Shown piece by piece: positions 1-64,000 of a stretch of 64,000 nucleotides of DNA (the first letter of the stretch is position 1; every line of letters starts with the position of its first letter). Both the position numbers and the translations under genes were made by a program. Origin of the DNA: a virus. The notes beneath the pieces were generated by a model. The model saw only the letters and a list, made by a program, of their open reading frames with translations. It searched no databases and was not told the origin of the DNA. The stretch spans positions 446 to 64,445 of IMG/VR virus record IMGVR_UViG_3300045988_173593. One strand, written 5' to 3'.

Positions 1-690
1 TCGGTTTCAAGTAATCCGCCGGACTGAATATCTTCAGATTTCTTTCTGGCTTCTCTCTGTTTTATTTTCAGAATTTTGCTCTGCCTTTGTTTCGTGTTGA
101 TCTTCTTGCATTTTATCTTCGAAAGATGTATTGTAATGTTTTGAACAGGATGAATCCGAACAGGAGACCGCAGAAGAGTCCCCGGCAGATTCCGGAAAAA
201 TAAGGGTAGGGAGAATCCATAATGTTCCTTTTCAGTTGGTTCAATGTTTTCGGGCATGACTACCGCAATGGGTTTGCGGACGGTTTTGCAATCGGCGGCT
301 CGTTTTGGCTTCTTCTTTTTATATTCCGTGCCTGTTACGTCTGGCGTGTGCATGTGGAGGCAACGCGTCTTGTGATTCAGACATTCCTGATTGAAGCAAA
401 ATACAATAACATCAATGCGTCCGGAATTGGAAAGTTCCGTTCCTGTATTGTTAATGATGAGATCCTGAACGTTCCGCAGAAAGCAAAGCTTTTTGACTTC
501 TGTGATTTTCTTGATTCATACGCCATACGGAAAACCAATGTTATGGAACTGAAAAAAGATGCTGCCGTTTCAGATATTCAGGACTGGCTGAATAAAACGT
601 ATTTCCCGCTCCTGAAGATTTTCTTCCGTTCTCCATTACGGAACTTCTGCTTTATTCTGACTCATTCTTTAGGCAAAGCGTAGACAGGCA

Positions 691-1014
691 TCATTTCCTG
701 ATCCCTCTCAGCCTGTCGTTTTCCTTTTCAAAGAGCGCAATCAGCGTTTTATGCAATTCAATCTGCCGCTTTTGCGCCTGTATCTGCATGTCCTTGTAAT
801 GCTCGGACAGCAGAATCAGATAACACGTAAGCGACATCACCGCCGCTATGAAATACCCCATCGAGGCATTTATGTCATTGCTGCCGTAAAACTGATACAG
901 CGATACGCCTGAAAGCATGACTGAAACCAGCACAAATAAAATCATGATTGCCATAGCAAAATCTCCCTTGTTGATTATTGAACCATGAATCATAGACAGA
1001 ATAACTCCGTCCAT
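691..1014 (-). CDS. small membrane protein (two hydrophobic helices)
   Basis: ORF track; hydrophobic segments ILFVLVSVMLSGVSLY and FIAAVMSLTCYLILL. Confidence 0.4.
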   Translation of the reverse strand: MDGVILSMIHGSIINKGDFAMAIMILFVLVSVMLSGVSLYQFYGSNDINASMGYFIAAVMSLTCYLILLSEHYKDMQIQAQKRQIELHKTLIALFEKENDRLRGIRK

Positions 1015-1045
1015 GATTCATTTCTCAATGATTTGAAATTGTATT

Positions 1046-1231
1046 TCATCCTTCGCCGTCGCCGTCGCCGTTGCCGGAGCCGTTGCCTTCGCCGTAGCCG
1101 GAGCCGTCGCCGTTGCCGGAGCCGTTGCCGTAGCCGGAGCCGTCGTCGTAGCCTTCGCCGTTGCCGTCGCCGTGGCCTTCGCCGTAGCCGGAGCCTTCGC
1201 CGTGGTGCTTAGTCCTCAATAAATTTTTCAT
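1046..1231 (-). CDS. glycine-rich low-complexity protein (G-[EDN]-G-[SY] repeats)
   Basis: Periodic GCCGTN-type DNA repeat. The minus frame gives GEGSGYGEGHGDGNG...; internal ATG at 1231 follows the stop of the upstream gene. The Arg-rich reading 985..1212 on the opposite strand is taken as an artefact. Confidence 0.3.
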   Translation of the reverse strand: MKNLLRTKHHGEGSGYGEGHGDGNGEGYDDGSGYGNGSGNGDGSGYGEGNGSGNGDGDGEG

Positions 1232-1604
1232 AGGTATTTTTCGCTCCGTCTGCAACAGGAATGTATTCAATCGCGTTTGTGAGATAGACTTCACCGGTCC
1301 GGTTCAGCCGTCCGCCTTTGATTCCGTTGTTTGCGACCGCTGAAAGGCTCAAGCCTCCGCCTTCCCATGCCCAGAGGCGCAGCGCATCGGTGAGTTTGAC
1401 TTCCATGCTGTTATCCGGGTTAACCCAGGCGACCGTTCCGATATGCACACCGGCGCTGTATGTCCTGATGACGCAATACTTGCCGAGCATCGGGTGCGGT
1501 GCGCTCTCTCTTGCGGTTGTCTTTGTGTCGTCCTGAAGGTTGAAGCCTTTTGCCAGCTTCACGATCTCTTTCAGTTCTCTGATTGTGAGATTGTCAATAT
1601 CCAT
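1209..1604 (-). CDS. hypothetical protein
   Basis: 131 aa ORF with non-repetitive composition. Confidence 0.45.
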   Translation of the reverse strand: MDIDNLTIRELKEIVKLAKGFNLQDDTKTTARESAPHPMLGKYCVIRTYSAGVHIGTVAWVNPDNSMEVKLTDALRLWAWEGGGLSLSAVANNGIKGGRLNRTGEVYLTNAIEYIPVADGAKNTYEKFIED

Positions 1605-1831
1605 TTTGTTTCCCCTTTTTTGTATGAGTTGAAATTATGCCGGTTCGGCGGTAACAGTTTTTGCTGAAAACCGCCGGAACCGGCGAAAAGTGTTACATCA
1701 GTTTTCACCGCCCCATCCTTGTCGGTTTGCTGGTTCGCCCGGGGACTGTGCCGGGCTGGATGGCGTATATTCGTATTGTCAAAAAGCACCTTTTAAGCGG
1801 AAAGGCTAAGCATCCTTTCTTTATTGTGATT

Positions 1832-1850
1832 TATTGTTCTTAATCACAAT
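1832..1850. promoter_or_regulatory. operator-like repeat ATTGTTCTTAATCACA (copy 1)
   Basis: Same 16-mer recurs at 2076-2091. Copy 2 forms the dyad TGTTCTTaatcacatttcAAGAACA. Confidence 0.4.
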
Positions 1851-2049
1851 TTTTGATAAAAAAATCCCTGTATTCTTTAGGTAGAGTAAGATATTTTTCA
1901 TGAATGATTTCTTCAAGACAAAGTTTTTTTGTCTGTTTCTGATACCGACGAATTGCCTCAAGTTCATTCTTTGCTGAAATTGTCACGGTAACAGAGCTAT
2001 CTACATTCATTGTTTTCTTTCGCTTCTTCATTTTATCCTCACTCCTCAC
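1840..2049 (-). CDS. small basic protein divergent from the repressor (Cro-position gene)
   Basis: 69 aa ORF transcribed divergently from the CI-like repressor, flanked by the operator-like repeats. Confidence 0.4.
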   Translation of the reverse strand: MRSEDKMKKRKKTMNVDSSVTVTISAKNELEAIRRYQKQTKKLCLEEIIHEKYLTLPKEYRDFFIKNCD

Positions 2050-2075
2050 TTGTTGATCTGATATAATACAATATA

Positions 2076-2102
2076 ATTGTTCTTAATCACATTTCAAGAA
2101 CA
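2076..2102. promoter_or_regulatory. operator-like inverted repeat TGTTCTT-N11-AAGAACA in the divergent promoter region
   Basis: Seen in sequence. Lies between the divergent genes; the extended -10 ctgTATAAT at 2139-2147 precedes the repressor RBS GAAAGGAG. Confidence 0.45.
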
Positions 2103-2161
2103 AAATCAAATATTTTTCTATTATTTTTTATTTTCTGCTGTATAATAGAAGCGAAAGGAGC

Positions 2162-3178
2162 TTGATTATGCCATATATTACACCGGAAATAAAAAAGGCC
2201 CTGCTGAACTTAATAGAAGATGAAGGTTCAGCGCTTGAACTATCCAGAAAGACGGGAATTTCTCATTCCACATTCAGCAAGTATATTTCAGGGGGAATCT
2301 CGCGAATAAATCAGGCAAATTGGAACCTGATAGCCCCCTTGCTATTACCATATTTACCGGAAATAGAACGCGACAAAGTAAGAAGTCAATTAACAGTTCG
2401 ACAGCAAATCAATCCGGAAAGACATACCCCCCCGGCCACTCGCAACACAATCCGCAACACTCCGGAACTCCGCGAGTGTATTAAAGATGCGATGCTGGAA
2501 CAGGGAATCCGTGGCGCGTCTGAGTTGTGTAAACAGATTGGATATGATACTCCCGGGACTTTGGAGCGGCTTCTCTCCGGCAAGATCAACTGGTTTCCAG
2601 ACATGCTGTCCGCTGTTCTGGATAATCTGAAGATCAACCATGATGATGCGCCGATGTCGCCGGCGGAACGTGGTTTGTTGCAGCCGGAGGGAATTTATTA
2701 CAATGACGGAACACCGAAAACCCGTGCAGTTCTTGTGCATTATCAGCCCGTGATATCATGGGCGAATGCAGCAAGTTATATTGATTGTTTGATTAGCAAC
2801 GATGGAGCAGTAATGAAAAAATGGAGTCCGGATGAGGTAGATGAAACGGTTCCGGTGCCTCTGGATATACGCGGAGTTTGTTCAATTTTCCGGATTTCCG
2901 GTCAGTCGATGGAACCGGCGATTAATGACGGAGATATTATTTATTGCGAACAGATGATGGATTTGCATACCATTCCTGACAAGCGTGTTGTGGTTGTAAA
3001 GTTTTCGGACTGCAACAAGTTTGAGGATTGTATTGTCTGCAAACGTTTCCGCCGAATCGGTGATAAGATTCTCTTGACCAGTGACAATCCAGCCGGTCGT
3101 GAGTTTGAACTTGAACCGCAGGATATTACATGGATCGGAATCCTCCGCAAATTGACCAAGAACGGTGATACTATATGA
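2162..3178 (+). CDS. CI/LexA-like repressor: N-terminal HTH regions plus C-terminal S24 peptidase domain
   Basis: C-terminal ISGQSMEPAINDGDIIY...KRVVVV matches the S24 Ser-Lys dyad family (GDSMEP-type motif, Lys in KR). N-terminal repeats resemble HTH (SRKTGISHSTFSKYISG). Confidence 0.8.
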   Translation: MIMPYITPEIKKALLNLIEDEGSALELSRKTGISHSTFSKYISGGISRINQANWNLIAPLLLPYLPEIERDKVRSQLTVRQQINPERHTPPATRNTIRNTPELRECIKDAMLEQGIRGASELCKQIGYDTPGTLERLLSGKINWFPDMLSAVLDNLKINHDDAPMSPAERGLLQPEGIYYNDGTPKTRAVLVHYQPVISWANAASYIDCLISNDGAVMKKWSPDEVDETVPVPLDIRGVCSIFRISGQSMEPAINDGDIIYCEQMMDLHTIPDKRVVVVKFSDCNKFEDCIVCKRFRRIGDKILLTSDNPAGREFELEPQDITWIGILRKLTKNGDTI

Positions 3179-3231
3179 ATTGCAAAAGAAGCTTAAAAGA
3201 ATAACTTTGAAAAAATAATGACACCATGTTA

Positions 3232-3257
3232 CCATTTTCCCCGTACGGGGAAAATGG
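3232..3257. terminator. perfect 12-bp stem hairpin CCATTTTCCCCG-TA-CGGGGAAAATGG
   Basis: Seen in sequence, between the repressor gene and the next ORF. There is a T-run on the minus strand side. Confidence 0.45.
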
Positions 3258-3275
3258 ACAAAAAAGGGAAACGGC

Positions 3276-3551
3276 ATGGAAGATGAAATTAAATTTCTGA
3301 AAGAACGTATTGCAAGACTGGAAGAACGTATCCAGTATGCAGATGAAAAAATAAGATCCAATAAGGTATCTGTTTATTTCATTTTTTTAATCTTGATAGT
3401 GTTCTTTTTTCTCGTGATGGAATTATACTATCGGGACGGAGAAAAAGCCGAAGTCCTTAAGGTGCTTGATTCAAAAGAGACAACGGAACAACGTTATATG
3501 CTGATGGATGATAAAAGGGAGCAGATAAAAAGTGGCACTCAGAATCATTAA
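3276..3551 (+). CDS. small coiled-coil plus single-TM protein
   Basis: N-terminal heptad-like LKERIARLEERIQ, then hydrophobic VYFIFLILIVFFFLVM. Confidence 0.4.
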   Translation: MEDEIKFLKERIARLEERIQYADEKIRSNKVSVYFIFLILIVFFFLVMELYYRDGEKAEVLKVLDSKETTEQRYMLMDDKREQIKSGTQNH

Positions 3552-4635
3552 AAACAGATACTATATGTATTTCCGGGACGAGCACGGAAAGCTCCGGACA
3601 ATTGCCACTCATGCTTCACTTAATGAAAAAGAAGAGGCTCTGGCGTTTGAAAAAGAATACATGACACAACTTCGTGCCAAAAAGCGACGCCTCCGGATTT
3701 TAAAGGACTTCCCCGAATATGTCGCCATCCAGCCGGAAGCCAAACCGGATTTTGTAGCGGAAGCCCAGCAGCAGAGACGCGGAAGTATGAAATTATCTGA
3801 AATGTGGGAAACCGCTTGTAAATACAGGCAACTTTCCGACACTCATAAAAAGGCGTTGGAACGCTTCATAAAATCAACAAAATTGAAGTATGTATCTGAT
3901 GTAACTCCCCAAATTGCACTTGCCTACCTTACAAATACCTATGGAGCAGGGAATGGAAAAACATTCAATAATAATAAAACATACTTGAATACTATTTTCA
4001 AACTTTGTGTTGTGGAGTCTGGTATTTCTGGTTCTCCTTTTGATTCAGTTTTGAATATGCGCTTGAAAAATGTTGAAGTCCACAGGAAAATAACAGTTGA
4101 AGAGTTCAACCGTCTGTTTCATGCCGCTGCTGAACCATGGAAAACAGCCCTTTTAATGTCATGGCATACAGGAATGAGGGTAAGTGATTGCTTTACCTTG
4201 AAATGGGACGAAATTCAAGGTGATGCGATTATAAAAATTCCTAATAAGACATTGCGCTTCAATCGTTCTGTTTATATCCCAATACATAAAGAGTTGCAAG
4301 ATCATTTGAATACATTACCGAAGCCAAAAGACAAAAAACAAGCTGTTTTATCGCCGTTTCTTACATCAAGATTCAAACGGGTTTCCGGTGCTAGAATGCG
4401 CTATATCCAGAATCTTTTCAAAACATGTAAGGTTTTAGATACAAAAGATGGAAAAGCCAGCTTTCACAGTCTTCGTGCAACGTTTATTACACGTTGCGAA
4501 GAAGCGGGAATTCCCCGTTCGGCAATTCGTGGTATGGTAGGTCATGTATCCGATGTTACAACAGATAATTATAGTCAGGACAAGGTAACTCCACGCCTGA
4601 TATTAAACTTGCCATCTGTATGTAAAAATGTATGA
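3532..4635 (+). CDS. int: tyrosine site-specific integrase
   Basis: C-terminal catalytic region HSLRATFITRCEEAGIP...GHVSDVTTDNYSQ (R..H..R..Y pattern of the phage integrase family). Located next to the repressor and att. Confidence 0.88.
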   Translation: MALRIIKNRYYMYFRDEHGKLRTIATHASLNEKEEALAFEKEYMTQLRAKKRRLRILKDFPEYVAIQPEAKPDFVAEAQQQRRGSMKLSEMWETACKYRQLSDTHKKALERFIKSTKLKYVSDVTPQIALAYLTNTYGAGNGKTFNNNKTYLNTIFKLCVVESGISGSPFDSVLNMRLKNVEVHRKITVEEFNRLFHAAAEPWKTALLMSWHTGMRVSDCFTLKWDEIQGDAIIKIPNKTLRFNRSVYIPIHKELQDHLNTLPKPKDKKQAVLSPFLTSRFKRVSGARMRYIQNLFKTCKVLDTKDGKASFHSLRATFITRCEEAGIPRSAIRGMVGHVSDVTTDNYSQDKVTPRLILNLPSVCKNV

Positions 4636-4661
4636 GTATATTATAATTTTATACTTAAATA

Positions 4662-4690
4662 GCAGGGTTCGATTCCCTTCACCCGCTCCA
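4662..4690 (+). other. tRNA 3'-end fragment (T-arm GGTTCGATTCC, acceptor 3' strand, CCA): candidate att core
   Basis: GGGTTCGATTCCCTTCACCCGCTCCA lies 27 nt after the int stop. No complementary 5' acceptor strand upstream, so this is not a full tRNA. Confidence 0.5.
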
Positions 4691-4953
4691 TATTTTTATT
4701 CTGTTTGAGTTCAAAATATAGATTTTTTGGCTAATCCTCGCTCAAAATATCAGCCTCAATATTAATTTGCAATGTATGTAGTAATGTATGTAACTCCGAT
4801 AATAAAAATAAGCGGTATCACGCCATTTCTCAATAGCAGTGATACCGCGTTGGATACATCAAAGAAACAAAATCCGTTCCGCAAATTCAGGATCAAACTC
4901 CCATAAAGCTTCAAAAATTTTGTTTTCTTTGAAAATATAATCCATTCTGAACC

Positions 4954-5739
4954 TCACTTGAAGCGTCCCATGGAATCACGGGAACGACCGCGCCGCCCGT
5001 ATTCCTCAACTTCAACAATCGGAAGCATACGGTCTCTGCGTCTGCTTCGGTCATTGTAGCCGAGTTCTCTGTTACTTCTGTAGGAATGCCCGCCAAGGAA
5101 CATCCTGGCATAACCGGATATCGCTTCTTCCTTGGCTTGTTCCTCAAGTTCCTCTGGCTGGTTCTCTGAATATCCCGTCATCGCCATACAAAGTTCATTA
5201 AACTCTTTCATGGCTTCATAAGGCTCACATTCAGCAATTTTCTTGATCAGTGAAGCGGCTTCTTTGATGATCAGGCATTTGATTTCCTCATCGTCAAGTT
5301 CATGTCCGACAGCCTCGCCGATACGCTCTTTGGCTTCGTGCATTCTGTCTTCAGAAGCGTATCTGGAACGCCGTCTGGAACGATAGGAATACTCACGACC
5401 GGAATCACGGTCGTAATCATAATCCGGATTATACTCCCGATTTGCCGGGTAGCCTCCAAGTCCACGTTCGTTATATTCCAGCCGTCGCGCATACCCGCGA
5501 CTGGAACTGTTATCCATACCCTGTGACCGTGAATCAGAATAGCGTCCGCCGGAATAACGGGTAGCCTCTCCGTCATTTTGGACACCATCAGCCATTTTCT
5601 GGACAAGGTAATTCAACATCAACCATGACATTTTATCGGGGTCGCTACTTTTCAGCTCCTCAATAAACGTCTCCTTATTGTATTTTTCGGGATACATTTC
5701 GTGATGCTCCCCCGATTTCATTTCGTTTTGTTTATCCAT
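4954..5739 (-). CDS. highly charged, disordered RS/RD/Y-rich protein
   Basis: 261 aa. SRRRSRYASEDR, YDYDRDSGREYSYRSRRRS; no recognisable fold. Confidence 0.4.
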   Translation of the reverse strand: MDKQNEMKSGEHHEMYPEKYNKETFIEELKSSDPDKMSWLMLNYLVQKMADGVQNDGEATRYSGGRYSDSRSQGMDNSSSRGYARRLEYNERGLGGYPANREYNPDYDYDRDSGREYSYRSRRRSRYASEDRMHEAKERIGEAVGHELDDEEIKCLIIKEAASLIKKIAECEPYEAMKEFNELCMAMTGYSENQPEELEEQAKEEAISGYARMFLGGHSYRSNRELGYNDRSRRRDRMLPIVEVEEYGRRGRSRDSMGRFK

Positions 5740-5845
5740 TTTTAACCTTTCTAGCCGAATTTCTTCAGCCGGATTTTTTTGTGAAGTAAAAATTCAAGAT
5801 TATGCTCAAGGTTGGAAACGCCAGGGAAGCTCGTCACTTCTTCCC

Positions 5846-6163
5846 TCACCGTCCACCCCCCATGAACATATTCATCATGGGATTGAATCCACCTCCGCCC
5901 ATCGGAGGCATCATTCCTCCCCCGCCGCCCATCATACGCTGAAACATCTGCTGCATGATGCCCTGCGGATTCTGCTGCGCCTGCTGGATCATATTCACGG
6001 CTTGCGGGTCGCGCAAGCGCCCGTCAAGCTGAAGTATCCAGTTTGCCACCTTCTGATCGATTCTGTTTCCGTTTTTTGCCTCGCTTTCAACGATTTCCAT
6101 CGCATAGGATTTTCCATCATCTCCGGCGGTGATTTTAATTGTCGTAAAACCTTTTTCAGCCAT
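5846..6163 (-). CDS. protein with Met/Gly-rich C-terminal tail
   Basis: C-terminus MMGGGGGMMPPMGGGGFNPMMNMFMGGGR. Confidence 0.4.
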   Translation of the reverse strand: MAEKGFTTIKITAGDDGKSYAMEIVESEAKNGNRIDQKVANWILQLDGRLRDPQAVNMIQQAQQNPQGIMQQMFQRMMGGGGGMMPPMGGGGFNPMMNMFMGGGR

Positions 6164-6734
6164 GATTGTTTCCTCCGTTTGAACTCATATTGTTTCCGAA
6201 TGCCGGAGGCATTGTGATTGCCGGGGCATAAGTCGGCGTTTGTATAAACGGTAATGCGGGTGCCGGCAGAATCGTCGATGTCTGAAACATCGGAGGATAA
6301 TATGCCTGAGGCGGCCCCTGCTGAAAAAACTGCGGAGCCTGCTGATATTGAAACCCCTGTTGAAAACCCTGATTTGGATTCTGAGGTGTGGCTTGCTGCG
6401 GTTTTTGAAGCAGCTCTTTCAGCTCAGAAAAACTGTTCTTCAGTTCACCGACTTCACCATAGAGCTTTTTTACCGGATCATCCTCAACCACATCAGACGG
6501 ATTGACAGGATACTTTTTCCGAATGTCGGCAATTTCTTCCCGCAATGCGGCAAAATGTTTTTCATAAGCCTCATTTTCAAGGCGTATCCGTTCCTCTGAA
6601 ACTTTTCCTGCCTCATTCTTCTGCTCCCCGACTTTCTCTTCAGTCGCAACTCCTTCAGGCACAGGAGTCTCTTTCAATACATCCGCGCTTTCATCTTCCG
6701 GAATCAGTGTCTTTTCAGCTTCTTCGCTCATCAT
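6156..6734 (-). CDS. acidic N-terminus, Q/P-rich C-terminus protein
   Basis: QQATPQNPNQGFQQGFQYQQAPQFFQQGPPQAYYPP. Confidence 0.4.
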   Translation of the reverse strand: MMSEEAEKTLIPEDESADVLKETPVPEGVATEEKVGEQKNEAGKVSEERIRLENEAYEKHFAALREEIADIRKKYPVNPSDVVEDDPVKKLYGEVGELKNSFSELKELLQKPQQATPQNPNQGFQQGFQYQQAPQFFQQGPPQAYYPPMFQTSTILPAPALPFIQTPTYAPAITMPPAFGNNMSSNGGNNHG

Positions 6735-6945
6735 GGCTCCTTCTTTTTCTGTTTCCTGATACCATGATCGCGGTCACGTGGATATGGAAACAGCATGATA
6801 AAAGTGTTTTAGGAAAAGTCACAGTTTTTTTTAGATTTCCATCTCCTAGTGATTGCTTTTATCTTTTACCAGCAAGACAGAGTCCGGAATCTGTTGAGCA
6901 CTCGAACAATCAAAAAAAAACTCAAAAAAACACGAGGTATCAATT

Positions 6946-7686
6946 ATGGATGCGGTTCCGATTTACAACGTAAATCCCGGTGCTGGAAGCGGTTTCAACG
7001 GCTGGGAAGCAATGGCGCTTTTGAACAATGGCAACAGAAACAACGGCTGGGGTGACGGCGGCTGGTGGATCTGGATTCTTCTCCTGTTCTGCTTCTGGGG
7101 CTGGGGTGGTAATGGCTGGGGTGGCAATGGAGGACGCGGTGGTTGCGGATGTTGCTGTAACTCCGGAATCGGTGCTCTCGGTGCCGATCTCGCAATCACT
7201 GACGCAACCAATATTGCGGAAATCAAAGCCGGTCTCAACTATACGGCACAGACGCAGGTGGGACAGACCAATCTGATGGGGCAGATCAAGGACAATATGT
7301 TTGCCGGTTTTGCCAATCTGAACAATGCGGTAACAAACTCCGCATTCCAGAATCAGCTCGGCCAGCGCGATCTTCAGGCTCAGATTGCGTCCTGCTGCTG
7401 CAATACCCAGTCCAGCATTGCGGCTGTGAACAACAACATCACACAGCAGTTCGCCCAGCTGAATTACAACAACGCGATGCAGACTTGCGAAGTCAAGCAG
7501 GCCATTGCGGCAGAAGGCGCGGCGACTCGTGCGCTTATCAATGCGCAGTACACACAGAACCTGGAACGCCAGCTGGCGGAATCCAAACAGCAGCTTTTCG
7601 TTTATGAAAAGTTCGGCCGTTATGCCAATAACGGCTGCTGCGGATCGACTCCTGCTTGCGGCTGTGCTTGCGCGACGGGTTGCTGA
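6946..7686 (+). CDS. Gly/Trp/Cys-rich membrane-anchored protein with Q/N-rich coiled region
   Basis: GWGDGGWWIWILLLFCFWGWGGNGWGGNGGRGGCGCCCNSG; C-terminus CCGSTPACGCACATGC. Confidence 0.4.
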   Translation: MDAVPIYNVNPGAGSGFNGWEAMALLNNGNRNNGWGDGGWWIWILLLFCFWGWGGNGWGGNGGRGGCGCCCNSGIGALGADLAITDATNIAEIKAGLNYTAQTQVGQTNLMGQIKDNMFAGFANLNNAVTNSAFQNQLGQRDLQAQIASCCCNTQSSIAAVNNNITQQFAQLNYNNAMQTCEVKQAIAAEGAATRALINAQYTQNLERQLAESKQQLFVYEKFGRYANNGCCGSTPACGCACATGC

Positions 7687-8166
7687 TGTTTTCCGTGACT
7701 CCCTGTTTTTTAACAGGGAGTTTATTTGAACTTAACTCTTAATAGGAGAATGAAAAATGGCTTGCAGACGTAATTTCTTTTGTCGCTATGCCCTTGGCGC
7801 TCCGGTTGTCGGATCAGCGAATGTCATTTATTCGATGCGAACAACCCTCTGCCGCTTGATGAATCAGGATTTGTTTATTGTAACAATTCCTGCTTCGACA
7901 ACTTCAACACTTCCTCCGCAAGTGCAACTTTGCAACGGAACCGTGTTGCCGATTGTCTTTTCAAGCACGGAAGCAGCGGCACAGGCATCCGGCCTGCTTG
8001 GCCAGCGTGCCTATCTCGCGACAATCCTTTGCGTAGATGGTGCGCCGACGCTGAACATTCTGAATGCAATGAATGCCGCTACGGCTTCCGCCTGATGCTG
8101 GCTGATTGATTCTTTTTCTGTTTCCCGGCTGAAATATGCCGGGTTTTATTTATTTTGAGGTAAAAT

Positions 8167-8718
8167 ATGAACGATATTTTTATCTGTAAACTGGACTTTG
8201 ATACATATGCCCGCGAACTTGCAATTCCGGTTGCAATTAGTTGCAGGTTCGGAAAATGCCATGACTTCGGCAATCCTCAAAGAGATTGCAAGGCGATCTT
8301 TGATACAGGGGCAACAGCCTCAATGATCTCCTCCGATATTGCAAATGAATTAGGGCTGATACCCTATGATACAGCAACTGTTTCTGGAGTCCACGGAACA
8401 GAGTCATCCAATATTTACATCATTGACATGATCTTCCGTAACGGGTTCAAAATACCGAATATCAGTGTTTCGGAGGCGGGAGGCTCAGCCGGCTTCGATC
8501 TTCTCATCGGAATGGATATTATCTCTAAAGGGACAATGCTTCTTTCCGGATCCCATGGCAGAACATTTTTTTATTTTGCTTATCCGTCTCAAATCAAACA
8601 GCCTGAACCTTTGCTTTCATTGCCTTCAGAGCATTTTCCAGAGCTTGAATCATCTTGCAATCGGGCTTGCAGCGTGTGCAATCTCCATGACATGAAAAAT
8701 TCAGAACCAGCTTTTTAG
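8167..8718 (+). CDS. retropepsin-like (clan AA) aspartic protease domain protein
   Basis: IFDTGATASMISSDIANELGL contains the D-T/S-G-A active-site signature, followed by LLIGMDII. Confidence 0.5.
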   Translation: MNDIFICKLDFDTYARELAIPVAISCRFGKCHDFGNPQRDCKAIFDTGATASMISSDIANELGLIPYDTATVSGVHGTESSNIYIIDMIFRNGFKIPNISVSEAGGSAGFDLLIGMDIISKGTMLLSGSHGRTFFYFAYPSQIKQPEPLLSLPSEHFPELESSCNRACSVCNLHDMKNSEPAF

Positions 8719-8998
8719 CTTGGCAATCAGAACAAAGCCCGCTTCTCAGTTCACATTTTTCACATGCTTTTCGGCAATGATAACAACTGACCTTACCCTT
8801 CCGTTGCGCCTTGATACATCGGTTGCATTCGAGTTCTTTCTTTTTCTCGCAAACATGCGATTTGCTGTAAAGATACCGTATCCCGACTTCCGACCGTTCG
8901 ATTTTATCAGGTGCTCCGAGATAATCTCTTGTATAGCGCAAGCTGGAAAATCCGAGGATTGCCGCCGCCTCTTTTGATGATAGCAATTGTTCCTCCAT
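8594..8998 (-). CDS. excisionase/MerR-like HTH with C-terminal multi-CxxC zinc-finger region
   Basis: N-terminal SKEAAAILGFSSLRYTRDYL; four CxxC pairs (CYHCRKACEKC, CSDCQ, CHGDCTRCKPDC). Confidence 0.45.
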   Translation of the reverse strand: MEEQLLSSKEAAAILGFSSLRYTRDYLGAPDKIERSEVGIRYLYSKSHVCEKKKELECNRCIKAQRKGKVSCYHCRKACEKCELRSGLCSDCQAKKLVLNFSCHGDCTRCKPDCKMIQALENALKAMKAKVQAV

Positions 8999-9000
8999 TC

Positions 9001-9330
9001 TTACCTCACACGATGCACAACGGTTCCATTTTCAAGAACTTCGGGCATAAACTTTTCTTTTTCGATGATTTCTGCTCTCCGTGCGGCATTTTCAGCAATC
9101 CACGGCATTGGATCAGAATCATCTGTCAAAGGATTGGAGCGTTTTTTTATTTGCATGATTTTCATATAGGGGGCGTGCATTTCTTCCAAAGCATGAGGCG
9201 GTCCGAGTTTTGGAGTATTCCAATAGGCAAAATAAGGTTTGTCTTCAGAACTGAATTCAATGATAAAATCTTTGCCGGGAATGGCATCCGGCATTAATGT
9301 TGTAACAACCTTTTCCAGTTTTTGCTTCAT
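9001..9330 (-). CDS. hypothetical protein
   Basis: 109 aa ORF. Confidence 0.45.
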   Translation of the reverse strand: MKQKLEKVVTTLMPDAIPGKDFIIEFSSEDKPYFAYWNTPKLGPPHALEEMHAPYMKIMQIKKRSNPLTDDSDPMPWIAENAARRAEIIEKEKFMPEVLENGTVVHRVR

Positions 9331-9413
9331 GCTTCATTCTCCTGTTTTTTTTCAAAAACATAAAGCAAGACACTGATTTTCAAAAGTCCGGAAAATAAGT
9401 GTTCCGTTATTTA

Positions 9414-9503
9414 TGTGATCGTCGTGTGACTGTCACGTGATCGTCGTGTGACTGTCACGTGATCGTCGTGTGACTGTCACGTGATTGTCGTGTGACTGTC
9501 ACG
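9414..9503. repeat. 4 x 22-bp tandem repeat GTGATCGTCGTGTGACTGTCAC, each carrying the palindrome GTGAC-T-GTCAC
   Basis: Seen in sequence; junctions form CACGTG. Confidence 0.85.
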
Positions 9504-9518
9504 TGACAAGATATGCCA

Positions 9519-9926
9519 TTATCTTCTTGCTCGTTCAAGTGTCTTTCTGGCATTTACGTATGCCCTCTGAGCCTCATCAGCTTGTGAAATTATATTATCT
9601 GTTCGTATTTTGAATTCATAAAGTTCTCTCCTGAGAGCATCCATATCACGCAAGGCAGTCCATCCGACAAAGAGAGAAATTAAAGATATTGTGATTGCGA
9701 CAACAACAGAAATTTTGATGTCACTGTTTCTTTCTTTGATGAAATTATTACGTTCATCCAATCTGCCGAGTTTTTCTTCCGTTCCTGAATTGCAACTTCC
9801 GAGTGCCATTTTTTCATTCCCTTCTTTTTTGTTATTTTCATTTTTGTTGAGGATTTCATCCAGTTTAGGAGCAACCTTGCTTAAAGCGCAAGGGGTTTTG
9901 CATTCTCCACAGTTATGATCGCACAT
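9519..9926 (-). CDS. N-terminal Cys cluster plus single-TM protein (holin/lysis-accessory candidate)
   Basis: CDHNCGECKTPC; TM segment ISVVVAITISLISLFVGW. Confidence 0.4.
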   Translation of the reverse strand: MCDHNCGECKTPCALSKVAPKLDEILNKNENNKKEGNEKMALGSCNSGTEEKLGRLDERNNFIKERNSDIKISVVVAITISLISLFVGWTALRDMDALRRELYEFKIRTDNIISQADEAQRAYVNARKTLERARR

Positions 9927-9932
9927 TTTCTG

Positions 9933-10274
9933 CTAATCCCTTCTCGATTTAAAATTTGCGCATTTTGTTGTGCATCTGTCGCAAGTCTTTGCAAATTCAT
10001 TGATCTCATTGTTGATCAAGTTTTTCATTCTGCTTTCACTCCACAAAGAAGCCTGTAAAACACCTAGTGCCTCTCTGTTTTCAGATAATTCATGTTTGAT
10101 ATCTTCTAATTGTTCCGGCATTTTTTCAAATGGCTTCAAACGACTGTTTATCATCTTGTCAACAATGATATAAATAGCTCCTGCAAGCAACAATCCTAGC
10201 ATGACAAGAATAATAATTTGGGCTGGTGTTGCCCCCTGTATGACTGTTTCAACATGTTCAGGTGTTACTTGCAT
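9933..10274 (-). CDS. small single-TM protein (holin-like candidate)
   Basis: AQIIILVMLGLLLAGAIYIIV, then charged C-terminus. Sits at the distal end of the tail-fibre module. Confidence 0.45.
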   Translation of the reverse strand: MQVTPEHVETVIQGATPAQIIILVMLGLLLAGAIYIIVDKMINSRLKPFEKMPEQLEDIKHELSENREALGVLQASLWSESRMKNLINNEINEFAKTCDRCTTKCANFKSRRD

Positions 10275-10307
10275 TGATAGTCCTCTTTCTTGAATGGTTT
10301 TATATAC

Positions 10308-10321
10308 CCCGGATTGTCAAT
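10308..10321 (-). promoter_or_regulatory. ATTGACAATCCGGG-family motif (sense on minus), 34 nt upstream of the 10274 start
   Basis: 1 of 11 copies; see findings. Confidence 0.6.
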
Positions 10322-10331
10322 CTGAGTCTTT

Positions 10332-10784
10332 TTATCCATGGTTGCTTTCATTCTTTTCTGCCTTAGTCCATCCGTCCCATCCGAAGAACTGGCAGTAGTT
10401 GCCCCAGCGGCGCGCCTTGTTCAGCCAGAGATAGCGGCGCGGGTCATACCAGCCGTAACGGTCTTTGACCAGCGTATAACAGTTCCGCTTGAAGCGTTCG
10501 TTGGAAGCGTCGAACTGCTCCCTGGTTCCGCCCTCGTGATATTCCACATCATGAATCAGCGCGGCGGGCTCGAACAGTCCCGCACTTGCTGTGACGATCT
10601 CCCGAAGCCAGTCAGGGAACCGGTCGGGACCGATGCCGTTGTAGATTTTCCCGATTTCCGTGATGCTGTATTTGTCAAGGATATGAACGTTCTCAAGCTT
10701 GAGATCATATGCCTTGCGGACAAGTTCAAGTGTTGCAGTGCTCATTTTCGTGTTTTTCCTTCCATTGTTTGATTCTCCGATCAC
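10332..10784 (-). CDS. hypothetical protein (possible lysis-module component)
   Basis: 150 aa; no recognisable catalytic motif. Confidence 0.45.
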   Translation of the reverse strand: MIGESNNGRKNTKMSTATLELVRKAYDLKLENVHILDKYSITEIGKIYNGIGPDRFPDWLREIVTASAGLFEPAALIHDVEYHEGGTREQFDASNERFKRNCYTLVKDRYGWYDPRRYLWLNKARRWGNYCQFFGWDGWTKAEKNESNHG

Positions 10785-11139
10785 CGAGCCATTCTGTAGC
10801 GTCCAGTTCAGCTTGCTTCGCAGGAGCCTCCAACTTCTTACGCCGGAATGTCTTCATCAGGAGATATTTCACGAGCCCCATCACGTGCCGCTGGTAGGCG
10901 TGATAGAGCTCATGGATTACGCTCCCGAAGAACACCTCATCCGACCGGTCACCGGCTATTTTAAGCGTGTCCGTCAGGGCGCAATACATTGCTGTAACTA
11001 CACCCTCAACGCCAAATTTCAGAGGCTCGTCTGGTATCTTCTGCCATGCAAACTCATTCAGCCAGTCGGCTCGTCCGGAGTCAGCGTATTTCCAAGTGTT
11101 GCAGTATAGTTGAGTGTTCATGATTTTATTTACCTTCAC
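10726..11139 (-). CDS. HExxH motif protein (putative small zinc metallopeptidase)
   Basis: VIHELYHAYQRH. Confidence 0.45.
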   Translation of the reverse strand: MKVNKIMNTQLYCNTWKYADSGRADWLNEFAWQKIPDEPLKFGVEGVVTAMYCALTDTLKIAGDRSDEVFFGSVIHELYHAYQRHVMGLVKYLLMKTFRRKKLEAPAKQAELDATEWLGDRRIKQWKEKHENEHCNT

Positions 11140-12947
11140 ATGTCATAGGTTTCCAGTTCAACAATGGTAGGATAGTTTGCAGCTACGGTAATGTCTGCCA
11201 ACCTATGGTAGTAGTAGCTCTTGCTGTTCGAGAACGTGAACTCTTTCCACTCATATCCAGTAGTCCATGTCAAGCCTGACGCAGTATACAAGTCTGTCCA
11301 TGTGCTGCCGTCATCAGAGCCCTGAAGGATGAAAGAGGTGATAGCCTGCTGTGCGATATCACCGGAAGCTGTACCCTGAAATCTGAGCTTCTGCACAAGC
11401 ACTGGTTTCGTCTTATTTTGCCACTGAAGCCACCACGAAGAATTTGATGCTCCTGTCCATCCAGAAGAGCTACCTGTTACCCCGTCGAAGGCTTTCCACG
11501 GAGCAGAGTTAGTGCTGTAGAAACTGCTGGCACTGATTTCCCACTCGTCGGAGCTCTCGCTGGTCATGCCGGTAGGACTGGTCAGCGTTGGCGTGCCTGT
11601 GTAAAGCAATGACACAATCACCAATGCATCCGCGCTGTAGATTCCGCCGACGACCGGCGTGACGCTGGTATATGCCAGCCCCGCTGTGACATCGCTTTCG
11701 AAACTCCACGTTCCGGCTGTCGAGTCGAATACCGCCTTGTAGCCGCTCCATGTCTTCGCGGATACGTCCACGCTGGCGCACTTGTAATACTCCGCCGAGG
11801 TGCCGCCTGTGCTTTCGCCCTCATACGTTCCTGCGACATTGAAGATAGTTACGCCGCTCTTGATATTTGCAGCAGTCAAGTTCGTATCACCTGCGACGGT
11901 AACTTCTCCCTTGAGATACGAACCTTTAGAAATTACTTGTGCGTTTGCCGCCGGTGTAATCGTAAAAGCATTCAACGCGGTTCCGACTGTCAGTGTTTGC
12001 GCGCTCTTAACATAGCCCTTTGGCACTGTAACAACGTTATCAGACATTGAGGCTGTCACTGTGGGGATTGTGCCTGTTATCTTTTCGTCCTTAGCGTATG
12101 CCGTCTTGTCCTGTAAAATATCGCTGGCTGTCGCTGTCGCGTCGCTGGTGTCCGTTCCGGTGCTGATTTCGTTTACCGCATTGGCACACTGGTACAATGT
12201 CGAATCCTGCGCCAGACTTCCGCCTTTGGCATTGATCGCCGTCACGAGCGCATCACGGGCGCCGTCCAGAGCCGAAAGCACAGTATCGAGCGAGCCCCCT
12301 GTAGTGCTGAACTCTTTGGATAGCTCTGTGATTTCGCTATCACTAAGAGCACGGTTGTAGACGCGGCAGGCGGCAAGGTAGCCGGTCATTTTTGTATCTC
12401 TCCCAATAGAACCTGAAGAAGTAAAGTTTGTGCCTAAAGCAATACCAGCCCCGATTGTTGCGGAAAATGTCCGGCTTGCTGAAAGATTACCGTCTACATA
12501 TAATTTTTGTGTTGTTCCGTCGTATGTGCACGCAATATGGTGCCAGCCATCTTTAATATTAGTCGTAGCATCTATTAGGTTTTCATCAGACCCGTTTTTG
12601 TAGGTATATAATCTAGGATACCCATTATTTGTCATGACTTCCATGTTATGACTGTTAGTCCACGGTCCTAACGCAAACAAGCAGTCACCTGATTGGAAAT
12701 AGGCATGGAATGAAAATGTGAAAGCATCTGCAACTTGAAAAGAGTTGTTATAAAGCGCACTGCTTCCATCAAAATAGGCACACTGCCTGCCTCCAAAAGT
12801 CTGAAACGTAACTGAACCTGAATTTGTGAGCGTATATGCACAATCTGCATTTTCAGCCAGTGGTGCATAAAATACAAGTCCATTTGTTGGTATTGCCATA
12901 AATAACCTCCTTAAGTTAATCTGTTGTGACTGTCCAACCACGATCAA
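11136..12947 (-). CDS. tail fibre / receptor-binding protein
   Basis: 603 aa, S/T/G-rich beta-like composition. N-terminus MAIPTNG is paralogous to the next gene. Located in the tail module. Confidence 0.55.
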   Translation of the reverse strand: MIVVGQSQQINLRRLFMAIPTNGLVFYAPLAENADCAYTLTNSGSVTFQTFGGRQCAYFDGSSALYNNSFQVADAFTFSFHAYFQSGDCLFALGPWTNSHNMEVMTNNGYPRLYTYKNGSDENLIDATTNIKDGWHHIACTYDGTTQKLYVDGNLSASRTFSATIGAGIALGTNFTSSGSIGRDTKMTGYLAACRVYNRALSDSEITELSKEFSTTGGSLDTVLSALDGARDALVTAINAKGGSLAQDSTLYQCANAVNEISTGTDTSDATATASDILQDKTAYAKDEKITGTIPTVTASMSDNVVTVPKGYVKSAQTLTVGTALNAFTITPAANAQVISKGSYLKGEVTVAGDTNLTAANIKSGVTIFNVAGTYEGESTGGTSAEYYKCASVDVSAKTWSGYKAVFDSTAGTWSFESDVTAGLAYTSVTPVVGGIYSADALVIVSLLYTGTPTLTSPTGMTSESSDEWEISASSFYSTNSAPWKAFDGVTGSSSGWTGASNSSWWLQWQNKTKPVLVQKLRFQGTASGDIAQQAITSFILQGSDDGSTWTDLYTASGLTWTTGYEWKEFTFSNSKSYYYHRLADITVAANYPTIVELETYDM

Positions 12948-13701
12948 TGAGTGTCTGTTTATCTGTTAATCCCTGACCAGTTGGTGGTGCTGATGTTTCC
13001 TGATAGTTTATGTCCAAAGTTCCATTGGTTTTCGCATTCAAGACAAGCGATGCCAGTATATTATTCACAACATCAGAGGTAAATTTGTTAGAGTAGGCGG
13101 CAAGGTATTTTAATGCTGTGTTTTGCGCTATATTCAGCATAGTTAAACCGTTATTATTGCACGCTAACGTCATTAGGTTTGCATTATTACTGATATCAAG
13201 AGCTGACAAAGCGTTCCCCTTACAATCCAGTGAAGTTAATGTGGGACATAAACTTATGTCGATGGATGTTAATGTGCTAGTCGTACAATTTAATGCTGTA
13301 ACTGCTCCTTGTATCGTTGTTGTTCCTGCTGACAAGGTAAATTCAGCAGGGAATTCCGTATAGGTCTGGGATGTAGCTCCATTTGTTACAATGACAGAGC
13401 CTGTTGCATTGATTGCTACTTTACTTTGTCCTTGTGATCCGCTTTCTGATACGAGTGTAATTATTTCATCTCCTGGTTCTCCGCCTCCTGTCGGCGTCCC
13501 GATGATCGCCATTGCGTCGGATTCAAATGCGGATGTGTCGCCGCCGGAACTTCCGGAACTATTCGCGAACGGGATGAAGAACTTATTGTTGACCAGCAAG
13601 CCTTTCTGATTCGCTGTCGGCTTGGAAGTGCTCAGAAAGAGCCCGTCGATCACAACCCCGGTGCCACAAACAACTCCATCTGTCGGTATCGCCATAATCA
13701 A
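12916..13701 (-). CDS. tail fibre protein with leucine-rich repeats
   Basis: LTSIDISLCPTLTSLDCKGNALSALDISNNANLMTLACNNNGLTMLNIAQNTALKYL shows LxxLxLxxN periodicity. Confidence 0.55.
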   Translation of the reverse strand: MIMAIPTDGVVCGTGVVIDGLFLSTSKPTANQKGLLVNNKFFIPFANSSGSSGGDTSAFESDAMAIIGTPTGGGEPGDEIITLVSESGSQGQSKVAINATGSVIVTNGATSQTYTEFPAEFTLSAGTTTIQGAVTALNCTTSTLTSIDISLCPTLTSLDCKGNALSALDISNNANLMTLACNNNGLTMLNIAQNTALKYLAAYSNKFTSDVVNNILASLVLNAKTNGTLDINYQETSAPPTGQGLTDKQTLIDRGWTVTTD

Positions 13702-15977
13702 GCCTCCTCTGCTGGGATGTTGAAGTCATAGAGCACGGTCTGCGCGGAACCGCTATAGACGCTGGAACCGTCCGCCGAAACCGTAACCGTCCGGATGGAA
13801 ACGGTTTTCGTGGACTCGTCGCCGTCCGCCTGCGCAACCGCGAACTGCAACCCGGCGGCAAGCGAACCTTGCAGCGTCCACGCGCCGGAAGCCTTCAGAT
13901 ACAGATTCAGTGCGTTGGTGTCGAGATAAAAATCACCGTCCGTGCCGAGCTCATTTGACGGCGCACCTGTCCCGTTGAAGATCGTTTTTCCGTCCGTGCC
14001 TTCCGCCTTGACATTGGTATCGGTTTCGCCGATCATCCAGTGCTTTGTGTCCGGGTCAATGCTCGGAGTCAGCCCGTCGGAACCGTCCTGACCGTCCGTG
14101 CCATCCGTGCCGTTCGTAACCGTAAACGTTGACGTCGTTTCATCAGTATAAGTGATGGTGTAGGTATCAACATTGCCGCTGGTTCCGGTTTTTTCAATGG
14201 ATGCGATTCCACGGCCGTCCGAGCCGGTTTCTCCCTTCGCGACAAGGAGCGTCCAGTAGTCGTTCGAGACAGTCGCCGCACTCGCGGGCGGAGCGTTGCC
14301 GGAACCGGCAGCAGCGTTGATGTATCCCCAGAGCGAGCCGTTGTATTGAACGGCATCCATTGCGGTGTCGGTCTTCTGGTAAGTCGAGGCGGCATCATAC
14401 GCGCCGCGCACTGTCAGCCCGGTTCCGTCGGAGCCGCGATAGGCATTGAAAAAGTCGTCGAGGCTCTTTCCTTCGTTGCCCTCCTGTTCCAGCCAGAGCT
14501 GATACGCTGATTTGCCGTCCGCGCCGTCCGCGCCTTTCGGGATTCCAAAACTGAAATGAAACTCTTTCTCCGTATTCTCGCCGGATGCGGTAATGCTTGC
14601 CGTGGCTTCGCTTCCCGCCGCCAAAGTTTCGGCTGTTGCATCCGGAGTCCCGAAACCGGCGCTGGTTCCACTGGTTCCGTCGTTTCCGATATACTTCACC
14701 CAGACCGCACCGCTGAAATCTTCGGCGTCCGGACTTTCAACCTCTGTTTCGGAGTGTATTTCCGCGCGATATTTCAACGTGTCGGAAGGCGTGAGGCTGA
14801 ACCCTGTCCCGCTTGCGTCGGAGGCATACGCCACATACATATAGGAACTGGAACCCGCCGTTCCCTGTTGCCCGAGAATCCGGATTGCACCGCTCCAGCT
14901 TCCGCCGTTGTCGTTCGATGTTCTCATATAGGCGTCGCCCCCGGCATATTCGTCATGCCAGAGCGTCGAACCGTCCACGCTGTATTGCGTCTTGAGTTCC
15001 GGCGCGGGAGTTCCGTCTTCGCCCGCCGGTCCTCTGGGGATATACATGGCGTCCGACCAGTCCGCTCCGACCACGGAAATTCTCTGCCGGTAATATTGGT
15101 CCGTCTCCTGATTTTGTATATCATGCCAATCAGTTGATCCGTCTGCGCTGAACTGGAATTCAAACTTGTTTCGGAGAAGCGACAATACCCATGACTGGCT
15201 TGCTATCCCCATTGCATTGGATTCCGGGACATCTGCCGACCTCTGAAAGGCGATTGGTTTGTTGATATAGATTCGGAACTGGAATCGTTTGATCGTTTCA
15301 CCGTTGGAAAGAATCGCATGTTCCGCTGTAAGTTGCAGAGATTCGGTGTTTGTGAACTCAAAGTTCTCCATGAGTTTGTCGGACATGGTCAGGAAATGAA
15401 CTCCGAAGATACCTTCCGACTTTCTGGAATCATCCACATAGTTCACGGCGTTTGTTTCCGCGTCGTAATCGCCTTCCGCAAGAATCATAAGGCTTTCGGG
15501 AACCGAAACCGTCGCGCCTTCTTCAAACGCATAATCGGCGGTTTCCGCCGCGCCGAGTGTAAAGGCATAACCTTTTTCTATTGCGCTTCTTGAAACATAA
15601 GCGAAGCTCTGTTCTTCTCCGCCGGCGTTTCTGAGCACCAGGACACCCGTTTTCGGGATATACCGTTCTGTCGCGGAGACTTCTACGGAAATACTGGAAA
15701 CGCTTCCACCGGATTCAATTGCGGAAAGATTCTTTCCCTCATAGCTGGAGATGAAATTGTTGTCAATAGCAAAGAGTGACGATACCGACATGCTTTCAAA
15801 GCCGGTGTAAGGCGTCCATTCCGATGGCGTTTCGGAGGTTCCTCCGTCCGTCACATAGTGAATCTCATAGTCTTCCGTGTTTTCCAGATAGGAAATCAGT
15901 TGATTCTGATTTGCAAATGGAGCACCTTTTGCATCATAAATGTCGCCGCTGGTAAAATCAATATAAATGATCTTCAT
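13698..15977 (-). CDS. large tail/baseplate protein with short collagen-like G-X-Y tract
   Basis: 759 aa; GPAGEDGTP and NGTDGTDGQDGSDGLTPS. Confidence 0.55.
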   Translation of the reverse strand: MKIIYIDFTSGDIYDAKGAPFANQNQLISYLENTEDYEIHYVTDGGTSETPSEWTPYTGFESMSVSSLFAIDNNFISSYEGKNLSAIESGGSVSSISVEVSATERYIPKTGVLVLRNAGGEEQSFAYVSRSAIEKGYAFTLGAAETADYAFEEGATVSVPESLMILAEGDYDAETNAVNYVDDSRKSEGIFGVHFLTMSDKLMENFEFTNTESLQLTAEHAILSNGETIKRFQFRIYINKPIAFQRSADVPESNAMGIASQSWVLSLLRNKFEFQFSADGSTDWHDIQNQETDQYYRQRISVVGADWSDAMYIPRGPAGEDGTPAPELKTQYSVDGSTLWHDEYAGGDAYMRTSNDNGGSWSGAIRILGQQGTAGSSSYMYVAYASDASGTGFSLTPSDTLKYRAEIHSETEVESPDAEDFSGAVWVKYIGNDGTSGTSAGFGTPDATAETLAAGSEATASITASGENTEKEFHFSFGIPKGADGADGKSAYQLWLEQEGNEGKSLDDFFNAYRGSDGTGLTVRGAYDAASTYQKTDTAMDAVQYNGSLWGYINAAAGSGNAPPASAATVSNDYWTLLVAKGETGSDGRGIASIEKTGTSGNVDTYTITYTDETTSTFTVTNGTDGTDGQDGSDGLTPSIDPDTKHWMIGETDTNVKAEGTDGKTIFNGTGAPSNELGTDGDFYLDTNALNLYLKASGAWTLQGSLAAGLQFAVAQADGDESTKTVSIRTVTVSADGSSVYSGSAQTVLYDFNIPAEEA

Positions 15978-16004
15978 GCTATCTCCGTTCCGTGTTTTCC
16001 TTAT

Positions 16005-16018
16005 CCCGGATTGTCAAT
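16005..16018 (-). promoter_or_regulatory. ATTGACAATCCGGG-family motif, 28 nt upstream of the 15977 start
   Basis: 1 of 11 copies. Confidence 0.6.
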
Positions 16019-16031
16019 CACGAAGCGTTTT

Positions 16032-16520
16032 TTACTCTTTTTCAGTTGCTTTCAACTGATCACTGACCACTTTCAGCTGATCACTGATTTTCCCCCAGTC
16101 GGGCCCGAGCCCTTCGTAACGGTAATTGCGCTCCGTCTCGATGAGCATAGCGTTGAGTTCCGGGTAGTCTTCGGACTCCTCAATCGCGCATCCGAGGTGC
16201 CCTAAGATTTTCAGGTGATTTTTCATGACGGATACGGACGCCGTTCCGTCCGCCGTGCCGGAGCCCTGCGCGGTCATGAGTTCTTCGTAATAAATCATGG
16301 CGCGGCTGACATGCTTCTGTACGCACAGGATACACGAGTCCATTTTGACGAACCGGTTTTCCCGCAGAAAACGTCCGATTTCATCCTCGAACCGGCGCAT
16401 CATGGATTCCCGGTTCCGCCTTGCACCGCACGTCGGACACTTTTCCGATGCCTCGCGCTCCGCCCGCTGCTGTTTGAGTTTCGCTTCCAGTTCTTCTTTG
16501 GTAATGTTTGAGTATGACAT
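16032..16520 (-). CDS. hypothetical tail-module protein
   Basis: 162 aa. Confidence 0.45.
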   Translation of the reverse strand: MSYSNITKEELEAKLKQQRAEREASEKCPTCGARRNRESMMRRFEDEIGRFLRENRFVKMDSCILCVQKHVSRAMIYYEELMTAQGSGTADGTASVSVMKNHLKILGHLGCAIEESEDYPELNAMLIETERNYRYEGLGPDWGKISDQLKVVSDQLKATEKE

Positions 16521-16529
16521 ATCTTCTCC

Positions 16530-18128
16530 TTATGAATTGCAGTAGTCTGTAGTTCCGTCTTTCGTCCGGTAAACATGATGGCATGGGTCGTGACATCCGG
16601 ATGAATCATAAAAGCCGCACGCCTGTTCAGTCTCTCTAAAATTCCCACCGGAATCCGGCGTTGCGGAAGCCGAAGCCGAAACGGATGCCGAACAGTTATA
16701 AACGTTATCACAATTATGAAAAGCGATGCATTCCGCGGATGCTATGTAGCCGTTCCCTCTCACAGAAAGAGTCATGTCGGCAGTGCATTGGACCATCAAT
16801 CTGCTGTTTACAACGCCATATAAAACGCAGGATTGATTGCTGGCAACAGACGCCGTAATGTTGCAGTAAAAACAGGTTGCGGTTAAAAAGCCATAGTAAG
16901 CACTAGCGTAAATATCATTGACGTGTTGGTCTGTGTAAGACATGACAACTTGGCAATGAAACGCGGCATTATGTGACGTAAAAAAGCCATAAAAGGTATT
17001 GGCTACCGCCTGCATATCAACCTTGCAGGAATAATATGCGGACGCATTTGCCATGGTTTCGTAATACCTGTTATTATAAAATCCATAAAGATAATAGGCA
17101 TATCCATGGAAAGCTGTGGAACATCGGTAACAGACAGTGTTCCCCCAGAAACCATATTTATCGGAGATTCCATCATATTCCGTATACACGGCATCCAGTG
17201 TGCAAAGATAAAATACAGCTCTGGTTTTTTCGCTGCCGGTGTTCGAATAATACCCATACAGTTGCTTACAATCGAAGGCGTGAACGGAACAGCCATAGAA
17301 GATATTGTCTTCATACGCATAAAACCCATAAACGGAATAAACATTTTTCAAATTTGCCGTGCAACGATAAAATACAGAGTCTCGCGGGTAATCTCCCCTG
17401 TAAGCAGTATAGGAATTATAAGTTTGATTATCTTCAAAGGTTACTTCGCAATTCATGCAGATCGACGGTCTGTAAACGGCTATAACGATACCTGTCCCGG
17501 TGATCTTGATGTGAAAGCCGGACAGAATGCAGAAAACATTGATCCCATGTGGTTTTCCGTCATTGTAAATCCTGTCAAGGTTGATTTCCTGTTTTCGGTT
17601 TTCATCATCGTTCCATGGCGTTACAATCAGCCTGCTGTAATGTGATACATCAGCATTGCTCACCGTAATCCGGTAATCAACAACGCCCTTTACACACAGT
17701 CTTGCATATCCGCAGAAATTACTTAAAAGACAGCTTAGTTTTTTTATCGCGTAATTCACGTTCCGCCAGGGATTTTCCCTGGAACCGTCGCCGGACTTGT
17801 CCACCATGTCATCCGCATTGGCGGCGGTGTCATCCCATGAGACGGAGTCACAGTAAAAGGTCAAGGGGCGGACTCTCCGCTCGGACACGGACAACACCCC
17901 GGAACCGTAATCTTCCGGGATGTCGCCGGCGACCAGTTGTTCTTCACTCAGGCTCGCAAATTCCCCCTTCTTCAGGGCTGGCAGAGTATAATCTGTAATC
18001 TCAACCGGGTAATGCGGCATGCAGACCATACGCGGCCAGGAGCGGCTGTATCCGAGCAAGGCTCCTGTTTGTGATAAAAGAATCGGACACGGAGTCGTCA
18101 TTTCAATAGTCCTCCGCACAATATCCAT
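16530..18128 (-). CDS. Tyr/Cys/Asn-rich repetitive tail protein
   Basis: 532 aa with recurring YYGF/FYGC/YGFY/AYY blocks. Confidence 0.5.
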   Translation of the reverse strand: MDIVRRTIEMTTPCPILLSQTGALLGYSRSWPRMVCMPHYPVEITDYTLPALKKGEFASLSEEQLVAGDIPEDYGSGVLSVSERRVRPLTFYCDSVSWDDTAANADDMVDKSGDGSRENPWRNVNYAIKKLSCLLSNFCGYARLCVKGVVDYRITVSNADVSHYSRLIVTPWNDDENRKQEINLDRIYNDGKPHGINVFCILSGFHIKITGTGIVIAVYRPSICMNCEVTFEDNQTYNSYTAYRGDYPRDSVFYRCTANLKNVYSVYGFYAYEDNIFYGCSVHAFDCKQLYGYYSNTGSEKTRAVFYLCTLDAVYTEYDGISDKYGFWGNTVCYRCSTAFHGYAYYLYGFYNNRYYETMANASAYYSCKVDMQAVANTFYGFFTSHNAAFHCQVVMSYTDQHVNDIYASAYYGFLTATCFYCNITASVASNQSCVLYGVVNSRLMVQCTADMTLSVRGNGYIASAECIAFHNCDNVYNCSASVSASASATPDSGGNFRETEQACGFYDSSGCHDPCHHVYRTKDGTTDYCNS

Positions 18129-18720
18129 ACCATAAAATCTGCGGTATGCCGTTGGCTGCCGTCCCCTGATGATCCTGCTGTATCGTCACATTGAGCGTGC
18201 CGTCTTCGTTTGCGGAAACAATCGCCCTGCCGAGCTGATACCAGCAGTTTTCGGAGGTGTCGGAGGGTAGATAACTCCTGCCTTCCTCCGCAAGATTGAC
18301 GATTTCGACTTTTGCCGCTTGCGCTTCGGTTCCGGCGTCCGGATCGGCTGCCACCGGAGCCGTATATTTGAGCGCGAAAATGCTTGTCTCCGCAATCATG
18401 CCCGACCGGTAAGGGTCAAGCTGATACGTCACATTGTTGACTTTGCACACGCTTTTCCCGCTGACCGGATTCTGTTCCGCGTCATACGTCGACCCGTCCA
18501 CGATATTCACGTAATAATCGACGTTCGCCCCCGGTTCATCGCTTACCGGCTGTGATTCAAGCACCAACTTGAAATAACCGGTGTATTCATAGGATGCCGC
18601 CCTTGTTCTCTTTTGCGGGGCAATTGCCTGTCCCGGCTGTGATGTTACATGATTCCTGCGCGGAATCACACCGAGAATCTTATCACGTTCCGGTGTCCTG
18701 CGGTAAACTTCAATTGCCAT
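18103..18720 (-). CDS. tail/baseplate protein
   Basis: 205 aa, position. Confidence 0.45.
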   Translation of the reverse strand: MAIEVYRRTPERDKILGVIPRRNHVTSQPGQAIAPQKRTRAASYEYTGYFKLVLESQPVSDEPGANVDYYVNIVDGSTYDAEQNPVSGKSVCKVNNVTYQLDPYRSGMIAETSIFALKYTAPVAADPDAGTEAQAAKVEIVNLAEEGRSYLPSDTSENCWYQLGRAIVSANEDGTLNVTIQQDHQGTAANGIPQILWYGYCAEDY

Positions 18721-18722
18721 AT

Positions 18723-19799
18723 TTATGATTCTCCAAACGCTTTTTCAGGCATGGAAAGCGGTTTCCAGTCCAGCTTTTCATGAAAACCAAACAGTTTGTA
18801 ACGAGTTTTCTGATACCCTGTCTTTTTATCAATCGGAGCCGGAAGCCCATTTTTATCGAGCCATATGGGCTCCGTCAGACGTTCAATAGAGTTTTCATAA
18901 TCTTCAAATTTATCTTTACCCCATTTATCCTTGAATCCTTCATAACTGTTCCATACGACCTGTCCCGTTACCCCTCCAGGATATTTGCCTTTCTTGTTCT
19001 CATAAGCATAAATTGGAACGAATCCACCATTTTCACCTTTCATATAAATTGACATATCCCCGACAACTTTCCGCCATGCTCTTTTCGTCTTGACAAGTTT
19101 TCCCTCGTCATTTTCCAGCACATAAACCACCGGATCACCGATCAAACGAATAGAAATATCCCAGTAACTCCATTTAACTTCGCCGTTTGTTTCACGCGTA
19201 ACTTTCCTTTCGGCTTTCAGATTATCCATTTTCCACTGATTCGCAGTTAATTTCGTGCCTCCTACTACAATGCTTTGAGCATTGATGCTTTGGCGGTATG
19301 TCATAATCCACGCCGCCTTGAAATCTTCCAGACTGTAGGCAAGGTCTATCACTGGATAGCTTACATCGCGTGATACAAGCAGCCGGCTTCCTGAACTGGA
19401 CTGAATCGGATTCCCGTCAATATCCTGTTCCGGTGTTTCCGTGATGATGTCGCTGGTAAGGCTCCATGAAGTCAATCCCATTTCCCACGGCGGAGTATCT
19501 TCCGTGATTTCATTTCCGTTGACATCTGTCAACAGATTGGAAGAGTAAGAACATGTCACAATGACTTTTGCGCCGTCTCCCTCATTGGAAATACTCCGCT
19601 CTCCGGTCGCCTTGAACTGCGGATAGCTCGGATGCGCCGCATATTTGGACGGCAGATTGCTGTCGCCTAAAACAAGATAAGGCTTGCGGATATCTTCTCC
19701 GCTGAGTTCATAAATGTATTGCCGTGTTGCGGTCTTGTTTCCGTCTTTGTCAACGGAAATATCGTTGTTGTCACTGACACCCCTGAAAGCGATTGCCAT
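18723..19799 (-). CDS. tail/baseplate protein
   Basis: 358 aa, position directly after the tape measure region. Confidence 0.45.
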   Translation of the reverse strand: MAIAFRGVSDNNDISVDKDGNKTATRQYIYELSGEDIRKPYLVLGDSNLPSKYAAHPSYPQFKATGERSISNEGDGAKVIVTCSYSSNLLTDVNGNEITEDTPPWEMGLTSWSLTSDIITETPEQDIDGNPIQSSSGSRLLVSRDVSYPVIDLAYSLEDFKAAWIMTYRQSINAQSIVVGGTKLTANQWKMDNLKAERKVTRETNGEVKWSYWDISIRLIGDPVVYVLENDEGKLVKTKRAWRKVVGDMSIYMKGENGGFVPIYAYENKKGKYPGGVTGQVVWNSYEGFKDKWGKDKFEDYENSIERLTEPIWLDKNGLPAPIDKKTGYQKTRYKLFGFHEKLDWKPLSMPEKAFGES

Positions 19800-19913
19800 A
19801 TTCTTGCCTCATATATAACGATGTTTTATAAAAAGAGGAAAAGCCATATCATGACTACGGCTCTTGTCGGCGCAACAAAAAGGGTAAAAAAAACGCCTAT
19901 CCTCTCCTAACTG

Positions 19914-19927
19914 CAATTGTCAATTTA
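19914..19927 (-). promoter_or_regulatory. motif variant GCAATTGTCAATTT with shared upstream CGCCTATCCTC-CCT-A, 115 nt upstream of the 19799 start
   Basis: Variant copy lacking CCGG. Confidence 0.45.
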
Positions 19928-20525
19928 TGAGATTGAGAAGCGGAACTTCATCAAACAATCCCGGCTGGTCGATCCGCTCAATGAGTGCAACGGCCGGCTT
20001 TCCGTTCCCGCTGGTGTAATACCCCCTGCGGAAATTGTTTTTGGGGACTCCGTTGCGATTCAGGTCGCCCGGATTACCGGACGGGAGGAAATTCTTTGCA
20101 AATTCGAGTTGGCATTTCATTCTTTCGTTTTCATGGATGGAAGCAACGAGCCGATCAACCAGCAGTTCCGGCGATACGGCATAGGCTCCATATTTTCTGA
20201 TGGACGGCAGGACTTCTGCCGTTACCCACTTCTTGAACTTTTTGGCATCCGGTTTGTTGCTTCCGAGGATTGCATTGTAAAGACCGGATTCGTTGATGAT
20301 GTTAAATTCACGCGCCATTGAATTTGCACCTGCCATTTCCGCAGACGCAATTTTCTGAATTTCATCCTCATCCAGCCGCCGCGTCATCATTGCCGTTTCG
20401 GAATACCCGAGAATCTCCGCGACGTCCTTTGCCACGAACCACGGTTCATTGTCAACGATTACGGTTCTGACTTCACGCTTTCCGAACTGGAAAGCAACCA
20501 ACTGCCGGCTGTTCTTCTCTGCCAT
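19920..20525 (-). CDS. Bro-N domain antirepressor-like protein
   Basis: VAFQFGKREVRTVIVDNEPWFVAKDVAEILGY is the Bro-N signature. True ATG at 20525 with RBS AGGAGAAATCAGA; the track's TTG start at 20645 is rejected. Confidence 0.75.
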   Translation of the reverse strand: MAEKNSRQLVAFQFGKREVRTVIVDNEPWFVAKDVAEILGYSETAMMTRRLDEDEIQKIASAEMAGANSMAREFNIINESGLYNAILGSNKPDAKKFKKWVTAEVLPSIRKYGAYAVSPELLVDRLVASIHENERMKCQLEFAKNFLPSGNPGDLNRNGVPKNNFRRGYYTSGNGKPAVALIERIDQPGLFDEVPLLNLIN

Positions 20526-20632
20526 TCTGATTTCTCCTGCCGTGATGTTTTGCTGTGGGAGGAAGATTTGCCACAGCAACGAGCAAATCTTGTCGGCGGC
20601 AAGGGGAGGGAGACCGCCTATCCTCACCTTAC

Positions 20633-20646
20633 CCCGGATTGTCAAT
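20633..20646 (-). promoter_or_regulatory. ATTGACAATCCGGG-family motif, 108 nt upstream of the Bro-N gene
   Basis: 1 of 11 copies; extended CCTATCCTCnCCTTA flank shared with copies at 19914 and 28153. Confidence 0.6.
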
Positions 20647-20700
20647 TTGCTTGAAAAACAGACGGCGGCGAGCTATAATAAATTGACAAATTGAGGAATA

Positions 20701-21150
20701 ATGAACATGAGAGAAACATTGATTGCCCTGCTGGGCGTTTTAACGGGAGTGGCAACAGAAAGTGTTGCTTACTTTATAAAAAAGAGAGGTTATGATATGC
20801 AGGAACTGATTGATTCTTTGATTGAGGAGCTTGAAAAGCTGGAAGTCATGTATACTCTGAAGCATCCGTCCGATCCGGATGATCCGGAAACGCGGATATG
20901 CCTTGCTTCGGTCAAACATAAATTCGCACGCCTGATACGCAGACGGCATTTTTTCTGGCATCGTGCGACAAACCGGAATCTGATTTTCTGTTATGAAAAC
21001 TTCCTGAATGCTGACGGCGGAACAAAACCTTTTGAATATACCCATGGAAAGTTTGTCGATATTCCGGACAGTCGCAAGACCTGCTGCATGAAAGCTGATA
21101 AACTGGCTGTGCTTATCCGTATGCTGGAAAGAATCCACCCTGTTTTCTGA
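20701..21150 (+). CDS. hypothetical protein, possibly with N-terminal signal/TM
   Basis: 149 aa. Preferred over the overlapping minus ORF 20740..21195, which is F/C-rich. Confidence 0.4.
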   Translation: MNMRETLIALLGVLTGVATESVAYFIKKRGYDMQELIDSLIEELEKLEVMYTLKHPSDPDDPETRICLASVKHKFARLIRRRHFFWHRATNRNLIFCYENFLNADGGTKPFEYTHGKFVDIPDSRKTCCMKADKLAVLIRMLERIHPVF

Positions 21151-21182
21151 AAAGGTGCAGTTTTTCGGCGTGAAAAAAAGAC

Positions 21183-21201
21183 CGGGATTTTTCATCCCGG
21201 C
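21183..21201 (-). terminator. hairpin CCGGGAT-TTTTC-ATCCCGG with minus-strand T-run
   Basis: Seen in sequence, downstream of the 21211..21579 gene. Confidence 0.45.
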
Positions 21202-21210
21202 TGCGTATCA

Positions 21211-21579
21211 TCAGGCTATCAGGGCATCCGCCGGGCATCCGAGCACAACGCGGAGTTTCTTGATCATGGCAAGGGTAAGATTGCGTTTGCCGCTTAACAC
21301 CTCATAGGCGCGGCTGAGCGTCCCGAAGCACGGCGCAATGTCTTTCATCTTCAAGCCCTTTTGTTCCATCATGAATTTGATGAAGTCTATCGGGTCTGGA
21401 TCAGGGAAATGAAACCGCTTGTCCTCGTATGCACCAAGAACAAGGCTCATCAACTCCAATTCTTCGGCATCCTCCGGCGTGAGATTGTCCAGTTCGTCGG
21501 CATGAGCTTCAAGGAAAGCATTGATTCGCGCGGTCATGGCGCGCATTTCATCATCATTTTTTATCGTGCTGATTTCCAC
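21211..21579 (-). CDS. HigA-like antitoxin-type HTH protein
   Basis: C-terminal KMKDIAPCFGTLSRAYEVLSGKRNLTLAMIKKL resembles an XRE-type HTH. N-terminal domain typical of HigA-family antitoxins, by inference. Confidence 0.5.
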   Translation of the reverse strand: MEISTIKNDDEMRAMTARINAFLEAHADELDNLTPEDAEELELMSLVLGAYEDKRFHFPDPDPIDFIKFMMEQKGLKMKDIAPCFGTLSRAYEVLSGKRNLTLAMIKKLRVVLGCPADALIA

Positions 21580-21749
21580 TTGTCCACCTCATCAAAACTT
21601 CTTTTTGCTGTATTCGGCGTGTGTGCCGATCCACAAAACATAAACTCGCCCCTGTGCATAAACTACTAATATAGTCCCAAAATGGGAAAAGTCAAATCAC
21701 TAAAATATTCAATTATTCCAGGAATTTGCGCTGTTCTCGGATTATCCGC

Positions 21750-21778
21750 TTGACTTTTTTCTTAAAGTGTGGTATAAT
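21750..21778 (+). promoter_or_regulatory. consensus sigma-70-like promoter TTGACT-17-TATAAT
   Basis: Seen in sequence. Precedes RBS AGGAGG and the ATG at 21806. Confidence 0.65.
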
Positions 21779-21805
21779 AAATACCACAAAGAATAGGAGG
21801 TAGCC

Positions 21806-22174
21806 ATGAATAATAAAAAATTTCATGAATTCCTGCGGGAAAAGAGAATGAAAAAAAGAATCACACTCCGTGAATTTTGTCGCATCGTAGGTGAAGACCC
21901 TTCCAATTACAGCAAGATTGAACGAGGTTTAAAGGTTCCTCCGAATGATGAAACATTGGAACGTTACGGAAAAGGGTTGCAGATGTCCGGTGATGCCCTG
22001 CATGAGTTTATTACTATGGGAGCATTATTCAGGAAAGAGTTGCCTGTCAGGTTGACCGATGAAGAGTTGATAGGAAAACTTCCGGCATTATTACGAATCA
22101 TAAACGGAGAAATGCCTACGGAAGAGCAACTAAGGGAGGCTGCTGCAATAACAAGGGAGGCGAATCGTTCATGA
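21806..22174 (+). CDS. XRE-family HTH regulator
   Basis: KRITLREFCRIVGEDPSNYSKIERG. Stop overlaps the next start (ATGA). Confidence 0.75.
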   Translation: MNNKKFHEFLREKRMKKRITLREFCRIVGEDPSNYSKIERGLKVPPNDETLERYGKGLQMSGDALHEFITMGALFRKELPVRLTDEELIGKLPALLRIINGEMPTEEQLREAAAITREANRS

Positions 22175-22746
22175 GTCAAAAGATATGGACACCAGGTTAT
22201 GAATATAAGGAAGTTTCCGCAAAGGCAGAGGAGTATCGTAAAAAATATCCTTCTTTGCGGGAAATACCTATTGATATTGACTCCTTTCTACAGTTTGATT
22301 TGGCGATTGATGTTGTCCCTTATGCAGGCTTAAAGGATCGGGTTCAGGCAGAAGCAATGTTATCCCTTGATTTTTCAACCATTTATGTTGATAATGATTC
22401 TTACAAGAGCGAAAAACAATGGAATAGACTGAAATTTTCATTGGCACATGAACTTGGACATTTTGCACTGCACAGAGAGTTTTTTGAAAAACAGAATATT
22501 CTATCGGAAGAAAATTGGATTAATTTTATGGAAGCGATTCAATTGAAATATGGTTTTCTGGAAAATCATGCCAATTGGTTCGCTGGTGCTCTTTTAGTCC
22601 CGGCTAAGGAACTTTTGAAATGCTTGAAATCTAAACCACTTCCATCACTTCCATCACTTTCAAGAAAATTTGAAGTTTCAAAAAAGGTAATCGAGAAACG
22701 TTTATTATCTGAGGATATTGCTCCGTTCCTTGATTTCCCCGCTTGA
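22171..22746 (+). CDS. ImmA/IrrE-family (COG2856) zinc metallopeptidase
   Basis: SLAHELGHFALH HExxH motif. Translationally coupled to the upstream XRE HTH, a classic pairing. Confidence 0.75.
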   Translation: MSQKIWTPGYEYKEVSAKAEEYRKKYPSLREIPIDIDSFLQFDLAIDVVPYAGLKDRVQAEAMLSLDFSTIYVDNDSYKSEKQWNRLKFSLAHELGHFALHREFFEKQNILSEENWINFMEAIQLKYGFLENHANWFAGALLVPAKELLKCLKSKPLPSLPSLSRKFEVSKKVIEKRLLSEDIAPFLDFPA

Positions 22747-22800
22747 CTTTTTCCACGGAACAATTATTTTTATTACCGTCAACAAAAGGGGAGAATAATT

Positions 22801-23259
22801 ATGCCTGACATCAAAGTTTTTTGCGTGACATGTGAAAAATATTACTCCGTTGATTCTTCATACGCCGGGCTGGATGTGGAATGCCCGGAATGCGGGAGGA
22901 AGCTTCATGTTCCGGGAGAACCGCCAAAGGATGAAATCCCGGAAACAATGAAGGATTTGGTGGAAGAGCAGGAGAAAAAACAGAATGCCGCAAAGAAATA
23001 TCTGTTCCTGAATCAGTTCAAGACTCCGATTCTGTCATCAATTTATGAGGGATTAGCTGTTACTAATATTATTTTTGCCGTCCTTGTTATTATAATAGGA
23101 ATTTTTCATGTAGAAGATTTTGAATCATACATTGCGGCATCCATTGGTCTTTTTTTTGCTGCAATGGTTTTTCTCGGCATTGCCCAAGTCATTACTGCCG
23201 TATGCAAAACGGCATTTTATGCACAACTGAGTTTTGAGTTGCAGGCAAACCAAAAGTGA
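22801..23259 (+). CDS. zinc-ribbon plus two-TM membrane protein
   Basis: CVTCEKYYSV...ECPECGRK; C-terminal hydrophobic helices. Confidence 0.5.
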   Translation: MPDIKVFCVTCEKYYSVDSSYAGLDVECPECGRKLHVPGEPPKDEIPETMKDLVEEQEKKQNAAKKYLFLNQFKTPILSSIYEGLAVTNIIFAVLVIIIGIFHVEDFESYIAASIGLFFAAMVFLGIAQVITAVCKTAFYAQLSFELQANQK

Positions 23260-23262
23260 TAA

Positions 23263-26169
23263 TCAAACAGCGACAAATCCCTCTTTAGGCATTTTGTCAT
23301 AAATAGCTTTCAGGGTATTGACCATGACACCGGCTTGCTGTTTCAAATATTTTGTATTTTCCTGCGTCTGTTTTGCATACTCATCTGCTGCACTCTTGTA
23401 ATATCTCCGTGATTCAGCCTGTGCCGCCTGAGCGGTTCCGTATTCAACCGCCTGAAAAGCAGTCTGTAAACCATTTGCAAAATCCATAGAGTTTTTTACA
23501 AGGTTTTTTAATTCAGAATTTATATTGTGCATCTCTCCAAAGATACTTGCTTTTTTACCTTCATCGGTTGTTGATTCAAGTTGTTTCGAAAGTTCGTTGA
23601 ATCTATTTTGAAGCATTTCTCTTTTCTTTGCAGAACTGTTCTCATACGAAAGTTGATACTGAAAAAGCTGATTTTCCGTTGATTCCATATTTTTTCTGAC
23701 ATCTCTCAATTTATCCACTTTTGAGAAATAATCTTGCGTAAGTTTAAGATATTCATCAGGATTTCTGAGTTTAAGATTTTCCACATCCGCTTTTTTTAAC
23801 GCATCTTCTGCATTTTTTACCTGCAATTCATAAGCAGATATTTGGGTTGAATAATCTTTACCTATCAAAGAACGTTCAACATAAATGTTTTTCAATCTTT
23901 CTTGATATTCTTTGATTCTGTTTTCATTTTCTTCAATCTTTTTCAGAAGCTCTATTTTCTCTTTCAGAAGTTCATTTTGTTTTTTTACATTTCCTGCGGA
24001 TTCTGCAAAACCATACGCTACATTGATAGCGCCAATTCTTCCTTTATCATGCTGTATTTGCTCTTGGACAGAAAGTCTTGAATATCTGTATTGATTGACT
24101 GTTTCATTCAAGGCTTTGATATCTGCTGCTCTTTCTTGTTGTTCAGCATCTGCTTTCTCTTTTGCGGCTTTTTTTAGTTCAGCTTCTTCCTGTTCTTTTG
24201 CGGCTTTCTCAAGTGCTTTTGCTTCTCTCTCTTTTCTCATGTTTTCTACATTTGCTTCGTATTTTCTCTGTCGCTCTAAGTCACCATATTTTAAACCGTC
24301 AAGTGTTCCCAATGTTTCAATAAGAAAATCTGTTTCAGATAAATAGTTTATACCTCTATAAAGACCATAACCTATCAAACCTACCACTCCGGCTTTCGCT
24401 GCTAATTTAAGACCGGCAAGTTTACCAATACCACTAGCCGCGGTGACACTTGTAGCGGCTTTAAGTCTACTAGTCCATTCCTTTAATTTACCAATGTGAC
24501 TTCCTATACCCTTGGTTACTTTTCCAATGCTCCCCATAACACCAATACCAATAACTCCTGCAATACCTCCTAACCCTTTATCGAGTTTTTTAGTATTTTT
24601 TATAACTTTTCCTGTTGTTTTTCCAAGGTTGGAAAAAGTTTGTTTCAACCCCTTATCACGCATATTAACGGGGATTGCTGTTCGGCTTCCTGCGATAGAT
24701 TTTTCCAACTGTCTATACCTGTTTGCCTGATGCTGGTTGAAGCGTATCTTTGCATACTGCTCATTTGTTAGGGCATTCGCCAAATCGGAAAGCGTGGCAT
24801 CTGCCACCGGAATACTTCTTCCTCTTTGAAGTGCCGCTGTCCGCTGGTTGATAAGCGCAATCTGCTGTGCAAGCGCGGCATTTTGCGCGTTCAGTGCTGT
24901 TGTGTTTGCACCGGTTGCAACTGTATCAGCCGCCGTTGCCGCCGTAGCCTTTGCCTGAATCGCAAGCTGGATTGTCTTTATGGTGTTGATTGCAGCCACG
25001 GCTCCTTTGACCGTGACATACCCCCCGGTAAGAAGCGTCAAATCCGCAATCAGCTTCTGCGTGCTTTCATCCATATTGTTGAATGAGGCGAGAAGCGGTG
25101 TAAGCGCACCGTTCAGAGTAAGGATGTTTTTTGCAGACTCTCCGACCTGAATACTGATCTTGTTGAAAGTATTCGGCAGGCTCGCAATCTGTTTATCCAG
25201 ATTCTGTGCCTGTGTCGCAAATGCTTCTGCGGATGAACCTGCCTTGTCTTCGAAGATTTCCATATTGTCGGCGAACATCTTGTATTGTCCTCCGGCAAGC
25301 GCGACTGCCGCCCTCATTCCCTCGATGGACGGCACAATTTGCGCTATGGCTTCGGTATTGGTTCCGACTTTCGAGTTGAGTTCCGCCATAACTCCGGAAA
25401 GCCCCTTCAACTTCAACGCAGCGGCATTCAGCTCGATTCCGTATTTCTGCGCGACTTTTGTCGCTTCGTCTGTCGGCTTGATGAAAGCGGTAATCAGTGC
25501 GGAAAGCGAAGTGATAGCCCGTTCCGTCGGCATTGTCGTGGTAAGGGTTGCCGCCGCTGCGCCGAGTTCATCAAGTGACACTCCGGCATTTGCCGCCACT
25601 CCGGCAACAGAACCGATGGTATTTGCAAAAGAGCTTCCCGTTGTTTTTCCCTGTTTGACGACTTGAAAAAACATATCGGAAATTTCCGTCACATCGTTTG
25701 CGGTTTTTCCGTATGCGTTCATAATGGACGTGACGGCGTCCATGGTCGGAATCTGGTCTGCGACAATCGCCTGAGAGAGTTTTCCGACTTCTCCGGTAAA
25801 CTTCACCAGTTCTTTTTCCGTCCCTCGGACGCCGGACGAATACGCAAAGTAAAGCGCACCGGCATTGTCTGCCGCGGAACCAAGACGGGAATCCAGTGAA
25901 AGCAGTTCACTTCTTACCTTGCTTAAATCAAGTTCTGAGGCAATGGATTTGATATTGTAAAGCTCGCGGTTGAATGCCATGGAAGCGGCGGCAGCCCGCT
26001 TCATATAAGCAATGACGGACGCCGAACCGAACGCCAGCCCCAGGTTTTTCATAACCTCTCCGGCAAGCGTGCTCGACTGATTCAATTTCTGATTGAACGC
26101 ATTCAGACTGCTTTCTGCATTTCTGCTTTTGCATTCGATCGCTAACGTTACAATATCTGCTTCAGCCAT
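23263..26169 (-). CDS. tail tape measure protein
   Basis: 968 aa, alpha-helical and Ala/Gln/Lys-rich, with a G-rich TM-like segment GGIAGVIGIGVMGSIG. Located after the chaperone pair. Confidence 0.85.
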   Translation of the reverse strand: MAEADIVTLAIECKSRNAESSLNAFNQKLNQSSTLAGEVMKNLGLAFGSASVIAYMKRAAAASMAFNRELYNIKSIASELDLSKVRSELLSLDSRLGSAADNAGALYFAYSSGVRGTEKELVKFTGEVGKLSQAIVADQIPTMDAVTSIMNAYGKTANDVTEISDMFFQVVKQGKTTGSSFANTIGSVAGVAANAGVSLDELGAAAATLTTTMPTERAITSLSALITAFIKPTDEATKVAQKYGIELNAAALKLKGLSGVMAELNSKVGTNTEAIAQIVPSIEGMRAAVALAGGQYKMFADNMEIFEDKAGSSAEAFATQAQNLDKQIASLPNTFNKISIQVGESAKNILTLNGALTPLLASFNNMDESTQKLIADLTLLTGGYVTVKGAVAAINTIKTIQLAIQAKATAATAADTVATGANTTALNAQNAALAQQIALINQRTAALQRGRSIPVADATLSDLANALTNEQYAKIRFNQHQANRYRQLEKSIAGSRTAIPVNMRDKGLKQTFSNLGKTTGKVIKNTKKLDKGLGGIAGVIGIGVMGSIGKVTKGIGSHIGKLKEWTSRLKAATSVTAASGIGKLAGLKLAAKAGVVGLIGYGLYRGINYLSETDFLIETLGTLDGLKYGDLERQRKYEANVENMRKEREAKALEKAAKEQEEAELKKAAKEKADAEQQERAADIKALNETVNQYRYSRLSVQEQIQHDKGRIGAINVAYGFAESAGNVKKQNELLKEKIELLKKIEENENRIKEYQERLKNIYVERSLIGKDYSTQISAYELQVKNAEDALKKADVENLKLRNPDEYLKLTQDYFSKVDKLRDVRKNMESTENQLFQYQLSYENSSAKKREMLQNRFNELSKQLESTTDEGKKASIFGEMHNINSELKNLVKNSMDFANGLQTAFQAVEYGTAQAAQAESRRYYKSAADEYAKQTQENTKYLKQQAGVMVNTLKAIYDKMPKEGFVAV

Positions 26170-26171
26170 TT

Positions 26172-26929
26172 TTATCTGTTCCGTCCTTCGTATATTCTCA
26201 TTGCCTCGCGCCGCTTCCGTTCCTCAAGCGGAAGTTTTTCTTCTTCTGCCTTCTGCTGTTCCAGAATTTCCCTGAAAACGGGAAGTTCCGCCCGGTCTAA
26301 CGGCTCTTTTCTCTGATATTTCTTTTTATGATCGCAGGTCAGGTCAAACAGAATTTCCTGAATCCCGTGAAGATAGAGCATCAGCTTATGCTGATATTCG
26401 AATTCAGATTTCAGTTTTTCCTGTTCGATCTTCTCTTTTTCAAGTTCAAAATATGCTTCCGCCTCCCACAGCCAGATGGCGTCTTTCAGTGAAAGAGGCA
26501 GAAGCGGGGAAAAGTCTTTGTATTTTGCGCAAAGATAAATCAGCCTTGCGTAACTGTCGCCGATGCAGAATCTGCCGGAAGAGATTTTTTTTTAGCCTCC
26601 TCGGTTTCTTCTTCAATGGCTTTTTTATACCTGTTGGTCAACTCGTAAACGGCATTGGCGATTTTGACCGCCGCCTCACGTGCGTTTTCAATCAGATAAG
26701 GCGCAACAAACACATCCATATCCGCGCCGTAAATCAGCGCGGTCTGGACAAGCTGTTCATGATTTGCCGTTGCCGGAAGCCCGTCAAGGGCAAGCTGTCC
26801 CCTTCCTCCGAGCGCATGAACAGTGACAAGCTGCTTTTCTCCTGCAATCTCAACTTCCACATCCTCATGCGGCAGCTCAAGCACCTTTAGTTTTGACAGG
26901 TCAAGCCGTTTTGCTTTGTTCTCTTCCAT
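26172..26929 (-). CDS. tail assembly chaperone -1 frameshift product (GT-like)
   Basis: Slippery GCU AAA AAA AAA UCU at 26584-26592 (minus strand). The -1 frame has TAA just upstream and is open from the slip site to 26172. Confidence 0.6.
26540..26929 (-). CDS. tail assembly chaperone (G-like), 0 frame
   Basis: 129 aa acidic ORF between the major tail protein and the tape measure protein. Ends 15 codons after an A9 slippery run. Confidence 0.65.
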   Translation of the reverse strand: MEENKAKRLDLSKLKVLELPHEDVEVEIAGEKQLVTVHALGGRGQLALDGLPATANHEQLVQTALIYGADMDVFVAPYLIENAREAAVKIANAVYELTNRYKKAIEEETEEAKKKSLPADSASATVTQG

Positions 26930-26959
26930 TATGGTTCATCCCTTCCTTAATTGTGAAAC

Positions 26960-27370
26960 TCAACCCTCTGAAACCGGACCGTTGATTGTAAACGTCACTG
27001 TAAAGCCCGGCTGTCCTTCGGCAACATCCCCGGACGGCGAACCGACGTTCTTCACCTGTGCATTGTAGGATTTCGTCCACGTTGCTCCGGTGACTTTCGA
27101 CTCAAACTTCAGGACTTTTGAAGTTCCTGCCTCTTTGTCTGTAATGAGGGAGTCACGAACCGTGTTGTCAAAGAATACGTCGATGTCATAATCGGCATAT
27201 TTCTGGTTTGGCGTGTTTTTCGTAAAACTCCGCTCATTGGTTTCCACTTCGTAAGAAGTGTTTTCCGTTGTCGCCGGAAGCCCGGAAAATGTTCCGAGAA
27301 ACTCAATCGCGTTTTCTCCCCAACTTACGACAATGTCTTTGCTGCTGAGCAGCGGTGCTGTTCCTGCCAT
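26960..27370 (-). CDS. major tail protein candidate
   Basis: 136 aa, position immediately upstream of the chaperone pair. Confidence 0.5.
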   Translation of the reverse strand: MAGTAPLLSSKDIVVSWGENAIEFLGTFSGLPATTENTSYEVETNERSFTKNTPNQKYADYDIDVFFDNTVRDSLITDKEAGTSKVLKFESKVTGATWTKSYNAQVKNVGSPSGDVAEGQPGFTVTFTINGPVSEG

Positions 27371-27405
27371 TTTTTAATCTCCTTATATTTGGTTTGGCGT
27401 GTTTT

Positions 27406-28047
27406 TTATTCTTCAATATAAAGTGGCAAAAGGTATTGAATAAATTCAGGAATTCTTACCTGAATATTTCGTCTGTCACTGCGGAAACAGGAACGCATGA
27501 AATGAGTTCTCGGAAGTCCGTTTCTTTCTGATATTTCCCCGTATTTCGTTTTCGGCAATGCATCCTGTGCAATTACCTTCACGAGTCGCTCAAGAGCTTT
27601 CATTTCGGCTTCTGCGGAAATCCTGCGTTCCATTTCTTCGGTTAATGTCTGATAGAGTGCCTGCAACTGTTCATCAGTCGCGTTTGGATTAACTGCTGCG
27701 CCTTTGTGGAAGTAATCAAAAAGAGCCTTGTAGCATTCTTTCTGATACATTATGATAGCCTCGCGTTTCTTTCCTGTGTATCTGCTTGCCGGAATTTTGA
27801 AAAGCCACCCGTTCAAGTAATCGAGAGGCAGACAAACCATTTCTCTTTTTTTCCCGTCTTCCGCAACTATCCCCGTAACGGTGACAGTTGAACTTAAAAC
27901 AGGATCACGGTGAATCAGCGCATGCTGTTTCTTCCAATCCAGCCCCATAGCTTCAACAATGGGTTTCATTGCCACATACTGCTTACCGTCCTTTTCAATG
28001 ACGGCAATCTCGTTTCCATGAAAGTTAACTTTTTGTAATTTGCTCAT
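27406..28047 (-). CDS. antirepressor-like protein (N-terminal DNA-binding domain of the P22 AR/KilA-N type)
   Basis: VNFHGNEIAVIEKDGKQYVAMKPIVEAMGLDWKKQ resembles antirepressor N-terminal domains; the call is tentative. Confidence 0.4.
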   Translation of the reverse strand: MSKLQKVNFHGNEIAVIEKDGKQYVAMKPIVEAMGLDWKKQHALIHRDPVLSSTVTVTGIVAEDGKKREMVCLPLDYLNGWLFKIPASRYTGKKREAIIMYQKECYKALFDYFHKGAAVNPNATDEQLQALYQTLTEEMERRISAEAEMKALERLVKVIAQDALPKTKYGEISERNGLPRTHFMRSCFRSDRRNIQVRIPEFIQYLLPLYIEE

Positions 28048-28152
28048 ACCATTTTCTCTTTTCTCTGAGTTTTGTTAACTGAAGGAGGAAAGCGGCGCTC
28101 AGTCCTACACCGCCTTGTCAGACTGCCTTTCAGCAGACCTATCCTCCCTTAA

Positions 28153-28166
28153 CCCGGATTGTCAAT
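28153..28166 (-). promoter_or_regulatory. ATTGACAATCCGGG-family motif, 106 nt upstream of the 28047 start
   Basis: 1 of 11 copies. Confidence 0.6.
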
Positions 28167-28599
28167 TTGCGAAAACCTGAAGATAGAAAAGCAACTTCTG
28201 TGAATACCATTCTTCTTCCGTTGCCGTGCTCAAACGAATGCGTTTCACTTCAACTTTCAGTTGCGGCATTCCGGAAATCTCGACTCTTGATTTTTCACCT
28301 GCAATGTCAAACTCTTCCTCAATCGCATTTGCGATCTGCCCTACCGTCATGGTTCCGGTATTCAGCGGGACAAAAATATCGTATTGAATCAGTGGACTTG
28401 TCGGAATCCATACGCGCCTGTTTGTGAGAAGCTGTTCTTCCCCTCCCAGCCATGTTTCCCGAATCCACAATTTTTTCCCTTTGGGATCGAAGTTCTTGTT
28501 TTCAAACTGAAAATCTTTATCCGTTGCAATATCTTTCTCAATGATACGGACTCGCATTGCGTTTCTTATGACTTCATCCAGAATAGCCATATTATTCAC
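28162..28599 (-). CDS. head-tail joining / tail completion protein
   Basis: Position and size. Confidence 0.45.
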   Translation of the reverse strand: MNNMAILDEVIRNAMRVRIIEKDIATDKDFQFENKNFDPKGKKLWIRETWLGGEEQLLTNRRVWIPTSPLIQYDIFVPLNTGTMTVGQIANAIEEEFDIAGEKSRVEISGMPQLKVEVKRIRLSTATEEEWYSQKLLFYLQVFAN

Positions 28600-29008
28600 C
28601 TGCCTCTCTGACTGCTTCGCTTACAAGTTTATTGATCTGATTTTGAACCCCGGAAACGGTGATTTCCACAAAACGCGCCGGAGCCTGTCTGCTCCATCCC
28701 TCATTCAGTCTTTTGGCATAAGGAGCCGAATTGCAGATAAACAATGAATCTTTCAAATCGAAATTGGAGAAAACGGTAATCGGTCTGTTCAGGTCTATTC
28801 CCTTGTTTTCATGCAGTTCATACCGTGTCGTGACTCCGTTGACCTGACACCACCAGTTCCAGCGGAAATTCCCGGTATCGACCGGCGATACGATCATAAG
28901 CTGACGATACAGTTCAATCGTTGCCATTTTCATAAAGGATTTGATGCGCCGTTCATTGCGTTCCTGGAATCTCCGCATGGCATTGCTGTCATTGATGTTG
29001 AATTTCAT
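28592..29008 (-). CDS. head-tail joining protein
   Basis: Position and size. Confidence 0.45.
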   Translation of the reverse strand: MKFNINDSNAMRRFQERNERRIKSFMKMATIELYRQLMIVSPVDTGNFRWNWWCQVNGVTTRYELHENKGIDLNRPITVFSNFDLKDSLFICNSAPYAKRLNEGWSRQAPARFVEITVSGVQNQINKLVSEAVREAGE

Positions 29009-29011
29009 AGA

Positions 29012-29470
29012 TTAAGCCCTCAGCGTAAAATAATAATCTGCCGGCTGATTCTGCATCCATTGTTCGCCGCGAATTGCGCCGATGCGGTAAGTTGTGCTGG
29101 AAAAAGTGATAGTGTCAATCCCTGCAACAATTCCTCCGGTGACAGGGTTAAACGGGCGCATGTCTTCAAGCGTCTTTTTTACCTGGTTTACAATAATTTC
29201 CGGGTCATCGCCGTGACTTGCCCGTGATGCCGCAATGACATCATAGGGTATCCGCATGATTTGATCTCCGGCAAGATAATTTTTCCCGTCAATAAGGCGC
29301 ACATTCACCGGTTCCGGAGGGTAACAGATGATATTGCGCTTGATTTCCGTGTTGATGTCAAGTCCTGTCGCATAATCATAATCATTGATTATATAAGTCA
29401 GGATTGCCTCATTTTTAAAAATCTTAGCCTTGACCAGCTTACTGCTTATCTTTTGAAACGGTGTAGCCAT
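29012..29470 (-). CDS. head-tail adaptor protein
   Basis: Position and size. Confidence 0.45.
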   Translation of the reverse strand: MATPFQKISSKLVKAKIFKNEAILTYIINDYDYATGLDINTEIKRNIICYPPEPVNVRLIDGKNYLAGDQIMRIPYDVIAASRASHGDDPEIIVNQVKKTLEDMRPFNPVTGGIVAGIDTITFSSTTYRIGAIRGEQWMQNQPADYYFTLRA

Positions 29471-29494
29471 AAAAAGTAATCCTTTTTACAGTAA

Positions 29495-29508
29495 CCCGGA
29501 TTGTCAAT
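29495..29508 (-). promoter_or_regulatory. ATTGACAATCCGGG-family motif, 25 nt upstream of the 29470 start
   Basis: 1 of 11 copies. Confidence 0.6.
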
Positions 29509-29806
29509 TAAATCAGAGGAGATATATTATCCTAAGGAGGTTGCAATGCGTTTTAAAAAAAATCATATCATAATAACAGCCGTAACAGTATTTATTATTT
29601 TTGCGATAATTGCATTAATCTGTTACCGTCATGCGCACCGCAACGATCACAAATACTGGATTAATCACCGATCAGGCGTGATACATAATTACAGATGCAG
29701 ACACTTTGACGGCAAGCCTGACAATCAGCTTACCGATCATTTGCCCGATGCCGGAGATACCTTTTATCGCGATTGCCGCATTTGCGGCGGGCGCAGCCCC
29801 AAATAA
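29501..29806 (+). CDS. small single-TM protein with C-terminal Cys/His cluster
   Basis: TAVTVFIIFAIIALICY; CRHFDG...CRICGG. Confidence 0.35.
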   Translation: MSIKSEEIYYPKEVAMRFKKNHIIITAVTVFIIFAIIALICYRHAHRNDHKYWINHRSGVIHNYRCRHFDGKPDNQLTDHLPDAGDTFYRDCRICGGRSPK

Positions 29807-29870
29807 TATTTTTTTAGCCTTAAAAATAAAAAAAAATATGAAAAAATACGTATTTTTATTGGATTAACCC

Positions 29871-29898
29871 TTGACAAATGCGAAAAATAGCGTATAAT
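29871..29898 (+). promoter_or_regulatory. consensus sigma-70-like promoter TTGACA-16-TATAAT
   Basis: Seen in sequence; AT-rich UP-like region upstream. Drives the plus-strand moron genes starting at 29969. Confidence 0.65.
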
Positions 29899-29968
29899 AT
29901 ATAATATAACAGGGGCGATAACGACAACAGCCCTAAACAAAAAACTAAAACGCCATAGGAGGCAAAAA

Positions 29969-30223
29969 ATGAAAAACGAAATGAACACAACAGTCTTGGT
30001 CATCACAGACACCGTTTACCACGCAGAAGCGCCCGAATATCTTTTCCGCGGCATACTCCCACAGGTTGTATGTGATGACCGTCTTATCCTCGGCTGGGGC
30101 GAATGCTATGACGGACACCGCAAGGTCTACCGTTACGCGGAAGCCGGATATGATTTTGTAATTCCGAACGGATATGAATCTGTTGAGGAATACGCAAAGT
30201 CTTTGAATGCGCTTTTAGTTTGA
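29969..30223 (+). CDS. hypothetical moron protein
   Basis: RBS AGGAGG. Confidence 0.45.
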   Translation: MKNEMNTTVLVITDTVYHAEAPEYLFRGILPQVVCDDRLILGWGECYDGHRKVYRYAEAGYDFVIPNGYESVEEYAKSLNALLV

Positions 30224-30332
30224 CAAAAAAATCCCCGTGCAGGTAACGACTCCGGCACGGGGAAACTAAAACGCCTCGCAAGAGGCATGGAAAATATAAC
30301 AGACACCCATAAAAAATCAAGGAGAGACAGAG

Positions 30333-30602
30333 ATGAAATTAAAAGTTTGCAGAGGATCGAGGCTGAAAATGTGGCATCTGATGAACAAAGGGACTGACCG
30401 AATTGCCCCGAATGCGGAATTTCTCTGCCCGGTAGTTGGCGTGATTGAAAATAATGTTGAGTCTACATGGAGCCTTGTAAGGTTCGACGGGATACGCTAT
30501 GCTGTCATAAGCGGGGCGGTGATCAAGCCGGTGGAGCAACATGAAGCTGAACGGGTATATCAGGAAACGCTGAACGATAAGGATCTGGAAAATGCCTATT
30601 GA
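30333..30602 (+). CDS. hypothetical moron protein
   Basis: RBS AGGAGAGA. Confidence 0.45.
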   Translation: MKLKVCRGSRLKMWHLMNKGTDRIAPNAEFLCPVVGVIENNVESTWSLVRFDGIRYAVISGAVIKPVEQHEAERVYQETLNDKDLENAY

Positions 30603-30978
30603 TGTGACAAAAGACGAATACATTGCAATCGCGGCCAAGCTGACGATTGAGAATAAAGAAAATGTCCTCAAGACGATCCCGAAGCCGGAAATTGAGATCA
30701 AAGATTATTTCCTTGCATCCGGACTGAAAAAAGATGCTTGGTGCAAAGCCCTTGATATCAGTATCAGCACCTGGGACAAATATGTTTGCGGAGACCTCCC
30801 GGTCAAACCCGCGCGATTGGCGGAGGCGCGCCGGATTGCACTCGGAGTCCGCGCGATCACCGAGGGCTGGATGCAGATCGAGCACGAGGCCGATTACCGG
30901 CGCATCTACCGCATATTCCACCCGCACCCGGAGCAGGAGTTGAAAGAGCTGGTCGACTATCTGAAACAGGAAAAATGA
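30592..30978 (+). CDS. hypothetical moron protein; 3' half unusually GC-rich
   Basis: Overlapping start; compositional shift around 30780-30960. Confidence 0.4.
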   Translation: MPIDVTKDEYIAIAAKLTIENKENVLKTIPKPEIEIKDYFLASGLKKDAWCKALDISISTWDKYVCGDLPVKPARLAEARRIALGVRAITEGWMQIEHEADYRRIYRIFHPHPEQELKELVDYLKQEK

Positions 30979-31129
30979 AGTGTCCCTACCGTGTAAAAAT
31001 ATATACGCGTATCTGTCCTGCCTGCGGAAAAGAGTTTAGGCAGACGGGCATAGATTCCATACTTCGGGGCAATCAACCTGCTCAGCGCAATGCCATAAAG
31101 CCTTACGTAGCGCCATAGCATCAAAGAGG

Positions 31130-31438
31130 ATGCCAGACACGATATCAAGACCGGACATAATAACCAAACGCCGGGATGCTGTCCGCACGAGCCCGAAAAG
31201 CGGCGCATACGAGACCAACACTAAGGCTAAGGAGTGGCGGCTCTGCTCTCCTGCTGGCGATACCTACATTTTCCGCAATCTTGCCAAATTCCTACGGGAT
31301 CATCCTGATCTCTTTACCGAGGCTGAATTAGCTTCCAATAAAACTGGCATTACCCTTGCGCAAAGCGGGTTGAGACGTTTGCGCCCTGAATCAAAAGACC
31401 TCCGCGCCTCATGGCACGGCTGGACGTGGCTTTCCTGA
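31130..31438 (+). CDS. hypothetical protein
   Basis: 102 aa. Confidence 0.35.
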   Translation: MPDTISRPDIITKRRDAVRTSPKSGAYETNTKAKEWRLCSPAGDTYIFRNLAKFLRDHPDLFTEAELASNKTGITLAQSGLRRLRPESKDLRASWHGWTWLS

Positions 31439-31492
31439 TAAAAAAACACCCCGGAAAGTTGAGCATCGTTGAGAGGCCTCCGGGGTTCGCTG

Positions 31493-31999
31493 TTATTCCG
31501 CTTTGGCGGAGGTCGTTTCCGACTGGCTGTTTTTTGCGGACTGGTCGGACTGTTCCGTTTTGTCCGCCGTCTGTTTCTGATTCGCGCGATATTTCCAGTA
31601 GTATTTCAGGCTCTCGACATACAGCTTTGCCATTTCCGGGTCCTTTTCCGCGAGGTCTACCAGGTAGCCGGTAATTTGCGGCCCGACATCGCGCCGGATG
31701 CGTTTCACACCTTTGATGCTGCCGTTCTGCGTATCCACGGACACCCCGTTGTCAGCGTCGATTTCCAAATCCCAGCTGCTGTTTTCGCGGCTGACATCCA
31801 CCACGTTCAGGCCATCTGTATAGCTTAGATTCGCCGTTGCGTTCTGCGGGTCAAGCCCCGCGTTTACCCTTGTTCCGATTGTAAACGCGCCGGTGTTATG
31901 GCTGCATCCCGTCAGCAGGAGCCCGATCAGCAGCAACCCTACGAGATACAGCAGGGCAAGCGTCGTGTGAGGCAATGCGTTGATGAGTTTGTCATTCAT
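31493..31999 (-). CDS. lipoprotein
   Basis: Signal peptide and lipobox LLLTGC. Confidence 0.6.
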   Translation of the reverse strand: MNDKLINALPHTTLALLYLVGLLLIGLLLTGCSHNTGAFTIGTRVNAGLDPQNATANLSYTDGLNVVDVSRENSSWDLEIDADNGVSVDTQNGSIKGVKRIRRDVGPQITGYLVDLAEKDPEMAKLYVESLKYYWKYRANQKQTADKTEQSDQSAKNSQSETTSAKAE

Positions 32000-32110
32000 A
32001 ATTTCAATCCTTTTCTTGATTCTTGATTTTCGCGTTTTATATTATTATTCATCCTGATTGACCGGTTTTCCTTATATCTCCCCCCCCATAGGCTGCTGGT
32101 CAATCAGGAC

Positions 32111-32668
32111 TTATCTTATATATCTTCCCGTTGCTATTCCAAGTTCTGTTCCGCCGATGGCTTCCGGCAAAACCTCACCTCCCATCTGCCCGATCAGAAC
32201 ACGAACCGAAGCAGTAAGAATATCGCCCTGAAAATCTTTTGAAAAAACAACTCCGTTTGCAGACTGGATTCCCATTGTAAGCAGGGAATTGGGTTCAATG
32301 ATTGACTCGTCAAGTGACAATAAATAAATCGCTTCCTTTGCCGTTGCTTCTTTCAAAAGATCTGGCATTTCATTCTCAGACGGGTCAAAGACAAATACCT
32401 CTCCCTCGTCATCATAGAAAATAACATAACGTTGAATCAGATTGGTTGCTGTCTTCAATGCTGCCTCTTTCTGTTCCTGCGTCGCTCCTGTCCAGTTTGT
32501 GTTCCACAGAAAAGACGCAAAGAAAGCGTCTGCCCATTCGACAGAACAAAACATTGGAAGGTTAGGCAAAGTCTCAGGCATTGTTCGGTTCTCCGCTGAA
32601 AGACTGTTCCAGTTTTGTATATTCACCAGCACCAAACTTTTTGATATAAAGTTCTTTTGTAGCGTCAA
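32111..32668 (-). CDS. hypothetical protein
   Basis: 185 aa. Confidence 0.45.
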   Translation of the reverse strand: MTLQKNFISKSLVLVNIQNWNSLSAENRTMPETLPNLPMFCSVEWADAFFASFLWNTNWTGATQEQKEAALKTATNLIQRYVIFYDDEGEVFVFDPSENEMPDLLKEATAKEAIYLLSLDESIIEPNSLLTMGIQSANGVVFSKDFQGDILTASVRVLIGQMGGEVLPEAIGGTELGIATGRYIR

Positions 32669-32984
32669 ACTTCAAAGTTGCGCAATCAACTTTTGTGTTT
32701 GCAAGACGGGTTTTCATCGCAAGCAGGATACGTTTTTTCTGCTCTTTTTCGTCAAGATTGCTTTTCATTTGCTCCGGCGGAGGCTGAAACTTTGAAGTAT
32801 CCTTTTTTTCCTTTGTTTCTTTTTCAGGAGCAGTATTGACATTTTCGCCTTTGATAGCGGAAACAACCTGAGCATCATTCCATTGCACCGGAAAAGAGCC
32901 GATACAGGTATCTCCTTTTTCATCCATCCAGATAGCTTTACAATCATGTGCCATACGCATGATTCTGACAATCTTCTTTCCCAT
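32574..32984 (-). CDS. hypothetical protein
   Basis: 136 aa. Confidence 0.4.
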   Translation of the reverse strand: MGKKIVRIMRMAHDCKAIWMDEKGDTCIGSFPVQWNDAQVVSAIKGENVNTAPEKETKEKKDTSKFQPPPEQMKSNLDEKEQKKRILLAMKTRLANTKVDCATLKFDATKELYIKKFGAGEYTKLEQSFSGEPNNA

Positions 32985-33068
32985 GTTTCATCTTCCCTTT
33001 AATTATTGATATGAATAGAAAAAGCGGGCTTTGATATCATCTCAGCCCATCTTTTTTATCGCAGATTA

Positions 33069-34268
33069 TCAGCCAGCAACTTCCTTTGTATTTACAGGAT
33101 CGCTGGTCGTGTTCGTAATTTTGACATTACGCGTCTTTGCCCGTTTGGCCGCCAGAGCTTCCATGCTTCCCATCAATCCGTAAATCTTGGAAATACGCTG
33201 AAGCGAATTTTTGAACTCAAACGTATATTCTCCAATGATTTTTCTGCGGATAGAGTCGCAGGTTGCGGTGGTTGCATCGGAATCAGCTATAGACCGACCG
33301 CCGAGCGGAGTCAAACCGAGACCGGTGGGGTCAAGGACAAACGCGATATTATCCGGCATCATCGGCTCAGAAAAGATCGTCTGCTGCGCTCCGGTGATAT
33401 CGTTGGTGACACGGGCGACATAACTGCCGCGAGCGTTATTGTCCTGATTGATAATTACCTGGTCAACCATATCAGCGGAAAGAACTCGCGCCTGTCCGGG
33501 AGAGCACAGGATGATAGAGGGCTGCGCACCCTCATCGGTAATCTGCTGCGCTCCGTCATTGACAAGGAAACTGTCAAACATATTTCCATTGGCATTGATT
33601 GAAAGACCGCCAGCCTGACTACCGAAGTGAAACAGACCACCAGCCATTCCGGTGGTAGATGCAGTATGCGCTCTCGGAATTCCGAAGATTGCCGCGTTGT
33701 TCATATCACGTGCCAGCTTCTGCATCTCAATGTTGGTCTGATAGTTGATTCTGTTTTCCAGTCCGTAAACCTTGACTTCCTGAGAAGTTCCGGTGATTTC
33801 AATATCTCCCCGGAAAATCTGAGTATAGTTCTGTGCCGTGCCCGACTGATGGAAAGACTTCTTACCGTCACAGGACCCCTCTTCTCTCGGAGTGTATGCA
33901 ATATACATCACGTCCGAAGCTGCCGGCATAGACTTTGCTGAACCGTTCGCCGCGACAAGTGTCAGAGTTATATTTGTGCCGGAAACGGCGGACACCTCAA
34001 ACAGTGCCGGGTCATCTTTCACGCGAAGAATAGAACCCTCAGCAATTTTCGCAGCATCCGCAGCGGAAACAGTAGCGGTGGAACTGCTGATTGAGGAGAT
34101 TGTCACCGTCATCGGTGCAATCTGATCTTCCAACCATTCATGGGTTGTACTGGTTGCAGGAGCGGTGGTCGTGAACAGTGAAATAAATCTCGGCTGACCC
34201 TTGATAATTGTGCTGAGCACATCCGAAAGATCACGCTTCACATTTGCGAGTTCATAAGAAGTTGTCAT
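33069..34268 (-). CDS. major capsid protein candidate
   Basis: 399 aa directly downstream of the scaffold gene. Confidence 0.65.
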   Translation of the reverse strand: MTTSYELANVKRDLSDVLSTIIKGQPRFISLFTTTAPATSTTHEWLEDQIAPMTVTISSISSSTATVSAADAAKIAEGSILRVKDDPALFEVSAVSGTNITLTLVAANGSAKSMPAASDVMYIAYTPREEGSCDGKKSFHQSGTAQNYTQIFRGDIEITGTSQEVKVYGLENRINYQTNIEMQKLARDMNNAAIFGIPRAHTASTTGMAGGLFHFGSQAGGLSINANGNMFDSFLVNDGAQQITDEGAQPSIILCSPGQARVLSADMVDQVIINQDNNARGSYVARVTNDITGAQQTIFSEPMMPDNIAFVLDPTGLGLTPLGGRSIADSDATTATCDSIRRKIIGEYTFEFKNSLQRISKIYGLMGSMEALAAKRAKTRNVKITNTTSDPVNTKEVAG

Positions 34269-34287
34269 TTTTCAAACCTTTCTTTTT

Positions 34288-35028
34288 TCAGTTTTGCTTT
34301 AACGGTAAATTGTTCAGCATAGCGAGGGAATCACCATTTGCTTTTGCCTCGTCATATGCTTTCTGTTTTGCCGCATCTGCGGAAACAGAATTTATGTTTC
34401 CGGGGTTTGATTTTCCCGGTGTTGAATTGACGGTGAAGTTGTAAAGGTCGGCTCTTGCCTGAATCCACTCCTTGACAGCCTTTCCCTTGTAAGGCGCAAT
34501 ATCGCCGACATCGTCAAGATCGAAATTGTCTTCAAAATCTTCCAGCATGGAATTGATTTTATTTCGGTCATATTTTGCATCAAGAGATTCTACAATCTCT
34601 TTCAGCTTGCCTTTGACTTTGCTTGCCTTTTCCAGCTTGATCAGCTCATCCAGTCGCGTTTTCTGGCTTTCAAACTGCGTCTTGAAGGAATCACGTTCCT
34701 TTTCCGCAGTCCTCAGACGCTTCTTGTAGTCCAGAAGTTCTTCGTTTGCCTTTCCGCCGCCGTCTTTGAGAGTGTCGTATTCATCAATTTTTTCGCGCAA
34801 CTCTTCCGGAGTGCCGAAATCCTCAAATGCCTTGAGTTTTTCTCTTGTGGCTTTGTGGTCTTTACGCTCCTTCTCAAGCGCGCCGTTGAGCCGCCTTACA
34901 TCATCATCTGTTTTTGAGGACGGCATATCCTCAACGTCCAGATAATACGCGCCATCGCGTTCCGTGTAAAACTCTCTCTGCGCTTCCGCTACTTCCTCGA
35001 TGTTTCCGACTTTGAATTTCAATCCCAT
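34288..35028 (-). CDS. scaffold protein
   Basis: K/E-rich coiled-coil composition. Lies between the MuF-like gene and the capsid gene. Confidence 0.6.
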   Translation of the reverse strand: MGLKFKVGNIEEVAEAQREFYTERDGAYYLDVEDMPSSKTDDDVRRLNGALEKERKDHKATREKLKAFEDFGTPEELREKIDEYDTLKDGGGKANEELLDYKKRLRTAEKERDSFKTQFESQKTRLDELIKLEKASKVKGKLKEIVESLDAKYDRNKINSMLEDFEDNFDLDDVGDIAPYKGKAVKEWIQARADLYNFTVNSTPGKSNPGNINSVSADAAKQKAYDEAKANGDSLAMLNNLPLKQN

Positions 35029-35091
35029 GATTGACTTCTCCTGTTATTTTTCTTGCAGGCTTCATGCCTGTTTTCATATACCCCGGATTGT

Positions 35092-35105
35092 CAATTTGAG
35101 ACTTT
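35092..35105 (-). promoter_or_regulatory. ATTGACAATCCGGG-family motif, 64 nt upstream of the scaffold gene
   Basis: 1 of 11 copies. Confidence 0.6.
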
Positions 35106-35108
35106 TCA

Positions 35109-36323
35109 TTACAGCAGACCAGCCTTTTTAAAAGCGTCAATGTCACGCCTTTTCAGTTCGGCAATTGTAAAAAATCCGCCGGCATTAGGCTTGAGCATCT
35201 CATTCAGACTTAGATTTCCTTTGCTGTAAAGTTTATATTTTACAGGTCCCAGCCAGTCGCGCTTGAACTTGCTGTCCCTGCTTTCAAAATAATCGGTGAA
35301 CTTCATTGATCCCGGAACCTGTTCAAACGCCGGCTTTCCGGTTCTTGCTTCGTATTCACTGATTGCTTCATAATAATATTTGTGCTTCGTCGACTCGGAC
35401 AGGCTGTCCCATGATCTGCCGGTATTTTTCTCCTCATAGGCGCGTTTCGCATCGCCCATGAAATCGGAATTTGCGGCAGGGCGTTTTACGCTTGCGGAAT
35501 CAGAGAGCTCCGTAACGGGCAGATAGACGCAACGACAACGCGGATGAACTGGCAACGCGGGAATATCCTTTGCATTTACCGGAAATCTCTTTCCGCCGAT
35601 CTCGGCACATCTCGGGCATACACGACCGTCAAGCGTGTTCAGTATTTCAATTTCCTTCACCACGTCTGAATTTTCGCTGTAAAGCGCAAGTTTCGCGTCG
35701 TTCGCAATCCCGTTCGCGCACGTCAGACCCATTGCATAAGCCTGGTCATTGGAAATATCAAACGCCTTCTGGACACTTTTTTTCAGACTGCCCGGCGTCG
35801 CTCCGGTCTTGATCGCCTGTGAAACCGCCTTGAAAATCCTGTCGGCGTCGGATACCGCCATGGAATTGAACATCTCGGCCAGATTCAAACCATTGTAACG
35901 CCCGTATTTCACAATGTTGTTCAGGGTTCTTCTGCCAACCTGAGAAACAGTATGACCGCTTACAGCCCGTGTAAAACTGCCAGTCCATTTAGCTTCATTC
36001 TCGGCAAGGGAAACAGAATTATCCCTGATTCCCTCCATTGCTTGACCATACGCCTGATTCAGAAGTGTTTCTATTCTTGATTTGATTAAATCAAATTTCT
36101 TGTTTGTTCCAGCATCAATTCCGATTGCCCCGAAATGTTTCTGCGTATTGAGGAAATATTCCAGAAGCTCTTTCTGTGCCTCTTTCAACTGCCGCAGAAT
36201 GTCGCCAGACCAGGTCGCGCCGATCATCTGCAAATGCGCGATATGATCATTAATCAATTCTGAAAGCTCTGATGCAATTTTTTTTTGCATTGACAGTTTT
36301 CCTTTTATGAGGAGGTTATTCAT
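35109..36323 (-). CDS. head morphogenesis protein (Mu F / SPP1 gp7-like)
   Basis: CPRCAEIGGKRF...HPRCRCVY is the characteristic MuF-family Cys/His motif. Confidence 0.78.
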   Translation of the reverse strand: MNNLLIKGKLSMQKKIASELSELINDHIAHLQMIGATWSGDILRQLKEAQKELLEYFLNTQKHFGAIGIDAGTNKKFDLIKSRIETLLNQAYGQAMEGIRDNSVSLAENEAKWTGSFTRAVSGHTVSQVGRRTLNNIVKYGRYNGLNLAEMFNSMAVSDADRIFKAVSQAIKTGATPGSLKKSVQKAFDISNDQAYAMGLTCANGIANDAKLALYSENSDVVKEIEILNTLDGRVCPRCAEIGGKRFPVNAKDIPALPVHPRCRCVYLPVTELSDSASVKRPAANSDFMGDAKRAYEEKNTGRSWDSLSESTKHKYYYEAISEYEARTGKPAFEQVPGSMKFTDYFESRDSKFKRDWLGPVKYKLYSKGNLSLNEMLKPNAGGFFTIAELKRRDIDAFKKAGLL

Positions 36324-36514
36324 GAATACGGAGAATGAAGAAAAAACAGCGGCTTATAACATGCGGGAAATCACGAACAACGTAATCGGCGACTTCCTGT
36401 ATGATCAGGCGTCCGGAAATGCCGGAACACTTTCGCTCATCGCTTCTCTTTTGTATCTCAATCATGTTGAACTTGTTCATATTCATGGAAAAATAGAAAA
36501 TCTTGAAAAGAAAC

Positions 36515-38014
36515 TTATTCTTCTTCAGAATCATTGTTCTGCTCTTTTTTCGCAAAAGGATTCCCGTTCCCCTGAATAACCGGACTGTTCTGCATGGATT
36601 CCTCTCTTGCCTTTTCTTTTTCTTCCAGGAATTCCTCAATTGTCTTTTTTGGGTCGCCATAACCGTTTTCAAGCCAGATATTTCTCTTTTCTTCGGTTGT
36701 CAGGCTGTCGGTTCCATCTACCGCAACAAGCTCCTGAACAGACAGATTTGCCTCGGCAAAATCTTTACTCGGCGTGTAACGTGTTCCCAGAATCTCTTCT
36801 TCATCCACTCCAATCCACATTGCCGCATAACGCAATTGTTCTGTAATCGCATCCCCTGCGACAGAGTTGATGATCTGCAACGGCGAAGTATTGGAATCCT
36901 GAATCAGCTGAATCGCGACTCCTGACTGATTGCTTTTATTGTCGGAAAGACTCAAGGCATCGGACGAACAGAGCTCTTTCAGCTTTTCCACTTCCTGTGA
37001 AAGAATGGAAAGCGATTGTGCAGGAACTTCAAGGTATTGCGGCTGTGCCCCCTCTGGAAGCGCATTGAGCGCACCTGAGTTTACATACAACTCTTTCAGC
37101 AATGAAGTGATCTTATTATCATCTCCTTTTAGTCCAGTGATAAACAAGGGACTTTGCCCTGTCATGTAAAGAACCTGCCTGTAATCAGCATAAAGTTGAT
37201 AAAGTGAAATTTCAGAATCTGCAATATTCAGAATTGGCGGTTCATCAATTGACGTTCCGGAAAGACTGGACACGCCGCACCAGGTAAACGGAATCCGATT
37301 CATCCTTTTTCCGTGATAATCCGGATACACAATGTTCCCTGAATTCGGTTCCAATAGATCAAAATCAGGCCATGCGCCAAATTCAATTCCCGCCTGATAA
37401 TATTCATTGTTCCGGTCGAGTCCGAGAACCCTCAGCTGCTTTTTTTCAACATCCTGCTTTGTCGCGGTGTCATATTCATATCCGGATTCGTCCAGAAGCA
37501 CAAAACGGGCAAAAGACCTGCCATTCTCAGTATCAAATTTTGTCCGGATGAAATCTCTCGCACGGTAAGTCTGAATCACGAACGGCGCATCGTCTCTTCC
37601 GGTGGATTCCAGCAGACAGCAAATTAATCCATGTGACAGTTGCGCTTCATTCAGTCTGCGCTGTAGGGATTTCAGTCCGTCTCCGTATTGCGTTGCTCTG
37701 TCTTTCAGAAAATCAAGCTTTCCATTTTCCGGTAGGGATATGTCCGGCTCGCCCATGTTGAGCATTCCCACATAACGGTTAAGCGCTTTCCGGGTGTAGT
37801 CGAAAAAGAGAGCCCGGAAAAGATACGCTTTGTAATCATCGTTGTTTTTCAGTTGCCACTTATCGGCAGGAAGATACTTAACAGTTTTTTCTTTGATCTT
37901 TTTTTGACCGCCAAGACAATCTTCCACTCGTTCACGGCAGGCTGCCAGTTTGTCATATCCGTAATAGGCGAACTCCGCCGCCGTTGCAACTTCAGTTTTT
38001 CTTCCCGTTCCCAT
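36515..38014 (-). CDS. portal protein
   Basis: 499 aa between terminase and MuF-like, acidic C-terminus. Confidence 0.7.
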   Translation of the reverse strand: MGTGRKTEVATAAEFAYYGYDKLAACRERVEDCLGGQKKIKEKTVKYLPADKWQLKNNDDYKAYLFRALFFDYTRKALNRYVGMLNMGEPDISLPENGKLDFLKDRATQYGDGLKSLQRRLNEAQLSHGLICCLLESTGRDDAPFVIQTYRARDFIRTKFDTENGRSFARFVLLDESGYEYDTATKQDVEKKQLRVLGLDRNNEYYQAGIEFGAWPDFDLLEPNSGNIVYPDYHGKRMNRIPFTWCGVSSLSGTSIDEPPILNIADSEISLYQLYADYRQVLYMTGQSPLFITGLKGDDNKITSLLKELYVNSGALNALPEGAQPQYLEVPAQSLSILSQEVEKLKELCSSDALSLSDNKSNQSGVAIQLIQDSNTSPLQIINSVAGDAITEQLRYAAMWIGVDEEEILGTRYTPSKDFAEANLSVQELVAVDGTDSLTTEEKRNIWLENGYGDPKKTIEEFLEEKEKAREESMQNSPVIQGNGNPFAKKEQNNDSEEE

Positions 38015-38037
38015 TCATCTGCTCCTGGTTTTTACTA

Positions 38038-38051
38038 ACCCGGATTGTCAA
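38038..38051 (-). promoter_or_regulatory. ATTGACAATCCGGG-family motif, 24 nt upstream of the portal start
   Basis: 1 of 11 copies. Confidence 0.6.
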
Positions 38052-38059
38052 TCTTGCAG

Positions 38060-39502
38060 TCACCCCACGTTTCCGGCGGCAACCACAATGATCTTTCTGT
38101 TCGAGTATTCGCCGAGCAGAAAATACCCGGTCAGGTCGTAAAGATGGTCTTCCTGCGTTGTGTCTACATCATCCGGGTCGCGCTGGCTTCTCTGAAGCAC
38201 TGGAACAGTCCTGATAAAGTTCCGGCAGTGATCGAAAACAAACAGCCCCGGGTCGGCATCGCGTTCAATTGCCCCCGTCAGCCTGTCTCGAAGAAAAGTA
38301 AGCATCTGGTGCCGTGTTCCAGGAGCCTTGCTGCACGGTTTGAAGAATACTCCGTAATCCTCAAATTGTTTGGCAACAGTAGACTGCGAAGCGGACGATG
38401 AAGCAAAAATTGCGGAGTCGGCAATGCTTTCATGCACATGATACCCCAGCATTTTCTCTGTTTCCCTGATCCGTTCCGCACGGTCACGGATCGTTGATTT
38501 GTCGCCTTCGTTTGGTTTTCCTGTGGATCCGTAAAGTTCCTGAATCAGGAACGCATCGCCGGGAATCGTAGGACGCCGTTCTCCGCTTGGCAGAACATAA
38601 TCGGTTCCGTCCGACACGGCGAACCATCCAACCGCCCACGGGTGCGAATTTCCGTCATCGTAGCTTTTGACGATATACCACGAATCAGGAATACGGAATC
38701 TTGGCATGACATGAATTGATTCACGCCATAAGTCATCCACCGCGCCGCCGGCGGTGATGTTCCAGTCGCCTTCCAGCATCGCCTTGACAAGCCAGTCCTG
38801 TCCCAGACCTTTCAGACGGTTCGCATATTCTTCCTGGTTCAGCGAAGGATTGTCGGAAAGTTTCGCAGGAATGAACTGCCGGAGCATCCCGCCCTCTGCC
38901 GCCGGAGTCCGCCAGATTTCCCCGGCTGGCTGAGGATCAATGAACATCGCCTTGACCCAGTTATGCCCCGGACCACCCGGATTGGAACCGCAAAGGATTT
39001 TCGGAAATGTCAGATTCGGGATCATTTTCACAACGGCGGGATCGGCTTTTATCTGCTTCGGAACACGGCATCTGCCTCGCAGAAACCGATATTGATATTC
39101 CGTGAAATGTGTCAGTTCGTCAATCATCAGAACCCCGATTTCCGCGCCCTGATACTTCATCACGTCTTTTTCATATTGGCAGTGGCAGAGATGAATCACG
39201 CTTCCTGATTCCATGAATCGAATCTTAGGCGGTGCTGTCGTAATCTTGACTTTTCCGGATTCAACCTCGCTTGCAAGAAGACCGGGAAAACCGGTTTCCC
39301 CCTCGAAGTGGTTTTTCAGAAGATCGTCGCTCAACCTTCGGAACAAATAAACCTGCAACTCCCTCACGTTCATGCAGAGAAAGATTGCAAGGGCGCGGAT
39401 CAGAAAACTTTTCCCCCCGCCGGCTGCCCCTCCGAATAAAATCTCGGTCGCGTCGCTTTTCAGAACTTCGCCCTGCCGTTTGTGCAGAATCAGATTACTC
39501 AT
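38060..39502 (-). CDS. terL: terminase large subunit
   Basis: Walker A GGAAGGGKS near the N-terminus; C-terminal nuclease-like acidic motifs; 480 aa. Confidence 0.82.
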   Translation of the reverse strand: MSNLILHKRQGEVLKSDATEILFGGAAGGGKSFLIRALAIFLCMNVRELQVYLFRRLSDDLLKNHFEGETGFPGLLASEVESGKVKITTAPPKIRFMESGSVIHLCHCQYEKDVMKYQGAEIGVLMIDELTHFTEYQYRFLRGRCRVPKQIKADPAVVKMIPNLTFPKILCGSNPGGPGHNWVKAMFIDPQPAGEIWRTPAAEGGMLRQFIPAKLSDNPSLNQEEYANRLKGLGQDWLVKAMLEGDWNITAGGAVDDLWRESIHVMPRFRIPDSWYIVKSYDDGNSHPWAVGWFAVSDGTDYVLPSGERRPTIPGDAFLIQELYGSTGKPNEGDKSTIRDRAERIRETEKMLGYHVHESIADSAIFASSSASQSTVAKQFEDYGVFFKPCSKAPGTRHQMLTFLRDRLTGAIERDADPGLFVFDHCRNFIRTVPVLQRSQRDPDDVDTTQEDHLYDLTGYFLLGEYSNRKIIVVAAGNVG

Positions 39503-40403
39503 TTACTGCATCCTTTCGTTCAAACAGCGGAAGACTTTCGGCGAAAATCTCGTCCGAAAACCGCTTATGCAAAAACAAATGCTCCGTGGTCTTCCGGTTG
39601 TTATGTGTGCCACAGGTTGAAACCTTGTCCCTGCTCCAAACCGAGAAAAAATCATCCGGCATCGCGTATTCCGAAACCCATACAGGGTAATCACGTGTCC
39701 GGAGCCAATCATAAAAACGGGAATAATCAAAGCAACCATCCTTATATTCCTTCGTCCCTCTGTATGGGATATCGCAGTAGACTACCGAATCATGCGGAAT
39801 TTCAACAGACTGATAATCTAAGGAAAATATCTGTAAATTGCTTTCCATACTTTCCAGACTTTGCAGTCTTTTCAGATTTTCCAGACTTTGCAGACTTTGT
39901 AGGCGTCGCAGACTGTATTTCAGCTTGTCACGTAATTTCCACGTATCAGCATTCTTTGCAATGTTTTGTCTTGAAGCATCATCCGTATCAATCCCGAAGT
40001 CGCGTTTCAGCAACGAAAAATCGCCTAAGACACGTGCGTAATGCAGAGCCTTTTTCCACGGTTCGATTTTGCGCCCGTAGATATAAGAATGTCCATCGTT
40101 CCCGAAGCTCCAGCAAGTCCTGACATAAGTGTCCGTGTCTTTCAGACGCTCGAAGTTCTCGCGGCTGATCCAGCGTTTCTCGTTTCGGTATTTTCCGTTG
40201 ATCGCATCCACAAACAGGCGCGGCATGTCTGGCGCAATGTCGTTGACGATGAACTTTTTATATTTCCCGCTGAGCATCGCCGCGTGAGTTACGGCGCAAC
40301 CGCCGCAGAACAGATCGACAAAGTATTCTGCCGATGGCAGTTGTTCCACAATATCACGGGCGATTCTGTTTTTGCTTCCCATATAGGGCATTCCATAATT
40401 CAT
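39495..40403 (-). CDS. Dam-like (D12 class) N6-adenine DNA methyltransferase
   Basis: PYMGSK N-terminal motif; FCGGCAV (motif I, FxGxG); VVYCDIPY (motif IV, DPPY-type). Confidence 0.75.
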   Translation of the reverse strand: MNYGMPYMGSKNRIARDIVEQLPSAEYFVDLFCGGCAVTHAAMLSGKYKKFIVNDIAPDMPRLFVDAINGKYRNEKRWISRENFERLKDTDTYVRTCWSFGNDGHSYIYGRKIEPWKKALHYARVLGDFSLLKRDFGIDTDDASRQNIAKNADTWKLRDKLKYSLRRLQSLQSLENLKRLQSLESMESNLQIFSLDYQSVEIPHDSVVYCDIPYRGTKEYKDGCFDYSRFYDWLRTRDYPVWVSEYAMPDDFFSVWSRDKVSTCGTHNNRKTTEHLFLHKRFSDEIFAESLPLFERKDAVNE

Positions 40404-40420
40404 AGAACATGCCCCCAGCG

Positions 40421-40954
40421 TCAGTTGTTTTCAATCGTAAGCGTGAAGCGGTCGGTTGTCTGAACTGAACCCGAAAGCTCTGTCTCCATCTTTTCGCTGT
40501 ATCCGCGCCGTTTCCCTACGGTTTTCAGCAGAAAGAAGATTGCATCCTTGTCTCCTTCCCTGACAAGTTTCACCAGCTGGTTTTCGGCAAGGTCGATAAT
40601 CGTTTCCTTCTGGCTTTGAAAGTAATCATTTGCTTCCGGAACCAAAGTCAGATATTTTGCCGCTGTCATCCGGTCGATTCCGGCAAGCTGGGCAAGGGCT
40701 GTCATGATTCCGCCGCTTCTCTTGGCGCATTCGATGAATTTCTCTTTGCTGACTTTCATCCGAAAAGCACGCCCGCGCGATTGCTGATTTCCCGCAAGAA
40801 ACCGACCATGTTCATCTCTCCACGGTTTCTGCTCTTCCGATCCTGTCGTTTCGGATGTTGTCTTTTCTTTCTGAGAGTTCTTGACGGAAGAAGCCATCTT
40901 CTTCCCGGACGCAGTGGCATTTCTTTTCTGTTTGCTCATAACACATAATCCCAT
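40421..40954 (-). CDS. terS: terminase small subunit candidate
   Basis: Position upstream of terL; internal HTH-like IMTALAQLAGIDRMTAAKYL. Confidence 0.5.
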   Translation of the reverse strand: MGLCVMSKQKRNATASGKKMASSVKNSQKEKTTSETTGSEEQKPWRDEHGRFLAGNQQSRGRAFRMKVSKEKFIECAKRSGGIMTALAQLAGIDRMTAAKYLTLVPEANDYFQSQKETIIDLAENQLVKLVREGDKDAIFFLLKTVGKRRGYSEKMETELSGSVQTTDRFTLTIENN

Positions 40955-41035
40955 GATTACAAGTTATCGCCGGAACGGATAAACAAAGCCTCATGCAGTG
41001 TTATTTCAACGTCTCCGGTTGTTTCTCTGCCATAT

Positions 41036-41049
41036 CCGGGATTGTCAAT
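41036..41049 (-). promoter_or_regulatory. motif variant ATTGACAATCCCGGA, 82 nt upstream of the terS start
   Basis: 1 of 11 copies. Confidence 0.55.
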
Positions 41050-41162
41050 TAAAACATCTTGCAATTGAATCAGTTCATGTGTTGCGTATTCATGGTACAA
41101 TACATAAACATGTTTTTCTTTCCTGTAATCCCCCCTATAGTCCCCCCTTAATGGTTTTCATA

Positions 41163-41173
41163 AATTGACAATC
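41163..41173 (+). promoter_or_regulatory. motif variant AATTGACAATC in plus orientation, 109 nt upstream of the AntA-like gene
   Basis: Orientation matches the downstream plus-strand gene. Confidence 0.45.
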
Positions 41174-41280
41174 AGAGCTGTATGAGAATAGACGGCTTCC
41201 TCCTTCCGTTGACAAGGGCCGCTCGTGACTATGGCGGCCTTTTCTCCCATAGTCAATTCATAGTTTGAGAAAAAAACATC

Positions 41281-41928
41281 ATGAAAGAACTTGTCAGGAT
41301 TGAAGAATCCGTAATCGGAACTGAAAAACGGAAAACCGTAAACGCCCGCGACCTTTGGAAGGCTCTGGGAAGCAAACGCCAGTTTGGAAACTGGATTGAA
41401 GACCGTCTTTCCGAATTCATCGAAGAACAGGATTTCACCGTTAACAATTTTGTTAACGGGCGCGATGCAAACGGAAGATTTACCGCGAAAGATTACCTTC
41501 TGACTCTCGACGTCGCCAAACATCTGGCAATGCTGGAACGCAACGATCAGGGACGCAGAATCCGACAGTATTTCATTGAGATCGAAAAAGCGTATCGGGA
41601 AGAGTCCCGCAAAGAATACGCCGATATCGCATTGCTTCTTGAGACAATCCGACGGCAGGAACGCGAGCTTTTCGCCGCTGAACTGGAGTTGAAGGAGTGG
41701 CGCAAACTTGCCCCGTCCTGCGAGCCGGGCGAAATTTCAAAAATCACGGGAATGCCGCGTAATTTCCTGCGCCGGGTATCAGCCACCAGCAAGCCGACGA
41801 AGCATTCTTATCACCGCTTGAAAATGGCTTTGGAGGAAGCGGAAAACATTCTCCCGGGCTTCTGCGAGGCTTTGGCATCCGGACGCATCCGGGCGGCTTC
41901 CGTTCCCGTGATTGAGTTCAAGCAATAA
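41281..41928 (+). CDS. AntA/AntB-type antirepressor domain protein
   Basis: NARDLWKALGSKRQFGNWIEDRL...QDFT matches the AntA domain pattern (aRdLh...f.nWi..ri....f.e..DF). Confidence 0.6.
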   Translation: MKELVRIEESVIGTEKRKTVNARDLWKALGSKRQFGNWIEDRLSEFIEEQDFTVNNFVNGRDANGRFTAKDYLLTLDVAKHLAMLERNDQGRRIRQYFIEIEKAYREESRKEYADIALLLETIRRQERELFAAELELKEWRKLAPSCEPGEISKITGMPRNFLRRVSATSKPTKHSYHRLKMALEEAENILPGFCEALASGRIRAASVPVIEFKQ

Positions 41929-41961
41929 ACACCCCTGGCAATAACGCAGGCACAAAAAAAA

Positions 41962-41980
41962 GCCGGGGAAATGCCCCGGC
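41962..41980 (-). terminator. hairpin GCCGGGG-AAATG-CCCCGGC flanked by A/T runs
   Basis: Seen in sequence; T-run follows on the minus strand after the 42003..42431 gene. Confidence 0.5.
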
Positions 41981-42002
41981 AAAATAAAAAAACTTGTTTT
42001 AA

Positions 42003-42431
42003 TCAGTCTTCCTTTTGTTCTTCCTCCTCCAGCCTCGGCGCGTCCATGATGTTCTCGACCGTTGGCTCGTAGTCCCATACGATACGGACAATACCGGAAA
42101 ATTCGCGCGTAATCCCGTAAGCGGAGAATTTCCCGAACTGCTCGAACTTCTGCTCCCACTGACCGGAATCAAGCTTCACCGGCTTCTCGTCAATGACTTT
42201 CATGCTCCTGCCGCTTCCGATCTTGACAACATAATCTTTTTTGGCTGAGACAGGCAAATGCTTTAAAAGCGACCGCGCCGACCGGACGGAAGCCGCCTTT
42301 TTAGCGTTTTGCTGACTGGCTGCCTTGCAGTTGGGATCGGTTGATCTTTTAGCCCTTGCCTTAGCCAGGTTTGCAAGTTGTGCAGCTTTTAGAGCCGGTG
42401 TCACTGTACGTTTAGATTTACCTTTTGGCAT
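42003..42431 (-). CDS. basic (Lys/Ala-rich) DNA-binding-like protein
   Basis: N-terminal KAAQLANLAKARAKRSTDPNCKAASQQNAKKAA. Confidence 0.45.
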   Translation of the reverse strand: MPKGKSKRTVTPALKAAQLANLAKARAKRSTDPNCKAASQQNAKKAASVRSARSLLKHLPVSAKKDYVVKIGSGRSMKVIDEKPVKLDSGQWEQKFEQFGKFSAYGITREFSGIVRIVWDYEPTVENIMDAPRLEEEEQKED

Positions 42432-42663
42432 GAATAATACCCCCTTATGTTATTTTGATAATATGGCTAAACTATAACATATAGCATATTGTTGCATTTG
42501 TCAAGCATTCAACCCCTTAAAAATCTTTTTTTCAAACTTTTTTAGCCTCAAAACTAAAAAAAACGGATTTTTTTTGATTTTGGACTTGCAATGTATTATT
42601 TTAGATGTATATTAGCCTCATAACAAGAACAAAAGACAAACAAAATAAAAAGGAGACGGAAAA

Positions 42664-42942
42664 ATGGATACACTTACAGCAATCAAACTGCCGGTTATGA
42701 CAGGCACCCCGAAACAGATTGCATGGGCGGAAAGTATCAGACAATCAATTGTAGATCAGTTTTTTGCGGTTGCCGATTATGCTAGAACGCATGAGCTTAC
42801 ACAAGCGCAGAGAGATTTTTTCGAGTTTGGGAAGTCAGTGTTCAAAAAAATCATTAACGAAACATCCGCTAAGTTTTGGATTGATAACAGGTTTAACACT
42901 CTCAAAGATTTTGTTAATGAGGCAAAAAAGGAAAATGCATGA
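42664..42942 (+). CDS. hypothetical protein
   Basis: RBS AAGGAGA. Confidence 0.4.
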   Translation: MDTLTAIKLPVMTGTPKQIAWAESIRQSIVDQFFAVADYARTHELTQAQRDFFEFGKSVFKKIINETSAKFWIDNRFNTLKDFVNEAKKENA

Positions 42943-42986
42943 ACAACCACGCCGGAGAAACCCCGGCATAACATGGAGAAAGAAAA

Positions 42987-43319
42987 ATGATGAAAGAAGA
43001 ATTTGAACAGTTAGCGATGAGGGGACACGGAACGATCACTGCCATGCTGTATGACGCAATCGAAAGCTATTACATCTCGGACAGCTACTATCATCAGCAG
43101 TTCGGCGGACAGAATGAGAATAAGTTTTCGTTCGTAAAACGTGTCTTCGGCGGCAAAGTGAATACTCCGAAAAGCATCATGAAGAAGATCACTTCCGAAG
43201 CCATCCGAGCAAACCGCTGGTGCTTGCGGAATCACAACCTGACAGAGCAAGAACTAAAGCAGATGGACGAAAGACTTACGGATCATTATCAATTCCTTGC
43301 GACATGCAACTATCTTTAA
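42987..43319 (+). CDS. hypothetical protein
   Basis: 110 aa. Confidence 0.4.
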   Translation: MMKEEFEQLAMRGHGTITAMLYDAIESYYISDSYYHQQFGGQNENKFSFVKRVFGGKVNTPKSIMKKITSEAIRANRWCLRNHNLTEQELKQMDERLTDHYQFLATCNYL

Positions 43320-43455
43320 CAACCCCGCCGGGGCGGTAAAACCCCGGTACTTAACACTAATCAAATTATAAGAAGTTACCAAAATGACAAGCCTTGCATT
43401 ATGTTATTTAAATATTATATTAACTAAAAAAGGCAACAAAATAAAGAGGTGAATC

Positions 43456-44040
43456 ATGATTACAATCAAATTTATGGATGATAGAAAGTCGATTGAGATA
43501 GACGCTGAAACAATTGTCGAAGCATTAGAAACGGCGCTCTCTGATGGTGTTGACTTACGCCATGTAGACTTGCGCGGGGCTTGCTTGACCGGTGTTGACT
43601 TGCGCGATGCCTGCTTGCGCGGGGCTTGCTTGACCGATGCTGACGTTAGCTATGCTGAGTTGATCGGGGCTGATTTGACCGGTGCTGAGTTGACCCGTGC
43701 TGATTTGACCGGTACTGATTTGACCGATGCCTGCTTGACCGATGCTTGCTTGCGCCATGCTTGCTTGCGCCGTGCTTGCTTGACCCGTACTGATTTGACC
43801 GGTACTGATTTGACCGATGCCTGCTTGACCGATGCTTGCTTGATCAATGCTGATCTGCTCGGGGCCTGCTTGACCGATGCTGACGTTAGCTATGCTGATT
43901 TGACCGGTGCTGATTTAACCCGTGCTGATTTGACCGGTGCTGATTTGACCCATGCTGATTTGAGCGGTGCCCGCTTGACCGATGCTTGCTTGATCGATGC
44001 TTGCTTGATCGATGCCTGCTTGACCGGTGCAATTCGATAA
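43456..44040 (+). CDS. pentapeptide-repeat protein
   Basis: Roughly 30 consecutive A(D/N)LxG-type pentapeptides (ADLTGADLTRADLTGADLTHADLSGARL). RBS AAGAGGTGA. Confidence 0.8.
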   Translation: MITIKFMDDRKSIEIDAETIVEALETALSDGVDLRHVDLRGACLTGVDLRDACLRGACLTDADVSYAELIGADLTGAELTRADLTGTDLTDACLTDACLRHACLRRACLTRTDLTGTDLTDACLTDACLINADLLGACLTDADVSYADLTGADLTRADLTGADLTHADLSGARLTDACLIDACLIDACLTGAIR

Positions 44041-44297
44041 ATAGAGTGGAAACGAAAAATGAAACAGAACCGCGTAATCTTGGGAATAATCGTAAACGGA
44101 GAGCTTTACAGAGGAGGCGCTGCCGCATCGCTGGCCGCATACGAAATTAATAGAATTTCAGGAAAGCATGTGACATATAGCAAGGATATCCAGAACCGCC
44201 TTGATAAAACAGGCCATGCAACTATTCACGGATGTAACGTAAGTTACTATTACCTGTGAGCAAAACTATATTATAACAATCACAAGGAGAACAAATT

Positions 44298-44657
44298 ATG
44301 CGTTGTCTTATCATTCGCGCCCCGTTTGCAGGGGAAATAGTCGACGGAGAAAAGCCCGTGGAATTTCGGAAGCGTCATACCCGAATACGTGAGAGGATCG
44401 GCATTATCGAGGCAGGAACAGGAACGGTAATCGGCGAGTGTGATCTTGTAGACTCAATAGACAGAAGCGATTATGATGATGATTACTGCGTCGGCTGGGT
44501 CTGCTTGCGCCCCTTGAGATATGCAGAGCCCAAGCCCTACATACACCCAAACGGCGCTCAGCAGTGGGTTAACGTGCCGATAGAGCCGGAACAGGCTTAC
44601 AGCTCTAAAATAACAGCAAAACAATACGATAACGCATATAATTATACGGATTGTTAA
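44298..44657 (+). CDS. ASCH (PUA-like) domain protein
   Basis: MRCLIIRAPFAGEIVDGEKPVEFRKR matches the ASCH N-terminal pattern. Confidence 0.5.
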   Translation: MRCLIIRAPFAGEIVDGEKPVEFRKRHTRIRERIGIIEAGTGTVIGECDLVDSIDRSDYDDDYCVGWVCLRPLRYAEPKPYIHPNGAQQWVNVPIEPEQAYSSKITAKQYDNAYNYTDC

Positions 44658-44701
44658 GGGTAGTAAGGCCGCGAATCTGCAATAAGTAGCGTCTTTGGTT
44701 G

Positions 44702-45553
44702 TTACTGATTTTTAGTCGGTCTTCCAAAGGCGTCTTTTTTTGTTGTTTCAAGTTTTAAGCCTAATTTTTCCGCCAGTTCCTCCCCTGATATGTATTTCTC
44801 TTTTGCGTTTAATTGAAATCCGGTGATAAATTTATTCATGTTTTCAGGCGTATCAAAAACGATAACCCGGTAATAATCTTCGTTTTCAAGATTTTTATAT
44901 TTCGCCATTGCGTCTTTACGCTTCTTCTTCATCTCGTTGATTTTTTCAACATCAGACTGAACTTCTTCAGGCAGATCATAACCGTTGATTTTTGAAAGCT
45001 CAGTTTCGTTGAACATGATTTCAATATCCGCCTGGGTGAATCCGACGTCTGCAAACTCGACCCCGTCATCAATAAATAAATCCGCAAGTTTACTGTAATC
45101 GAAAACTCCTTGCATATTTGGATTATTCAGGCGGATATTCAATTTGCGTTCCATTTTGTCATCAACGTCAATAGCCAGAACATCGAGTTCATAATCTTTT
45201 GTCTTCATGAGTTCATCAAGTACGGATAATCTTTGATGACCCCCTACAACGTTTCCAGTGCGCTGATTCCACACAATCGCATTCGCCAGCCCTTCCTTTA
45301 CGCTTTTTTTTAGCTTTTTCCGGCTTTCATCATCTATTTCTCGCGGGTTATATTCCGCCTCATGCAGTTGTGACCTATGGACACGTTGCGGTGTAAATAT
45401 TTGATATTTGCATAGTTTATTAACTTGTTCAGCTGTTTCGTTAAACTCATTTTTTTTATTGTTGGACATAAGAACCTCTCCTGTATTGAAAAACATCACG
45501 CGCGTGAATAACATTTGCCAACGGGAATTTATTTTCGACCTTTGCCCAGTCAT
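44702..45553 (-). CDS. ParB/Sulfiredoxin-like nuclease-domain protein (IbrB-like)
   Basis: VVGGHQRLSVLDEL is the ParB N-terminal GxxR box. Confidence 0.65.
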   Translation of the reverse strand: MTGQRSKINSRWQMLFTRVMFFNTGEVLMSNNKKNEFNETAEQVNKLCKYQIFTPQRVHRSQLHEAEYNPREIDDESRKKLKKSVKEGLANAIVWNQRTGNVVGGHQRLSVLDELMKTKDYELDVLAIDVDDKMERKLNIRLNNPNMQGVFDYSKLADLFIDDGVEFADVGFTQADIEIMFNETELSKINGYDLPEEVQSDVEKINEMKKKRKDAMAKYKNLENEDYYRVIVFDTPENMNKFITGFQLNAKEKYISGEELAEKLGLKLETTKKDAFGRPTKNQ

Positions 45554-46145
45554 CCGGGTAATAGGATTGAAGCATTATTTGAGCATCAGGAAAAAAAGGA
45601 CAGCTTAAGCTTCGTTCGGAAAACTGATATTCTGTAGGCGGCAATATCTTGTTGAGTTTCAGATATTGAAAAACTTTACTGCTGTTCCAAAACGCCAGCG
45701 GAAATAGTTTTGAATGCTTATAATCCACCCCTCCGTGCTCATTTATCATTGCTTGTCTTTCTATGCTTTCATACGCCATCATCCCGTATGCAATCCAGTT
45801 ACATTGAAAAAAATCACGGACATAATTTTCAATATCAGAAAAATATATTTTAGGCACACGGGAAAGCTCAATGCTTTTGTGCATATATTTTTGCTCTTTA
45901 TAAATATCACTCAGCTCAAAATGCGGAACATGCAGAATTTTTACCCTATAACGGTTTTCAATATACCGGAAATAATTGTCCTGAAGAGTGCAATGATCCA
46001 CATAATACATATAGAATACATATACCGTTCTGAAATACTTTTTGCACAAATCAAGAAGACAGACGCTATCTTTTCCGCCGCTGAAACCTACAATGATTTT
46101 TTGAGTTTCGCACTGTCCTTTTTTTATGACATCATACAAATCCAT
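45456..46145 (-). CDS. PP-loop ATP pyrophosphatase (PAPS reductase-like) family protein
   Basis: VGFSGGKDSVCLLDL P-loop SGGxDS. Confidence 0.7.
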   Translation of the reverse strand: MDLYDVIKKGQCETQKIIVGFSGGKDSVCLLDLCKKYFRTVYVFYMYYVDHCTLQDNYFRYIENRYRVKILHVPHFELSDIYKEQKYMHKSIELSRVPKIYFSDIENYVRDFFQCNWIAYGMMAYESIERQAMINEHGGVDYKHSKLFPLAFWNSSKVFQYLKLNKILPPTEYQFSERSLSCPFFPDAQIMLQSYYPDDWAKVENKFPLANVIHARDVFQYRRGSYVQQ

Positions 46146-46212
46146 AAGAACCTTATATATAATTCAAACTTTAATAACAAAAGAGCTTTAAAGCTCTTTT
46201 GTTAATTGATCT

Positions 46213-46329
46213 CAAAGCGTCAATGCATACATCACGCGTCCATATTCTCTCTCACGTCTTGTCTGCCACGCTTTCCGGGCAGCTCTACGCCTTGCCGCTC
46301 TTTTTGCTTTTGCTTTTTCACTCGCCATA
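46213..46329 (-). CDS. small basic peptide (not in ORF track, under 60 aa)
   Basis: RBS AGGAGATAATT then ATG; MASEKAKAKRAARRRAARKAWQTRREREYGRVMYALTL. Confidence 0.3.
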
Positions 46330-46379
46330 ATTATCTCCTGTTTTTTGCCATCATCACCATGATAACGGCTTATACTTAC

Positions 46380-46393
46380 CCAGGATTGTCAAT
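46380..46393 (-). promoter_or_regulatory. motif variant ATTGACAATCCTGG upstream of the small peptide and PP-loop/ParB operon
   Basis: 1 of 11 copies. Confidence 0.5.
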
Positions 46394-46535
46394 TTGAGAA
46401 TAGGCTGCATTCGGAAATATTCATGCAGAAACGGCGGTTTGTTCTTGTCTTTTGCTCAATGAAGGGAAAAAATATTGACGCATCGTGTATCTTTGAACGT
46501 AGAAAAAAAAATCTGAAAAAAATACAATTTTTCTT

Positions 46536-47249
46536 TCAAAAGGAATTTTCATTGTCCCATTTTTTAACCTGTTTACGCTCGTTTTTTGTCCCATTTTTGC
46601 GTTCAGGATTCAAACGCAGCTTTGCTCTTATTCTTTGCAGAATTCTTCCCGCCTTGCTTTTGGAAACCCCCATCTGTATGGCAATACTGCGGATCGTGCA
46701 GCCGTCTTCATATTTCAAACGGTAAAACTGGAATTCCTGCGGTGTCAGCTTCTTGAAACTGGAGTCTTTCAATACCCGGTTCCCGATGCCGAGTTCATTT
46801 TGAATTCCTGTATGGATTGCCTGCCGGGTAACGCCGAGATACTCCGCGACATCGGATAAACTCTTACAACCGGACAATCTCAAAGCAAGCGCACGTGCTG
46901 TCCGGGGCTTTTCCGCTCCAAGTATGAGACATGAAACCGCTAATTTAAGATTTACTCCTGAAACTTCAATTTCTTGCCCGTCTTTCTTAAAATAAAATGC
47001 TTTTTCATCTTCATCAAGGACAAGATCGTTTTCACCATAGACATTGCCAAGTTCTTCATTTAATGGAGCCGTTGATTTGGCAAAATGCTTGATTCCGCTT
47101 TTTTCTGTATGGTTGAGAATTCCATAAATTCTACATGACTCGTCAAACTCGCAATCGGGGCAACGTCTTCCTATTTTTCTTTTCCCGAAACATTCAGGAC
47201 ACCCGGAACTGATTGCTTTTGAGTCTTTTTTCTCCGTAAATTCACTCAT
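46536..47249 (-). CDS. zinc-ribbon plus sigma-70 region-4/LuxR-type HTH transcription regulator (candidate late-gene regulator)
   Basis: N-terminal CPEC...CPDC. C-terminal LTPQEFQFYRLKYEDGCTIRSIAIQMGVSKSKAGRILQRIRAKLR closely follows the sigma region 4.2 pattern. No region 2 detected. Confidence 0.6.
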   Translation of the reverse strand: MSEFTEKKDSKAISSGCPECFGKRKIGRRCPDCEFDESCRIYGILNHTEKSGIKHFAKSTAPLNEELGNVYGENDLVLDEDEKAFYFKKDGQEIEVSGVNLKLAVSCLILGAEKPRTARALALRLSGCKSLSDVAEYLGVTRQAIHTGIQNELGIGNRVLKDSSFKKLTPQEFQFYRLKYEDGCTIRSIAIQMGVSKSKAGRILQRIRAKLRLNPERKNGTKNERKQVKKWDNENSF

Positions 47250-47348
47250 AACCCCTCTCTTTCCCTTGAAGATTCAATATTTGGTGATATTTGTATCCTT
47301 GGTTTCAGAGATGATCTTCAAGTTTTGAGAGGATGAAATCATAAAAAA

Positions 47349-47380
47349 GCCGGAATTGCGGGTTCCGGCTTTTGCTTTTC
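47349..47380. terminator. hairpin GCCGGAA-ttgcggg-TTCCGGC flanked by A-run and T-run (bidirectional)
   Basis: Seen in sequence, between the ssb gene and the regulator gene. Confidence 0.55.
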
Positions 47381-47433
47381 ACCGCCTCATACAGAAGCGG
47401 ATTTTGTCAACTTGTAAATTTTGGCAACTTATA

Positions 47434-47826
47434 TTATGGACAATCCTCCCGGCTGTATCTGTGATCTCCTTCGTATCTTGCTCCGGCTGTCCTGTGTCCG
47501 TTTCCTTCAGGCTGATCCAGGAATTTTATATTCTGAACATAAATCCGTGTTTTGCTCCGAGTTTCACCGGTTTTTCTGTCCTGCCATTGCTCATTCTTAA
47601 GGAAACCCTCAACCAGAACGGAGGAACCTTTTCCGGTGAATCGCGGGATAACCTCCGCCGTTTTACCGAAACATACGCATTCCCCGAAGTAAGTATCGGG
47701 CTTCTCGCGTGTCCCCTGATTGACCGCGATCCCGAAGGAACATATTGCCGTCTGATTGTTTGTATACCGGATTTCCGGATTCCTGGTCAGATTCCCCATC
47801 AGAAAAACCTTGTTATAGCTTGCCAT
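47434..47826 (-). CDS. ssb: single-stranded DNA-binding protein
   Basis: KVFLMGNLTRNPEIRYTNNQTAICSFGIAVN...YFGECVCFGKTAEV shows an OB-fold SSB pattern. Confidence 0.85.
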   Translation of the reverse strand: MASYNKVFLMGNLTRNPEIRYTNNQTAICSFGIAVNQGTREKPDTYFGECVCFGKTAEVIPRFTGKGSSVLVEGFLKNEQWQDRKTGETRSKTRIYVQNIKFLDQPEGNGHRTAGARYEGDHRYSREDCP

Positions 47827-48238
47827 TGGATTGCGTTCCTTTCAATTTCAGATAAAGCTCCAATGCACTTCCGGCATCAGTCGGATAACTGTAACATTTG
47901 CCCTTAGATATAATATGCATATCAGTAAAATCAGTATTTGGAAGTTCGCAAATCGCATCAAAAATCTCTTCTAAAGTCGGTGCCGGAAAACAATACTCAG
48001 GATGGTTTCTGGAAAAAACAACTATCCGAGCCGTATCCATAACCGCTTCTTTAGGTAAATGTTCAAGGAGTTCAGATAACCTAAATCTGAACTCCTTGAA
48101 CTCTTCTTTAATATATTCTATTTCATCCCACCGAAACACTGTATTCTGAAATGCATCAGCTGGTATTTTTCTGCATGCTTCAAAATCAGGAACAATATCC
48201 TCAATTTCTCGTAATTTTTCCATTATTTCACCCTCCAT
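47813..48238 (-). CDS. hypothetical protein
   Basis: 141 aa. Confidence 0.4.
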   Translation of the reverse strand: MEGEIMEKLREIEDIVPDFEACRKIPADAFQNTVFRWDEIEYIKEEFKEFRFRLSELLEHLPKEAVMDTARIVVFSRNHPEYCFPAPTLEEIFDAICELPNTDFTDMHIISKGKCYSYPTDAGSALELYLKLKGTQSNGKL

Positions 48239-48305
48239 AGAATGATTCCGAGAATCAGGGCAATGCCGAGCCCCGGAATCAGATTTGAAATCAGTTCAGA
48301 CAAGT

Positions 48306-48695
48306 TCATTTCTTCTCTCCGACCAGTTTTTCTTTCAACGCCTCTTTTGCCAGCATGTAAATCTCTCCGGCTTCTTTCGGTAACTCCTCAGACACAAACC
48401 TTGAATTGGAAATTGCCGGGAGAACCTTTATCAGCGCCATTTCCTTTGTTGTCGGAACGAATACCGAAACAAGGAAAAATACCACGAGTAAAGCGATACT
48501 TATAAAACAAGCTCGCAATTCAAGTTTCATTGCCGGGTGAAATTCTTCTTCACCTTCAGAGGCCATAAAAGTCGAAAATAATATGATAAGGCTTAATACC
48601 ACCAGAATACTGGTAATAATGCATAAACCGATTAGAAAGTCATGTATTCCATCCATCCTTGTAATCCAGTAAACTGTGCTTTCCGTAATTTCCAT
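48306..48695 (-). CDS. membrane protein (3 TM)
   Basis: Hydrophobic helices. Confidence 0.4.
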   Translation of the reverse strand: MEITESTVYWITRMDGIHDFLIGLCIITSILVVLSLIILFSTFMASEGEEEFHPAMKLELRACFISIALLVVFFLVSVFVPTTKEMALIKVLPAISNSRFVSEELPKEAGEIYMLAKEALKEKLVGEKK

Positions 48696-48722
48696 GATTA
48701 TTTTCCTTTCCCTTTGAGTTGT

Positions 48723-49001
48723 TTACCATTCATTTCCGTCTTGTTCCTTCTGTTTCAGCAAGTGCTCAATCGTTCGAAGCGACGTCACGGCGACATGCGC
48801 CGCTTCCTCCAGAATATGTTCCCGAGTCGCCCCCTCGATACAATTCATAAAATCGTTGACCGCCTGACAGAGTTCTCCGTATTCCTCTCCGATCACCATA
48901 CATTGCATACTGTAGGCTGCCGGAAACCCCGGATGCTTTTTCTTTGCCTTTTCAAGTTCGATCAAAACCAGACCGAATACATCTTTCATTTTTTCGCCCA
49001 T
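48723..49001 (-). CDS. MazG-like nucleoside triphosphate pyrophosphohydrolase
   Basis: VIGEEYGELCQAVNDF (EExxE) core. Confidence 0.55.
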   Translation of the reverse strand: MGEKMKDVFGLVLIELEKAKKKHPGFPAAYSMQCMVIGEEYGELCQAVNDFMNCIEGATREHILEEAAHVAVTSLRTIEHLLKQKEQDGNEW

Positions 49002-49502
49002 ATTTCACTCATCTCCTTCATTTTTTCTTTCAAACTTGCATCCCGGATTGAAAGAGTGCATCTTAGTGCACCCGCCGAACATCTCGTCAAAATAACGGCA
49101 CTCCTCACAATTGGTCAGAGGCTCCGGCATTCCATGATGCTTCAGAATCACATCCATAGCATGCCCGACCTCCTTTCTTACAAGCCCGGCCTCATCAAAA
49201 GTCCGGCAATCCTTTCCGGAATGCCAGTCACGATAGCGCCTCAGAATTTTAACGGCGTTTTTCAGTTTCATTTTTATTTGGTTCCTTCCAAAGTCTTTTT
49301 TACAATGTATTTTGTCATGGACACGAATTCAGGGTCTTTGTCATGCGTCTCCAGAATATCCAGCAAACCGGAACGCAATCTTGCATTTTCCTGTTTCAGT
49401 TCGTCAATTCGTTTCAGGAGCCTTGTATTCTCCTCCGCCTGTTTCATCAAAAGAATTTCAGTCTCAATATCGCAAGACATTTTTTATCCTTTTCACTTCA
49501 TA

Positions 49503-50132
49503 TTATCCGTAATATGCTGCTCTCCACCGTGCCTTGATTTCCTCGGCGTTGAGCGGATGTTCTGCATTGTATTTTTTCGCCTGTTCAAGCAATGCCGTTT
49601 CCGACTCAAGCGAGTTGTTCAGCTTCGGCATTTTCTTGCCCTGACATTGGCAGCAGATACCAGCCAGCGAGCGTGTCATTGTTCCGCAAATTCTGCACGG
49701 CTCATATTTCCTGGTGCGGATATACGGGTATCTGTCGTTCTGACGGATGTTGTAGCACTTCCGGCAGATTGCGCCGCGTCCGCCGCCCATCGCCGGGGCT
49801 CCGCAATATTTGCAGGTCTTTGCCTCGCGTTCCGTAGGCTCATGCCTCTTATGGTATTGCTGTTCGCGACGGTGCTTGTTATAACACTCCCGGCAAATCA
49901 GCCCGTTGTTGCACTCCTTAGGCAATGCCGGGGCGCCGCAGATGCGGCAGACGCGCGGGAGATCGCGAGATCGTGAGAGTGCAAAGTTGCGAGGTGAGGC
50001 AGACGCATCAGGCGGGACGGGTGATTTTTCATTTTTCATATTTTGCCTCCTCCGCATTCCACGGAACCTGCCGGATTTGGAGTTCCGGCGGGAACTTTGC
50101 GATGTCTTTAAGGCTGGCGACGATTTTTTCAA
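49503..50132 (-). CDS. triple zinc-ribbon (CxxC-N-CxxC x3) basic protein
   Basis: CRICGAP...CRECYNKH; CKYCGAP...CRKCYNI; CRICGTM...CCQCQ. Confidence 0.5.
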   Translation of the reverse strand: MKKSSPALKTSQSSRRNSKSGRFRGMRRRQNMKNEKSPVPPDASASPRNFALSRSRDLPRVCRICGAPALPKECNNGLICRECYNKHRREQQYHKRHEPTEREAKTCKYCGAPAMGGGRGAICRKCYNIRQNDRYPYIRTRKYEPCRICGTMTRSLAGICCQCQGKKMPKLNNSLESETALLEQAKKYNAEHPLNAEEIKARWRAAYYG

Positions 50133-50140
50133 GGCCTTGT

Positions 50141-51499
50141 TTACTCATTATTTTCCTCCTGATCGTATTCATCGGTCAAGCCTGTATTTTCAAGTTCCAT
50201 CATATCACCTATCTCATCATAAGCACATGGGCGCACACGGCGGAATTCGTCCATGTCGCCACAGGAAAAAAGTAGACGGGCAGTCTTACCCTGTGGTGTC
50301 ATAGCCTCATAAATACCTTGTTTTTTGTATTTTCGGAAAAGAGCGTTCAATGCTTTCCTGTATCCGAACTTTTCCATACAGAGATCATAGGCTTTCGGGT
50401 GTGTCTGCCGCAATACAGACAGATGATTGTTCCGATAGAGCAGATCAGTTCCGCAGAACATACAACCATTACGCTCAATACGCCTGGTATTTCCGTCTTT
50501 GTTTTCATATTCAATATCATAGAGGGGCGAATATTCCAGCCGATAATAGCTGATGTAATTCCAAATGTCTTTTTCCGTCCAAAGCGCAATTGGCGAAACA
50601 TGGTAAAACGCCCCGTCTTTAATATGATCTCTGCGACTTTCGAAAATATGCCCTCTTGTTGATACGTTGATCATGCGCGTATGGCTTTCTTCCGCCATCA
50701 GCCCTTTGATAATGACATCCACATCAAGTTGCTTTTGCAGCTCTTCCGAAGGCTTCTTTTTCAGGAGTGTGCAACAATGCTGGGAAAATTTGCATTCACG
50801 CAGAATATCGTAGTATTCTTTCAATTTGCCGTTTTCACTGGCTGTCTTTGAGTATTTCAAAAAACACTCAATATTAATTCTGTGAGCATCCAGCTTGCTT
50901 GCCGATTTTCCGAGCAGAGGCAGACCATACTGTTCCATGCAGTATAGGAAATTCATAGGATGTCCGGAGAAAAAGCAGTTCTCTTTCGTGAGTTCATACC
51001 CGCGTTTTTTTGCCGCGGCAATCAGAGCTTTCTGTCCGGCGAGTTTGCCGTCGTCCTTCAAAATCTCTGCGAGGCACCCTTCAGATTCAAGCTGTGCCAC
51101 AAGCTGACGTGCGAACTCATAACGCAGCTCATCTTCCGGCAATGGACGCGGTTTCGTCTCATAAAAACGGTCTCCGTAATGTTCTTTCCCATACTTGCGG
51201 GCAAACGCCAGACTTTCCGGAAATTCGACACCCGTATTGCCGAAAATGCAAAGAATGCGCTTGTGAAGTTCCGGACAAAAACGTTCGATTAAATCAGCAA
51301 CGACTTCCGAATCTTTCCCTCCTGAAAATGCAAGTGCGATATTGTGGCGGCTCAACACATCCGACTGCCTCAAAACCTCAACAGAAAGTTTAATTTTTTC
51401 ATTTAACGGTTTTTTTTGAAACTCGTTGATTTCCTGAAATGTATATTTATCTTTTAACATTCCCCCGCTCCTTTCAATTTTTGAATCAACTCGTCCCAT
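50141..51499 (-). CDS. PP-loop ATPase, PAPS-reductase/IbrA-like with long C-terminal extension
   Basis: ALAFSGGKDSEVVADL; 452 aa. Confidence 0.7.
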   Translation of the reverse strand: MGRVDSKIERSGGMLKDKYTFQEINEFQKKPLNEKIKLSVEVLRQSDVLSRHNIALAFSGGKDSEVVADLIERFCPELHKRILCIFGNTGVEFPESLAFARKYGKEHYGDRFYETKPRPLPEDELRYEFARQLVAQLESEGCLAEILKDDGKLAGQKALIAAAKKRGYELTKENCFFSGHPMNFLYCMEQYGLPLLGKSASKLDAHRINIECFLKYSKTASENGKLKEYYDILRECKFSQHCCTLLKKKPSEELQKQLDVDVIIKGLMAEESHTRMINVSTRGHIFESRRDHIKDGAFYHVSPIALWTEKDIWNYISYYRLEYSPLYDIEYENKDGNTRRIERNGCMFCGTDLLYRNNHLSVLRQTHPKAYDLCMEKFGYRKALNALFRKYKKQGIYEAMTPQGKTARLLFSCGDMDEFRRVRPCAYDEIGDMMELENTGLTDEYDQEENNE

Positions 51500-51750
51500 G
51501 AATCAAGCGCCATTGAGATTGTCGCGGGTTCTATCGACCCCCATACATCCTCAACGCAATAACCCGTGCATCCCTCGATATTTTCATAGTCGTGAAAAGG
51601 ATCGTAACCGCATTTTCGGCAACTGACCCATATTTCGCAACCGTCTTCGCAAACCTGTTGAGAGTGAGCGTAAAACTCCTCTTTGTTTCCACACTTCGGA
51701 CAAGGCAAATAAGGATTGTCGGGAGCGATTTTAAATTTTCTGCTGGCCAT
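51454..51750 (-). CDS. zinc-ribbon protein
   Basis: CPKCGN...CRKCGY. Confidence 0.45.
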   Translation of the reverse strand: MASRKFKIAPDNPYLPCPKCGNKEEFYAHSQQVCEDGCEIWVSCRKCGYDPFHDYENIEGCTGYCVEDVWGSIEPATISMALDSWDELIQKLKGAGEC

Positions 51751-52597
51751 GGTTGACTCCTTTCAGGGCTTTTTCAGCATACCGTTTGATTGTCATAAAT
51801 TTCGGGCATGACGGATCGGGAATCCTTTTCCAGTATTCGTTATTCGCGAGTTCTGCAATCTCTTTCAGAGCCTCCCGCAGCCGCTTGTTTTCGGCTTCAA
51901 GAGCCTCAATACGGACGGCTTGGCGCTCCCGTCTCGCTTTCATGGTTGCAAGACGCTCTTTATATCTCCGGATATTCGCACTGTTATTGCTCAGCGCCCA
52001 TGACTCAAATCCGGCAGACTGCCAACTGTATTCAGGCGCGAAAATTTTTCGCGCTGATTCTTCCGATGCTCCGAGCGCAACAATGGCAGAAATTTTCTCC
52101 GCTTCATTGAGTTTTCTGTTGCGGCAAATCTTGTTCACGGCAAGCATGAATTCGTGTTCTTTTTCAAGGCGGGCAATCTTCTGTTCAACCTTTTCGATTG
52201 CATCCGGATCATCATCAAAAATCGTATTTTCGAGGTAATCCGAAAGACCCGCCGCCTTTTCCAGATGATGCTTTGCCAAATTGCTTTCCTCAACCGCCCG
52301 TGTTCCGGCTGCCTGTGCGCGGGCAACAGCCGCACGGTGCCGTTTTTCGCTGTGATGCCCGACAAGTATCGGCTGCCCGAATGAGATACCCTCAACGGCT
52401 TTTTCTGATTTTTCCCATTCCTTACGGCTGCGCTGTTCTGCTTTCTCTGCCCATTCCCTACGCTTTGCCAGCTTGTTTTCCAATCGTTCGCGTCTGTTCA
52501 TGTTCTTTGTCCTTTCACGCATGTATTGCTTCATTTTCAAACAGAGTCGGAGCATCCTGTTCCGCTTCGACCTGTTCCAGATATTTAACTCCGTCAC
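51731..52597 (-). CDS. coiled-coil hypothetical protein
   Basis: 288 aa with charged heptads. 5' end overlaps the upstream gene, so the true start is probably internal. Confidence 0.4.
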   Translation of the reverse strand: MTELNIWNRSKRNRMLRLCLKMKQYMRERTKNMNRRERLENKLAKRREWAEKAEQRSRKEWEKSEKAVEGISFGQPILVGHHSEKRHRAAVARAQAAGTRAVEESNLAKHHLEKAAGLSDYLENTIFDDDPDAIEKVEQKIARLEKEHEFMLAVNKICRNRKLNEAEKISAIVALGASEESARKIFAPEYSWQSAGFESWALSNNSANIRRYKERLATMKARRERQAVRIEALEAENKRLREALKEIAELANNEYWKRIPDPSCPKFMTIKRYAEKALKGVNHGQQKI

Positions 52598-55016
52598 GGC
52601 AATAACCGGGATTCAGTTCAATCCCGATTCCGTTACGCTTCATTTTCAGCGCCATATACGGCACGGTCATAATGCCGCCGAACGGATCCAGTACGGTCTC
52701 TCCGGGATTACTCCAGCGCTCAATGACACGCTCCACAATATCGAGCTGCAAAGGGCAGATATGTTTTTCAACGCATTTCCGCGCCTGTTCGCTGTTCAAT
52801 GTCCGCATCCGCACAACATCGTCCCATACCCACGGCGACCGCGCAGGAATCCGCAAGGTCTCAAAGGTGGACGGCAACCGTCCGCGTTTTTCCAATTTCT
52901 CCGCCGTCCGCACGTGCTCCGCATAGCTGTAAACCCATGTCGCCGCCCGTTCGTGAAAAAATTCATTGACATTTTCAAGAGTATAATTTTCAAGTTCCTC
53001 ATCACTCAAAAGCCGGTTGCCGGAGCTGTTCCATTTTGCGCGGGCGTCGATCTGCCAGCGTCCCCGCGTGTATTCCGCTTTCGAATGCGTGACAGGGACA
53101 TCGGCATAGCCTTTTGTGCGGTCGGTCTGCGGCTTCCGGAACAGCAGAAGATACTCCGGACACCCGACGCCCATCTTTGTGCCGTCCTTGCAGTCTTCGC
53201 TCCAACCGAGGCGGTAGGTCTGGTTGTTCTCGCGCACAACATCCGTCTCAATGGTGACCCGGCCGAAAAACAGAAAACCATGTTTGCGGAAATGCGATAC
53301 CGTCTCATCGCTGAACGGGTCAACGATCGGCGCGCCCGTATGCTCCACGGCGCCGAACAGAATCCGGTCTTTCACATGGATTGCGGCGACACGGCCGGGT
53401 TTCAGAATCCGGAAAAGTTCAGGAGTCAGAAAGTCCATCTGCTGAAAGAACTTTTCATTGTTCAGATTGTGCCCGAAGTCATTGTAATTCGGCGTGTATT
53501 CGTAATGGTTGGAAAACGGGATCGAGGTATGAATCAGGTCAATGCTGTTTTCTGACATGCGGGATGTTTCGTCCACGCAATCATTGTTGATCGCGGTGTA
53601 ATGCCGTCCGGAAAATTCCTGTCGGTTGATTCCGAGAGCGCGGCGTGTCCCCGCCCGGATTGCATCGGCGGAAAGTCCATACTTCCGGATGATCTCCGCC
53701 ATCGTTTCCAACAGTTCATCGTGCCGTTTCCACTTCTGCAGAAGTACATTTTTAATCTCATCCTCGCTGTCCGCATAAATGATGTGAATGTTGACCTCGC
53801 GCGTCTGCAAGAAGCGGTAGACGCGGTGGATTGCCTGAATGAAATCGTTGAACTGGTAATTGATGCCGACGAAAACGGCGTCGGCGCAATGCCTCTGGAA
53901 ATTGCATCCGGAACCGGAAAGTTCCGGTTTCGTGGCGAAATATTTGATTTTCCCGTCGGAAAAATCAATCACCGACTGTTCCCGTGTTTCGATGTCCTGC
54001 TCTCCCCAGATTGCCACCGCTTCCGGCAATGCCTGCTGAATGGCTTTCCGTTCATCCTCTAAATGATGCCACAGGATGAAACTCTTTTCCGGTTCCGCAT
54101 TCACGATTTCCAACATCTTTGCGACACGAAGCGGAATCGTTTCCCGCTTTTCCCGCGCGGCGTCCGGGAGGCTCCGTGCCGCGTCATGAAAGAATTCCAT
54201 CTGCCCGTTCCGGCGATCGATGCGGATTTTCTTCATGTGGTCGATATCGACGCGGTGCCAATGCACTTTCAGCGGCGGGAGGTCGTAACCCTCATCGGAA
54301 TAGCCGAGATCGGACGGGCGATTCAGGAACACCGCCCAACTGGATATCCACATCCAGAACTCACGTTCCATGTGCGGGTAAAGCGTCAGATTTCCGGCTT
54401 TCTCACTATCGCGCTGAAAGAACCGCGTCAATGCTTCGCCGGTGTCCATGACGCCGAGGAATCCGGCGTAATGGATCAGTTCCTTGTATTCATTCGGAGA
54501 CGGCGTTGCCGTTGCGACGAATTTGTATTTCACGTTCCGGCAGAGCGGCAGGAACTCCTGATAGGTCTTCGTCCCGAAGCCGCGCAAGATACTTGCCTCA
54601 TCCAGCGTGACAGCCGCGAACTGTTCCGGGTTCAACTGCCCATCCCGGACGCGCTCATAATTCGTGATGCAGTACCGGCCAGCGGCTTTCGCTTCCGCAT
54701 CAGTCCGGACATACTGCAAATCCATTCCCAGCAGATCACGGCCGTCGCGCACAAACTCCTGTTTCACGCCCAGCGGCGCAATAATCAGAGTCTTGCGCTT
54801 TTCACGTTCGGAAATGATTTTCATGATGGAGAGCTGAATCACGCTTTTTCCGAGTCCGAAACCGGCGAAAATCGCGCGGCATCCTCCGCGGATCGCCCAT
54901 TTCACAATGTCCCTCTGGTGCGGTTTCAACACAGACGGTATTTCACTGTCCGCAACCTCAAAACCGCCGATTTTCGCAATCGCGATCTTGTTTTTTATAA
55001 AATCCTGATAGTTCAT
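52515..55016 (-). CDS. SNF2/DEAD-like helicase fused to beta-class amino (N6A/N4C) DNA methyltransferase
   Basis: Helicase motifs I GFGLGKS, II TLDEAS, VI QAIHRVYR. MTase motif IV-like IDLIHTSIPF, then C-terminal motif I VLDPFGGIMT...GIGIELNPGY. Confidence 0.75.
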   Translation of the reverse strand: MNYQDFIKNKIAIAKIGGFEVADSEIPSVLKPHQRDIVKWAIRGGCRAIFAGFGLGKSVIQLSIMKIISEREKRKTLIIAPLGVKQEFVRDGRDLLGMDLQYVRTDAEAKAAGRYCITNYERVRDGQLNPEQFAAVTLDEASILRGFGTKTYQEFLPLCRNVKYKFVATATPSPNEYKELIHYAGFLGVMDTGEALTRFFQRDSEKAGNLTLYPHMEREFWMWISSWAVFLNRPSDLGYSDEGYDLPPLKVHWHRVDIDHMKKIRIDRRNGQMEFFHDAARSLPDAAREKRETIPLRVAKMLEIVNAEPEKSFILWHHLEDERKAIQQALPEAVAIWGEQDIETREQSVIDFSDGKIKYFATKPELSGSGCNFQRHCADAVFVGINYQFNDFIQAIHRVYRFLQTREVNIHIIYADSEDEIKNVLLQKWKRHDELLETMAEIIRKYGLSADAIRAGTRRALGINRQEFSGRHYTAINNDCVDETSRMSENSIDLIHTSIPFSNHYEYTPNYNDFGHNLNNEKFFQQMDFLTPELFRILKPGRVAAIHVKDRILFGAVEHTGAPIVDPFSDETVSHFRKHGFLFFGRVTIETDVVRENNQTYRLGWSEDCKDGTKMGVGCPEYLLLFRKPQTDRTKGYADVPVTHSKAEYTRGRWQIDARAKWNSSGNRLLSDEELENYTLENVNEFFHERAATWVYSYAEHVRTAEKLEKRGRLPSTFETLRIPARSPWVWDDVVRMRTLNSEQARKCVEKHICPLQLDIVERVIERWSNPGETVLDPFGGIMTVPYMALKMKRNGIGIELNPGYCRDGVKYLEQVEAEQDAPTLFENEAIHA

Positions 55017-55057
55017 TTATTTCCAACTCTTTCACATTATGTTCTTTGTCCCTTGAA

Positions 55058-55534
55058 TTAAAATTTCAGCGGGAGTGTATCCCATGTTTCAGCCACCGGC
55101 TCCGGCGGCGGTAAATCCGCGATCTCGAACACCTCCAACAGCGTGCTTGCCTGCATACCATAAAGTTTGGAGCTCCGAACCTCGCAAATCTGCTGATCCT
55201 GCACCCACACGATACCGGAAAGTGCATCAATCAAGCCTTTCATCAGATTGTCGGTCAGATCGGGTTTTGTCGTTTTGTAAAATCTGCCTCCTCTCTCCAG
55301 CATGGAAAGTTTTTTTTTGCTCCATGAGCGGGGCGCGGAAAACGTAAAAACAGCGCTCACCATCAGTGGCGAATCCAATATCACAAATCCCGGCGGCAAC
55401 TGTTGCTGTGCCGCAAGGCGGATATAGTTTTTCCAATCGGTCACACTGAAGGGCTGATAACGCATCCCGCTTTTCGTGTAGCGGAAAGACTGCACCGCTT
55501 TCGGATTGCCCGTGAAATGCAATTTCAGATTCAT
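55058..55534 (-). CDS. hypothetical protein
   Basis: 158 aa. Confidence 0.45.
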   Translation of the reverse strand: MNLKLHFTGNPKAVQSFRYTKSGMRYQPFSVTDWKNYIRLAAQQQLPPGFVILDSPLMVSAVFTFSAPRSWSKKKLSMLERGGRFYKTTKPDLTDNLMKGLIDALSGIVWVQDQQICEVRSSKLYGMQASTLLEVFEIADLPPPEPVAETWDTLPLKF

Positions 55535-55560
55535 CTGCCGTTCTCCTGTCCGCTCATGCC

Positions 55561-56820
55561 TTATCTCGCAATCGGACTGTATTTCTGCCTTGAGTCATAT
55601 CCGGTGCCGTTCCATATCAATTCGCATTCCAGGTGCGGCATGTTGCGCTCCTTGTTCGAAACCAGCGCCGTCCGGTTCGTCTTTCGGTCGCGGGTCATGA
55701 AGAACACCGCGTGCGCCAGTTCCCCGATATACCCGGTGCCTTTCAGGTGTTCCAGATCGGGTTCAACTTTCACGCCTTCCTTGCGGTTCAGCTGCGCAAG
55801 CACAATTCCCGCCGCGTGGAGCTCCGCAAACATCGCGTGAAGTTCATCGGTGCAGTAGTTGAGCTGACTTAAACGATCCTGCCGCGCCATATACGCCGGG
55901 GCTTTCAGATTCTGGAAAAAGTCGATGATGATCAGATCCAGCCTGCCGTATTCTGCGATAATCCGTTTCGCCTCGCCGCGTATCTTCTCCGGCGTGTTGA
56001 TTCGCGTCTCATTCCCGCGGATGAACAGCGTGTCGGAATACTCCTTGCTGATTCTTGCGCTTTCCCTTGCAAAGTCATGTAGACGGCGGTCTCCGTAATC
56101 GTTGACGATGTAATGCGGAATTCCGGAAAAAACCGCCGTGATGCGTTCCATGATATCAATGCTGCTCGATTCCGTGCAGAGATACAGCACACGGTTGCCG
56201 AGCAGGAGATTCGTTTTCGTGATGGAAGCCGCAAGAGCCGTCTTCCCCTGTCCTGACCGGCAGCCGATCACATACATGTCGCCGCGCTGATGTTTGATCG
56301 CAATCCCCGCCTCGGTATGCTCATCAAACCACGGAACGCAATTGTTCACGCTGTGCTGAATCTGATCAATCATCTCCGCGGCAAGCTCGCGGGTGGTCTT
56401 CGTGTTCGCGCCAGCCATGATTTCCTGCGCTTCGGATTCGGCTTTCAGCCAGAGATCAAGCGCTTTTGCCGCATCGGGTTCCGCCTTGACGGTCTCCGCC
56501 GCCCGAACAAGTGCCGCTTTCGCCGCGTCCGCCTTGAAAAGACGAATCCAGCTTTCAATTCCGGCGGTCGAAGCCGCCGCGCTCTGAATCTCCATCAACA
56601 CCGCGCCGGGATCGGTAACACTTGAACCGAGTTCACCCGCAAGGTCTGTCAGTTCCACGGTGCCGGAAACGCGGTATTGCTTCTCCGCCGCTTCAAACAG
56701 CCGCCGGTGAACAGGCGCTTCAAACAGCTCCGCCCGGACTCCCTGATTGCGGAGCATGTCGATGTAATCGGGCTCGATCATGACAGCCGCAAGCAATTTC
56801 TGTTCATTTTCAAAACTCAT
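55561..56820 (-). CDS. DnaB-like replicative helicase
   Basis: Walker A GCRSGQGKTALA; Walker B LDLIIIDFF; DnaB N-terminal-like domain. Confidence 0.8.
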   Translation of the reverse strand: MSFENEQKLLAAVMIEPDYIDMLRNQGVRAELFEAPVHRRLFEAAEKQYRVSGTVELTDLAGELGSSVTDPGAVLMEIQSAAASTAGIESWIRLFKADAAKAALVRAAETVKAEPDAAKALDLWLKAESEAQEIMAGANTKTTRELAAEMIDQIQHSVNNCVPWFDEHTEAGIAIKHQRGDMYVIGCRSGQGKTALAASITKTNLLLGNRVLYLCTESSSIDIMERITAVFSGIPHYIVNDYGDRRLHDFARESARISKEYSDTLFIRGNETRINTPEKIRGEAKRIIAEYGRLDLIIIDFFQNLKAPAYMARQDRLSQLNYCTDELHAMFAELHAAGIVLAQLNRKEGVKVEPDLEHLKGTGYIGELAHAVFFMTRDRKTNRTALVSNKERNMPHLECELIWNGTGYDSRQKYSPIAR

Positions 56821-57620
56821 CTTTTCGCATCCAATCTCCGGAACACATCCGGTGTTTCATTGTCGTTTTCATCGTCGGAAAGATTCCATAGCGCCGGGTT
56901 ATCGTCGTAATGCCCAGCCTCAAAAAACTTCTCCATCGACCACGTGTAACGCTTCTTTGAGTCCGGAACATCCCGGTAGAACACGGCATAGTTTTTCACA
57001 ACCTCAAGCAGACGTGTTTCAGCCTCCTTCAGACTTTCGCTCCCGTCAATGAGCCGTTTCAGGACTTTCAGCGCGGAACGTTTTCCGGCTTCCATTGCAA
57101 ACCGTTTTGGGTATGCGGCAGCCAGTTTTTCCACAGCCTGAACAATCCTGATGTCTTCCGCCGGGGTCTTATCTGGAACAACTGAAGATTTTTCCGCTTC
57201 TGCTTCTTCGTCACGAAGTGACACTTTTTTTAGAGACGTAGTCTCTTTTTTTATTTCCCTTTCCCTACGCGCGTGGGAGCATGAATCAGTACCGTTTTCA
57301 GTACTGAAATCTGACTGATTAAGATTCTTATTCAGTACTGATTCAGTACCGTTTTCAGTACTGAAATCTTTCTTGTTCAGCGCCTTGTTATGATAGTAAT
57401 TTTCATTGTTCTTTTGTCTCCTGATGTTCATGTCAACAGACGGCTTGATAAGCTCAAATATGACCTTGCCGTGCCCTTTCAGAACCGGTTCCGTTCCATA
57501 CAGAAAATACTCCATGTAGGCACTGTAGAAGCGTCCTTTTTCGGCATCCGACAATCGCGATTCCTTTACGGCTTTCACAACGGATTCAAACACTGTTACA
57601 GTCTTGTATTTATTGCTCAT
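56817..57620 (-). CDS. replication initiation / helicase-loading protein candidate, with internal iteron-like repeats
   Basis: Position upstream of and translationally coupled to the DnaB-like gene. Contains 26-bp direct repeats with the palindrome TTCAGTACTGAA at 57286-57369. Confidence 0.45.
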   Translation of the reverse strand: MSNKYKTVTVFESVVKAVKESRLSDAEKGRFYSAYMEYFLYGTEPVLKGHGKVIFELIKPSVDMNIRRQKNNENYYHNKALNKKDFSTENGTESVLNKNLNQSDFSTENGTDSCSHARREREIKKETTSLKKVSLRDEEAEAEKSSVVPDKTPAEDIRIVQAVEKLAAAYPKRFAMEAGKRSALKVLKRLIDGSESLKEAETRLLEVVKNYAVFYRDVPDSKKRYTWSMEKFFEAGHYDDNPALWNLSDDENDNETPDVFRRLDAKR

Positions 57621-57937
57621 TGTTCTTTCTCCAGAATGTATTCCGCTTTCGGAATCATTGCTTCAATCTCGGTGCCAAGCTTCGCAATTTGCGAACCGTA
57701 GTTCACCGGATTCCTGATATGTGCGTTAAGGATTGCGCGTACCTGATACGGCGTGAAACGCCTGATCGGCTTGTGAATGGAGAACGGTAACAGTTTTACT
57801 TGATTTTCTTCCGAATCGCATTTTTCTGTTACCAGTTCCCCTGACAGGAACCGCTCAAGCGCCGCATACAGCGTATGGATGCCGCCGCGGTCGCGCAAAT
57901 ACCTGATCTGCTTTTCCGTCAAACGGATCGAAGCCAT
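57617..57937 (-). CDS. hypothetical protein
   Basis: 106 aa. Confidence 0.4.
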   Translation of the reverse strand: MASIRLTEKQIRYLRDRGGIHTLYAALERFLSGELVTEKCDSEENQVKLLPFSIHKPIRRFTPYQVRAILNAHIRNPVNYGSQIAKLGTEIEAMIPKAEYILEKEQ

Positions 57938-57938
57938 G

Positions 57939-59030
57939 TCACACCGCCATAAGCTGCTTTTTCGGCGGCTTGAAGGTGATAAGCTCGGAGAGCTCGGCGT
58001 TGAACTTCTCCTTGCCCTCCTTTTCGGTCTTGAACACGCCGGATTCCTTCAGCTCTTTTGCATACGCTTTTTCAAGTTTGGAAACAGACGCCGTGCAACA
58101 GTTCAGGAATGTTGCCGCATCCATACCGCTTTTGTCAAATGCCGCCTGAATGTCCTTGATTTCGCGCCCGCCGGAAGACTCTTTCAGGCGATACGGCCCG
58201 CATGAACCGGACTCTTCGCAAATCGCCTTGATCCGGTTGTCCACACGTTCACCGAGTTTTGCGACAAGATCGCATTTCCGTTTCAACTCCACCAGCGTTT
58301 CCGCCGGGAGCTCAGCCAGCGACGGCATCGGAACCAGCGTTTCCGCTTTGACGGCGACCATTTCGGCGGTTTTAGCCAACGCAGGGCAAGTTCCATGCGC
58401 CGCCGCCTTGCAATAGCGGCATTGCGTTTCGCCTGGCACCAGCGGCGCATTTTCTTTCATACATGCCGCCATAACCCGCGCCGCATACGCCGCAATTTTT
58501 GCCTTGTCGTTGAATGTGCAACTGGAATACTGACGAATGACCGGATTGATGAAATGCACATCGGCAACGTCTTTCTTGAACTCCTGCATTGCCGCAAGAG
58601 CGTACAGCGCGCCTTGCGGGTTGTCGTTTGCGGCGTTGACCGCCCGATGTCCGAACTTGAAATCAACGATGATTACTTTTTCCGGCGTGATAATGACAAC
58701 GTCGGCAGTGCCGCGGTATTTCTCGATTCCGCAATAGGAATAGGAAAGCCGGTATTCCGTCCTGACATCGTCGCCGTTTCCTGAAACGATCTCTGCCACC
58801 TTTTCCATCGCATCTCTGATATCGTCGTCGTTGATTTCAAGTTTGCCCTCGCCGTGGTAAAATGCGTCAATTGCCTTCGCGATCTCCTCATGTTTCCTCG
58901 TCCCCTCCTGTGAGTCCGGCGACTCGACGGACGGCAAATCCATTTCCATACGGTAGGAGCCAGGGCAGAGCTCCCGCCGCTCGAAGCTCGACGGCCCGAA
59001 CGGACGGTGTTTCATTTCTTCTTCCTGCAT
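57939..59030 (-). CDS. PD-(D/E)XK nuclease with Cas4/AddB-type Cys cluster (phage recombination exonuclease candidate)
   Basis: N-terminal Cys (ELCPGSY); IIVDFKFG; C-terminal CRYCKAAAHGTC. Confidence 0.6.
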   Translation of the reverse strand: MQEEEMKHRPFGPSSFERRELCPGSYRMEMDLPSVESPDSQEGTRKHEEIAKAIDAFYHGEGKLEINDDDIRDAMEKVAEIVSGNGDDVRTEYRLSYSYCGIEKYRGTADVVIITPEKVIIVDFKFGHRAVNAANDNPQGALYALAAMQEFKKDVADVHFINPVIRQYSSCTFNDKAKIAAYAARVMAACMKENAPLVPGETQCRYCKAAAHGTCPALAKTAEMVAVKAETLVPMPSLAELPAETLVELKRKCDLVAKLGERVDNRIKAICEESGSCGPYRLKESSGGREIKDIQAAFDKSGMDAATFLNCCTASVSKLEKAYAKELKESGVFKTEKEGKEKFNAELSELITFKPPKKQLMAV

Positions 59031-59360
59031 AATACAAATTCCTCAGTAATTTAATTCACATGACCCTTGCGCTACTATTTTTCCGTTGAACAGGATGTCA
59101 ATACATGTAGAATAATAGCCACTCTGAATTGAATAACATGGAATAAAGAACATTTTGTTTTCATTCCCGAAACGGAAACCGCTTTCTTCAACAAATTCAA
59201 AAGTCAAAGGCTTTTGAAACTCTGTATTACGTGCAATATCATCAAGTTGTGAAAAATCAGCGTAATTGTTTTCACAGCAATTTTGTTCATGGTAGCATGT
59301 GATTTCATCTCCTGTATCGAACAGGATGCTGTCTAAATCAACTTTTATGATTTTCATTTC

Positions 59361-60185
59361 TCACTCTCCCATTTCCATTTTCTCGACGATCTGATTGAGG
59401 TTCGGCGCAACCATGTCAAAGCTGAAAATCTCGCCCTTTGACTCGACGTAAGCCTTGACTTCTTCGGCGGTCGACGGAATCCCCTTTTCGTCGATGAGCG
59501 CCTGAAGCTTTTCAACGTCGGACGGCTCGGCTTTCGGTGTTTCCGTCTGAGATTCAGCTTTCACCGCCGCGCTGTTCTGTTCAAACCGTGACGGACGCGC
59601 CTCGGTGACAATCGGCTGAACGTCGATCACTTCCTCCTCCGTATGGATTCCCATTGTCAATTCGGGAGCATACAGACGCGCAAACAGAGTCGCGCACCGG
59701 TAACGGAGCATCAGTTCCGGCATCGTCTGCCACTTGGAACCGTTCTTGCTGAACCAGCCCTCTTTTTTCGCCATGCCGATTGTGACTTCGGGCGATTCCA
59801 GAGTTTCCCCGGAAGCGTCTTTCGCCCATGCAATGCAGCCGTAGGAGTCGTCGCCCTTCTTGCCGGTCATCTTATACCGTAGCGGCGAAAACTTCTTTGA
59901 CGCATTGACGCACGCCACAAGAAATTGCGAGCTCCACGCCGGTTTGCCGTGAACAATATAAAGGTTCTGCATAACCATCAGCGGACTTGCCCCGATCCGC
60001 TGTGACATTTCAAGCGCGATCATGCAGTTTTCTGTCCGTTTCTGGAATGTTTGCGGAATAAGGTCAGACTTCGAAAGAAGCGAAGCAACCTTGTATGCGC
60101 TCGTGTAAAACTCGAAAAAATTCGGTGTTGCGTTGTCGTTCTGTGTTGCGACCGCCGTTTCAGTTTTCAGTAATTCGTTTGCCAT
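59361..60185 (-). CDS. RecT-like single-strand annealing protein candidate
   Basis: LIPQTFQKRTENCMIALEMSQRIGASPLMVMQNLYIVHGKPAWSSQF resembles the RecT core pattern. Confidence 0.5.
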   Translation of the reverse strand: MANELLKTETAVATQNDNATPNFFEFYTSAYKVASLLSKSDLIPQTFQKRTENCMIALEMSQRIGASPLMVMQNLYIVHGKPAWSSQFLVACVNASKKFSPLRYKMTGKKGDDSYGCIAWAKDASGETLESPEVTIGMAKKEGWFSKNGSKWQTMPELMLRYRCATLFARLYAPELTMGIHTEEEVIDVQPIVTEARPSRFEQNSAAVKAESQTETPKAEPSDVEKLQALIDEKGIPSTAEEVKAYVESKGEIFSFDMVAPNLNQIVEKMEMGE

Positions 60186-61162
60186 TTGACTTTTTTCCTT
60201 TCTCCTGTATATTACAGGCAGTTTTTGTTTTTATGATGCCCGGAGCTTTTCCCCGTTCCGGGTTTCGTTTTCTATGACCTCTTTCAGCTTTCTTGCAAAT
60301 TCGCCGTTCAGCCTCAGATAACGGACTTTCCGACCGCGAACCAGGGCGGCGGATGTGATCTCGTCAACGACAAAATGATATTCGTTGACGTAAGTCTCCA
60401 CGATCCCGCCCCGGAACCCGACGCATACCGTATGCTCTCCGATCGGAACATCGGCGTAACAGTAATCAATCCGCCCGTTCAGCTTCATTTTTTATTTCCG
60501 TTCTTTTTGTCCATTTCAAAACCTGTGCGATTCTGTAATCTTTTTGATTCTGAAAAGCCGCCCCGCCGCCGCGATTGCCAGAATCGCCAGCGCCGGCGCC
60601 ATCAGAGGCAGGCACAGCCTGAGAAACTCATTCATCATCCGCCTCGCTTTCTTCGTCTTCTTCGTTTTCCGGTTCGCCGTTGATATTTCCGCTTTCTTCA
60701 TCGCCGTAGTCGTAATCGGGATTCTCCGTTCCGCATTCCGGGCAGACGGCATGACCGATGTAAAAGTGACGCCCGCACTCGTCGCATTGCGTTGTCTCGT
60801 CTTTCATGAAAAACCTCTCTTTTCTAAAGGCTGATTGTCAACCCGGCGTTGACCGCCGCCTCATAAGCCATGACCGTATCGCGGAAGCCGCCGAACCACT
60901 GAACCCCCTGCGACGGACCGCCGCGAAACAGAAAAAACTCGATCAGCTTCTTTTTCTTTTCGCGCAAGAGATTGAGCGCGCATTTCCGTCCGAGTTCATA
61001 CCGGTAGTCTTTGCCGGTTCTGATGATTTCCAGAAGTTCCTCGTCGCTCATTGACCGTTCCTCCTTTCCGGTTGATTTTTTTTAACGTGTGATGTATATT
61101 CTGACATACCAGCCGACAACGAAACCGGCTGTCACCCCTGAAACAAGAAGGAAGAATCTGTT

Positions 61163-61531
61163 ATGAGTGAAATCATAAAACTCTTCACCGCTGCCCTTGA
61201 GTTCATGAGTCCGTTTTGGACTGGCGTCGCGTTTGGTTTTCTGTTCGGATTTCTTGCTTTCCCCCGGATCAGCGGAAGCCCCGTTGCCAAGGAATGGCGC
61301 GATAAGCAGACCGCCAAGAAGAACCGGAAGAAGCGCCTTGCGCAGGTTCGGTTTCTTGCGGATCGCGGGCTTGAGTTCGACGCCGTTCAGACCATTTCCA
61401 GCCTTGAGACCGGAGAACGGTTTTGTCCGGAGTGTTTTGAAATGGACTGGACAATTCACAAACTCAAACCCATGCACGAGCGATATAAGCCCGCAATTTT
61501 CTGCTCCCGGTGCGGGAGCCGTTACATTTGA
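61163..61531 (+). CDS. TM plus zinc-finger protein
   Basis: CPECFE...CSRCGSRY. Confidence 0.4.
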   Translation: MSEIIKLFTAALEFMSPFWTGVAFGFLFGFLAFPRISGSPVAKEWRDKQTAKKNRKKRLAQVRFLADRGLEFDAVQTISSLETGERFCPECFEMDWTIHKLKPMHERYKPAIFCSRCGSRYI

Positions 61532-61830
61532 ACGATCGGACATTTTGTTCTTCATGCTGTTAACGTCCTTTTGTATTTGAAACTTTACGTTGATTCGATT
61601 ACAAGACGGATTGCAAGGGCTGATGATGCCGGAGCAATCCATCTGTGAGTTTTTTTGCGGGATTATTCCGTTACATCTTCAGCAGATTCATGCAGAGCGC
61701 GATAAGCGCAAGAATGAACGCTGTAATAGCGATGTGCTTCACGCTGATTCCGAGCGCGTTGTTTGCGCTGTATCTCAGCTGGCAGTATTCGCATTCGTGC
61801 TTCGGATTTTTGCACTGTTTCGGATTCATT

Positions 61831-62118
61831 TTACCGCCCTCCGAGCTGATAATCCAGTATCAGGATGCCTTTGATCTCCTGCTTGAGCTTGCCCTCTATC
61901 GGCAGGGTGTCGATGTAGCGGTAGATTGCCTCCCGGTCGGCGATGGCTTCCGCGGCGAGCGTGATAGCCCCGAACGGATTGCGTTTGATTCTCTGTTGCA
62001 CCGTTGCCGGGAAACCATACCAGATCGGACGTGTCGGGAATTGTTCCTGGTCGTGGCGTTGCGCCAGTGAGATTGCTTCTTCATTCAGTGGAAGCCGGTT
62101 TGTGTGTCTGCAATTCAT
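61831..62118 (-). CDS. hypothetical protein; its RBS and first ~28 codons are paralogous to two downstream repeat units
   Basis: RBS AAGGAGG; MNCRHTNRLPL vs MICRHTSRIPI in the repeats. Confidence 0.45.
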   Translation of the reverse strand: MNCRHTNRLPLNEEAISLAQRHDQEQFPTRPIWYGFPATVQQRIKRNPFGAITLAAEAIADREAIYRYIDTLPIEGKLKQEIKGILILDYQLGGR

Positions 62119-62159
62119 GCTCTCGCCTCCTTGTGATTAGCGAACATTTTTAATGTGTT

Positions 62160-63110
62160 TCTTTTCTGCCGGTTCAGAGCAAAAAAGAAGGCTTGCGGGG
62201 TTGAACCACGAGTCACAAGTCTCGCCTGTCCGAAGACAGCCCCGCAAGCCAAAATAAAACGCTTGCATGAAAAAATCGGGAGTGTGCCGTTTGACGGTAC
62301 GACTGCCGCTTGTGAATCGAGTGGTTCAGACCCAATGCCTTTACAATAGCCTGAGCTTTCACCGAAGTCAAGCGGCTTTCTGAAAAAAGTTGCGATTTTT
62401 TTCGTGTCCGCGCTCTGCGGCGCGGCGGCGTCCCGGATCGGTATCCGGCTCGTGTGTCGGCAAATCATGGTTACCTCCTTCTGCAAAGGTTATTGATTGC
62501 TTTTTTGAGCCGTTTTCACGCGGGCACAAAAAAGGACTTGAAGAGGTTGAAAACACGGCAGAAGACGTGCGCCGATCCTTACGGGTACAGCCCTCTCCAA
62601 GTCCAATAATAGACCTGAGGTATAAATGTTGGGATTTGTTGCCTTGACGGAAACAACGCCCGCTTCTGCTTTCAGAGTTTTCAAGCTCCTTGCCTTTACA
62701 ATAATCGGCAGGGCTTGCGATTTCAAGCGGGTTTTCGGAAAAGTTGCGATTTTTTTCGTGTCCGCGCTCTGCGGCGCGGCGGCGTCCCGGATCGGTATCC
62801 GGCTCGTGTGTCGGCAAATCATTGCTTGCACCTCTATTGCTAAGGATTTTCGTTATCCTCTTTCGCGCCGTTCCAAGGGCACAAAAAAGGGCTTGAGGGT
62901 TGGAACACGTGACTAACGACACGCCAGCCTTACGGCTGCCCTCAAGCCCAAAATCAAAACACAATGATTCGGTCTTGTAAAAATTACGGGAATCGTGCGC
63001 CGAGTTGACGGAACGACTGCCGCGTTAGTAAAGGGGTTCCAATCCCAATACTGGGAATATAACTCTAAAACCCCGTAATATCAAACGCAAACTTATATTT
63101 TTTTTGAAAA
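62160..63110. repeat. three tandem units of about 350 bp, each with a long hairpin (stems 62190-62250, 62534-62604, 62889-62949); units 1-2 share an identical ~85-bp block
   Basis: Seen in sequence: GGCTTGCGGGG/CCCCGCAAGCC; GGACTTGAAGAGG/CCTCTCCAAGTCC; GGGCTTGAGGG/CCCTCAAGCCC. Confidence 0.8.
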
Positions 63111-63165
63111 ATTTGACTTGTTATAAAATAATTATATATTGATATAGAAAAAGGGGAAACAAAAT

Positions 63166-63750
63166 ATGCAAATAAAATGTAGCAAGTGTGGTCAATTATA
63201 TAACGTTGACTTTTCCTTGGTTGGAAGAAAAGTTGAATGTGTTTGCGGTTTCAAGTGGTTTTTGCGTGAGCCTATGCCGCAAATAATGCCAGCTCGATCT
63301 CTTAACGAAGAACTTGAAGCAATATCTATGGAAGATATAGCGCGGTTCCCGGAAAAAACTGCTCAAAGAATATCAAATGCTATTTCAGCGCAATACATGA
63401 ATTACATTAAAAAGACAAATATTATACAAGAAGAGTCTTTTAATGACGCTTATGAAAGTTTGAAAAATAATTGTGCATACGGTAATCCGGTTCCTGGCGT
63501 CTTTAAAGAGTTTTTCAAGTTATGCCGTAAAAAGAATACTGAAGATAAAAAGGCAAAAAACTACCAGTCGGTTATAGACCGTATCAATTTTATGCTTGAA
63601 TTAGACAAAAAACAAATACGAATATTATATTTGACTTACTCACGAAATAACAGGCAATTCACTCTTTCTGTTGCCAGAGAGCATTATTCAAAAATAACGG
63701 TTACAGATAGAAAAAACCTTGAACTGTGTAAAGCAAAATTAAGCAAATAA
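63166..63750 (+). CDS. zinc-ribbon N-terminal domain protein
   Basis: CSKCGQLYNV...ECVCGFKWF; RBS AAAGGGGAAA. Confidence 0.5.
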   Translation: MQIKCSKCGQLYNVDFSLVGRKVECVCGFKWFLREPMPQIMPARSLNEELEAISMEDIARFPEKTAQRISNAISAQYMNYIKKTNIIQEESFNDAYESLKNNCAYGNPVPGVFKEFFKLCRKKNTEDKKAKNYQSVIDRINFMLELDKKQIRILYLTYSRNNRQFTLSVAREHYSKITVTDRKNLELCKAKLSK

Positions 63751-64000
63751 CGTTGTTTTGAAAATGTCAAGCGGCTTTCTGAAATATTTATTTTTTTTTT
63801 GATTTTGCATTTTTCCATTTGTCTGTTTCAAGCTTGAATTTCCAGTAAAGGGATATTACCTTATACCCGCAATACATGCCGGACATGAACAAAAATATGG
63901 AGATGAAATCATGGATGCATTCCTGGATGTCCTGCGGGGGCTTGTTTCCGATAAACTGTTTATTTTCATTGCCGGTTTTATTTTCGGTGTTCTTGCCTGC

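Follow-up and report, generated by a model that had tools for sequence, protein, structure and literature searches.

The window, by which we mean the whole 64,000-nt stretch of DNA that was analysed, covers almost completely the ~64.4-kb genome of a temperate tailed phage; judged by a 64,423-bp sister contig, at most ~445 nt of the genome is missing from it. The plus strand encodes a CI-like S24 repressor and an integrase, and the minus strand encodes RecT-like, DUF2800 nuclease, DUF6291, DnaB, methylase, sigma-like regulator, terminase, and portal proteins, together with ORFs at the usual positions of head, tail, and tail-fibre genes (assigned by position). The locus under study is an array of short tandem repeats between two minus-strand genes. 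In the direction of the minus strand, the tail-fibre genes are followed by two small ORFs, a 113-aa gene, and a 135-aa gene, from whose stop codon the array is separated by 11 nt; 12 nt after the array come a hairpin with a T-rich tail, an RBS, a 109-aa XkdW-like gene, and a 134-aa gene for a Cys-rich HTH protein. The features of the locus are as follows.

9519..9926, minus strand: 135-aa gene (one TM segment and a coiled coil), the last gene of a late/lysis-like operon.
9508..9521, minus strand: stop codon TAA of the 135-aa gene (9521-9519) and the 11-nt spacer TGGCATATCTT that precedes the first unit.
9507-9497, 9485-9475, 9463-9453, and 9441-9431, minus strand: P units of the array, sequence read directly.
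9496-9486, 9474-9464, 9452-9442, and 9430-9420, minus strand: Q units of the array, sequence read directly.
9419-9415, minus strand: terminal ATCAC, the end of the array.
9353..9402, minus strand: terminator-like hairpin, in which the stem ACACTTATTTTC (9402-9391) pairs with GAAAATCAGTGT (9381-9370) around the loop CGGACTTTT; T-rich tail at 9369-9353.
9001..9343, minus strand: RBS AGGAGA (9343-9338) and the XkdW-like gene (109 aa, 9330..9001; Pfam 3e-6), the first gene past the array and the terminator.
8594..8998, minus strand: Cys-rich HTH gene (134 aa), beyond the XkdW-like gene.

The array is non-coding and sits between the last stop codon of the late operon and the terminator hairpin, which is conserved across lineages. 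The two flanking ORFs (9519..9926 and 9001..9330) are 188 bp apart, in agreement with the ~190-bp gap given in a first-pass annotation made from the sequence alone. That annotation had put the repeats just upstream of "holin-like" genes, which are the 113-aa and 135-aa membrane/coiled-coil proteins. Because the flanking genes all lie on the minus strand, the array is in fact downstream of these genes and upstream of the XkdW-like gene and, because it lies 3' of them, it cannot serve the downstream lysis-region promoter that the same annotation had envisaged.

The tail-fibre genes, with Laminin_G_3 and F5/F8 type C domains (11136-15977 in the window, and contigs L001-L020), vary in number and length despite identical downstream genes, which represents swapping of a host-range module just upstream of the array. 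On the other side, a plus-strand block (6946-8718) encodes a Cys/Gly-rich membrane protein (phrog_16490), a 112-aa ORF, and a retropepsin-like aspartyl protease, and converges on the minus-strand HTH gene (8594-8998) with an overlap of 125 nt. This block could be a moron or defence cassette; PADLOC gave a weak PDC-M08B match for the aspartyl protease and no further defence match next to the array.

Repeats had been annotated at 9414-9503, and both Tandem Repeats Finder and direct reading confirm their presence, with the extent corrected to 9415-9507, where the minus strand reads as eight 11-bp units followed by the terminal ATCAC. The program reports 9415-9506 with a period of 22, 4.2 copies, 98% matches, and a score of 177, and also lists a period-11 row for the array. 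The plus-strand sequence GTGACTGTCAC occurs four times, always within the array, a count that was reached in 0 of 100 shuffles; the repeats are present far beyond chance. The array motif has no second copy elsewhere in the 64 kb, the CI/cro region included. On the minus strand, P units (GTCACGTGACA or ATCACGTGACA; formula (G/A)TCACGTGACA) alternate with Q units (GTCACACGACR; formula GTCACACGAC(A/G)). Each P unit contains a palindromic decamer, (G/A)TCACGTGAC, and every second unit of the array consists of the palindromic decamer GTCACGTGAC and a single spacer base. The decamer pattern GTNACGTNAC, with its ACGT core, fits the four P units, whereas the four Q units (GTCACACGAC) do not fit it. 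One Q and one P unit together make up the 22-bp unit described earlier. A period of 22 bp is borne out by the corresponding row of Tandem Repeats Finder, but the basic unit is 11 bp, and relatives have pure 11-bp arrays. Likewise, the phasing at two helical turns that was read into the 22-bp unit is seen here, but in this genome only, and represents a recent expansion of a polymorphic locus with a period of 11 bp.

The window contains other repeats of a different nature. Tandem repeats of 15/30/45/90 bp at 43546-44030 (Tandem Repeats Finder) arise because a 194-aa pentapeptide-repeat protein (A[DC]L[TR]x repeats; 43456-44040, plus strand) is coded there, and a 12/18-bp tandem repeat at 1053-1203 arises because of a Gly-rich 61-aa ORF (GSGYGEGNG repeats; 1046-1231, minus strand), for which the sister contig L029 has a gene call. 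A direct duplication of ~190 bp with 84% identity lies in the early region, close to the window end, at 62368-62557 and 62723-62909.

Exact-protein look-ups yielded ~40 contigs of the same phage group, which are differently permuted and without host flanks, and several of which come from human gut metagenomes. Among these relatives, the array comprises 3, 4, 6, 8, or 9 units, always whole units, between nearly invariant flanks. In lineage A1, defined by an identical 135-aa protein, four units are present in 18 contigs, six in two, eight in the window, and nine in contig L007, the array of which is a pure 11-bp repeat with six copies of GTCACACGACA between P units. The eight contigs of lineage A2 (135-aa protein 90% identical) have three units, which constitute a near-perfect 30-bp palindrome (TCGTGTGACAGTCAC followed by GTGATTGTCACACGA), and a similar palindrome of 32 bp is present in contig L040 (135-aa protein 89% identical). 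In L040, homology ends right past the terminator hairpin (window 9360), and a different integrase gene replaces the XkdW/HTH/moron block. As a side observation, comparison of L040 2528-2640 with window 9360 and 3229-3809 delimits a replaced block of 5 kb that runs from the XkdW-like gene to the C-terminal half of int; the L040 integrase shares the N-terminal part but joins it to a different catalytic half, and its ORF, as called, continues across the terminator hairpin and into the repeat element. Lineage B (seven contigs) has the same gene order, with a 140-aa orthologue of the 135-aa protein (43-45% identity) and XkdW-like (109-aa) and HTH (134-aa) proteins that are 83 and 86% identical, respectively, to those of the window; here a 91-bp gap contains a clean intrinsic terminator only, and the array is absent.

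In every array-bearing relative, the array is linked to the 3' end of the 135-aa gene. These comparisons lead to three conclusions: the array is a fast-changing minisatellite, with whole-unit differences among near-identical genomes; it stays with the late-operon 3' end instead of moving with the XkdW/HTH genes; and it is dispensable for this gene arrangement. A scan of JGI metagenomes with the right flank gave one true match (L251). Protein-based locus searches with the 109-aa protein against IMG/VR and with the 135-aa protein against GTDB genomes returned no relatives, an exact 33-mer had 0 matches in IMG/VR, and the P-Q junction pattern was absent from the same collection. Among 50,697 phage records, BLAST matched neither the 3.2-kb region nor the array nor a synthetic P-repeat; masking probably affected the repeat queries. 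A search of the full-text literature for the repeat sequences brought up only primers and eukaryotic E-box papers.

The variation among relatives bears directly on a possible reading in which the array is a neutral relic or minisatellite, that is, a palindrome-rich 3' untranslated region of the late operon that is driven by slippage and has no protein partner. Any likeness to origin iterons (see below) would then reflect past recombination with an origin, or coincidence, and the array would at most form an RNA or DNA hairpin that protects the late transcript or helps to end it. Consistent with this reading, genomes with almost identical flanks have 3, 4, 6, 8, or 9 units, the Q units are lineage-specific, and lineage B lacks the array despite the same gene order. 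Further, strong hairpins are predicted for all variants (-20.5 kcal/mol for A2, -24.3 for four units, and -42.4 for the window; z of -3.5 to -4.5), although a low folding energy is expected of any palindromic repeat. Larger array hairpins are accompanied by weaker terminator hairpins (-25.3 kcal/mol in lineage B, which has no array, -14.7 in A2, and -10.4 in A1 and the window), a trade-off that could be compensation at the RNA 3' end. The element of A2 and L040 is one long palindrome. A G-C to A-U double change occurs once (L011), along with each of its two single-step intermediates. However, the array hairpin has no U-tract and hence would be no terminator on its own, and Rfam gave only sub-threshold matches to generic (miRNA-)hairpins. 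An intrinsic terminator made by the array itself was rejected, since AUCACAUAAAUAACGG follows the array hairpin and the terminator-like hairpin with its T-tail lies 12 nt further downstream.

We scanned public collections with a pattern of three consecutive units (TCACRYGACNRTCACRYGACNRTCAC), which gave 73 loci, 49 of them in GTDB genomes and 24 in IMG/VR. At 22 of these loci, the match is enclosed by an ORF fitting the profile of a replisome-organiser N-domain (PF09681-type); tested examples gave E-values of 1e-39 and 1e-51 for Pfam PF09681 and of 5e-32 for TIGR01714. Other organiser-like genes with the same basic stretch ahead account for several more matches, for example that of L053, which has a DnaB_2 domain. 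The DNA of the organiser genes reads ...ATG TCACGTGACA GTCACGTGACA GTCACGCAAT GTCACGCAACAGA, followed by AGA-rich repeats, and codes for the recurrent peptide SRDSHVTVT. At 11-bp spacing, the P unit GTCACGTGACA is the repeat that PF09681 organiser genes have in their origin-bearing linker. We also drew an independent sample of 80 IMG/VR loci for which the N-terminal domain was the only criterion; GT[ACT]ACG arrays lie directly behind the domain in 59, and TCACGTGAC is present in 26. The repeat spacing in organiser genes is 10-12 bp, and the palindrome is kept in all three of the alleles GTCACGTGAC, GTAACGTTAC, and CTAACGTTAG (the last in L097); phi105 has repeats of the GTCACGTGAC type, and phi11 and A500 have repeats of the GTAACGTTAC type.

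Origin-like P-type repeats are also found outside coding sequence. In L095, two non-coding P-type clusters lie between the genes for a minor head protein and a scaffold, the position of oriR in SPP1; one of them is a full origin cassette, and the first matches the window array over 86 nt with 80% identity. In L097, a P-type array lies just upstream of an organiser gene whose own internal repeats are CTAACGTTAG. The low-complexity region of PF09681 (TIGR01714) proteins presumably reflects origin repeats, and by analogy the PF09681 organisers may recognise the repeats described here. The analogy is with organisers that bind direct repeats in their own genes, which are the origin, with phage-encoded resistance (PER) in trans, as for ORF13 of TP901-1 and Rep2009 of Tuc2009 (PMC8965321), and with gp38 of SPP1, which binds repeats inside its own gene that serve as an origin (oriL), a second, intergenic copy (oriR) lying in the late region beside morons (PMC6316719). 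The organiser genes of TP901-1, Tuc2009, and SPP1 carry other repeats, the Tuc2009 Rep is not a PF09681 member by profile, and the Tuc2009 record bears the note "contains origin of replication".

Overall, the array is like the PF09681-type origins (phi105, phi11, A500, and many gut Clostridia phages) in being made of tandem ~11-bp direct repeats, and its P units, though not its Q units, have the palindromic ACGT-core decamer, with GTCACGTGACA identical to their commonest allele. It is unlike them in that it is non-coding, lies far from the replication genes, has Q units interleaved, and occurs in a genome without a PF09681 gene. The GTNACGC/GTCACGC half-units and the AGA/ATA-rich tract of the usual origins are absent past the array, which is followed by ATAAATAACGG and then by the terminator hairpin; the 84 nt 3' of the array are 69% A+T without AGA repeats. 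In A2 and L040, a single P-like site is contained in the palindrome of 30-32 bp, which is more like a hairpin or an operator than an iteron array. By their sequence and spacing, the P units nevertheless belong to a known class of origin iterons, and we consider it rather probable that the resemblance is meaningful, be it through shared descent or through binding specificity. Iterons, which the first-pass annotation had offered as one alternative, gain support from the P units, whose sequence at 11-bp spacing is that of the PF09681 organiser repeat and recurs in non-coding ori-like regions such as those of L095, but not from the Q units, which match no known iteron class. The same data argue against a neutral relic, because tandem P-unit (TCACGTGAC) arrays were found with the pattern mostly in replication-related contexts, and an exact match of 11/11, with spacer and period included, is unlikely by chance. 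A fragment captured from an organiser gene was rejected as the source of the locus: the ~70% similarity of the flank to coding sequence for the organiser basic region is also present in the array-less lineage-B orthologue and is therefore native to the 135-aa gene.

The genome has no evident initiator of the matching class. Searches by tblastn and HMM/profile found no PF09681 relative in the window or the related loci, and a distance of 47 kb separates the array from the replication genes, which include the following.

56817..57620, minus strand: DUF6291 organiser-like gene, directly upstream of DnaB.

This gene contains, at 57297-57364, five or six palindromic copies of TCAGTACTGA / CGGTACTGAA at 11-12-bp spacing, which encode DFSTENGTES twice, are clustered at this site only, and occupy the same relative position in the gene as the organiser repeats. 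The segment 57297-57364 is probably the phage's own gene-internal origin. Its repeats differ from those of the array, and neither motif was found at the other's site. A remote homology of DUF6291 to PF09681 was rejected (hhalign probability 0.2%). Because there is no PF09681 gene and the phage's own organiser-like gene has different repeats, the array is an orphan relative to its apparent specificity class.

These differences weigh on the idea that the array is a second origin or a fork-arrest site of the phage itself, at which its own initiator would fire or forks would stall, leading to concatemer synthesis. The position of the array does match that of SPP1 oriR, the second, intergenic gp38-binding region: both are non-coding blocks of repeats within the late region, next to morons and signals for transcription (PMC6316719). 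The ori-like non-coding cassette among the head genes of L095 and the A+T-rich stretch after the array point in the same direction. However, the two origins of SPP1 share repeats (we verified the shared k-mers), those of oriR being the repeats inside gene 38, whereas the repeats of the array are unlike those of the DUF6291 gene (TCAGTACTGA, 57297-57364). In addition, the genome has no PF09681 gene, DUF6291 is not detectably related to PF09681, and lineage B dispenses with the array. We regard a second origin of the phage's own as very unlikely.

The first-pass annotation had also offered sites for a cooperative dimeric regulator, and in such an operator array, dimers of the 134-aa Cys-rich HTH protein, of CI, or of another regulator would occupy the phased palindromes and control read-through into, or initiation of, the XkdW-like/HTH operon. 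In favour of this, the palindromic units recur at intervals of one or two helical turns, the XkdW-like start codon is 85-175 bp downstream of the array, the HTH gene belongs to the same operon, and the palindrome of 30-32 bp in A2 and L040 has an operator-like shape. A weak promoter-like match (AAGACA-16-GATAAT; 9545-9518, minus strand) would have transcription begin just ahead of the array, but the region has four promoter-like matches against 4.2 expected by chance, and GATAAT is not kept in A2 or B. Moreover, the array is upstream of the terminator hairpin, which separates it from the downstream gene, and half-site centres spaced at 5-6 bp leave too little room for a standard HTH dimer. The distribution does not support regulator sites either: the motif has no other copy in the 64 kb, lineage B keeps the HTH (86%) and XkdW-like (83%) genes without the array, and, conversely, L040 keeps the array where the adjacent XkdW/HTH genes have been replaced by an integrase gene, so that the array and a local regulator gene do not co-occur across relatives. 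An operator array is accordingly an unlikely reading, and both it and a second origin of the phage's own are less likely than either an orphan iteron block or a relic.

Several further identities were considered and rejected. The lambda-type arrays of attP arm, Xis, or RDF sites resemble the array in being tandem direct repeats at about one helical turn, and in L040 the integrase gene abuts the element, a further likeness to them. The attachment site is, however, better placed elsewhere in the window.

~4655-4690: tRNA 3'-end fragment GGGTTCGATTCCCTTCACCCGCTCCA, directly after the integrase stop codon, in the probable attP region 4636-4800.

This fragment is the probable attP by its sequence; the TGTATGTA-type repeats that flank it, TGTATGTAAAAATGTATG (4617-4634) and TGTATGTAGTAATGTATG (4773-4790), may be arm-type sites. 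No complete tRNA was found in the window by ARAGORN, and the GTCAC motif is absent from the attP region. With attP at the tRNA fragment beside int, and with all contigs continuous across the array, the array was rejected as a set of attP or Xis sites. Plasmid type II centromeres, such as the 11-bp iterons of R1 parC and the four 20-bp repeats of pSK41 bound by ParR, are like the array in having tandem repeats of 10-11 or 20-22 bp, on one helical face and in variable number. A centromere was rejected because none of the 50 ORFs scanned against Pfam belongs to the ParM, ParR, ParA, ParB, TubZ, or TubR families and because the phage integrates; since it does so at a tRNA gene, a partition system is not needed. 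Equally, the array is not a pac site, as it lies 29 kb from the terminase genes and the contigs are differently permuted, and a Dam/GATC function was discarded because GATC is missing from several variants.

The reading that we favour, at a probability of roughly 0.4, is that the array is an orphan block of origin-type iterons that would bind replisome organisers supplied by other phages; the reading as a neutral relic or 3'-end hairpin is nearly as likely. In an orphan iteron block, an organiser-type initiator would bind as a dimer to each P decamer, and the phasing at 11 or 22 bp would put these sites on one face of the helix. With no cognate protein encoded in this genome, another phage present in the cell would have to supply the binder. 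The array may then titrate the foreign initiator, in the manner of the cloned origins of phage-encoded resistance, or, alternatively, the foreign initiator may replicate the genome that carries the array, in a form of piggy-back replication. Slippage would change the number of sites. Against this reading, we count that the Q units match no known iteron class, that lineage B is without the array, that a single-copy array in a prophage would titrate little, and that copy-number polymorphism would also be expected of a neutral variable-number repeat. We also count against it that PF09681 N-domains more than 90% identical can carry different decamer alleles, at positions 3 and 8 (L128-L207, L097, and L114-L117).

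A more specific version of the orphan iteron block is a natural decoy or piggy-back origin, in which the array would present the iterons of competitors' initiators (the PF09681 GTCACGTGAC class) at a dose tuned by slippage. Here, when a competitor infects the cell or is induced in it, the competitor's organiser would be titrated by the array or would fire replication of the resident genome. We hold this version to be doubtful. The comparison is with PER (Per2009, the TP901-1 ori, and the non-coding ori of Sfi21), in which, as in the array, origin repeats lie in trans to the initiator that recognises them and are expected to titrate it or to fire falsely. PER, however, is an engineered effect of multicopy plasmids, whereas the array is a single natural locus in a phage. 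To our knowledge, no natural single-locus version of PER inside another phage has been described, and a decoy or piggy-back origin, if real, would be the natural between-phage counterpart of the engineered phenotype.

If the array does bind foreign organisers, it would be a device for competition or hitch-hiking that consists of DNA only and can be recognised from sequence alone, and origin titration would extend from an engineered trick in dairy strains to the natural ecology of gut phages. If there is no such binding, the array still shows origin repeat blocks spreading outside replication modules as fast-evolving minisatellites. It is also a useful strain-level marker for this phage group.

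Elements of other kinds were met among the loci that we collected. At least 12 contigs of Paludibacteraceae MAG RGIG4829, a rumen member of the Bacteroidales, share a dispersed element, ...AATCACGCGTCAATCACGCGACAATCACGCGACAATCACGCGAGAACGGTACAGG, with an 11-bp period (L042, L051, L056, L058, L062, L065, L070, L071, L073, L080, L087, and L089), which is REP-, MITE-, or transposon-end-like. Long perfect palindromes of GTGAC/GTCAC modules, for example GGGGACACTCTGGTGACAGTCACGTGACCGTCACGTGACTGTCACCAGAGTGTCCCC, are present in L061, L066, L057, and L084, from Alphaproteobacteria and Isosphaeraceae MAGs.

Follow-up and report, generated by a model that had tools for sequence, protein, structure and literature searches.

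The late-region signal and its copies

The window analysed here is a stretch of 64,000 nucleotides from an uncultured phage of gut bacteria, a temperate siphovirus with a genome of about 64 kb whose host likely belongs to the gut Oscillospiraceae (Clostridia). The phage carries CI and integrase genes; a CI-like protein is encoded at 2168-3178, the CI/cro switch lies near 2.1 kb, and the replication/early region occupies 47.3-64 kb. Its ORFs of more than 500 aa encode the tail fibre, a tail protein, the tape measure, a SNF2-methylase fusion and unknown tail-module proteins, and profile searches of the ORFs, including all of these, detected neither an RNA polymerase gene nor polymerase motifs. 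Eleven copies of a 19-base signal, AAATTGACAATCCGGGnTA, stand ahead of virion, lysis, antirepressor and DNA-modification genes, as listed below.

46377..46395, minus strand: motif copy 1, AAATTGACAATCCTGGGTA, 29.9 bits; about 140 nt past the stop of the regulator gene 46536-47249, preceding a small basic ORF (46210-46323) and PAPS-reductase/ParB-like genes (45456-46145, 44702-45469); position matched in L119, L121, L122, L123 and L198
41162..41180, plus strand: weak variant and sole plus-strand copy, AAATTGACAATCAGAGCTG, 22.9 bits; followed by leader RNA and the AntA antirepressor gene 41281-41928; the L198 counterpart keeps the half-site ATTGACAAGAGGGG alone, at equal spacing to the leader
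41033..41051, minus strand: motif copy, TAATTGACAATCCCGGATA, 28.5 bits; precedes 40421-40954 (putative terS), a D12 methyltransferase and the large terminase; conserved in L120 and L122
38036..38054, minus strand: motif copy, AGATTGACAATCCGGGTTA, 31.3 bits; within the 45-nt terL-portal gap (portal 36515-38014); conserved 14/14 in L120, L196 and L198 despite diverged flanks
35079..35097, minus strand: motif copy, AAATTGACAATCCGGGGTA, 32.7 bits; precedes the scaffold (34288-35028) and major capsid (33069-34268) genes; syntenic counterpart in L196
29492..29510, minus strand: motif copy, TAATTGACAATCCGGGTTA, 31.3 bits; precedes 29012-29470 and two more small genes (tail module, unannotated); syntenic counterpart in L137, an Oscillospiraceae MAG contig
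28150..28168, minus strand: motif copy, AAATTGACAATCCGGGTTA, 32.7 bits; followed by leader RNA, the P22_AR_N antirepressor-type gene 27406-28047 and genes towards the tape measure; counterpart in L137
20630..20648, minus strand: motif copy, AAATTGACAATCCGGGGTA, 32.7 bits; followed by leader RNA and the Bro-N gene 19920-20525
19908..19926, minus strand: weak variant, AAATTGACAATTGCAGTTA, 22.8 bits; followed by leader RNA, gene 18723-19799 and downstream tail genes
16002..16020, minus strand: motif copy, TGATTGACAATCCGGGATA, 29.0 bits; precedes the collagen-like tail-fibre gene 13698-15977
10305..10323, minus strand: motif copy, AGATTGACAATCCGGGGTA, 31.3 bits; precedes 9933-10274 (N-terminal membrane helix, holin-like) and the last late genes

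Scored with a 19-nt weight matrix, exactly these 11 sites (22.8-32.7 bits) stand apart from the next match, at 11.4 bits, while shuffled sequence tops at 16.6 bits with the same matrix; the count of eleven given in an earlier note is thereby borne out, and the gene labels that it proposed for the portal, the scaffold, three antirepressor-type genes and the PAPS-reductase/ParB-like pair agree with the annotations above. The plus-strand core CCCGGATTGTCAAT is exact at 10308, 16005, 20633, 28153, 29495, 35082 and 38039, has one mismatch at 41036 and 46380 and two, in the opposite orientation, at 41164; most of the coordinates previously reported hold, three being off by 1-10 nt (35092 becomes 35082, 38038 becomes 38039, and 41163 becomes 41164). 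The variant at 19911-19924 reads ATTGACAATTGCAG and retains the ATTGACAAT half alone. Aligned, the 11 sites share one contiguous block of 19 bases, AA-ATTGACAAT-CCGGG-n-TA, at positions -2 to +16, with a perfect TTGACA in every copy. The conserved downstream element to be sought, as the earlier note advised, by a flank alignment did not emerge: no second conserved block occurs up to 40 nt upstream or 60 nt downstream of the motif, and past it there is only a purine run at a fixed position.

The placement of the copies is equally regular. As had been proposed, all 11 are intergenic, in a region (9000-47300) of which 9.8% is intergenic, and all are co-oriented with the next gene, at 24-111 nt from its start codon by our gene calls (24-115 nt in the earlier account). 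With the weight matrix, no match above chance level was found outside 10.3-46.4 kb, and neither the replication/early region (47.3-64 kb) nor the CI/cro switch holds a copy, the CI/cro intergenic region carrying a different repeat, GTGATTAAGAACAAT. In diverged relatives the motif recurs at syntenic positions: those with 75-98% identical regulators have it after the regulator gene, before the portal and before the scaffold, although the bases around it and an adjacent 5-nt indel differ. The 14-mer is present in at least 118 IMG/VR contigs, among the matches listed in single copy only.

Repetition itself, and nothing more, speaks for a chance repeat or for a selfish element of MITE type that the host chromosome would also carry, a reading that we consider very improbable. 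Against it, 11 matches with up to two mismatches to CCCGGATTGTCAAT stand where 0.59 are expected by chance; one of these, at 59653, lies inside an ORF and is fortuitous. Like the other core-only match, at 1590, which is also within an ORF, it has no CCGGG half. When 185,579 species-representative genomes were scanned with AATTGACAATCCGGGNTA, 30 single matches turned up in unrelated taxa, as many as chance would give, and the only multi-copy locus was a prophage fragment related to this phage, so that the motif is no repeat of bacterial chromosomes. The copies have neither terminal inverted repeats nor target duplications, and they share no sequence beyond 19 nt, except for a leader RNA after four of them.

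On this evidence it is somewhat probable that the eleven copies cut the late half into about ten leftward units and one rightward unit. Plus-strand moron genes are served instead by sigma-70-type promoters, of which two had been reported as TTGACA-17-TATAAT; both exist, but the one at 21750 is TTGACT-17-TATAAT and the one at 29871 is TTGACA-16-TATAAT. No terminators were found ahead of the motif sites, so read-through from upstream is also possible, which counts against late promoters at these positions. Together with the orientation-specific occurrence of the motif in leaders, this would suit an element acting after transcription or on the elongating polymerase, whether an antiterminator-loading or pause site (ops, nut/qut) or an RNA-processing or protein-binding site within a long polycistronic late message. 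We give that possibility little weight, since an antiterminator needs to be loaded a single time rather than at ten places where terminators are few, the motif itself lacks RNA secondary structure, the first unit has no evident upstream promoter, and the plus-strand copy at 41164 lacks co-directional upstream transcription.

Leader RNAs and the putative promoter layout

A structured leader RNA follows four of the motif sites at fixed spacing:

41181..41249, plus strand: leader RNA, GAGAAUAGA variant with compensating UUCUC, 51.7 bits
28082..28149, minus strand: leader RNA, GAGGAUAGG-P2-GACAAG-P3-UUCCUC, 52.9 bits; begins 6 nt past the motif GGG
20556..20628, minus strand: leader RNA, 45.6 bits
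19832..19907, minus strand: leader RNA, 44.3 bits

The longer flank CCTATCCTC, described earlier as marking a subfamily of the motif at three sites, is real and constitutes the 5' end of this RNA, a separate structured element. Rfam models gave no match in the window at gathering thresholds, and at E<=10 only noise for the leader copies of the window and one Bacteroidota-type copy. The same leader occurs in about 20 IMG/VR contigs, where it starts 2-8 nt (mostly 4) past a TAnnTTTG box, and it is common to Bacteroidota-type and Firmicutes phages. In sigma-A promoters of Bacteroidota this box takes up -12 to -5 (PMC9723704), and a leader that begins just past it is therefore a 5'-terminal element. 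As such it would provide an independent marker of transcription starts, and it may also control translation of homing-endonuclease and antirepressor genes.

Several features place the likely start of transcription just behind the motif, about 6-8 nt after GGG. Shine-Dalgarno sequences come early (AGGAG of the portal gene begins 13 nt past GGG at 38036..38054), and start codons lie 24-27 nt past GGG at three sites; purines fill 32 of the 33 cells at positions 21-23 (counted from the A of ATTGACAAT), an A-run or GAGGA starts at position 19-21 at every site, and the leader RNA starts at position 20-21 at the four sites that have it. The motif would then reach from about -22 to -4, placing TTGACA at roughly -19 to -14, a location at which it is no -35 box, and CCGGG over the usual -10 position. 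The absence of a -10 element at sigma-70 spacing, already remarked upon, was confirmed at all 11 sites, none of which has such a hexamer 16-18 nt past TTGACA. In place of two hexamers separated by 16-18 bp there is one contiguous block, and the predicted layout is neither that of a -35/-10 promoter nor that of a class-I/II activator site.

TTGACA is also the host -35 consensus, and its perfect presence in every copy is what commends an activator site aiding the host sigma-A RNA polymerase, with TTGACA as -35 or in a class-II arrangement and a start about 30-45 nt downstream. Late activators with zinc fingers that serve multiple late promoters exist in P2/P4 and Mu. Yet the sites lack any -10-like hexamer, and at 38039, 29495 and 16005 a start 30 nt or more past TTGACA would coincide with the SD or start codon or lie past it; at four sites it would be located within helices of the leader RNA. 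This arrangement therefore appears quite unlikely.

With moderate confidence, then, we interpret the motif as the core of a class of late promoters specific to this phage, a reading offered in the earlier note and now supported by placement, orientation, early-region absence, conservation and geometry. Some features weigh against it: CCGGG is GC-rich for a location at about -11 to -7, the TA past GGG is TG in some relatives, and the fixed motif-leader spacing could have been inherited via cassette duplication, not selected.

The candidate regulator

Directly upstream of the first copy, at the early/late boundary, lie the following features:

47434-47826: SSB gene, 5' of the regulator gene
47345-47373: terminator preceding the regulator gene
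46536..47249, minus strand: candidate regulator of 237 aa, a 4-Cys zinc ribbon followed by two sigma-region-4/LuxR-type HTH domains

The protein of 46536-47249, singled out previously as a candidate regulator, matches Pfam Sigma70_r4_2 (E=3e-10) and so carries a sigma region 4 HTH; its second HTH comprises residues 118-150, and the four Cys are conserved. A structure model gives the N-terminal 100 residues as zinc ribbon, long helix and hairpin, and the best PDB-chain match in a profile-HMM sequence search is 2lvs, a tandem-HTH protein that binds DNA repeats. PHROG matches are to generic sigma/HTH families and cover only residues ~127-223 (the HTH region), the Xpf-type model NF005385 matches weakly (E 0.003), and no RinA- or ArpU-named model appeared in the Pfam or NCBIfam scans (both E<=0.01). 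Sigma region 2 had no match in Pfam, NCBIfam or PHROGs; TIGR02937 covers only the C-terminal part, scoring 41.4, below its cut-off of 42.9, and no region-2 protein was found among the other early genes. For late promoters read by this protein, promoter melting is consequently a difficulty.

The family is rare (57 cluster representatives among 1.8 billion). Its gene precedes the packaging genes. It lies behind SSB in 9/9 contigs with an annotated call for the upstream neighbour, and the motif follows it by 140-150 nt in 7/7 relatives that include that DNA; contigs of 28-30% identical homologues hold TTGACA-containing candidates and no clear repeated motif. From this adjacency and from domain logic, the product of 46536-47249 is probably the reader of the motif. 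It would bind the eleven copies and switch on the late units, either bringing in, or replacing part of, the specificity apparatus of the host RNA polymerase. The centres of the conserved halves, TTGACAAT and CCGGGnTA, are about 10 bp apart, a distance at which a single molecule could set its two HTHs into consecutive major grooves along the same side of the helix. As the gene ends the replication module and the first motif comes directly after it, late transcription would start once the protein accumulates. More tentatively, and with appreciable doubt, the zinc-ribbon/double-sigma4-HTH family may represent a new type of phage initiation factor without sigma region 2 that steers host RNA polymerase to contiguous promoters of about 19 bp whose last base lies only a few nucleotides ahead of the start.

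The same protein and sites might instead silence the prophage, the copies being repressor operators like the stoperators of cluster A mycobacteriophages, a proposal that we hold to be unlikely. Cluster A stoperators are many asymmetric, transcription-oriented sites at which a monomeric two-domain repressor blocks elongation. The likeness is considerable: the stoperators are intergenic, as are the present sites, measure 13-14 bp and are bound by a monomer with two DNA-binding domains, a two-HTH protein is at hand here, all eleven sites are asymmetric and run along transcription, read-through between units that lack terminators would need blocking, and the motif core presumably resembles the TTGACA-containing L5 stoperator. 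Stoperators, on the other hand, occur in the early arm as well as the late one and overlap the operator at the early lytic promoter; in this phage neither the early region nor the immunity switch, which has its own repeat, contains a site. The candidate gene is found behind SSB, where early and late genes meet, and is not part of the immunity module next to the integrase. A start site is indicated by the purine run and by the fixed distance at which the 5'-terminal leader RNA follows, and no other promoters for these units are visible.

Significance and relation to known systems

In the usual picture of late transcription in temperate phages of Gram-positive gut bacteria, one activator acts at one promoter ahead of terS. 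This phage instead has, apparently, about ten dedicated promoters of a single phage-specific class, with a layout outside the -35/-10 rules and a candidate factor from an uncharacterised, rare family next to the first copy. Phage-specific late promoters are already known as a kind; the layout predicted here is unusual. Were the factor reading true, a temperate Firmicutes siphovirus would have about ten dedicated promoters where a single late promoter is the rule, with a geometry closer to sigma-54 or T7 than to -35/-10. Confirmation would furnish a compact, portable promoter/factor pair for Clostridia, an annotation rule for the transcription units of related uncultured phages, and a test case for initiation directed by a protein with sigma-4-like domains only.

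Among known systems, T7-type promoters (17-23 bp, many copies) resemble the motif as contiguous elements of about 19 bp at the inferred start, with some ten copies each heading a gene block and a purine-rich initial transcribed sequence. Unlike T7, this phage has no single-subunit RNA polymerase gene, and as a temperate siphovirus with CI and integrase and no polymerase of its own it must use that of the host. RinA, ArpU, LtrC and PBSX Xpf are likewise small sigma-region-4-like proteins at the replication/packaging boundary, thought to be late-gene switches. Activators of this kind act at one promoter upstream of terS (PMC3152322). The present system differs from RinA, ArpU and LtrC in its 11 sites and in the N-terminal zinc ribbon and second HTH of the protein. 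With P2 Ogr, P4 Delta and Mu C it would have in common a phage-encoded zinc-binding or HTH activator and several late promoters (four in those systems) sharing a recognition sequence. The P2/P4/Mu C sites have dyad symmetry, are located near -55 or across the -35 element, and belong to sigma-70 promoters in which a -10 box is retained; the site described here is asymmetric, would lie at about -22 to -4, and has no -10 box. By analogy only, sigma-54 promoters (-24 GG/-12 GC) also join two short elements about one helical turn apart near the start, read by two HTH-type modules of one factor with no -35 box, but the two systems are unrelated in sequence and in domains, and this phage has no evident enhancer-binding ATPase.

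Motif copies and the layout of the late region

The 14-mer CCCGGATTGTCAAT (+ strand) has 11 matches in the window at two mismatches or fewer, against 0.59 expected from dinucleotide-preserving shuffles; for the core ATTGACAAT there are 13, against 1.13 expected. Seven copies are exact, two carry one mismatch, one on the opposite strand carries two, and a variant retains the ATTGACAAT half only. Core-only matches at 1590 and 59653 both lie within ORFs, the former encoding Met-Asp-Ile-Asp-Asn. A weight matrix derived from the sites recovers exactly eleven positions, at 22.8-32.7 bits, the next best scoring 11.4 and the maximum on shuffled sequence being 16.6. All eleven copies are intergenic and directed at the next gene, as the earlier note had described, even though intergenic DNA makes up only 9.8% of the interval 9000-47300 by our gene calls. 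Three of the positions listed in that note (35092, 38038 and 41163) were slightly off and become 35082, 38039 and 41164; the remainder of its description holds.

Motif copies and the units that they precede (leftward copies are named by either end of the 14-mer)
46380/46393, one mismatch, leftward: small ORF, PAPS-reductase-domain protein, ParB-like protein
41036/41049, one mismatch, leftward: putative terS, D12 methylase, terL
38039/38052, exact, leftward: portal, Mu-F-like protein
35082/35095, exact, leftward: scaffold, capsid, connectors
29495/29508, exact, leftward: three small tail-module genes
28153/28166, exact, leftward: leader RNA, P22_AR_N antirepressor-type gene, chaperones, tape measure
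20633/20646, exact, leftward: leader RNA, Bro-N
19911-19924, variant, leftward: leader RNA, four tail genes
16005/16018, exact, leftward: collagen-like fibre and tail proteins
10308/10321, exact, leftward: holin-like and lysis genes
41164, two mismatches, sole rightward copy: AntA gene

No copy occurs in the replication and early region at 47.3-63 kb (RecT, DUF2800 nuclease, DnaB, RusA, SNF2-methylase, SSB), nor in the CI/cro intergenic region; the CI-like repressor and integrase lie at 2168-4635. This distribution bears on the view that the sites form a stoperator-like operator system, which would also comprise many oriented, asymmetric sites, as here. That reading is improbable, given the absence of any copy at the switch or in the early region and a location of the candidate protein's gene that does not fit. 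The CI/cro intergenic region carries a different repeat, the 15-mer GTGATTAAGAACAAT, whose two minus-strand copies (2076-2090 and 1833-1847) flank a small gene (1840-2031); this gene and the CI-like repressor gene (2168-3178) are divergent. The two copies are probably immunity operators, unrelated to the late motif. An antiterminator-loading or RNA-processing site is a further alternative. Terminators ahead of the motif sites follow no consistent pattern, and in so terminator-poor an array ten copies would be needless, while the isolated plus-strand copy would be left unexplained.

The promoters that the earlier note placed at 21750 and 29871 are indeed sigma-70-like and serve plus-strand moron genes. 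At 29495 the near-palindromic core forms, on the opposite strand, part of a sigma-70-like TTGTCA-16-TATATT (29501-29530(+)) facing the plus-strand gene 29546-29806, such that, judged by sequence, host-type and phage-type promoters may overlap there back to back. The plus-strand moron block between the AntA and ParB-like genes includes a pentapeptide-repeat protein (43456-44040(+)), which is Qnr/MfpA/HetL-like and whose gene is made of 15-nt DNA repeats; this fold is a known DNA mimic. A retropepsin-like aspartyl protease domain protein (8167-8718(+)) is encoded between the integrase and lysis genes. The genome is also unusually well stocked with DNA-modification-type genes (44702-46145(-), 50141-51460(-), 52515-54905(-) and 39495-40403(-)), comprising two PAPS-reductase-domain proteins, a ParB-like nuclease-domain protein, an SNF2-helicase/N6_N4-methylase fusion and a D12 adenine methylase; the tetranucleotide CCGG is present within the motif.

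Architecture of the signal and its predicted transcription start

The sites were aligned in sense orientation, with position 0 at the A of ATTGACAAT. High information content extends from -2 to +16 (AA ATTGACAAT CCGGG n TA), embracing two halves, TTGACAAT and CCGGGnTA, whose centres are about 10 bp apart. Upstream, information is near zero over 40 nt; downstream, only positions +21 to +23 stand out, being purine in 32 of 33 cells, with no conserved position beyond them out to 60 nt. The signal is thus one contiguous 19-bp block and not a pair of hexamers. Nothing resembling a -10 hexamer is present 16-18 nt after TTGACA, in agreement with the earlier note's observation on sigma-70 spacing.

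Several features constrain where transcripts could begin. Start codons at three sites lie 24-27 nt after GGG, the portal-gene SD AGGAG begins 13 nt after GGG at 38039, and an A-run (AAAAC) or GAGGA starts from position 19-21 at every site, a placement also held at the relatives' sites with different intervening bases. At 19924, 20646, 28166 and 41164 the motif runs into the leader RNA at fixed spacing. The IMG/VR copies of this leader start 2-8 nt after a TAnnTTTG box, 4 nt being the commonest distance. Bacteroidota sigma-A promoters have this box at -12 to -5 (PMC9723704; PMC7366714), so that the leader in those copies begins at +1. If the sites described here are promoters, this analogy, which accords with the evidence from the SD and the purine run, would set the start in this phage at about position 20-21. 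The motif would then span about -22 to -4, TTGACA falling at -19 to -14 and CCGGG covering the place where a -10 box usually lies. Taking the TA after GGG as -12/-11 of a -10 box was rejected, because the start would fall inside leader helix P1 and on the portal SD. An activator site for sigma-A polymerase with a start further downstream is disfavoured, since transcripts would then begin at or past start codons and within the leader RNA.

Copies of the structured leader RNA
19832-19907(-), window
20556-20628(-), window
28082-28149(-), window
41181-41249(+), window
L137:2787-2854, related contig
L122:14884-14952, related contig
L198:16326-16395, related contig
L161-L192, about 20 IMG/VR loci

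The leader itself consists of GAGGAUAGG, helix P2, GACAAG, helix P3 and UUCCUC. A gapped search, whose pattern left P2 and P3 unconstrained, recovered it from 33 stretches of IMG/VR sequence, of which about 25 are clearly genuine. Among 21 distinct aligned copies, pairing holds in 95.5% of cells, against 45-64% when the partners are slid; 8 of 15 pairs show compensatory changes, and P2 and P3 co-vary. Rfam 15 yielded no known RNA family, either over the whole window at gathering thresholds or in the leader regions at E<=10. The leader precedes antirepressor-type genes in this phage and HNH/NUMOD4-like homing-endonuclease genes in the Bacteroidota-type phages, and the element may represent a new RNA family across phages of two host phyla. 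Its P3 loop of 7-9 nt is complementary to one or two downstream boxes, the second of which lies about 10 nt ahead of the start codon. The loop sequence varies in nearly every lineage (AACTCGATA, GCGTTTA, CCAATAC, TGACTATGG and others) while complementarity is kept, which suggests a translational switch.

Conservation among relatives

As the earlier note had proposed should be sought, the motif recurs at syntenic positions in related phages. In contigs whose regulator is 84-98% identical (L119, L121, L122 and L123), it follows the regulator gene at a distance of about 140-150 nt; L122 has it at three further syntenic positions as well. In a clade at 75% identity (L120, L196, L198 and L199), copies sit behind the regulator and ahead of both portal and scaffold. 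The portal site retains all 14 core bases amid divergent flanks and an indel, and ahead of this clade's AntA leader a half-site only is retained, at unchanged spacing. A 14-mer scan of IMG/VR gave at least 118 contigs, all single-copy and uninformative among the matches listed.

Chance repetition, or a MITE abundant in the host chromosome as the earlier note had envisaged, is excluded by the match statistics together with a scan of one genome per species. In 185,579 genomes AATTGACAATCCGGGNTA gave 30 single matches scattered over unrelated phyla, at chance level, and hence the motif is not a host repeat; the one true relative was a 5.4-kb Oscillospiraceae MAG contig with two syntenic sites.

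Only exact look-ups and the metagenome scan yielded relatives. Among 50,697 GenBank phages, Megablast of the head module gave no match. The capsid protein shares only about 25% identity with proteins of Bacillus, Brevibacillus and Vibrio phages. A protein-based search for related loci found nothing in species-representative genomes or IMG/VR; the alignment of distant homologues was too divergent as a query. A de novo search for motifs in the contigs of homologues at 28-30% identity (L126, L128, L129 and L193) gave no clear repeated motif; suggestive TTGACA-containing sequences include those behind the L128 regulator (TTGACAGTGCGGCAGTATAG) and before an L193 late gene (two AATTGACAA).

The exact regulator sequence is found on a 64,445-bp public contig, and the window has CI/integrase at its left edge and early genes at its right; from these features it is probably an almost whole phage genome in circularly permuted form, and does not look like a prophage flanked by host DNA.

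A candidate regulator and comparison with known systems

The ORF at 46536-47249(-) encodes 237 aa and lies between the SSB gene with its terminator and the first motif copy; SSB is the upstream gene in all nine contigs in which that gene is called and annotated. The protein combines a conserved CxxC...CxxC zinc ribbon with two HTHs, one at about residues 118-150 (...GVTRQAIHTGI...) and the other, of sigma-region-4/LuxR type, at residues 166-212; one source labels it 'MarR family'. A model from 6 sequences was unusable (pLDDT 46); one from 32 sequences was good only for residues ~100-215, and Foldseek gave weak matches. The family is rare (among 1.8 billion proteins, clustering at 50% identity leaves 57 representatives; at 90% there are 5 clusters), and tblastn found no homologue in the 50,697 GenBank phages. 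Sigma region 2 was undetectable in this or any other early protein, and neither a separate sigma-2-like partner nor an RNA polymerase gene was found in the phage.

We infer that this protein reads the motif: with the halves centred about 10 bp apart, one molecule could place its two HTHs in successive major grooves. Initiation would then be directed by a protein having only sigma-4-like domains, acting on an element that spans -22 to -4. A degenerate, weaker copy of the motif lies at the SSB gene end, ahead of both the terminator and the regulator gene (window ~47400-47415(-), L120:1007-1023, L198:9742-9760). The window has GTTGACAAAATCCGC there and the 75% clade GTTGACAATCCAGGTTT; this copy may point to autoregulation or to a regulator promoter with different timing.

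In function, the motif is comparable to the phage-specific promoters that T7-like phages, T4 late genes, P2 and Mu have in multiple copies, and the candidate regulator holds a genome position similar to that of the RinA/ArpU/Xpf late regulators. However, no phage polymerase is encoded here, the regulator shows neither region 2 nor a RinA/ArpU family match, and the motif has no -35/-10 geometry and is present at eleven sites rather than one. The system therefore belongs to none of the T7-like, T4 late, P2, Mu or RinA/ArpU/Xpf types.

Follow-up and report, generated by a model that had tools for sequence, protein, structure and literature searches.

Does a dense run of nucleic-acid-related genes in a temperate gut phage encode a single DNA modification pathway, or have genes with separate histories come to lie side by side? 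The run occupies positions 44298–51750 of the window, the 64,000 nucleotide stretch analysed here (positions 446 to 64,445 of IMG/VR record IMGVR_UViG_3300045988_173593). A first-pass annotation had treated its ASCH, ParB-like, MazG-like, zinc-ribbon and PP-loop genes as one functional cluster, in which two PP-loop enzymes perform steps of a multi-step pathway. Every ORF it had called was found at the same position, and searches with the profiles it had proposed gave a mixed result. Both PP-loop proteins carry SGGKDS and match Pfam PAPS_reduct (E=5e-12 for the 229-aa protein and E=1.5e-20 for the 452-aa protein), while the ASCH match was sub-threshold, the ParB-like protein had no direct Pfam match, and MazG and the IbrA-type DUF3440 domain were absent in the Pfam search of the region's proteins. 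Three parts are joined in the region, namely an early 'nin-like' accessory tail (51750–47434), a regulator gene, and a conserved three-gene module (46145–44298).

A DNA hypermodification pathway drawing on both PP-loop enzymes together with the ParB, ASCH, MazG and zinc-ribbon proteins would fit the compactness of the region, as the genes are found within 7.5 kb and, the ASCH-like gene apart, on the same strand, and several of the products have nucleic-acid-related folds. However, these genes are not co-inherited. Relatives of the 452-aa gene were found in 38 IMG/VR viral loci, and when 32 window proteins were used to query these loci with tblastn, no 229-aa, ParB, ASCH, 'MazG', zinc-ribbon, DUF3560 or sigma-like gene was returned. 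The neighbours of the 452-aa gene differ locus by locus. The siblings L039 and L043 have kept the 229-aa/ParB/ASCH set (the triad, or Module B), and C5 methylases occupy the slot of the 452-aa gene (Module A), while L041 has the 452-aa gene and neither zinc-ribbon gene. As the 452-aa gene occurs alone in 38 loci and the triad occurs without it in L039 and L043, we conclude that the two modules are independent. A strong terminator also splits the region into separate transcription units, and profile searches did not support the identity of MazG. This gene distribution largely refutes a single pathway, which we consider very improbable; the comparative data contradict both the one functional cluster and the joint role of two PP-loop enzymes, one of which travels alone. 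The approximately 7 kb stretch is a mosaic rather than a single pathway.

The early part is closed by the SSB gene of the early/replication operon (47434..47826, minus strand; Pfam SSB 7.5e-27), which is followed by a strong intrinsic-terminator-like hairpin (47345..47373, minus strand) with an 11-bp stem and then a T run. This hairpin marks the boundary between the early operon and the unit formed by the regulator, PP-loop and ParB-like genes. The adjoining regulator, recognised as sigma-like in the first pass, is a 237-aa sigma-70 region-4/HTH protein (46536..47249, minus strand; Pfam Sigma70_r4_2 3e-10) that precedes the PP-loop and ParB-like genes and is a candidate late-gene regulator. 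SSB, regulator, PP-loop and ParB-like genes are in the same order in L039–L044 and L051. Between the regulator and 229-aa genes there is a 38-aa, very basic ORF (46212..46328, minus strand) that has no family match and was called as a gene in L040. A 30-bp perfect palindrome (46175..46204) just 5' of the 229-aa gene is kept only in the close siblings L039–L042 and is not general to the module; it may serve this phage lineage as a terminator or operator.

Upstream of SSB, the minus strand carries five short, variable ORFs (47813..49480; 141, 129, 92, 88 and 68 aa), of which the 129-aa one is a membrane protein and the 92-aa one is 'MazG'; none had a significant family match. Their presence differs among siblings L039–L042, and all five are missing where the 452-aa gene occurs in the 38 loci. 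The ORF called MazG (48723–49001) had no Pfam match even at E<=5, no NCBIfam match and no meaningful PDB sequence match; its sole PHROG match was to a family of unknown function (1.8e-4), and the MazG assignment is not confirmed. The two zinc-ribbon proteins were recovered at the level of motifs, with no family at threshold. One, of 178–209 aa (49503..50132, minus strand), has three CxxC...CxxC zinc-ribbon-like units, and the other, of 98 aa (51454..51750, minus strand), has a CPKC...CRKC motif and weak matches only, to TFS (2e-3) and Lar_restr_allev (0.024). Both are variable accessory genes, which L041 and the 38 viral loci all lack. The zinc-ribbon genes, 'MazG' and the small ORFs are variable early-accessory filler, tied to neither PP-loop gene.

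The 452-aa ORF (50141–51499, minus strand) is measured from an upstream ATG; translation probably starts at 51460, which gives a 439-aa stand-alone PP-loop enzyme (50141..51460) in which the PAPS_reduct domain is split in two. The protein has a ~120-aa insertion plus a C-terminal extension. FSGGKDS, CC(229/230)...LKKxP, GCxxC(333/336) and C412 are invariant, the PP-loop and the four cysteines across 37 sequences. Relatives were also found in gut metagenomes, where they form 427 clusters. In the predicted structure (pLDDT 86.6), the core is nearest to APS/PAPS reductases, with a TM-score of ~0.6 when scaled to the target and 0.3 when scaled to the query.

That resemblance, the PAPS_reduct fold itself and the common annotation of such genes in the phage genome literature would all suit auxiliary metabolic genes, i.e. 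CysH-like sulfonucleotide reductases serving to raise sulfur assimilation by the host. However, both proteins retain an SGGKDS loop of the ATP type. CysH does not have this loop, and shows SSSFGI at the position where the 452-aa protein has SGGKDS. The CC pair of the 452-aa protein lies directly before LKKxP, which aligns with KLNKVEP of CysH, and profile matches to CysH were marginal (E=0.13). The 229-aa family lacks any conserved cysteine, whether among 11 or among 136 members, making a thiosulfonate intermediate impossible, and its gene is an obligate partner of ParB and ASCH. No sulfur-assimilation genes are nearby. Neither PP-loop protein looks like a sulfate-assimilation CysH, and we regard that role as extremely improbable.

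The combination of an ATP-type PP-loop with CC...CxxC is instead seen in adenylation-dependent, sulfur-inserting enzymes, namely DndC/SspD/BrxP and TtuA/NcsA; NcsA, a 4Fe-4S thiolase, has the ATP-type loop, as does the 452-aa protein. The cysteines would be of the type that holds a 4Fe-4S cluster. PADLOC matches were partial and weak, to BrxP (9e-13), DndC (6e-5) and SspD (3e-4). Known phosphorothioate (PT) synthesis requires a second protein, a P-loop NTPase (DndD, SspC or BrxC; PMC12914056). No partner NTPase/ATPase was found among the neighbours of the 452-aa gene in the viral loci, which counts against the sulfur-modification reading. In Vibrio, a phage PAPS-domain gene gives escape from Dnd immunity (bioRxiv 10.1101/2021.05.05.442762), and Aca-regulated anti-defence operons contain PAPS-reductase genes (PMC13551039).

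The lack of a partner NTPase, the precedent of a phage PAPS domain that defeats Dnd and the location in an early operon beside methylases are also what might be expected of a decoy or inhibitor. Such a protein would write no DNA mark, and would blind PT-dependent restriction by binding host PT components (DndD/E, SspB/C, BrxC, IscS) or by draining sulfur/ATP intermediates. However, the catalytic PP-loop is invariant and so are the four cysteines, which suggests an active enzyme, and this explanation presupposes PT systems in the hosts of these phages. We consider it distinctly unlikely. The 452-aa gene is a horizontally mobile, stand-alone early accessory gene, and its product most likely serves counter-defence, through either sulfur modification of nucleic acid or interference with host phosphorothioate-based immunity.

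The triad consists of genes for a cysteine-less, 229-aa PP-loop ATP-pyrophosphatase-type protein (45456..46145, minus strand) with the PAPS_reduct fold, a 255-aa partner of the ParB/Srx superfamily (44702..45469, minus strand) and a 119-aa ASCH-like protein (44298..44657, plus strand), the last convergent with the ParB-like gene. The pairing of PP-loop and ParB-like genes, already remarked on in the first-pass annotation, proved to be real and non-random. Here they overlap by 14 nt. When ParB was taken as the starting point, a PP-loop ORF was directly upstream, mostly overlapping, in all 72 viral loci whose upstream sequence was long enough; with the PP-loop gene as the starting point, ParB was directly downstream in 57/58 genome loci. 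An ASCH-like ORF was found within 4 kb in 52 of these 58 loci, and ASCH-like ORFs flank the pair in 51/79 viral loci. The 229-aa family, in which SGGKDS (here FSGGKDS) is invariant, has 877 representatives at E<=1e-10. Triad hosts belong to Bacteroidota, Bacillota, Spirochaetota, Lentisphaerota, Desulfobacterota, Planctomycetota and Myxococcota, with annotated examples in RAP44, LR1, BS-TP2, an Opitutaceae prophage and a Spirochaete MAG. The three genes are co-inherited across phyla. In one locus (L050) an intein is positioned exactly behind SGGKDS of the PP-loop gene, and a single HNH–PP-loop fusion was seen (P0354).

The ParB-like protein, previously recognised by its GGHQR box, matched phrog_9353 (4e-59), and also the ParB-like phrog_620 (3e-23) and phrog_498 (ParB-methylase; 5e-22). 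PF02195 was recognised in its more distant homologues, in which a fusion to PF01555 is frequent, and the nearest relatives of the ParB domain are those fused to N6/N4 methylases. GGHQR (VGGHQR in this phage), YNPR and E107 are invariant. The closest solved folds to its AlphaFold model (pLDDT 85.5) are the CTP-binding clamps ParB-CDP (6sdk), Myxococcus and Caulobacter ParB, Noc and KorB. The ASCH assignment was less secure, as the Pfam match (E=1.2e-3) reached 19.9 bits, below the gathering score of 21.2, and the L043 homologue was also 'ASCH (weak)'. It is strengthened by the many loci, unrelated to one another, in which ASCH-like genes again adjoin the PP-loop/ParB pair. When aligned, ASCH-like proteins have an N-terminal GxKxxExR motif in common.

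In most phages the triad is directly upstream of TerS-TerL-portal, and the next large gene is usually a terminase large subunit. Among 64 loci the first large downstream ORF was Terminase_6N in 33, Terminase_3 in 30 and GpA in 4, with family counts that overlap. Here the triad is parted from the packaging genes by an inserted 3.7-kb cassette of accessory genes in convergent orientation; the packaging genes are a 177-aa TerS candidate, a Dam-like methylase and TerL (38060..40954, minus strand; Pfam MethyltransfD12 1.6e-15, Terminase_6N 6e-4). The TerS candidate has no family match and was assigned by position only. The triad might therefore be a packaging accessory, in which the ParB-like protein, acting as a clamp or nuclease, would join the PP-loop ATPase in helping terminase to recognise, cut or process pac/cos or genome ends. 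The almost invariable site just ahead of TerS-TerL, whichever of the three terminase families is present, is as expected for such a role, and so is the HNH fusion. HNH nucleases in such a position are terminase helpers, as Kala et al. are said to have found in 2014. The intein suggests that the gene matters for phage fitness and, with the strict site, favours a core packaging or late function over optional anti-restriction. However, most tailed phages package DNA without such genes, no PP-loop enzyme has a known packaging role, and the unrelated terminase types beside the pair argue against a specific protein–protein partnership, as does the 3.7 kb between triad and TerS here against a packaging role. 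We judge it unlikely.

Alternatively, the pair, together with ASCH, could be an IbrAB-like transcriptional co-activator, whose ParB-like subunit loads near the late promoter so that late or prophage genes are turned on. The architecture, in which a PAPS-like gene runs into a ParB-like gene that overlaps it, is like that of IbrA-IbrB and E. coli YbdN-YbdM, and the pair heads the late/packaging operon and adjoins the sigma-like regulator. KorB, a ParB-family clamp and structural neighbour, regulates transcription. To our knowledge, IbrAB is the only overlapping PAPS-like/ParB-like pair studied experimentally, and it reportedly activates prophage expression rather than modifying DNA, its targets being prophage eib genes in work by Sandt et al. 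in 2002. However, dedicated late regulators are already encoded (sigma-r4 here and Q in Psychrobacter phage Y8A), the DUF3440 of IbrA/YbdN is absent, and similarity to YbdN and YbdM is only marginal. A purely regulatory role would also leave the strictly conserved ATP-pyrophosphatase site, with its intein, and the ASCH partner unexplained. A co-activator is rather unlikely.

Some ParB-family proteins are partners of DNA-modifying enzymes, DndB with DndC and DpdB with DpdA (PMC10853773, PMC12839542). By analogy with these pairs and with ParB-methylase fusions, DNA modification or counter-defence is the most defensible reading of the triad, and the triad probably marks phage DNA. Counting against this, ASCH domains are more commonly linked to RNA, and no conserved ParB loading site was found. 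As the 229-aa subunit has no conserved cysteine, fused amidotransferase or identifiable nucleophile donor, no chemistry can be assigned. In the mechanism we infer as most likely, the ParB-like subunit would attach to phage DNA, acting as a clamp or DNA-binding protein that depends on NTP, and the translationally coupled PP-loop subunit would spend ATP to adenylate a nucleic-acid target group, ready for substitution. Binding or processing of the altered base would fall to the ASCH (PUA-like) subunit, and progeny DNA would be marked late, ahead of packaging.

The best overall explanation, to which we give about an even chance, combines a separate 439-aa Module A with the triad as Module B, each acting as proposed above. 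We read the two PP-loop genes of this phage as representing two independent nucleic-acid modification or counter-defence modules.

The window is essentially the complete genome of a temperate siphophage from a gut-type community. It encodes an S24 repressor (LexA/CI-like) and a tyrosine integrase at 2162-4635, and its structural and packaging genes include those for a tape-measure protein, an SU10-type capsid protein, a portal protein and TerL. An early operon on the minus strand runs from approximately 62 kb down to SSB at 47434 and includes genes for RecT, a DUF2800 PD-(D/E)XK nuclease, DnaB, RusA, an 833 aa SNF2-like helicase/N6_N4 methylase fusion (52515-55016, minus strand) and DUF3560. 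When the region was used to query 50,697 deposited phage genomes with megablast, no DNA-level relative was returned. The same or sibling phages are present on metagenomic contigs of 56–64 kb.

The first-pass annotation had proposed a single cluster of PP-loop, ParB, ASCH, MazG and zinc-ribbon genes between 44298 and 51750. All of the ORFs it named are present where it placed them, and we consider its observation partly confirmed and its interpretation partly supported. Both PP-loop proteins match PAPS_reduct (Pfam PF01507), the 229 aa protein (45456-46145, minus strand) at 5e-12 and the 452 aa protein (50141-51499, minus strand) at 1.5e-20, the latter match being split in two by an insertion. 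The starts that are probably correct come from gene calls on an identical contig and make the larger PP-loop protein 439 aa (50141-51460) and the ParB-like protein 255 aa (44702-45469, minus strand); the gene for the latter overlaps the 229 aa gene by 14 nt. SSB and the sigma-70 region-4 domain were both confirmed by Pfam. The ParB-like protein has no direct Pfam match and is recognised through phrog_9353 (4e-59), ParB-like PHROGs and the ParB N-domain of methylase fusions. The ASCH-like protein (44298-44657, plus strand) falls short of the gathering score for Pfam PF04266 (19.9 versus 21.2 bits), and its tentative assignment is strengthened by a motif shared in the alignment and by recurrent ASCH-like partners in other genomes. 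The MazG call was not borne out, as the protein has no Pfam match (E≤5) and no NCBIfam match, finds only the unknown-function family phrog_31484, and its phmmer matches in the PDB are designed repeat proteins. Nor does the 229 aa protein carry the DUF3440 domain of IbrA, since Pfam gives PAPS_reduct only. CxxC...CxxC motifs are visible in the putative triple and single zinc ribbons, with no family above threshold; the 98 aa zinc-ribbon protein (51454-51750, minus strand) has weak, sub-threshold matches to Lar restriction-alleviation proteins (E=0.024) and TFS/TFIIS zinc ribbons. In profile libraries, no significant family match was found for the 98 aa and triple zinc-ribbon genes or for the ORFs of 68, 88, 92, 129 and 141 aa. 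The zinc-ribbon genes and the ORFs of 68–141 aa vary among sibling phages, and are typical small accessory ORFs between replication genes and a late regulator. The genes of the window belong to kinds that are already known, if not yet characterised.

The two PP-loop genes had been read as parts of one multi-step pathway. Relatives of the 452 aa protein with 31–77% identity were found at 38 loci in a scan of IMG/VR. When 32 window proteins were compared with these loci using tblastn, no 229 aa, ParB-like, ASCH-like, 'MazG', zinc-ribbon, DUF3560 or sigma-like gene was detected, and only generic phage genes are shared (SSB in 15, the SNF2-methylase fusion in five, RusA in three and RecT in two). 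Clustering of the ten nearest ORFs at each locus, along with prophage contexts, revealed no conserved partner, whether an ATPase, a desulfurase, a zinc ribbon or a small ORF. The 452 aa gene is an early-operon gene that precedes those for recombination and replication and in some cases has C5 methylases next to it. Sibling phages, including one with only 51% identity, retain a block that comprises SSB, the sigma-like regulator, a small ORF, the 229 aa PP-loop gene, the ParB-like gene and the convergent ASCH-like gene. Two siblings (L039 and L043) lack the 452 aa gene and, at the equivalent place in their early region, encode C5 DNA methylases, and another (L041) has it and is missing both zinc-ribbon genes. 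In the window, a strong terminator-like hairpin after SSB (47345-47373) places the PP-loop genes in different predicted transcription units. As the two genes are inherited separately and belong to separate predicted transcription units, a shared multi-step pathway is unsupported, and we conclude that they are independent, which is a new finding.

A second new finding is that the genes for the 229 aa PP-loop, ParB-like and ASCH-like proteins constitute a near-obligate triad with a fixed place before the terminase genes. No description of this triad was found in the openly searchable literature, that is, outside subscription papers. Among annotated phages searched with tblastn, relatives of the 229 aa and ParB-like genes adjoin in phages of Riemerella, Lactobacillus and Bacteroides and in uncultured faecal phages, and the pair is immediately upstream of TerS-TerL-portal in Riemerella phage RAP44, Lactobacillus phage LR1 and Bacteroides phage BS-TP2. 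Two further cases share this layout: a prophage of Opitutaceae, whose GpA terminase is of the lambda type, and a Spirochaete MAG. From the ParB side, a profile scan of IMG/VR returned 249 contigs, of which 80 were kept, and at every one of the 72 loci with at least 800 nt of upstream sequence a 229 aa-type ORF immediately preceded the ParB-like gene on its strand, in most cases with an overlap (72/72). From the PP-loop side, a profile scan of GTDB species genomes yielded 58 usable loci; a ParB-like ORF was directly downstream of the PP-loop gene in 57, and an ASCH-like ORF was within 4 kb of it in 52. ASCH-profile partners were present at 51/79 viral loci, with ASCH-like positional homologues scoring 17–18 bits against Pfam ASCH (gathering score 21.2). 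The ASCH-like gene is found either just upstream on the same strand, as is typical of Bacteroidota, or convergent and just after the ParB-like gene, as in the window. The first downstream ORF of at least 380 aa at the viral loci matched Terminase_6N in 33, Terminase_3 in 30 and GpA in four of 64 cases (these counts overlap), and four other first large downstream ORFs were portal proteins. Hosts of the triad span at least seven phyla.

At E≤1e-3, an exhaustive HMMER search returned 1,404 representatives of the 229 aa family, of which 877 remained at the stricter E≤1e-10; almost all are stand-alone proteins of 210–290 aa. These relatives came via profile-based scans; a direct pattern search for close relatives found none in viral contigs or genome contigs. 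Neither ASCH-PP-loop nor PP-loop-ParB fusions were present among 398 collected proteins. The sole HNH-PP-loop fusion among the 398, family member P0354, has an N-terminal HNH nuclease domain on the PP-loop.

Other features were observed in the packaging region and beside it. A Dam-like (MethyltransfD12) methylase is encoded between the TerS candidate and TerL (39495-40403, minus strand), and its gene contains six tandem 9 nt repeats (TTTCCAGAC-like) at 39833-39912, implying a tripeptide repeat in the protein. Profile libraries gave no confirmation of the TerS identity of the 177 aa ORF. TerL in the window (38060-39502) is 480 aa with no LAGLIDADG/intein match, and in siblings it is 848–854 aa with a LAGLIDADG_3 (intein-like) match (L039:15955-18501, L042:9931-12477, L043:13574-16138); in L039 there is also an intein-type match in the gene after the portal gene. 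Between the ASCH-like gene and the packaging genes is a convergent variable cassette that includes a gene for a 194 aa pentapeptide-repeat protein (43456-44040, plus strand; Pfam 7.6e-55), the DNA of which is a 15 nt periodic repeat. The same cassette in sibling L041 includes a weak LPD29 (polyvalent-protein) domain. This cassette is a candidate anti-defence or moron island.

Papers on phages and viromes report 'PAPS reductase' among the most frequent auxiliary metabolic genes, and usually read it as CysH-like sulfur assimilation. Both window proteins have the PAPS_reduct alpha/beta fold of CysH. The degenerate SxFG P-loop of CysH is missing from both, which instead have FSGGKDS. The catalytic ECGLH-type C-terminal cysteine of CysH, which forms a thiosulfonate intermediate, has no conserved counterpart in the 229 aa family (11 diverse and 136 representative members). 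A CysH-like auxiliary metabolic gene was rejected on these active-site features. Across the same 11 and 136 members, the SGGKDS PP-loop and several substrate-side motifs are conserved, and the number of conserved cysteines is zero. CysD is the nearest match of the family profile (2.9e-5), followed by a 4Fe-4S tRNA thiolase (8.5e-3); CysH is matched only at E=0.13. Having no conserved cysteine, the 229 aa protein cannot work by CysH chemistry, nor can it transfer sulfur by way of Fe-S chemistry as DndC and TtuA do. Judged from its sequence, it is best described as a predicted ATP pyrophosphatase, an adenylating enzyme. A further new point is that its large 'PAPS reductase' family lacks residues that sulfonucleotide reduction requires.

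In a 229 aa homologue on a contig from JGI metagenome 3300063139 (L050:4062-6029), a LAGLIDADG intein is found exactly after SGGKDS, with the junctions ...YSGGKDS/VHSDS...VLVHN/SLVVADL..., and the ParB-like gene overlaps the 3′ end of the interrupted gene. Inteins occupy such sites in functionally important genes. In the window, an ORF for an extremely basic 38 aa peptide (MASEKAKAKRAARRRAARKAWQTRREREYGRVMYALTL; 46212-46328, minus strand) lies between the sigma-like gene and the 229 aa gene. N-terminal extensions rich in basic residues are seen in several distant 229 aa homologues, either as true features or as artefacts of ORF calling.

GGHQR, YNPR and E107 are invariant in the ParB-like protein, and its more distant homologues contain PF02195, often fused to PF01555. 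The AlphaFold model (pLDDT 85.5) is nearest to the CTP-dependent DNA clamps ParB, Noc and KorB, in structures with CTP or CDP bound (Foldseek: 6sdk, 7bnr, 7bm8, 7ng0, 8qa8), and aligns over about 155–160 columns, past the approximately 100-residue N-domain. The model thus points to a ParB-type N-domain that carries the nucleotide-binding GxxR motif, with a helical domain for DNA binding after it. A gene for a ParA partner is absent, and no conserved ParB loading site was found upstream of the module. A 30 bp perfect palindrome (TAACAAAAGAGCTTTAAAGCTCTTTTGTTA; 46175-46204), found nowhere else in the window, lies upstream of the 229 aa gene at a distance of 30 bp. As it is conserved only in the close siblings L039–L042, and palindromes are not enriched upstream of the module (2/69 loci versus 9/385 controls), it was rejected as a general parS-like loading site.

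ParB-like proteins accompany DNA-modifying enzymes in other settings. The ParB-superfamily protein DndB accompanies the PP-loop enzyme DndC, and DpdB accompanies DpdA (PMC10853773, PMC12839542); ParB-methylase fusions are a third such setting. DndC, SspD and BrxP share with the window proteins a PAPS_reduct-fold PP-loop ATP pyrophosphatase, to which Dnd adds DndB. However, the DndD, SspC or BrxC ATPase, DndE and the cysteine desulfurase are linked to neither window PP-loop gene, the 229 aa protein is without any cysteines, unlike DndC, and the ASCH component of the triad is foreign to Dnd, Ssp and BREX. DpdA-DpdB, responsible for 7-deazaguanine insertion into DNA, is similar in that the DNA-modifying enzyme needs a ParB-like NTPase, but DpdA is a tRNA-guanine-transglycosylase homologue rather than a PP-loop enzyme, and the system has no sequence relationship to the window genes. 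The ParB N-domain/N6-N4 methylase fusions (phrog_498; PF02195+PF01555) are most similar to the window's ParB domain and lie between replication and terminase genes; their methylase partner is fused, whereas the triad has a separate, translationally coupled PP-loop enzyme together with ASCH, and a much tighter terminase linkage. ASCH domains have a PUA-like fold that is tied to binding or hydrolysing modified nucleobases. From the ParB partners of DNA-modifying enzymes, the ASCH fold, the translational coupling and the late, pre-packaging position, we tentatively favour the view that the triad may be a module for ATP-dependent modification directed at DNA, by which progeny DNA is marked, a serious possibility if somewhat short of a probable one.

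The IbrA/IbrB pair of E. coli ECOR-9 and the YbdN/YbdM pair of K-12 raise the alternative that the triad is a transcription co-activator. Both consist of a PAPS_reduct PP-loop gene followed by an overlapping ParB-like gene, the order seen here, with an overlap of 28 nt in ybdN/ybdM versus 14 nt in the window. IbrAB is of prophage-related origin, and reportedly activates prophage genes (eib), according to what is said to be the sole functional report on it, by Sandt and colleagues in 2002. Strict terminase linkage and the intein would fit the core late function that such a co-activator would have. However, IbrA and YbdN are approximately 400 aa with a C-terminal DUF3440 that is missing from the 229 aa protein, and the sequence similarity is marginal (BLASTP 8e-5 to YbdN in the PP-loop region only, and 3e-4 to YbdM in the YNP motif region only). 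These phages also already encode dedicated late regulators, and we consider a co-activator unlikely. We know of no ASCH partner or terminase linkage for IbrAB. The chromosomal K-12 pair (L052:4748-6570), which comprises ybdN (PAPS_reduct/DUF3440) and ybdM (ParB-like), is repressed by the adjacent LysR regulator CitR/YbdO (PMC9068703), and is a tractable model for PP-loop/ParB pairs. The terminase linkage and the intein would equally suit an accessory role in packaging, but the pair is found with three unrelated terminase families, and we regard this role as distinctly improbable.

Returning to modification of progeny DNA, the triad could more specifically be an undescribed, packaging-coupled system, although we hold this elaboration to be rather doubtful. 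Acting as an NTP-dependent clamp, the ParB-like subunit would be loaded on replicated phage DNA close to where packaging starts, and would then slide along that DNA. A base or an oxygen of the backbone would be adenylated by the PP-loop subunit, priming it for replacement by a nucleophile other than sulfur, and ASCH would read the modified base or complete it. The new protective mark would then reach only DNA about to be packaged. If true, this packaging-coupled modification logic would also explain the enigmatic IbrAB and YbdNM pairs.

The family of the 452 aa protein comprises 427 clusters in gut metagenomes, with source annotations of Ruthenibacterium, Ruminococcus and Oscillospiraceae. FSGGKDS, C229-C230, C333-x-x-C336 and C412 are invariant in 37 sequences; C412 is a conserved C-terminal cysteine, in an RPCAYD context rather than an ECGLH one, and may or may not be the counterpart of the catalytic cysteine of CysH. 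The core of the structural model (pLDDT 86.6, pTM 0.83) is that of an APS/PAPS-reductase (TM-score about 0.6 when scaled to the target and about 0.3 when scaled to the query), with 4bwv, 6vpu, 2goy and 1sur as the top Foldseek matches, followed by TtuA, TilS and the PAPS domains of FAD synthases. An insertion of approximately 120 residues and a C-terminal extension are added to this core; the extension has no structural match. A BFVD fold search yielded nothing more specific than generic 'PAPS reductase' phage proteins. LKKxP, which the CC pair directly precedes, aligns in profile comparisons with KLNKVEP of CysH, the site of the cluster-binding CC in APS reductases. At the position of SGGKDS, Vibrio vulnificus CysH has SSSFGI and the 4Fe-4S thiolase NcsA has SGGKDS. 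Adenylation-dependent sulfur insertion, as by DndC/SspD/BrxP and TtuA/NcsA, is marked by an ATP-type PP-loop combined with a cysteine cluster, and we infer that the CC and CxxC cysteines of the 452 aa protein are putative Fe-S cluster ligands. DndC is an Fe-S protein (PMC12839542, PMC12914056), and DndC, SspD and BrxP resemble the 452 aa protein in having SGGKDS and a conserved cysteine set. As the PADLOC matches are only partial (BrxP 9e-13, residues 53–118; DndC 6e-5, residues 242–317; SspD 3e-4), the 452 aa protein falls outside these families. Known phosphorothioate synthesis requires a P-loop NTPase partner, DndD, SspC or BrxC (PMC12914056), and none was linked to the 452 aa gene at the 38 viral loci or in prophage contexts.

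A fusion of a PAPS domain (residues 4–175) to Dam in a Vibrio crassostreae podovirus is an anti-Dnd protein that was shown by experiment to confer escape from Dnd (bioRxiv 10.1101/2021.05.05.442762), a precedent for counter-defence by phage PAPS-domain genes. The 452 aa gene shares its methylase linkage, which is by fusion there and often by neighbourhood here; the likeness is seen at the fold level, and the 439 aa protein differs from the fusion in standing alone and in its insertion, cysteine motif and C-terminal extension. A second precedent is that phage PAPS-domain genes occur in Aca-regulated operons (PMC13551039). Stand-alone PAPS_reduct genes between replication genes and a late regulator are cited for lambda and Psychrobacter phage Y8A. 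These early 'nin'-type homologues are like the 452 aa gene in being stand-alone and in genomic position, but the approximately 120 aa insertion, CC...CxxC and the C-terminal extension set the 452 aa family apart. The presence of C5 DNA methylases in place of the 452 aa gene in siblings fits a DNA-marking or anti-restriction role. The protein may write a sulfur mark, act on RNA or interfere with host phosphorothioate machinery.

With no conserved cysteine, an ATP-type PP-loop and near-obligate ParB-like and ASCH partners at the head of the packaging operon, at least one large 'PAPS reductase' family (877 representatives, E≤1e-10) cannot, on these features, be a sulfonucleotide reductase. The triad is a concrete three-gene unit in cultured phages (Lactobacillus LR1, Riemerella RAP44 and Bacteroides BS-TP2) that could lead to new DNA modification chemistry or to a new late-gene or packaging function, and it offers a way to approach the puzzling IbrAB and YbdNM pairs of E. 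coli. The 452 aa gene adds to the stand-alone phage PP-loop proteins with Fe-S-type cysteine motifs, which may counter the phosphorothioate-based immunity that is common in gut bacteria.
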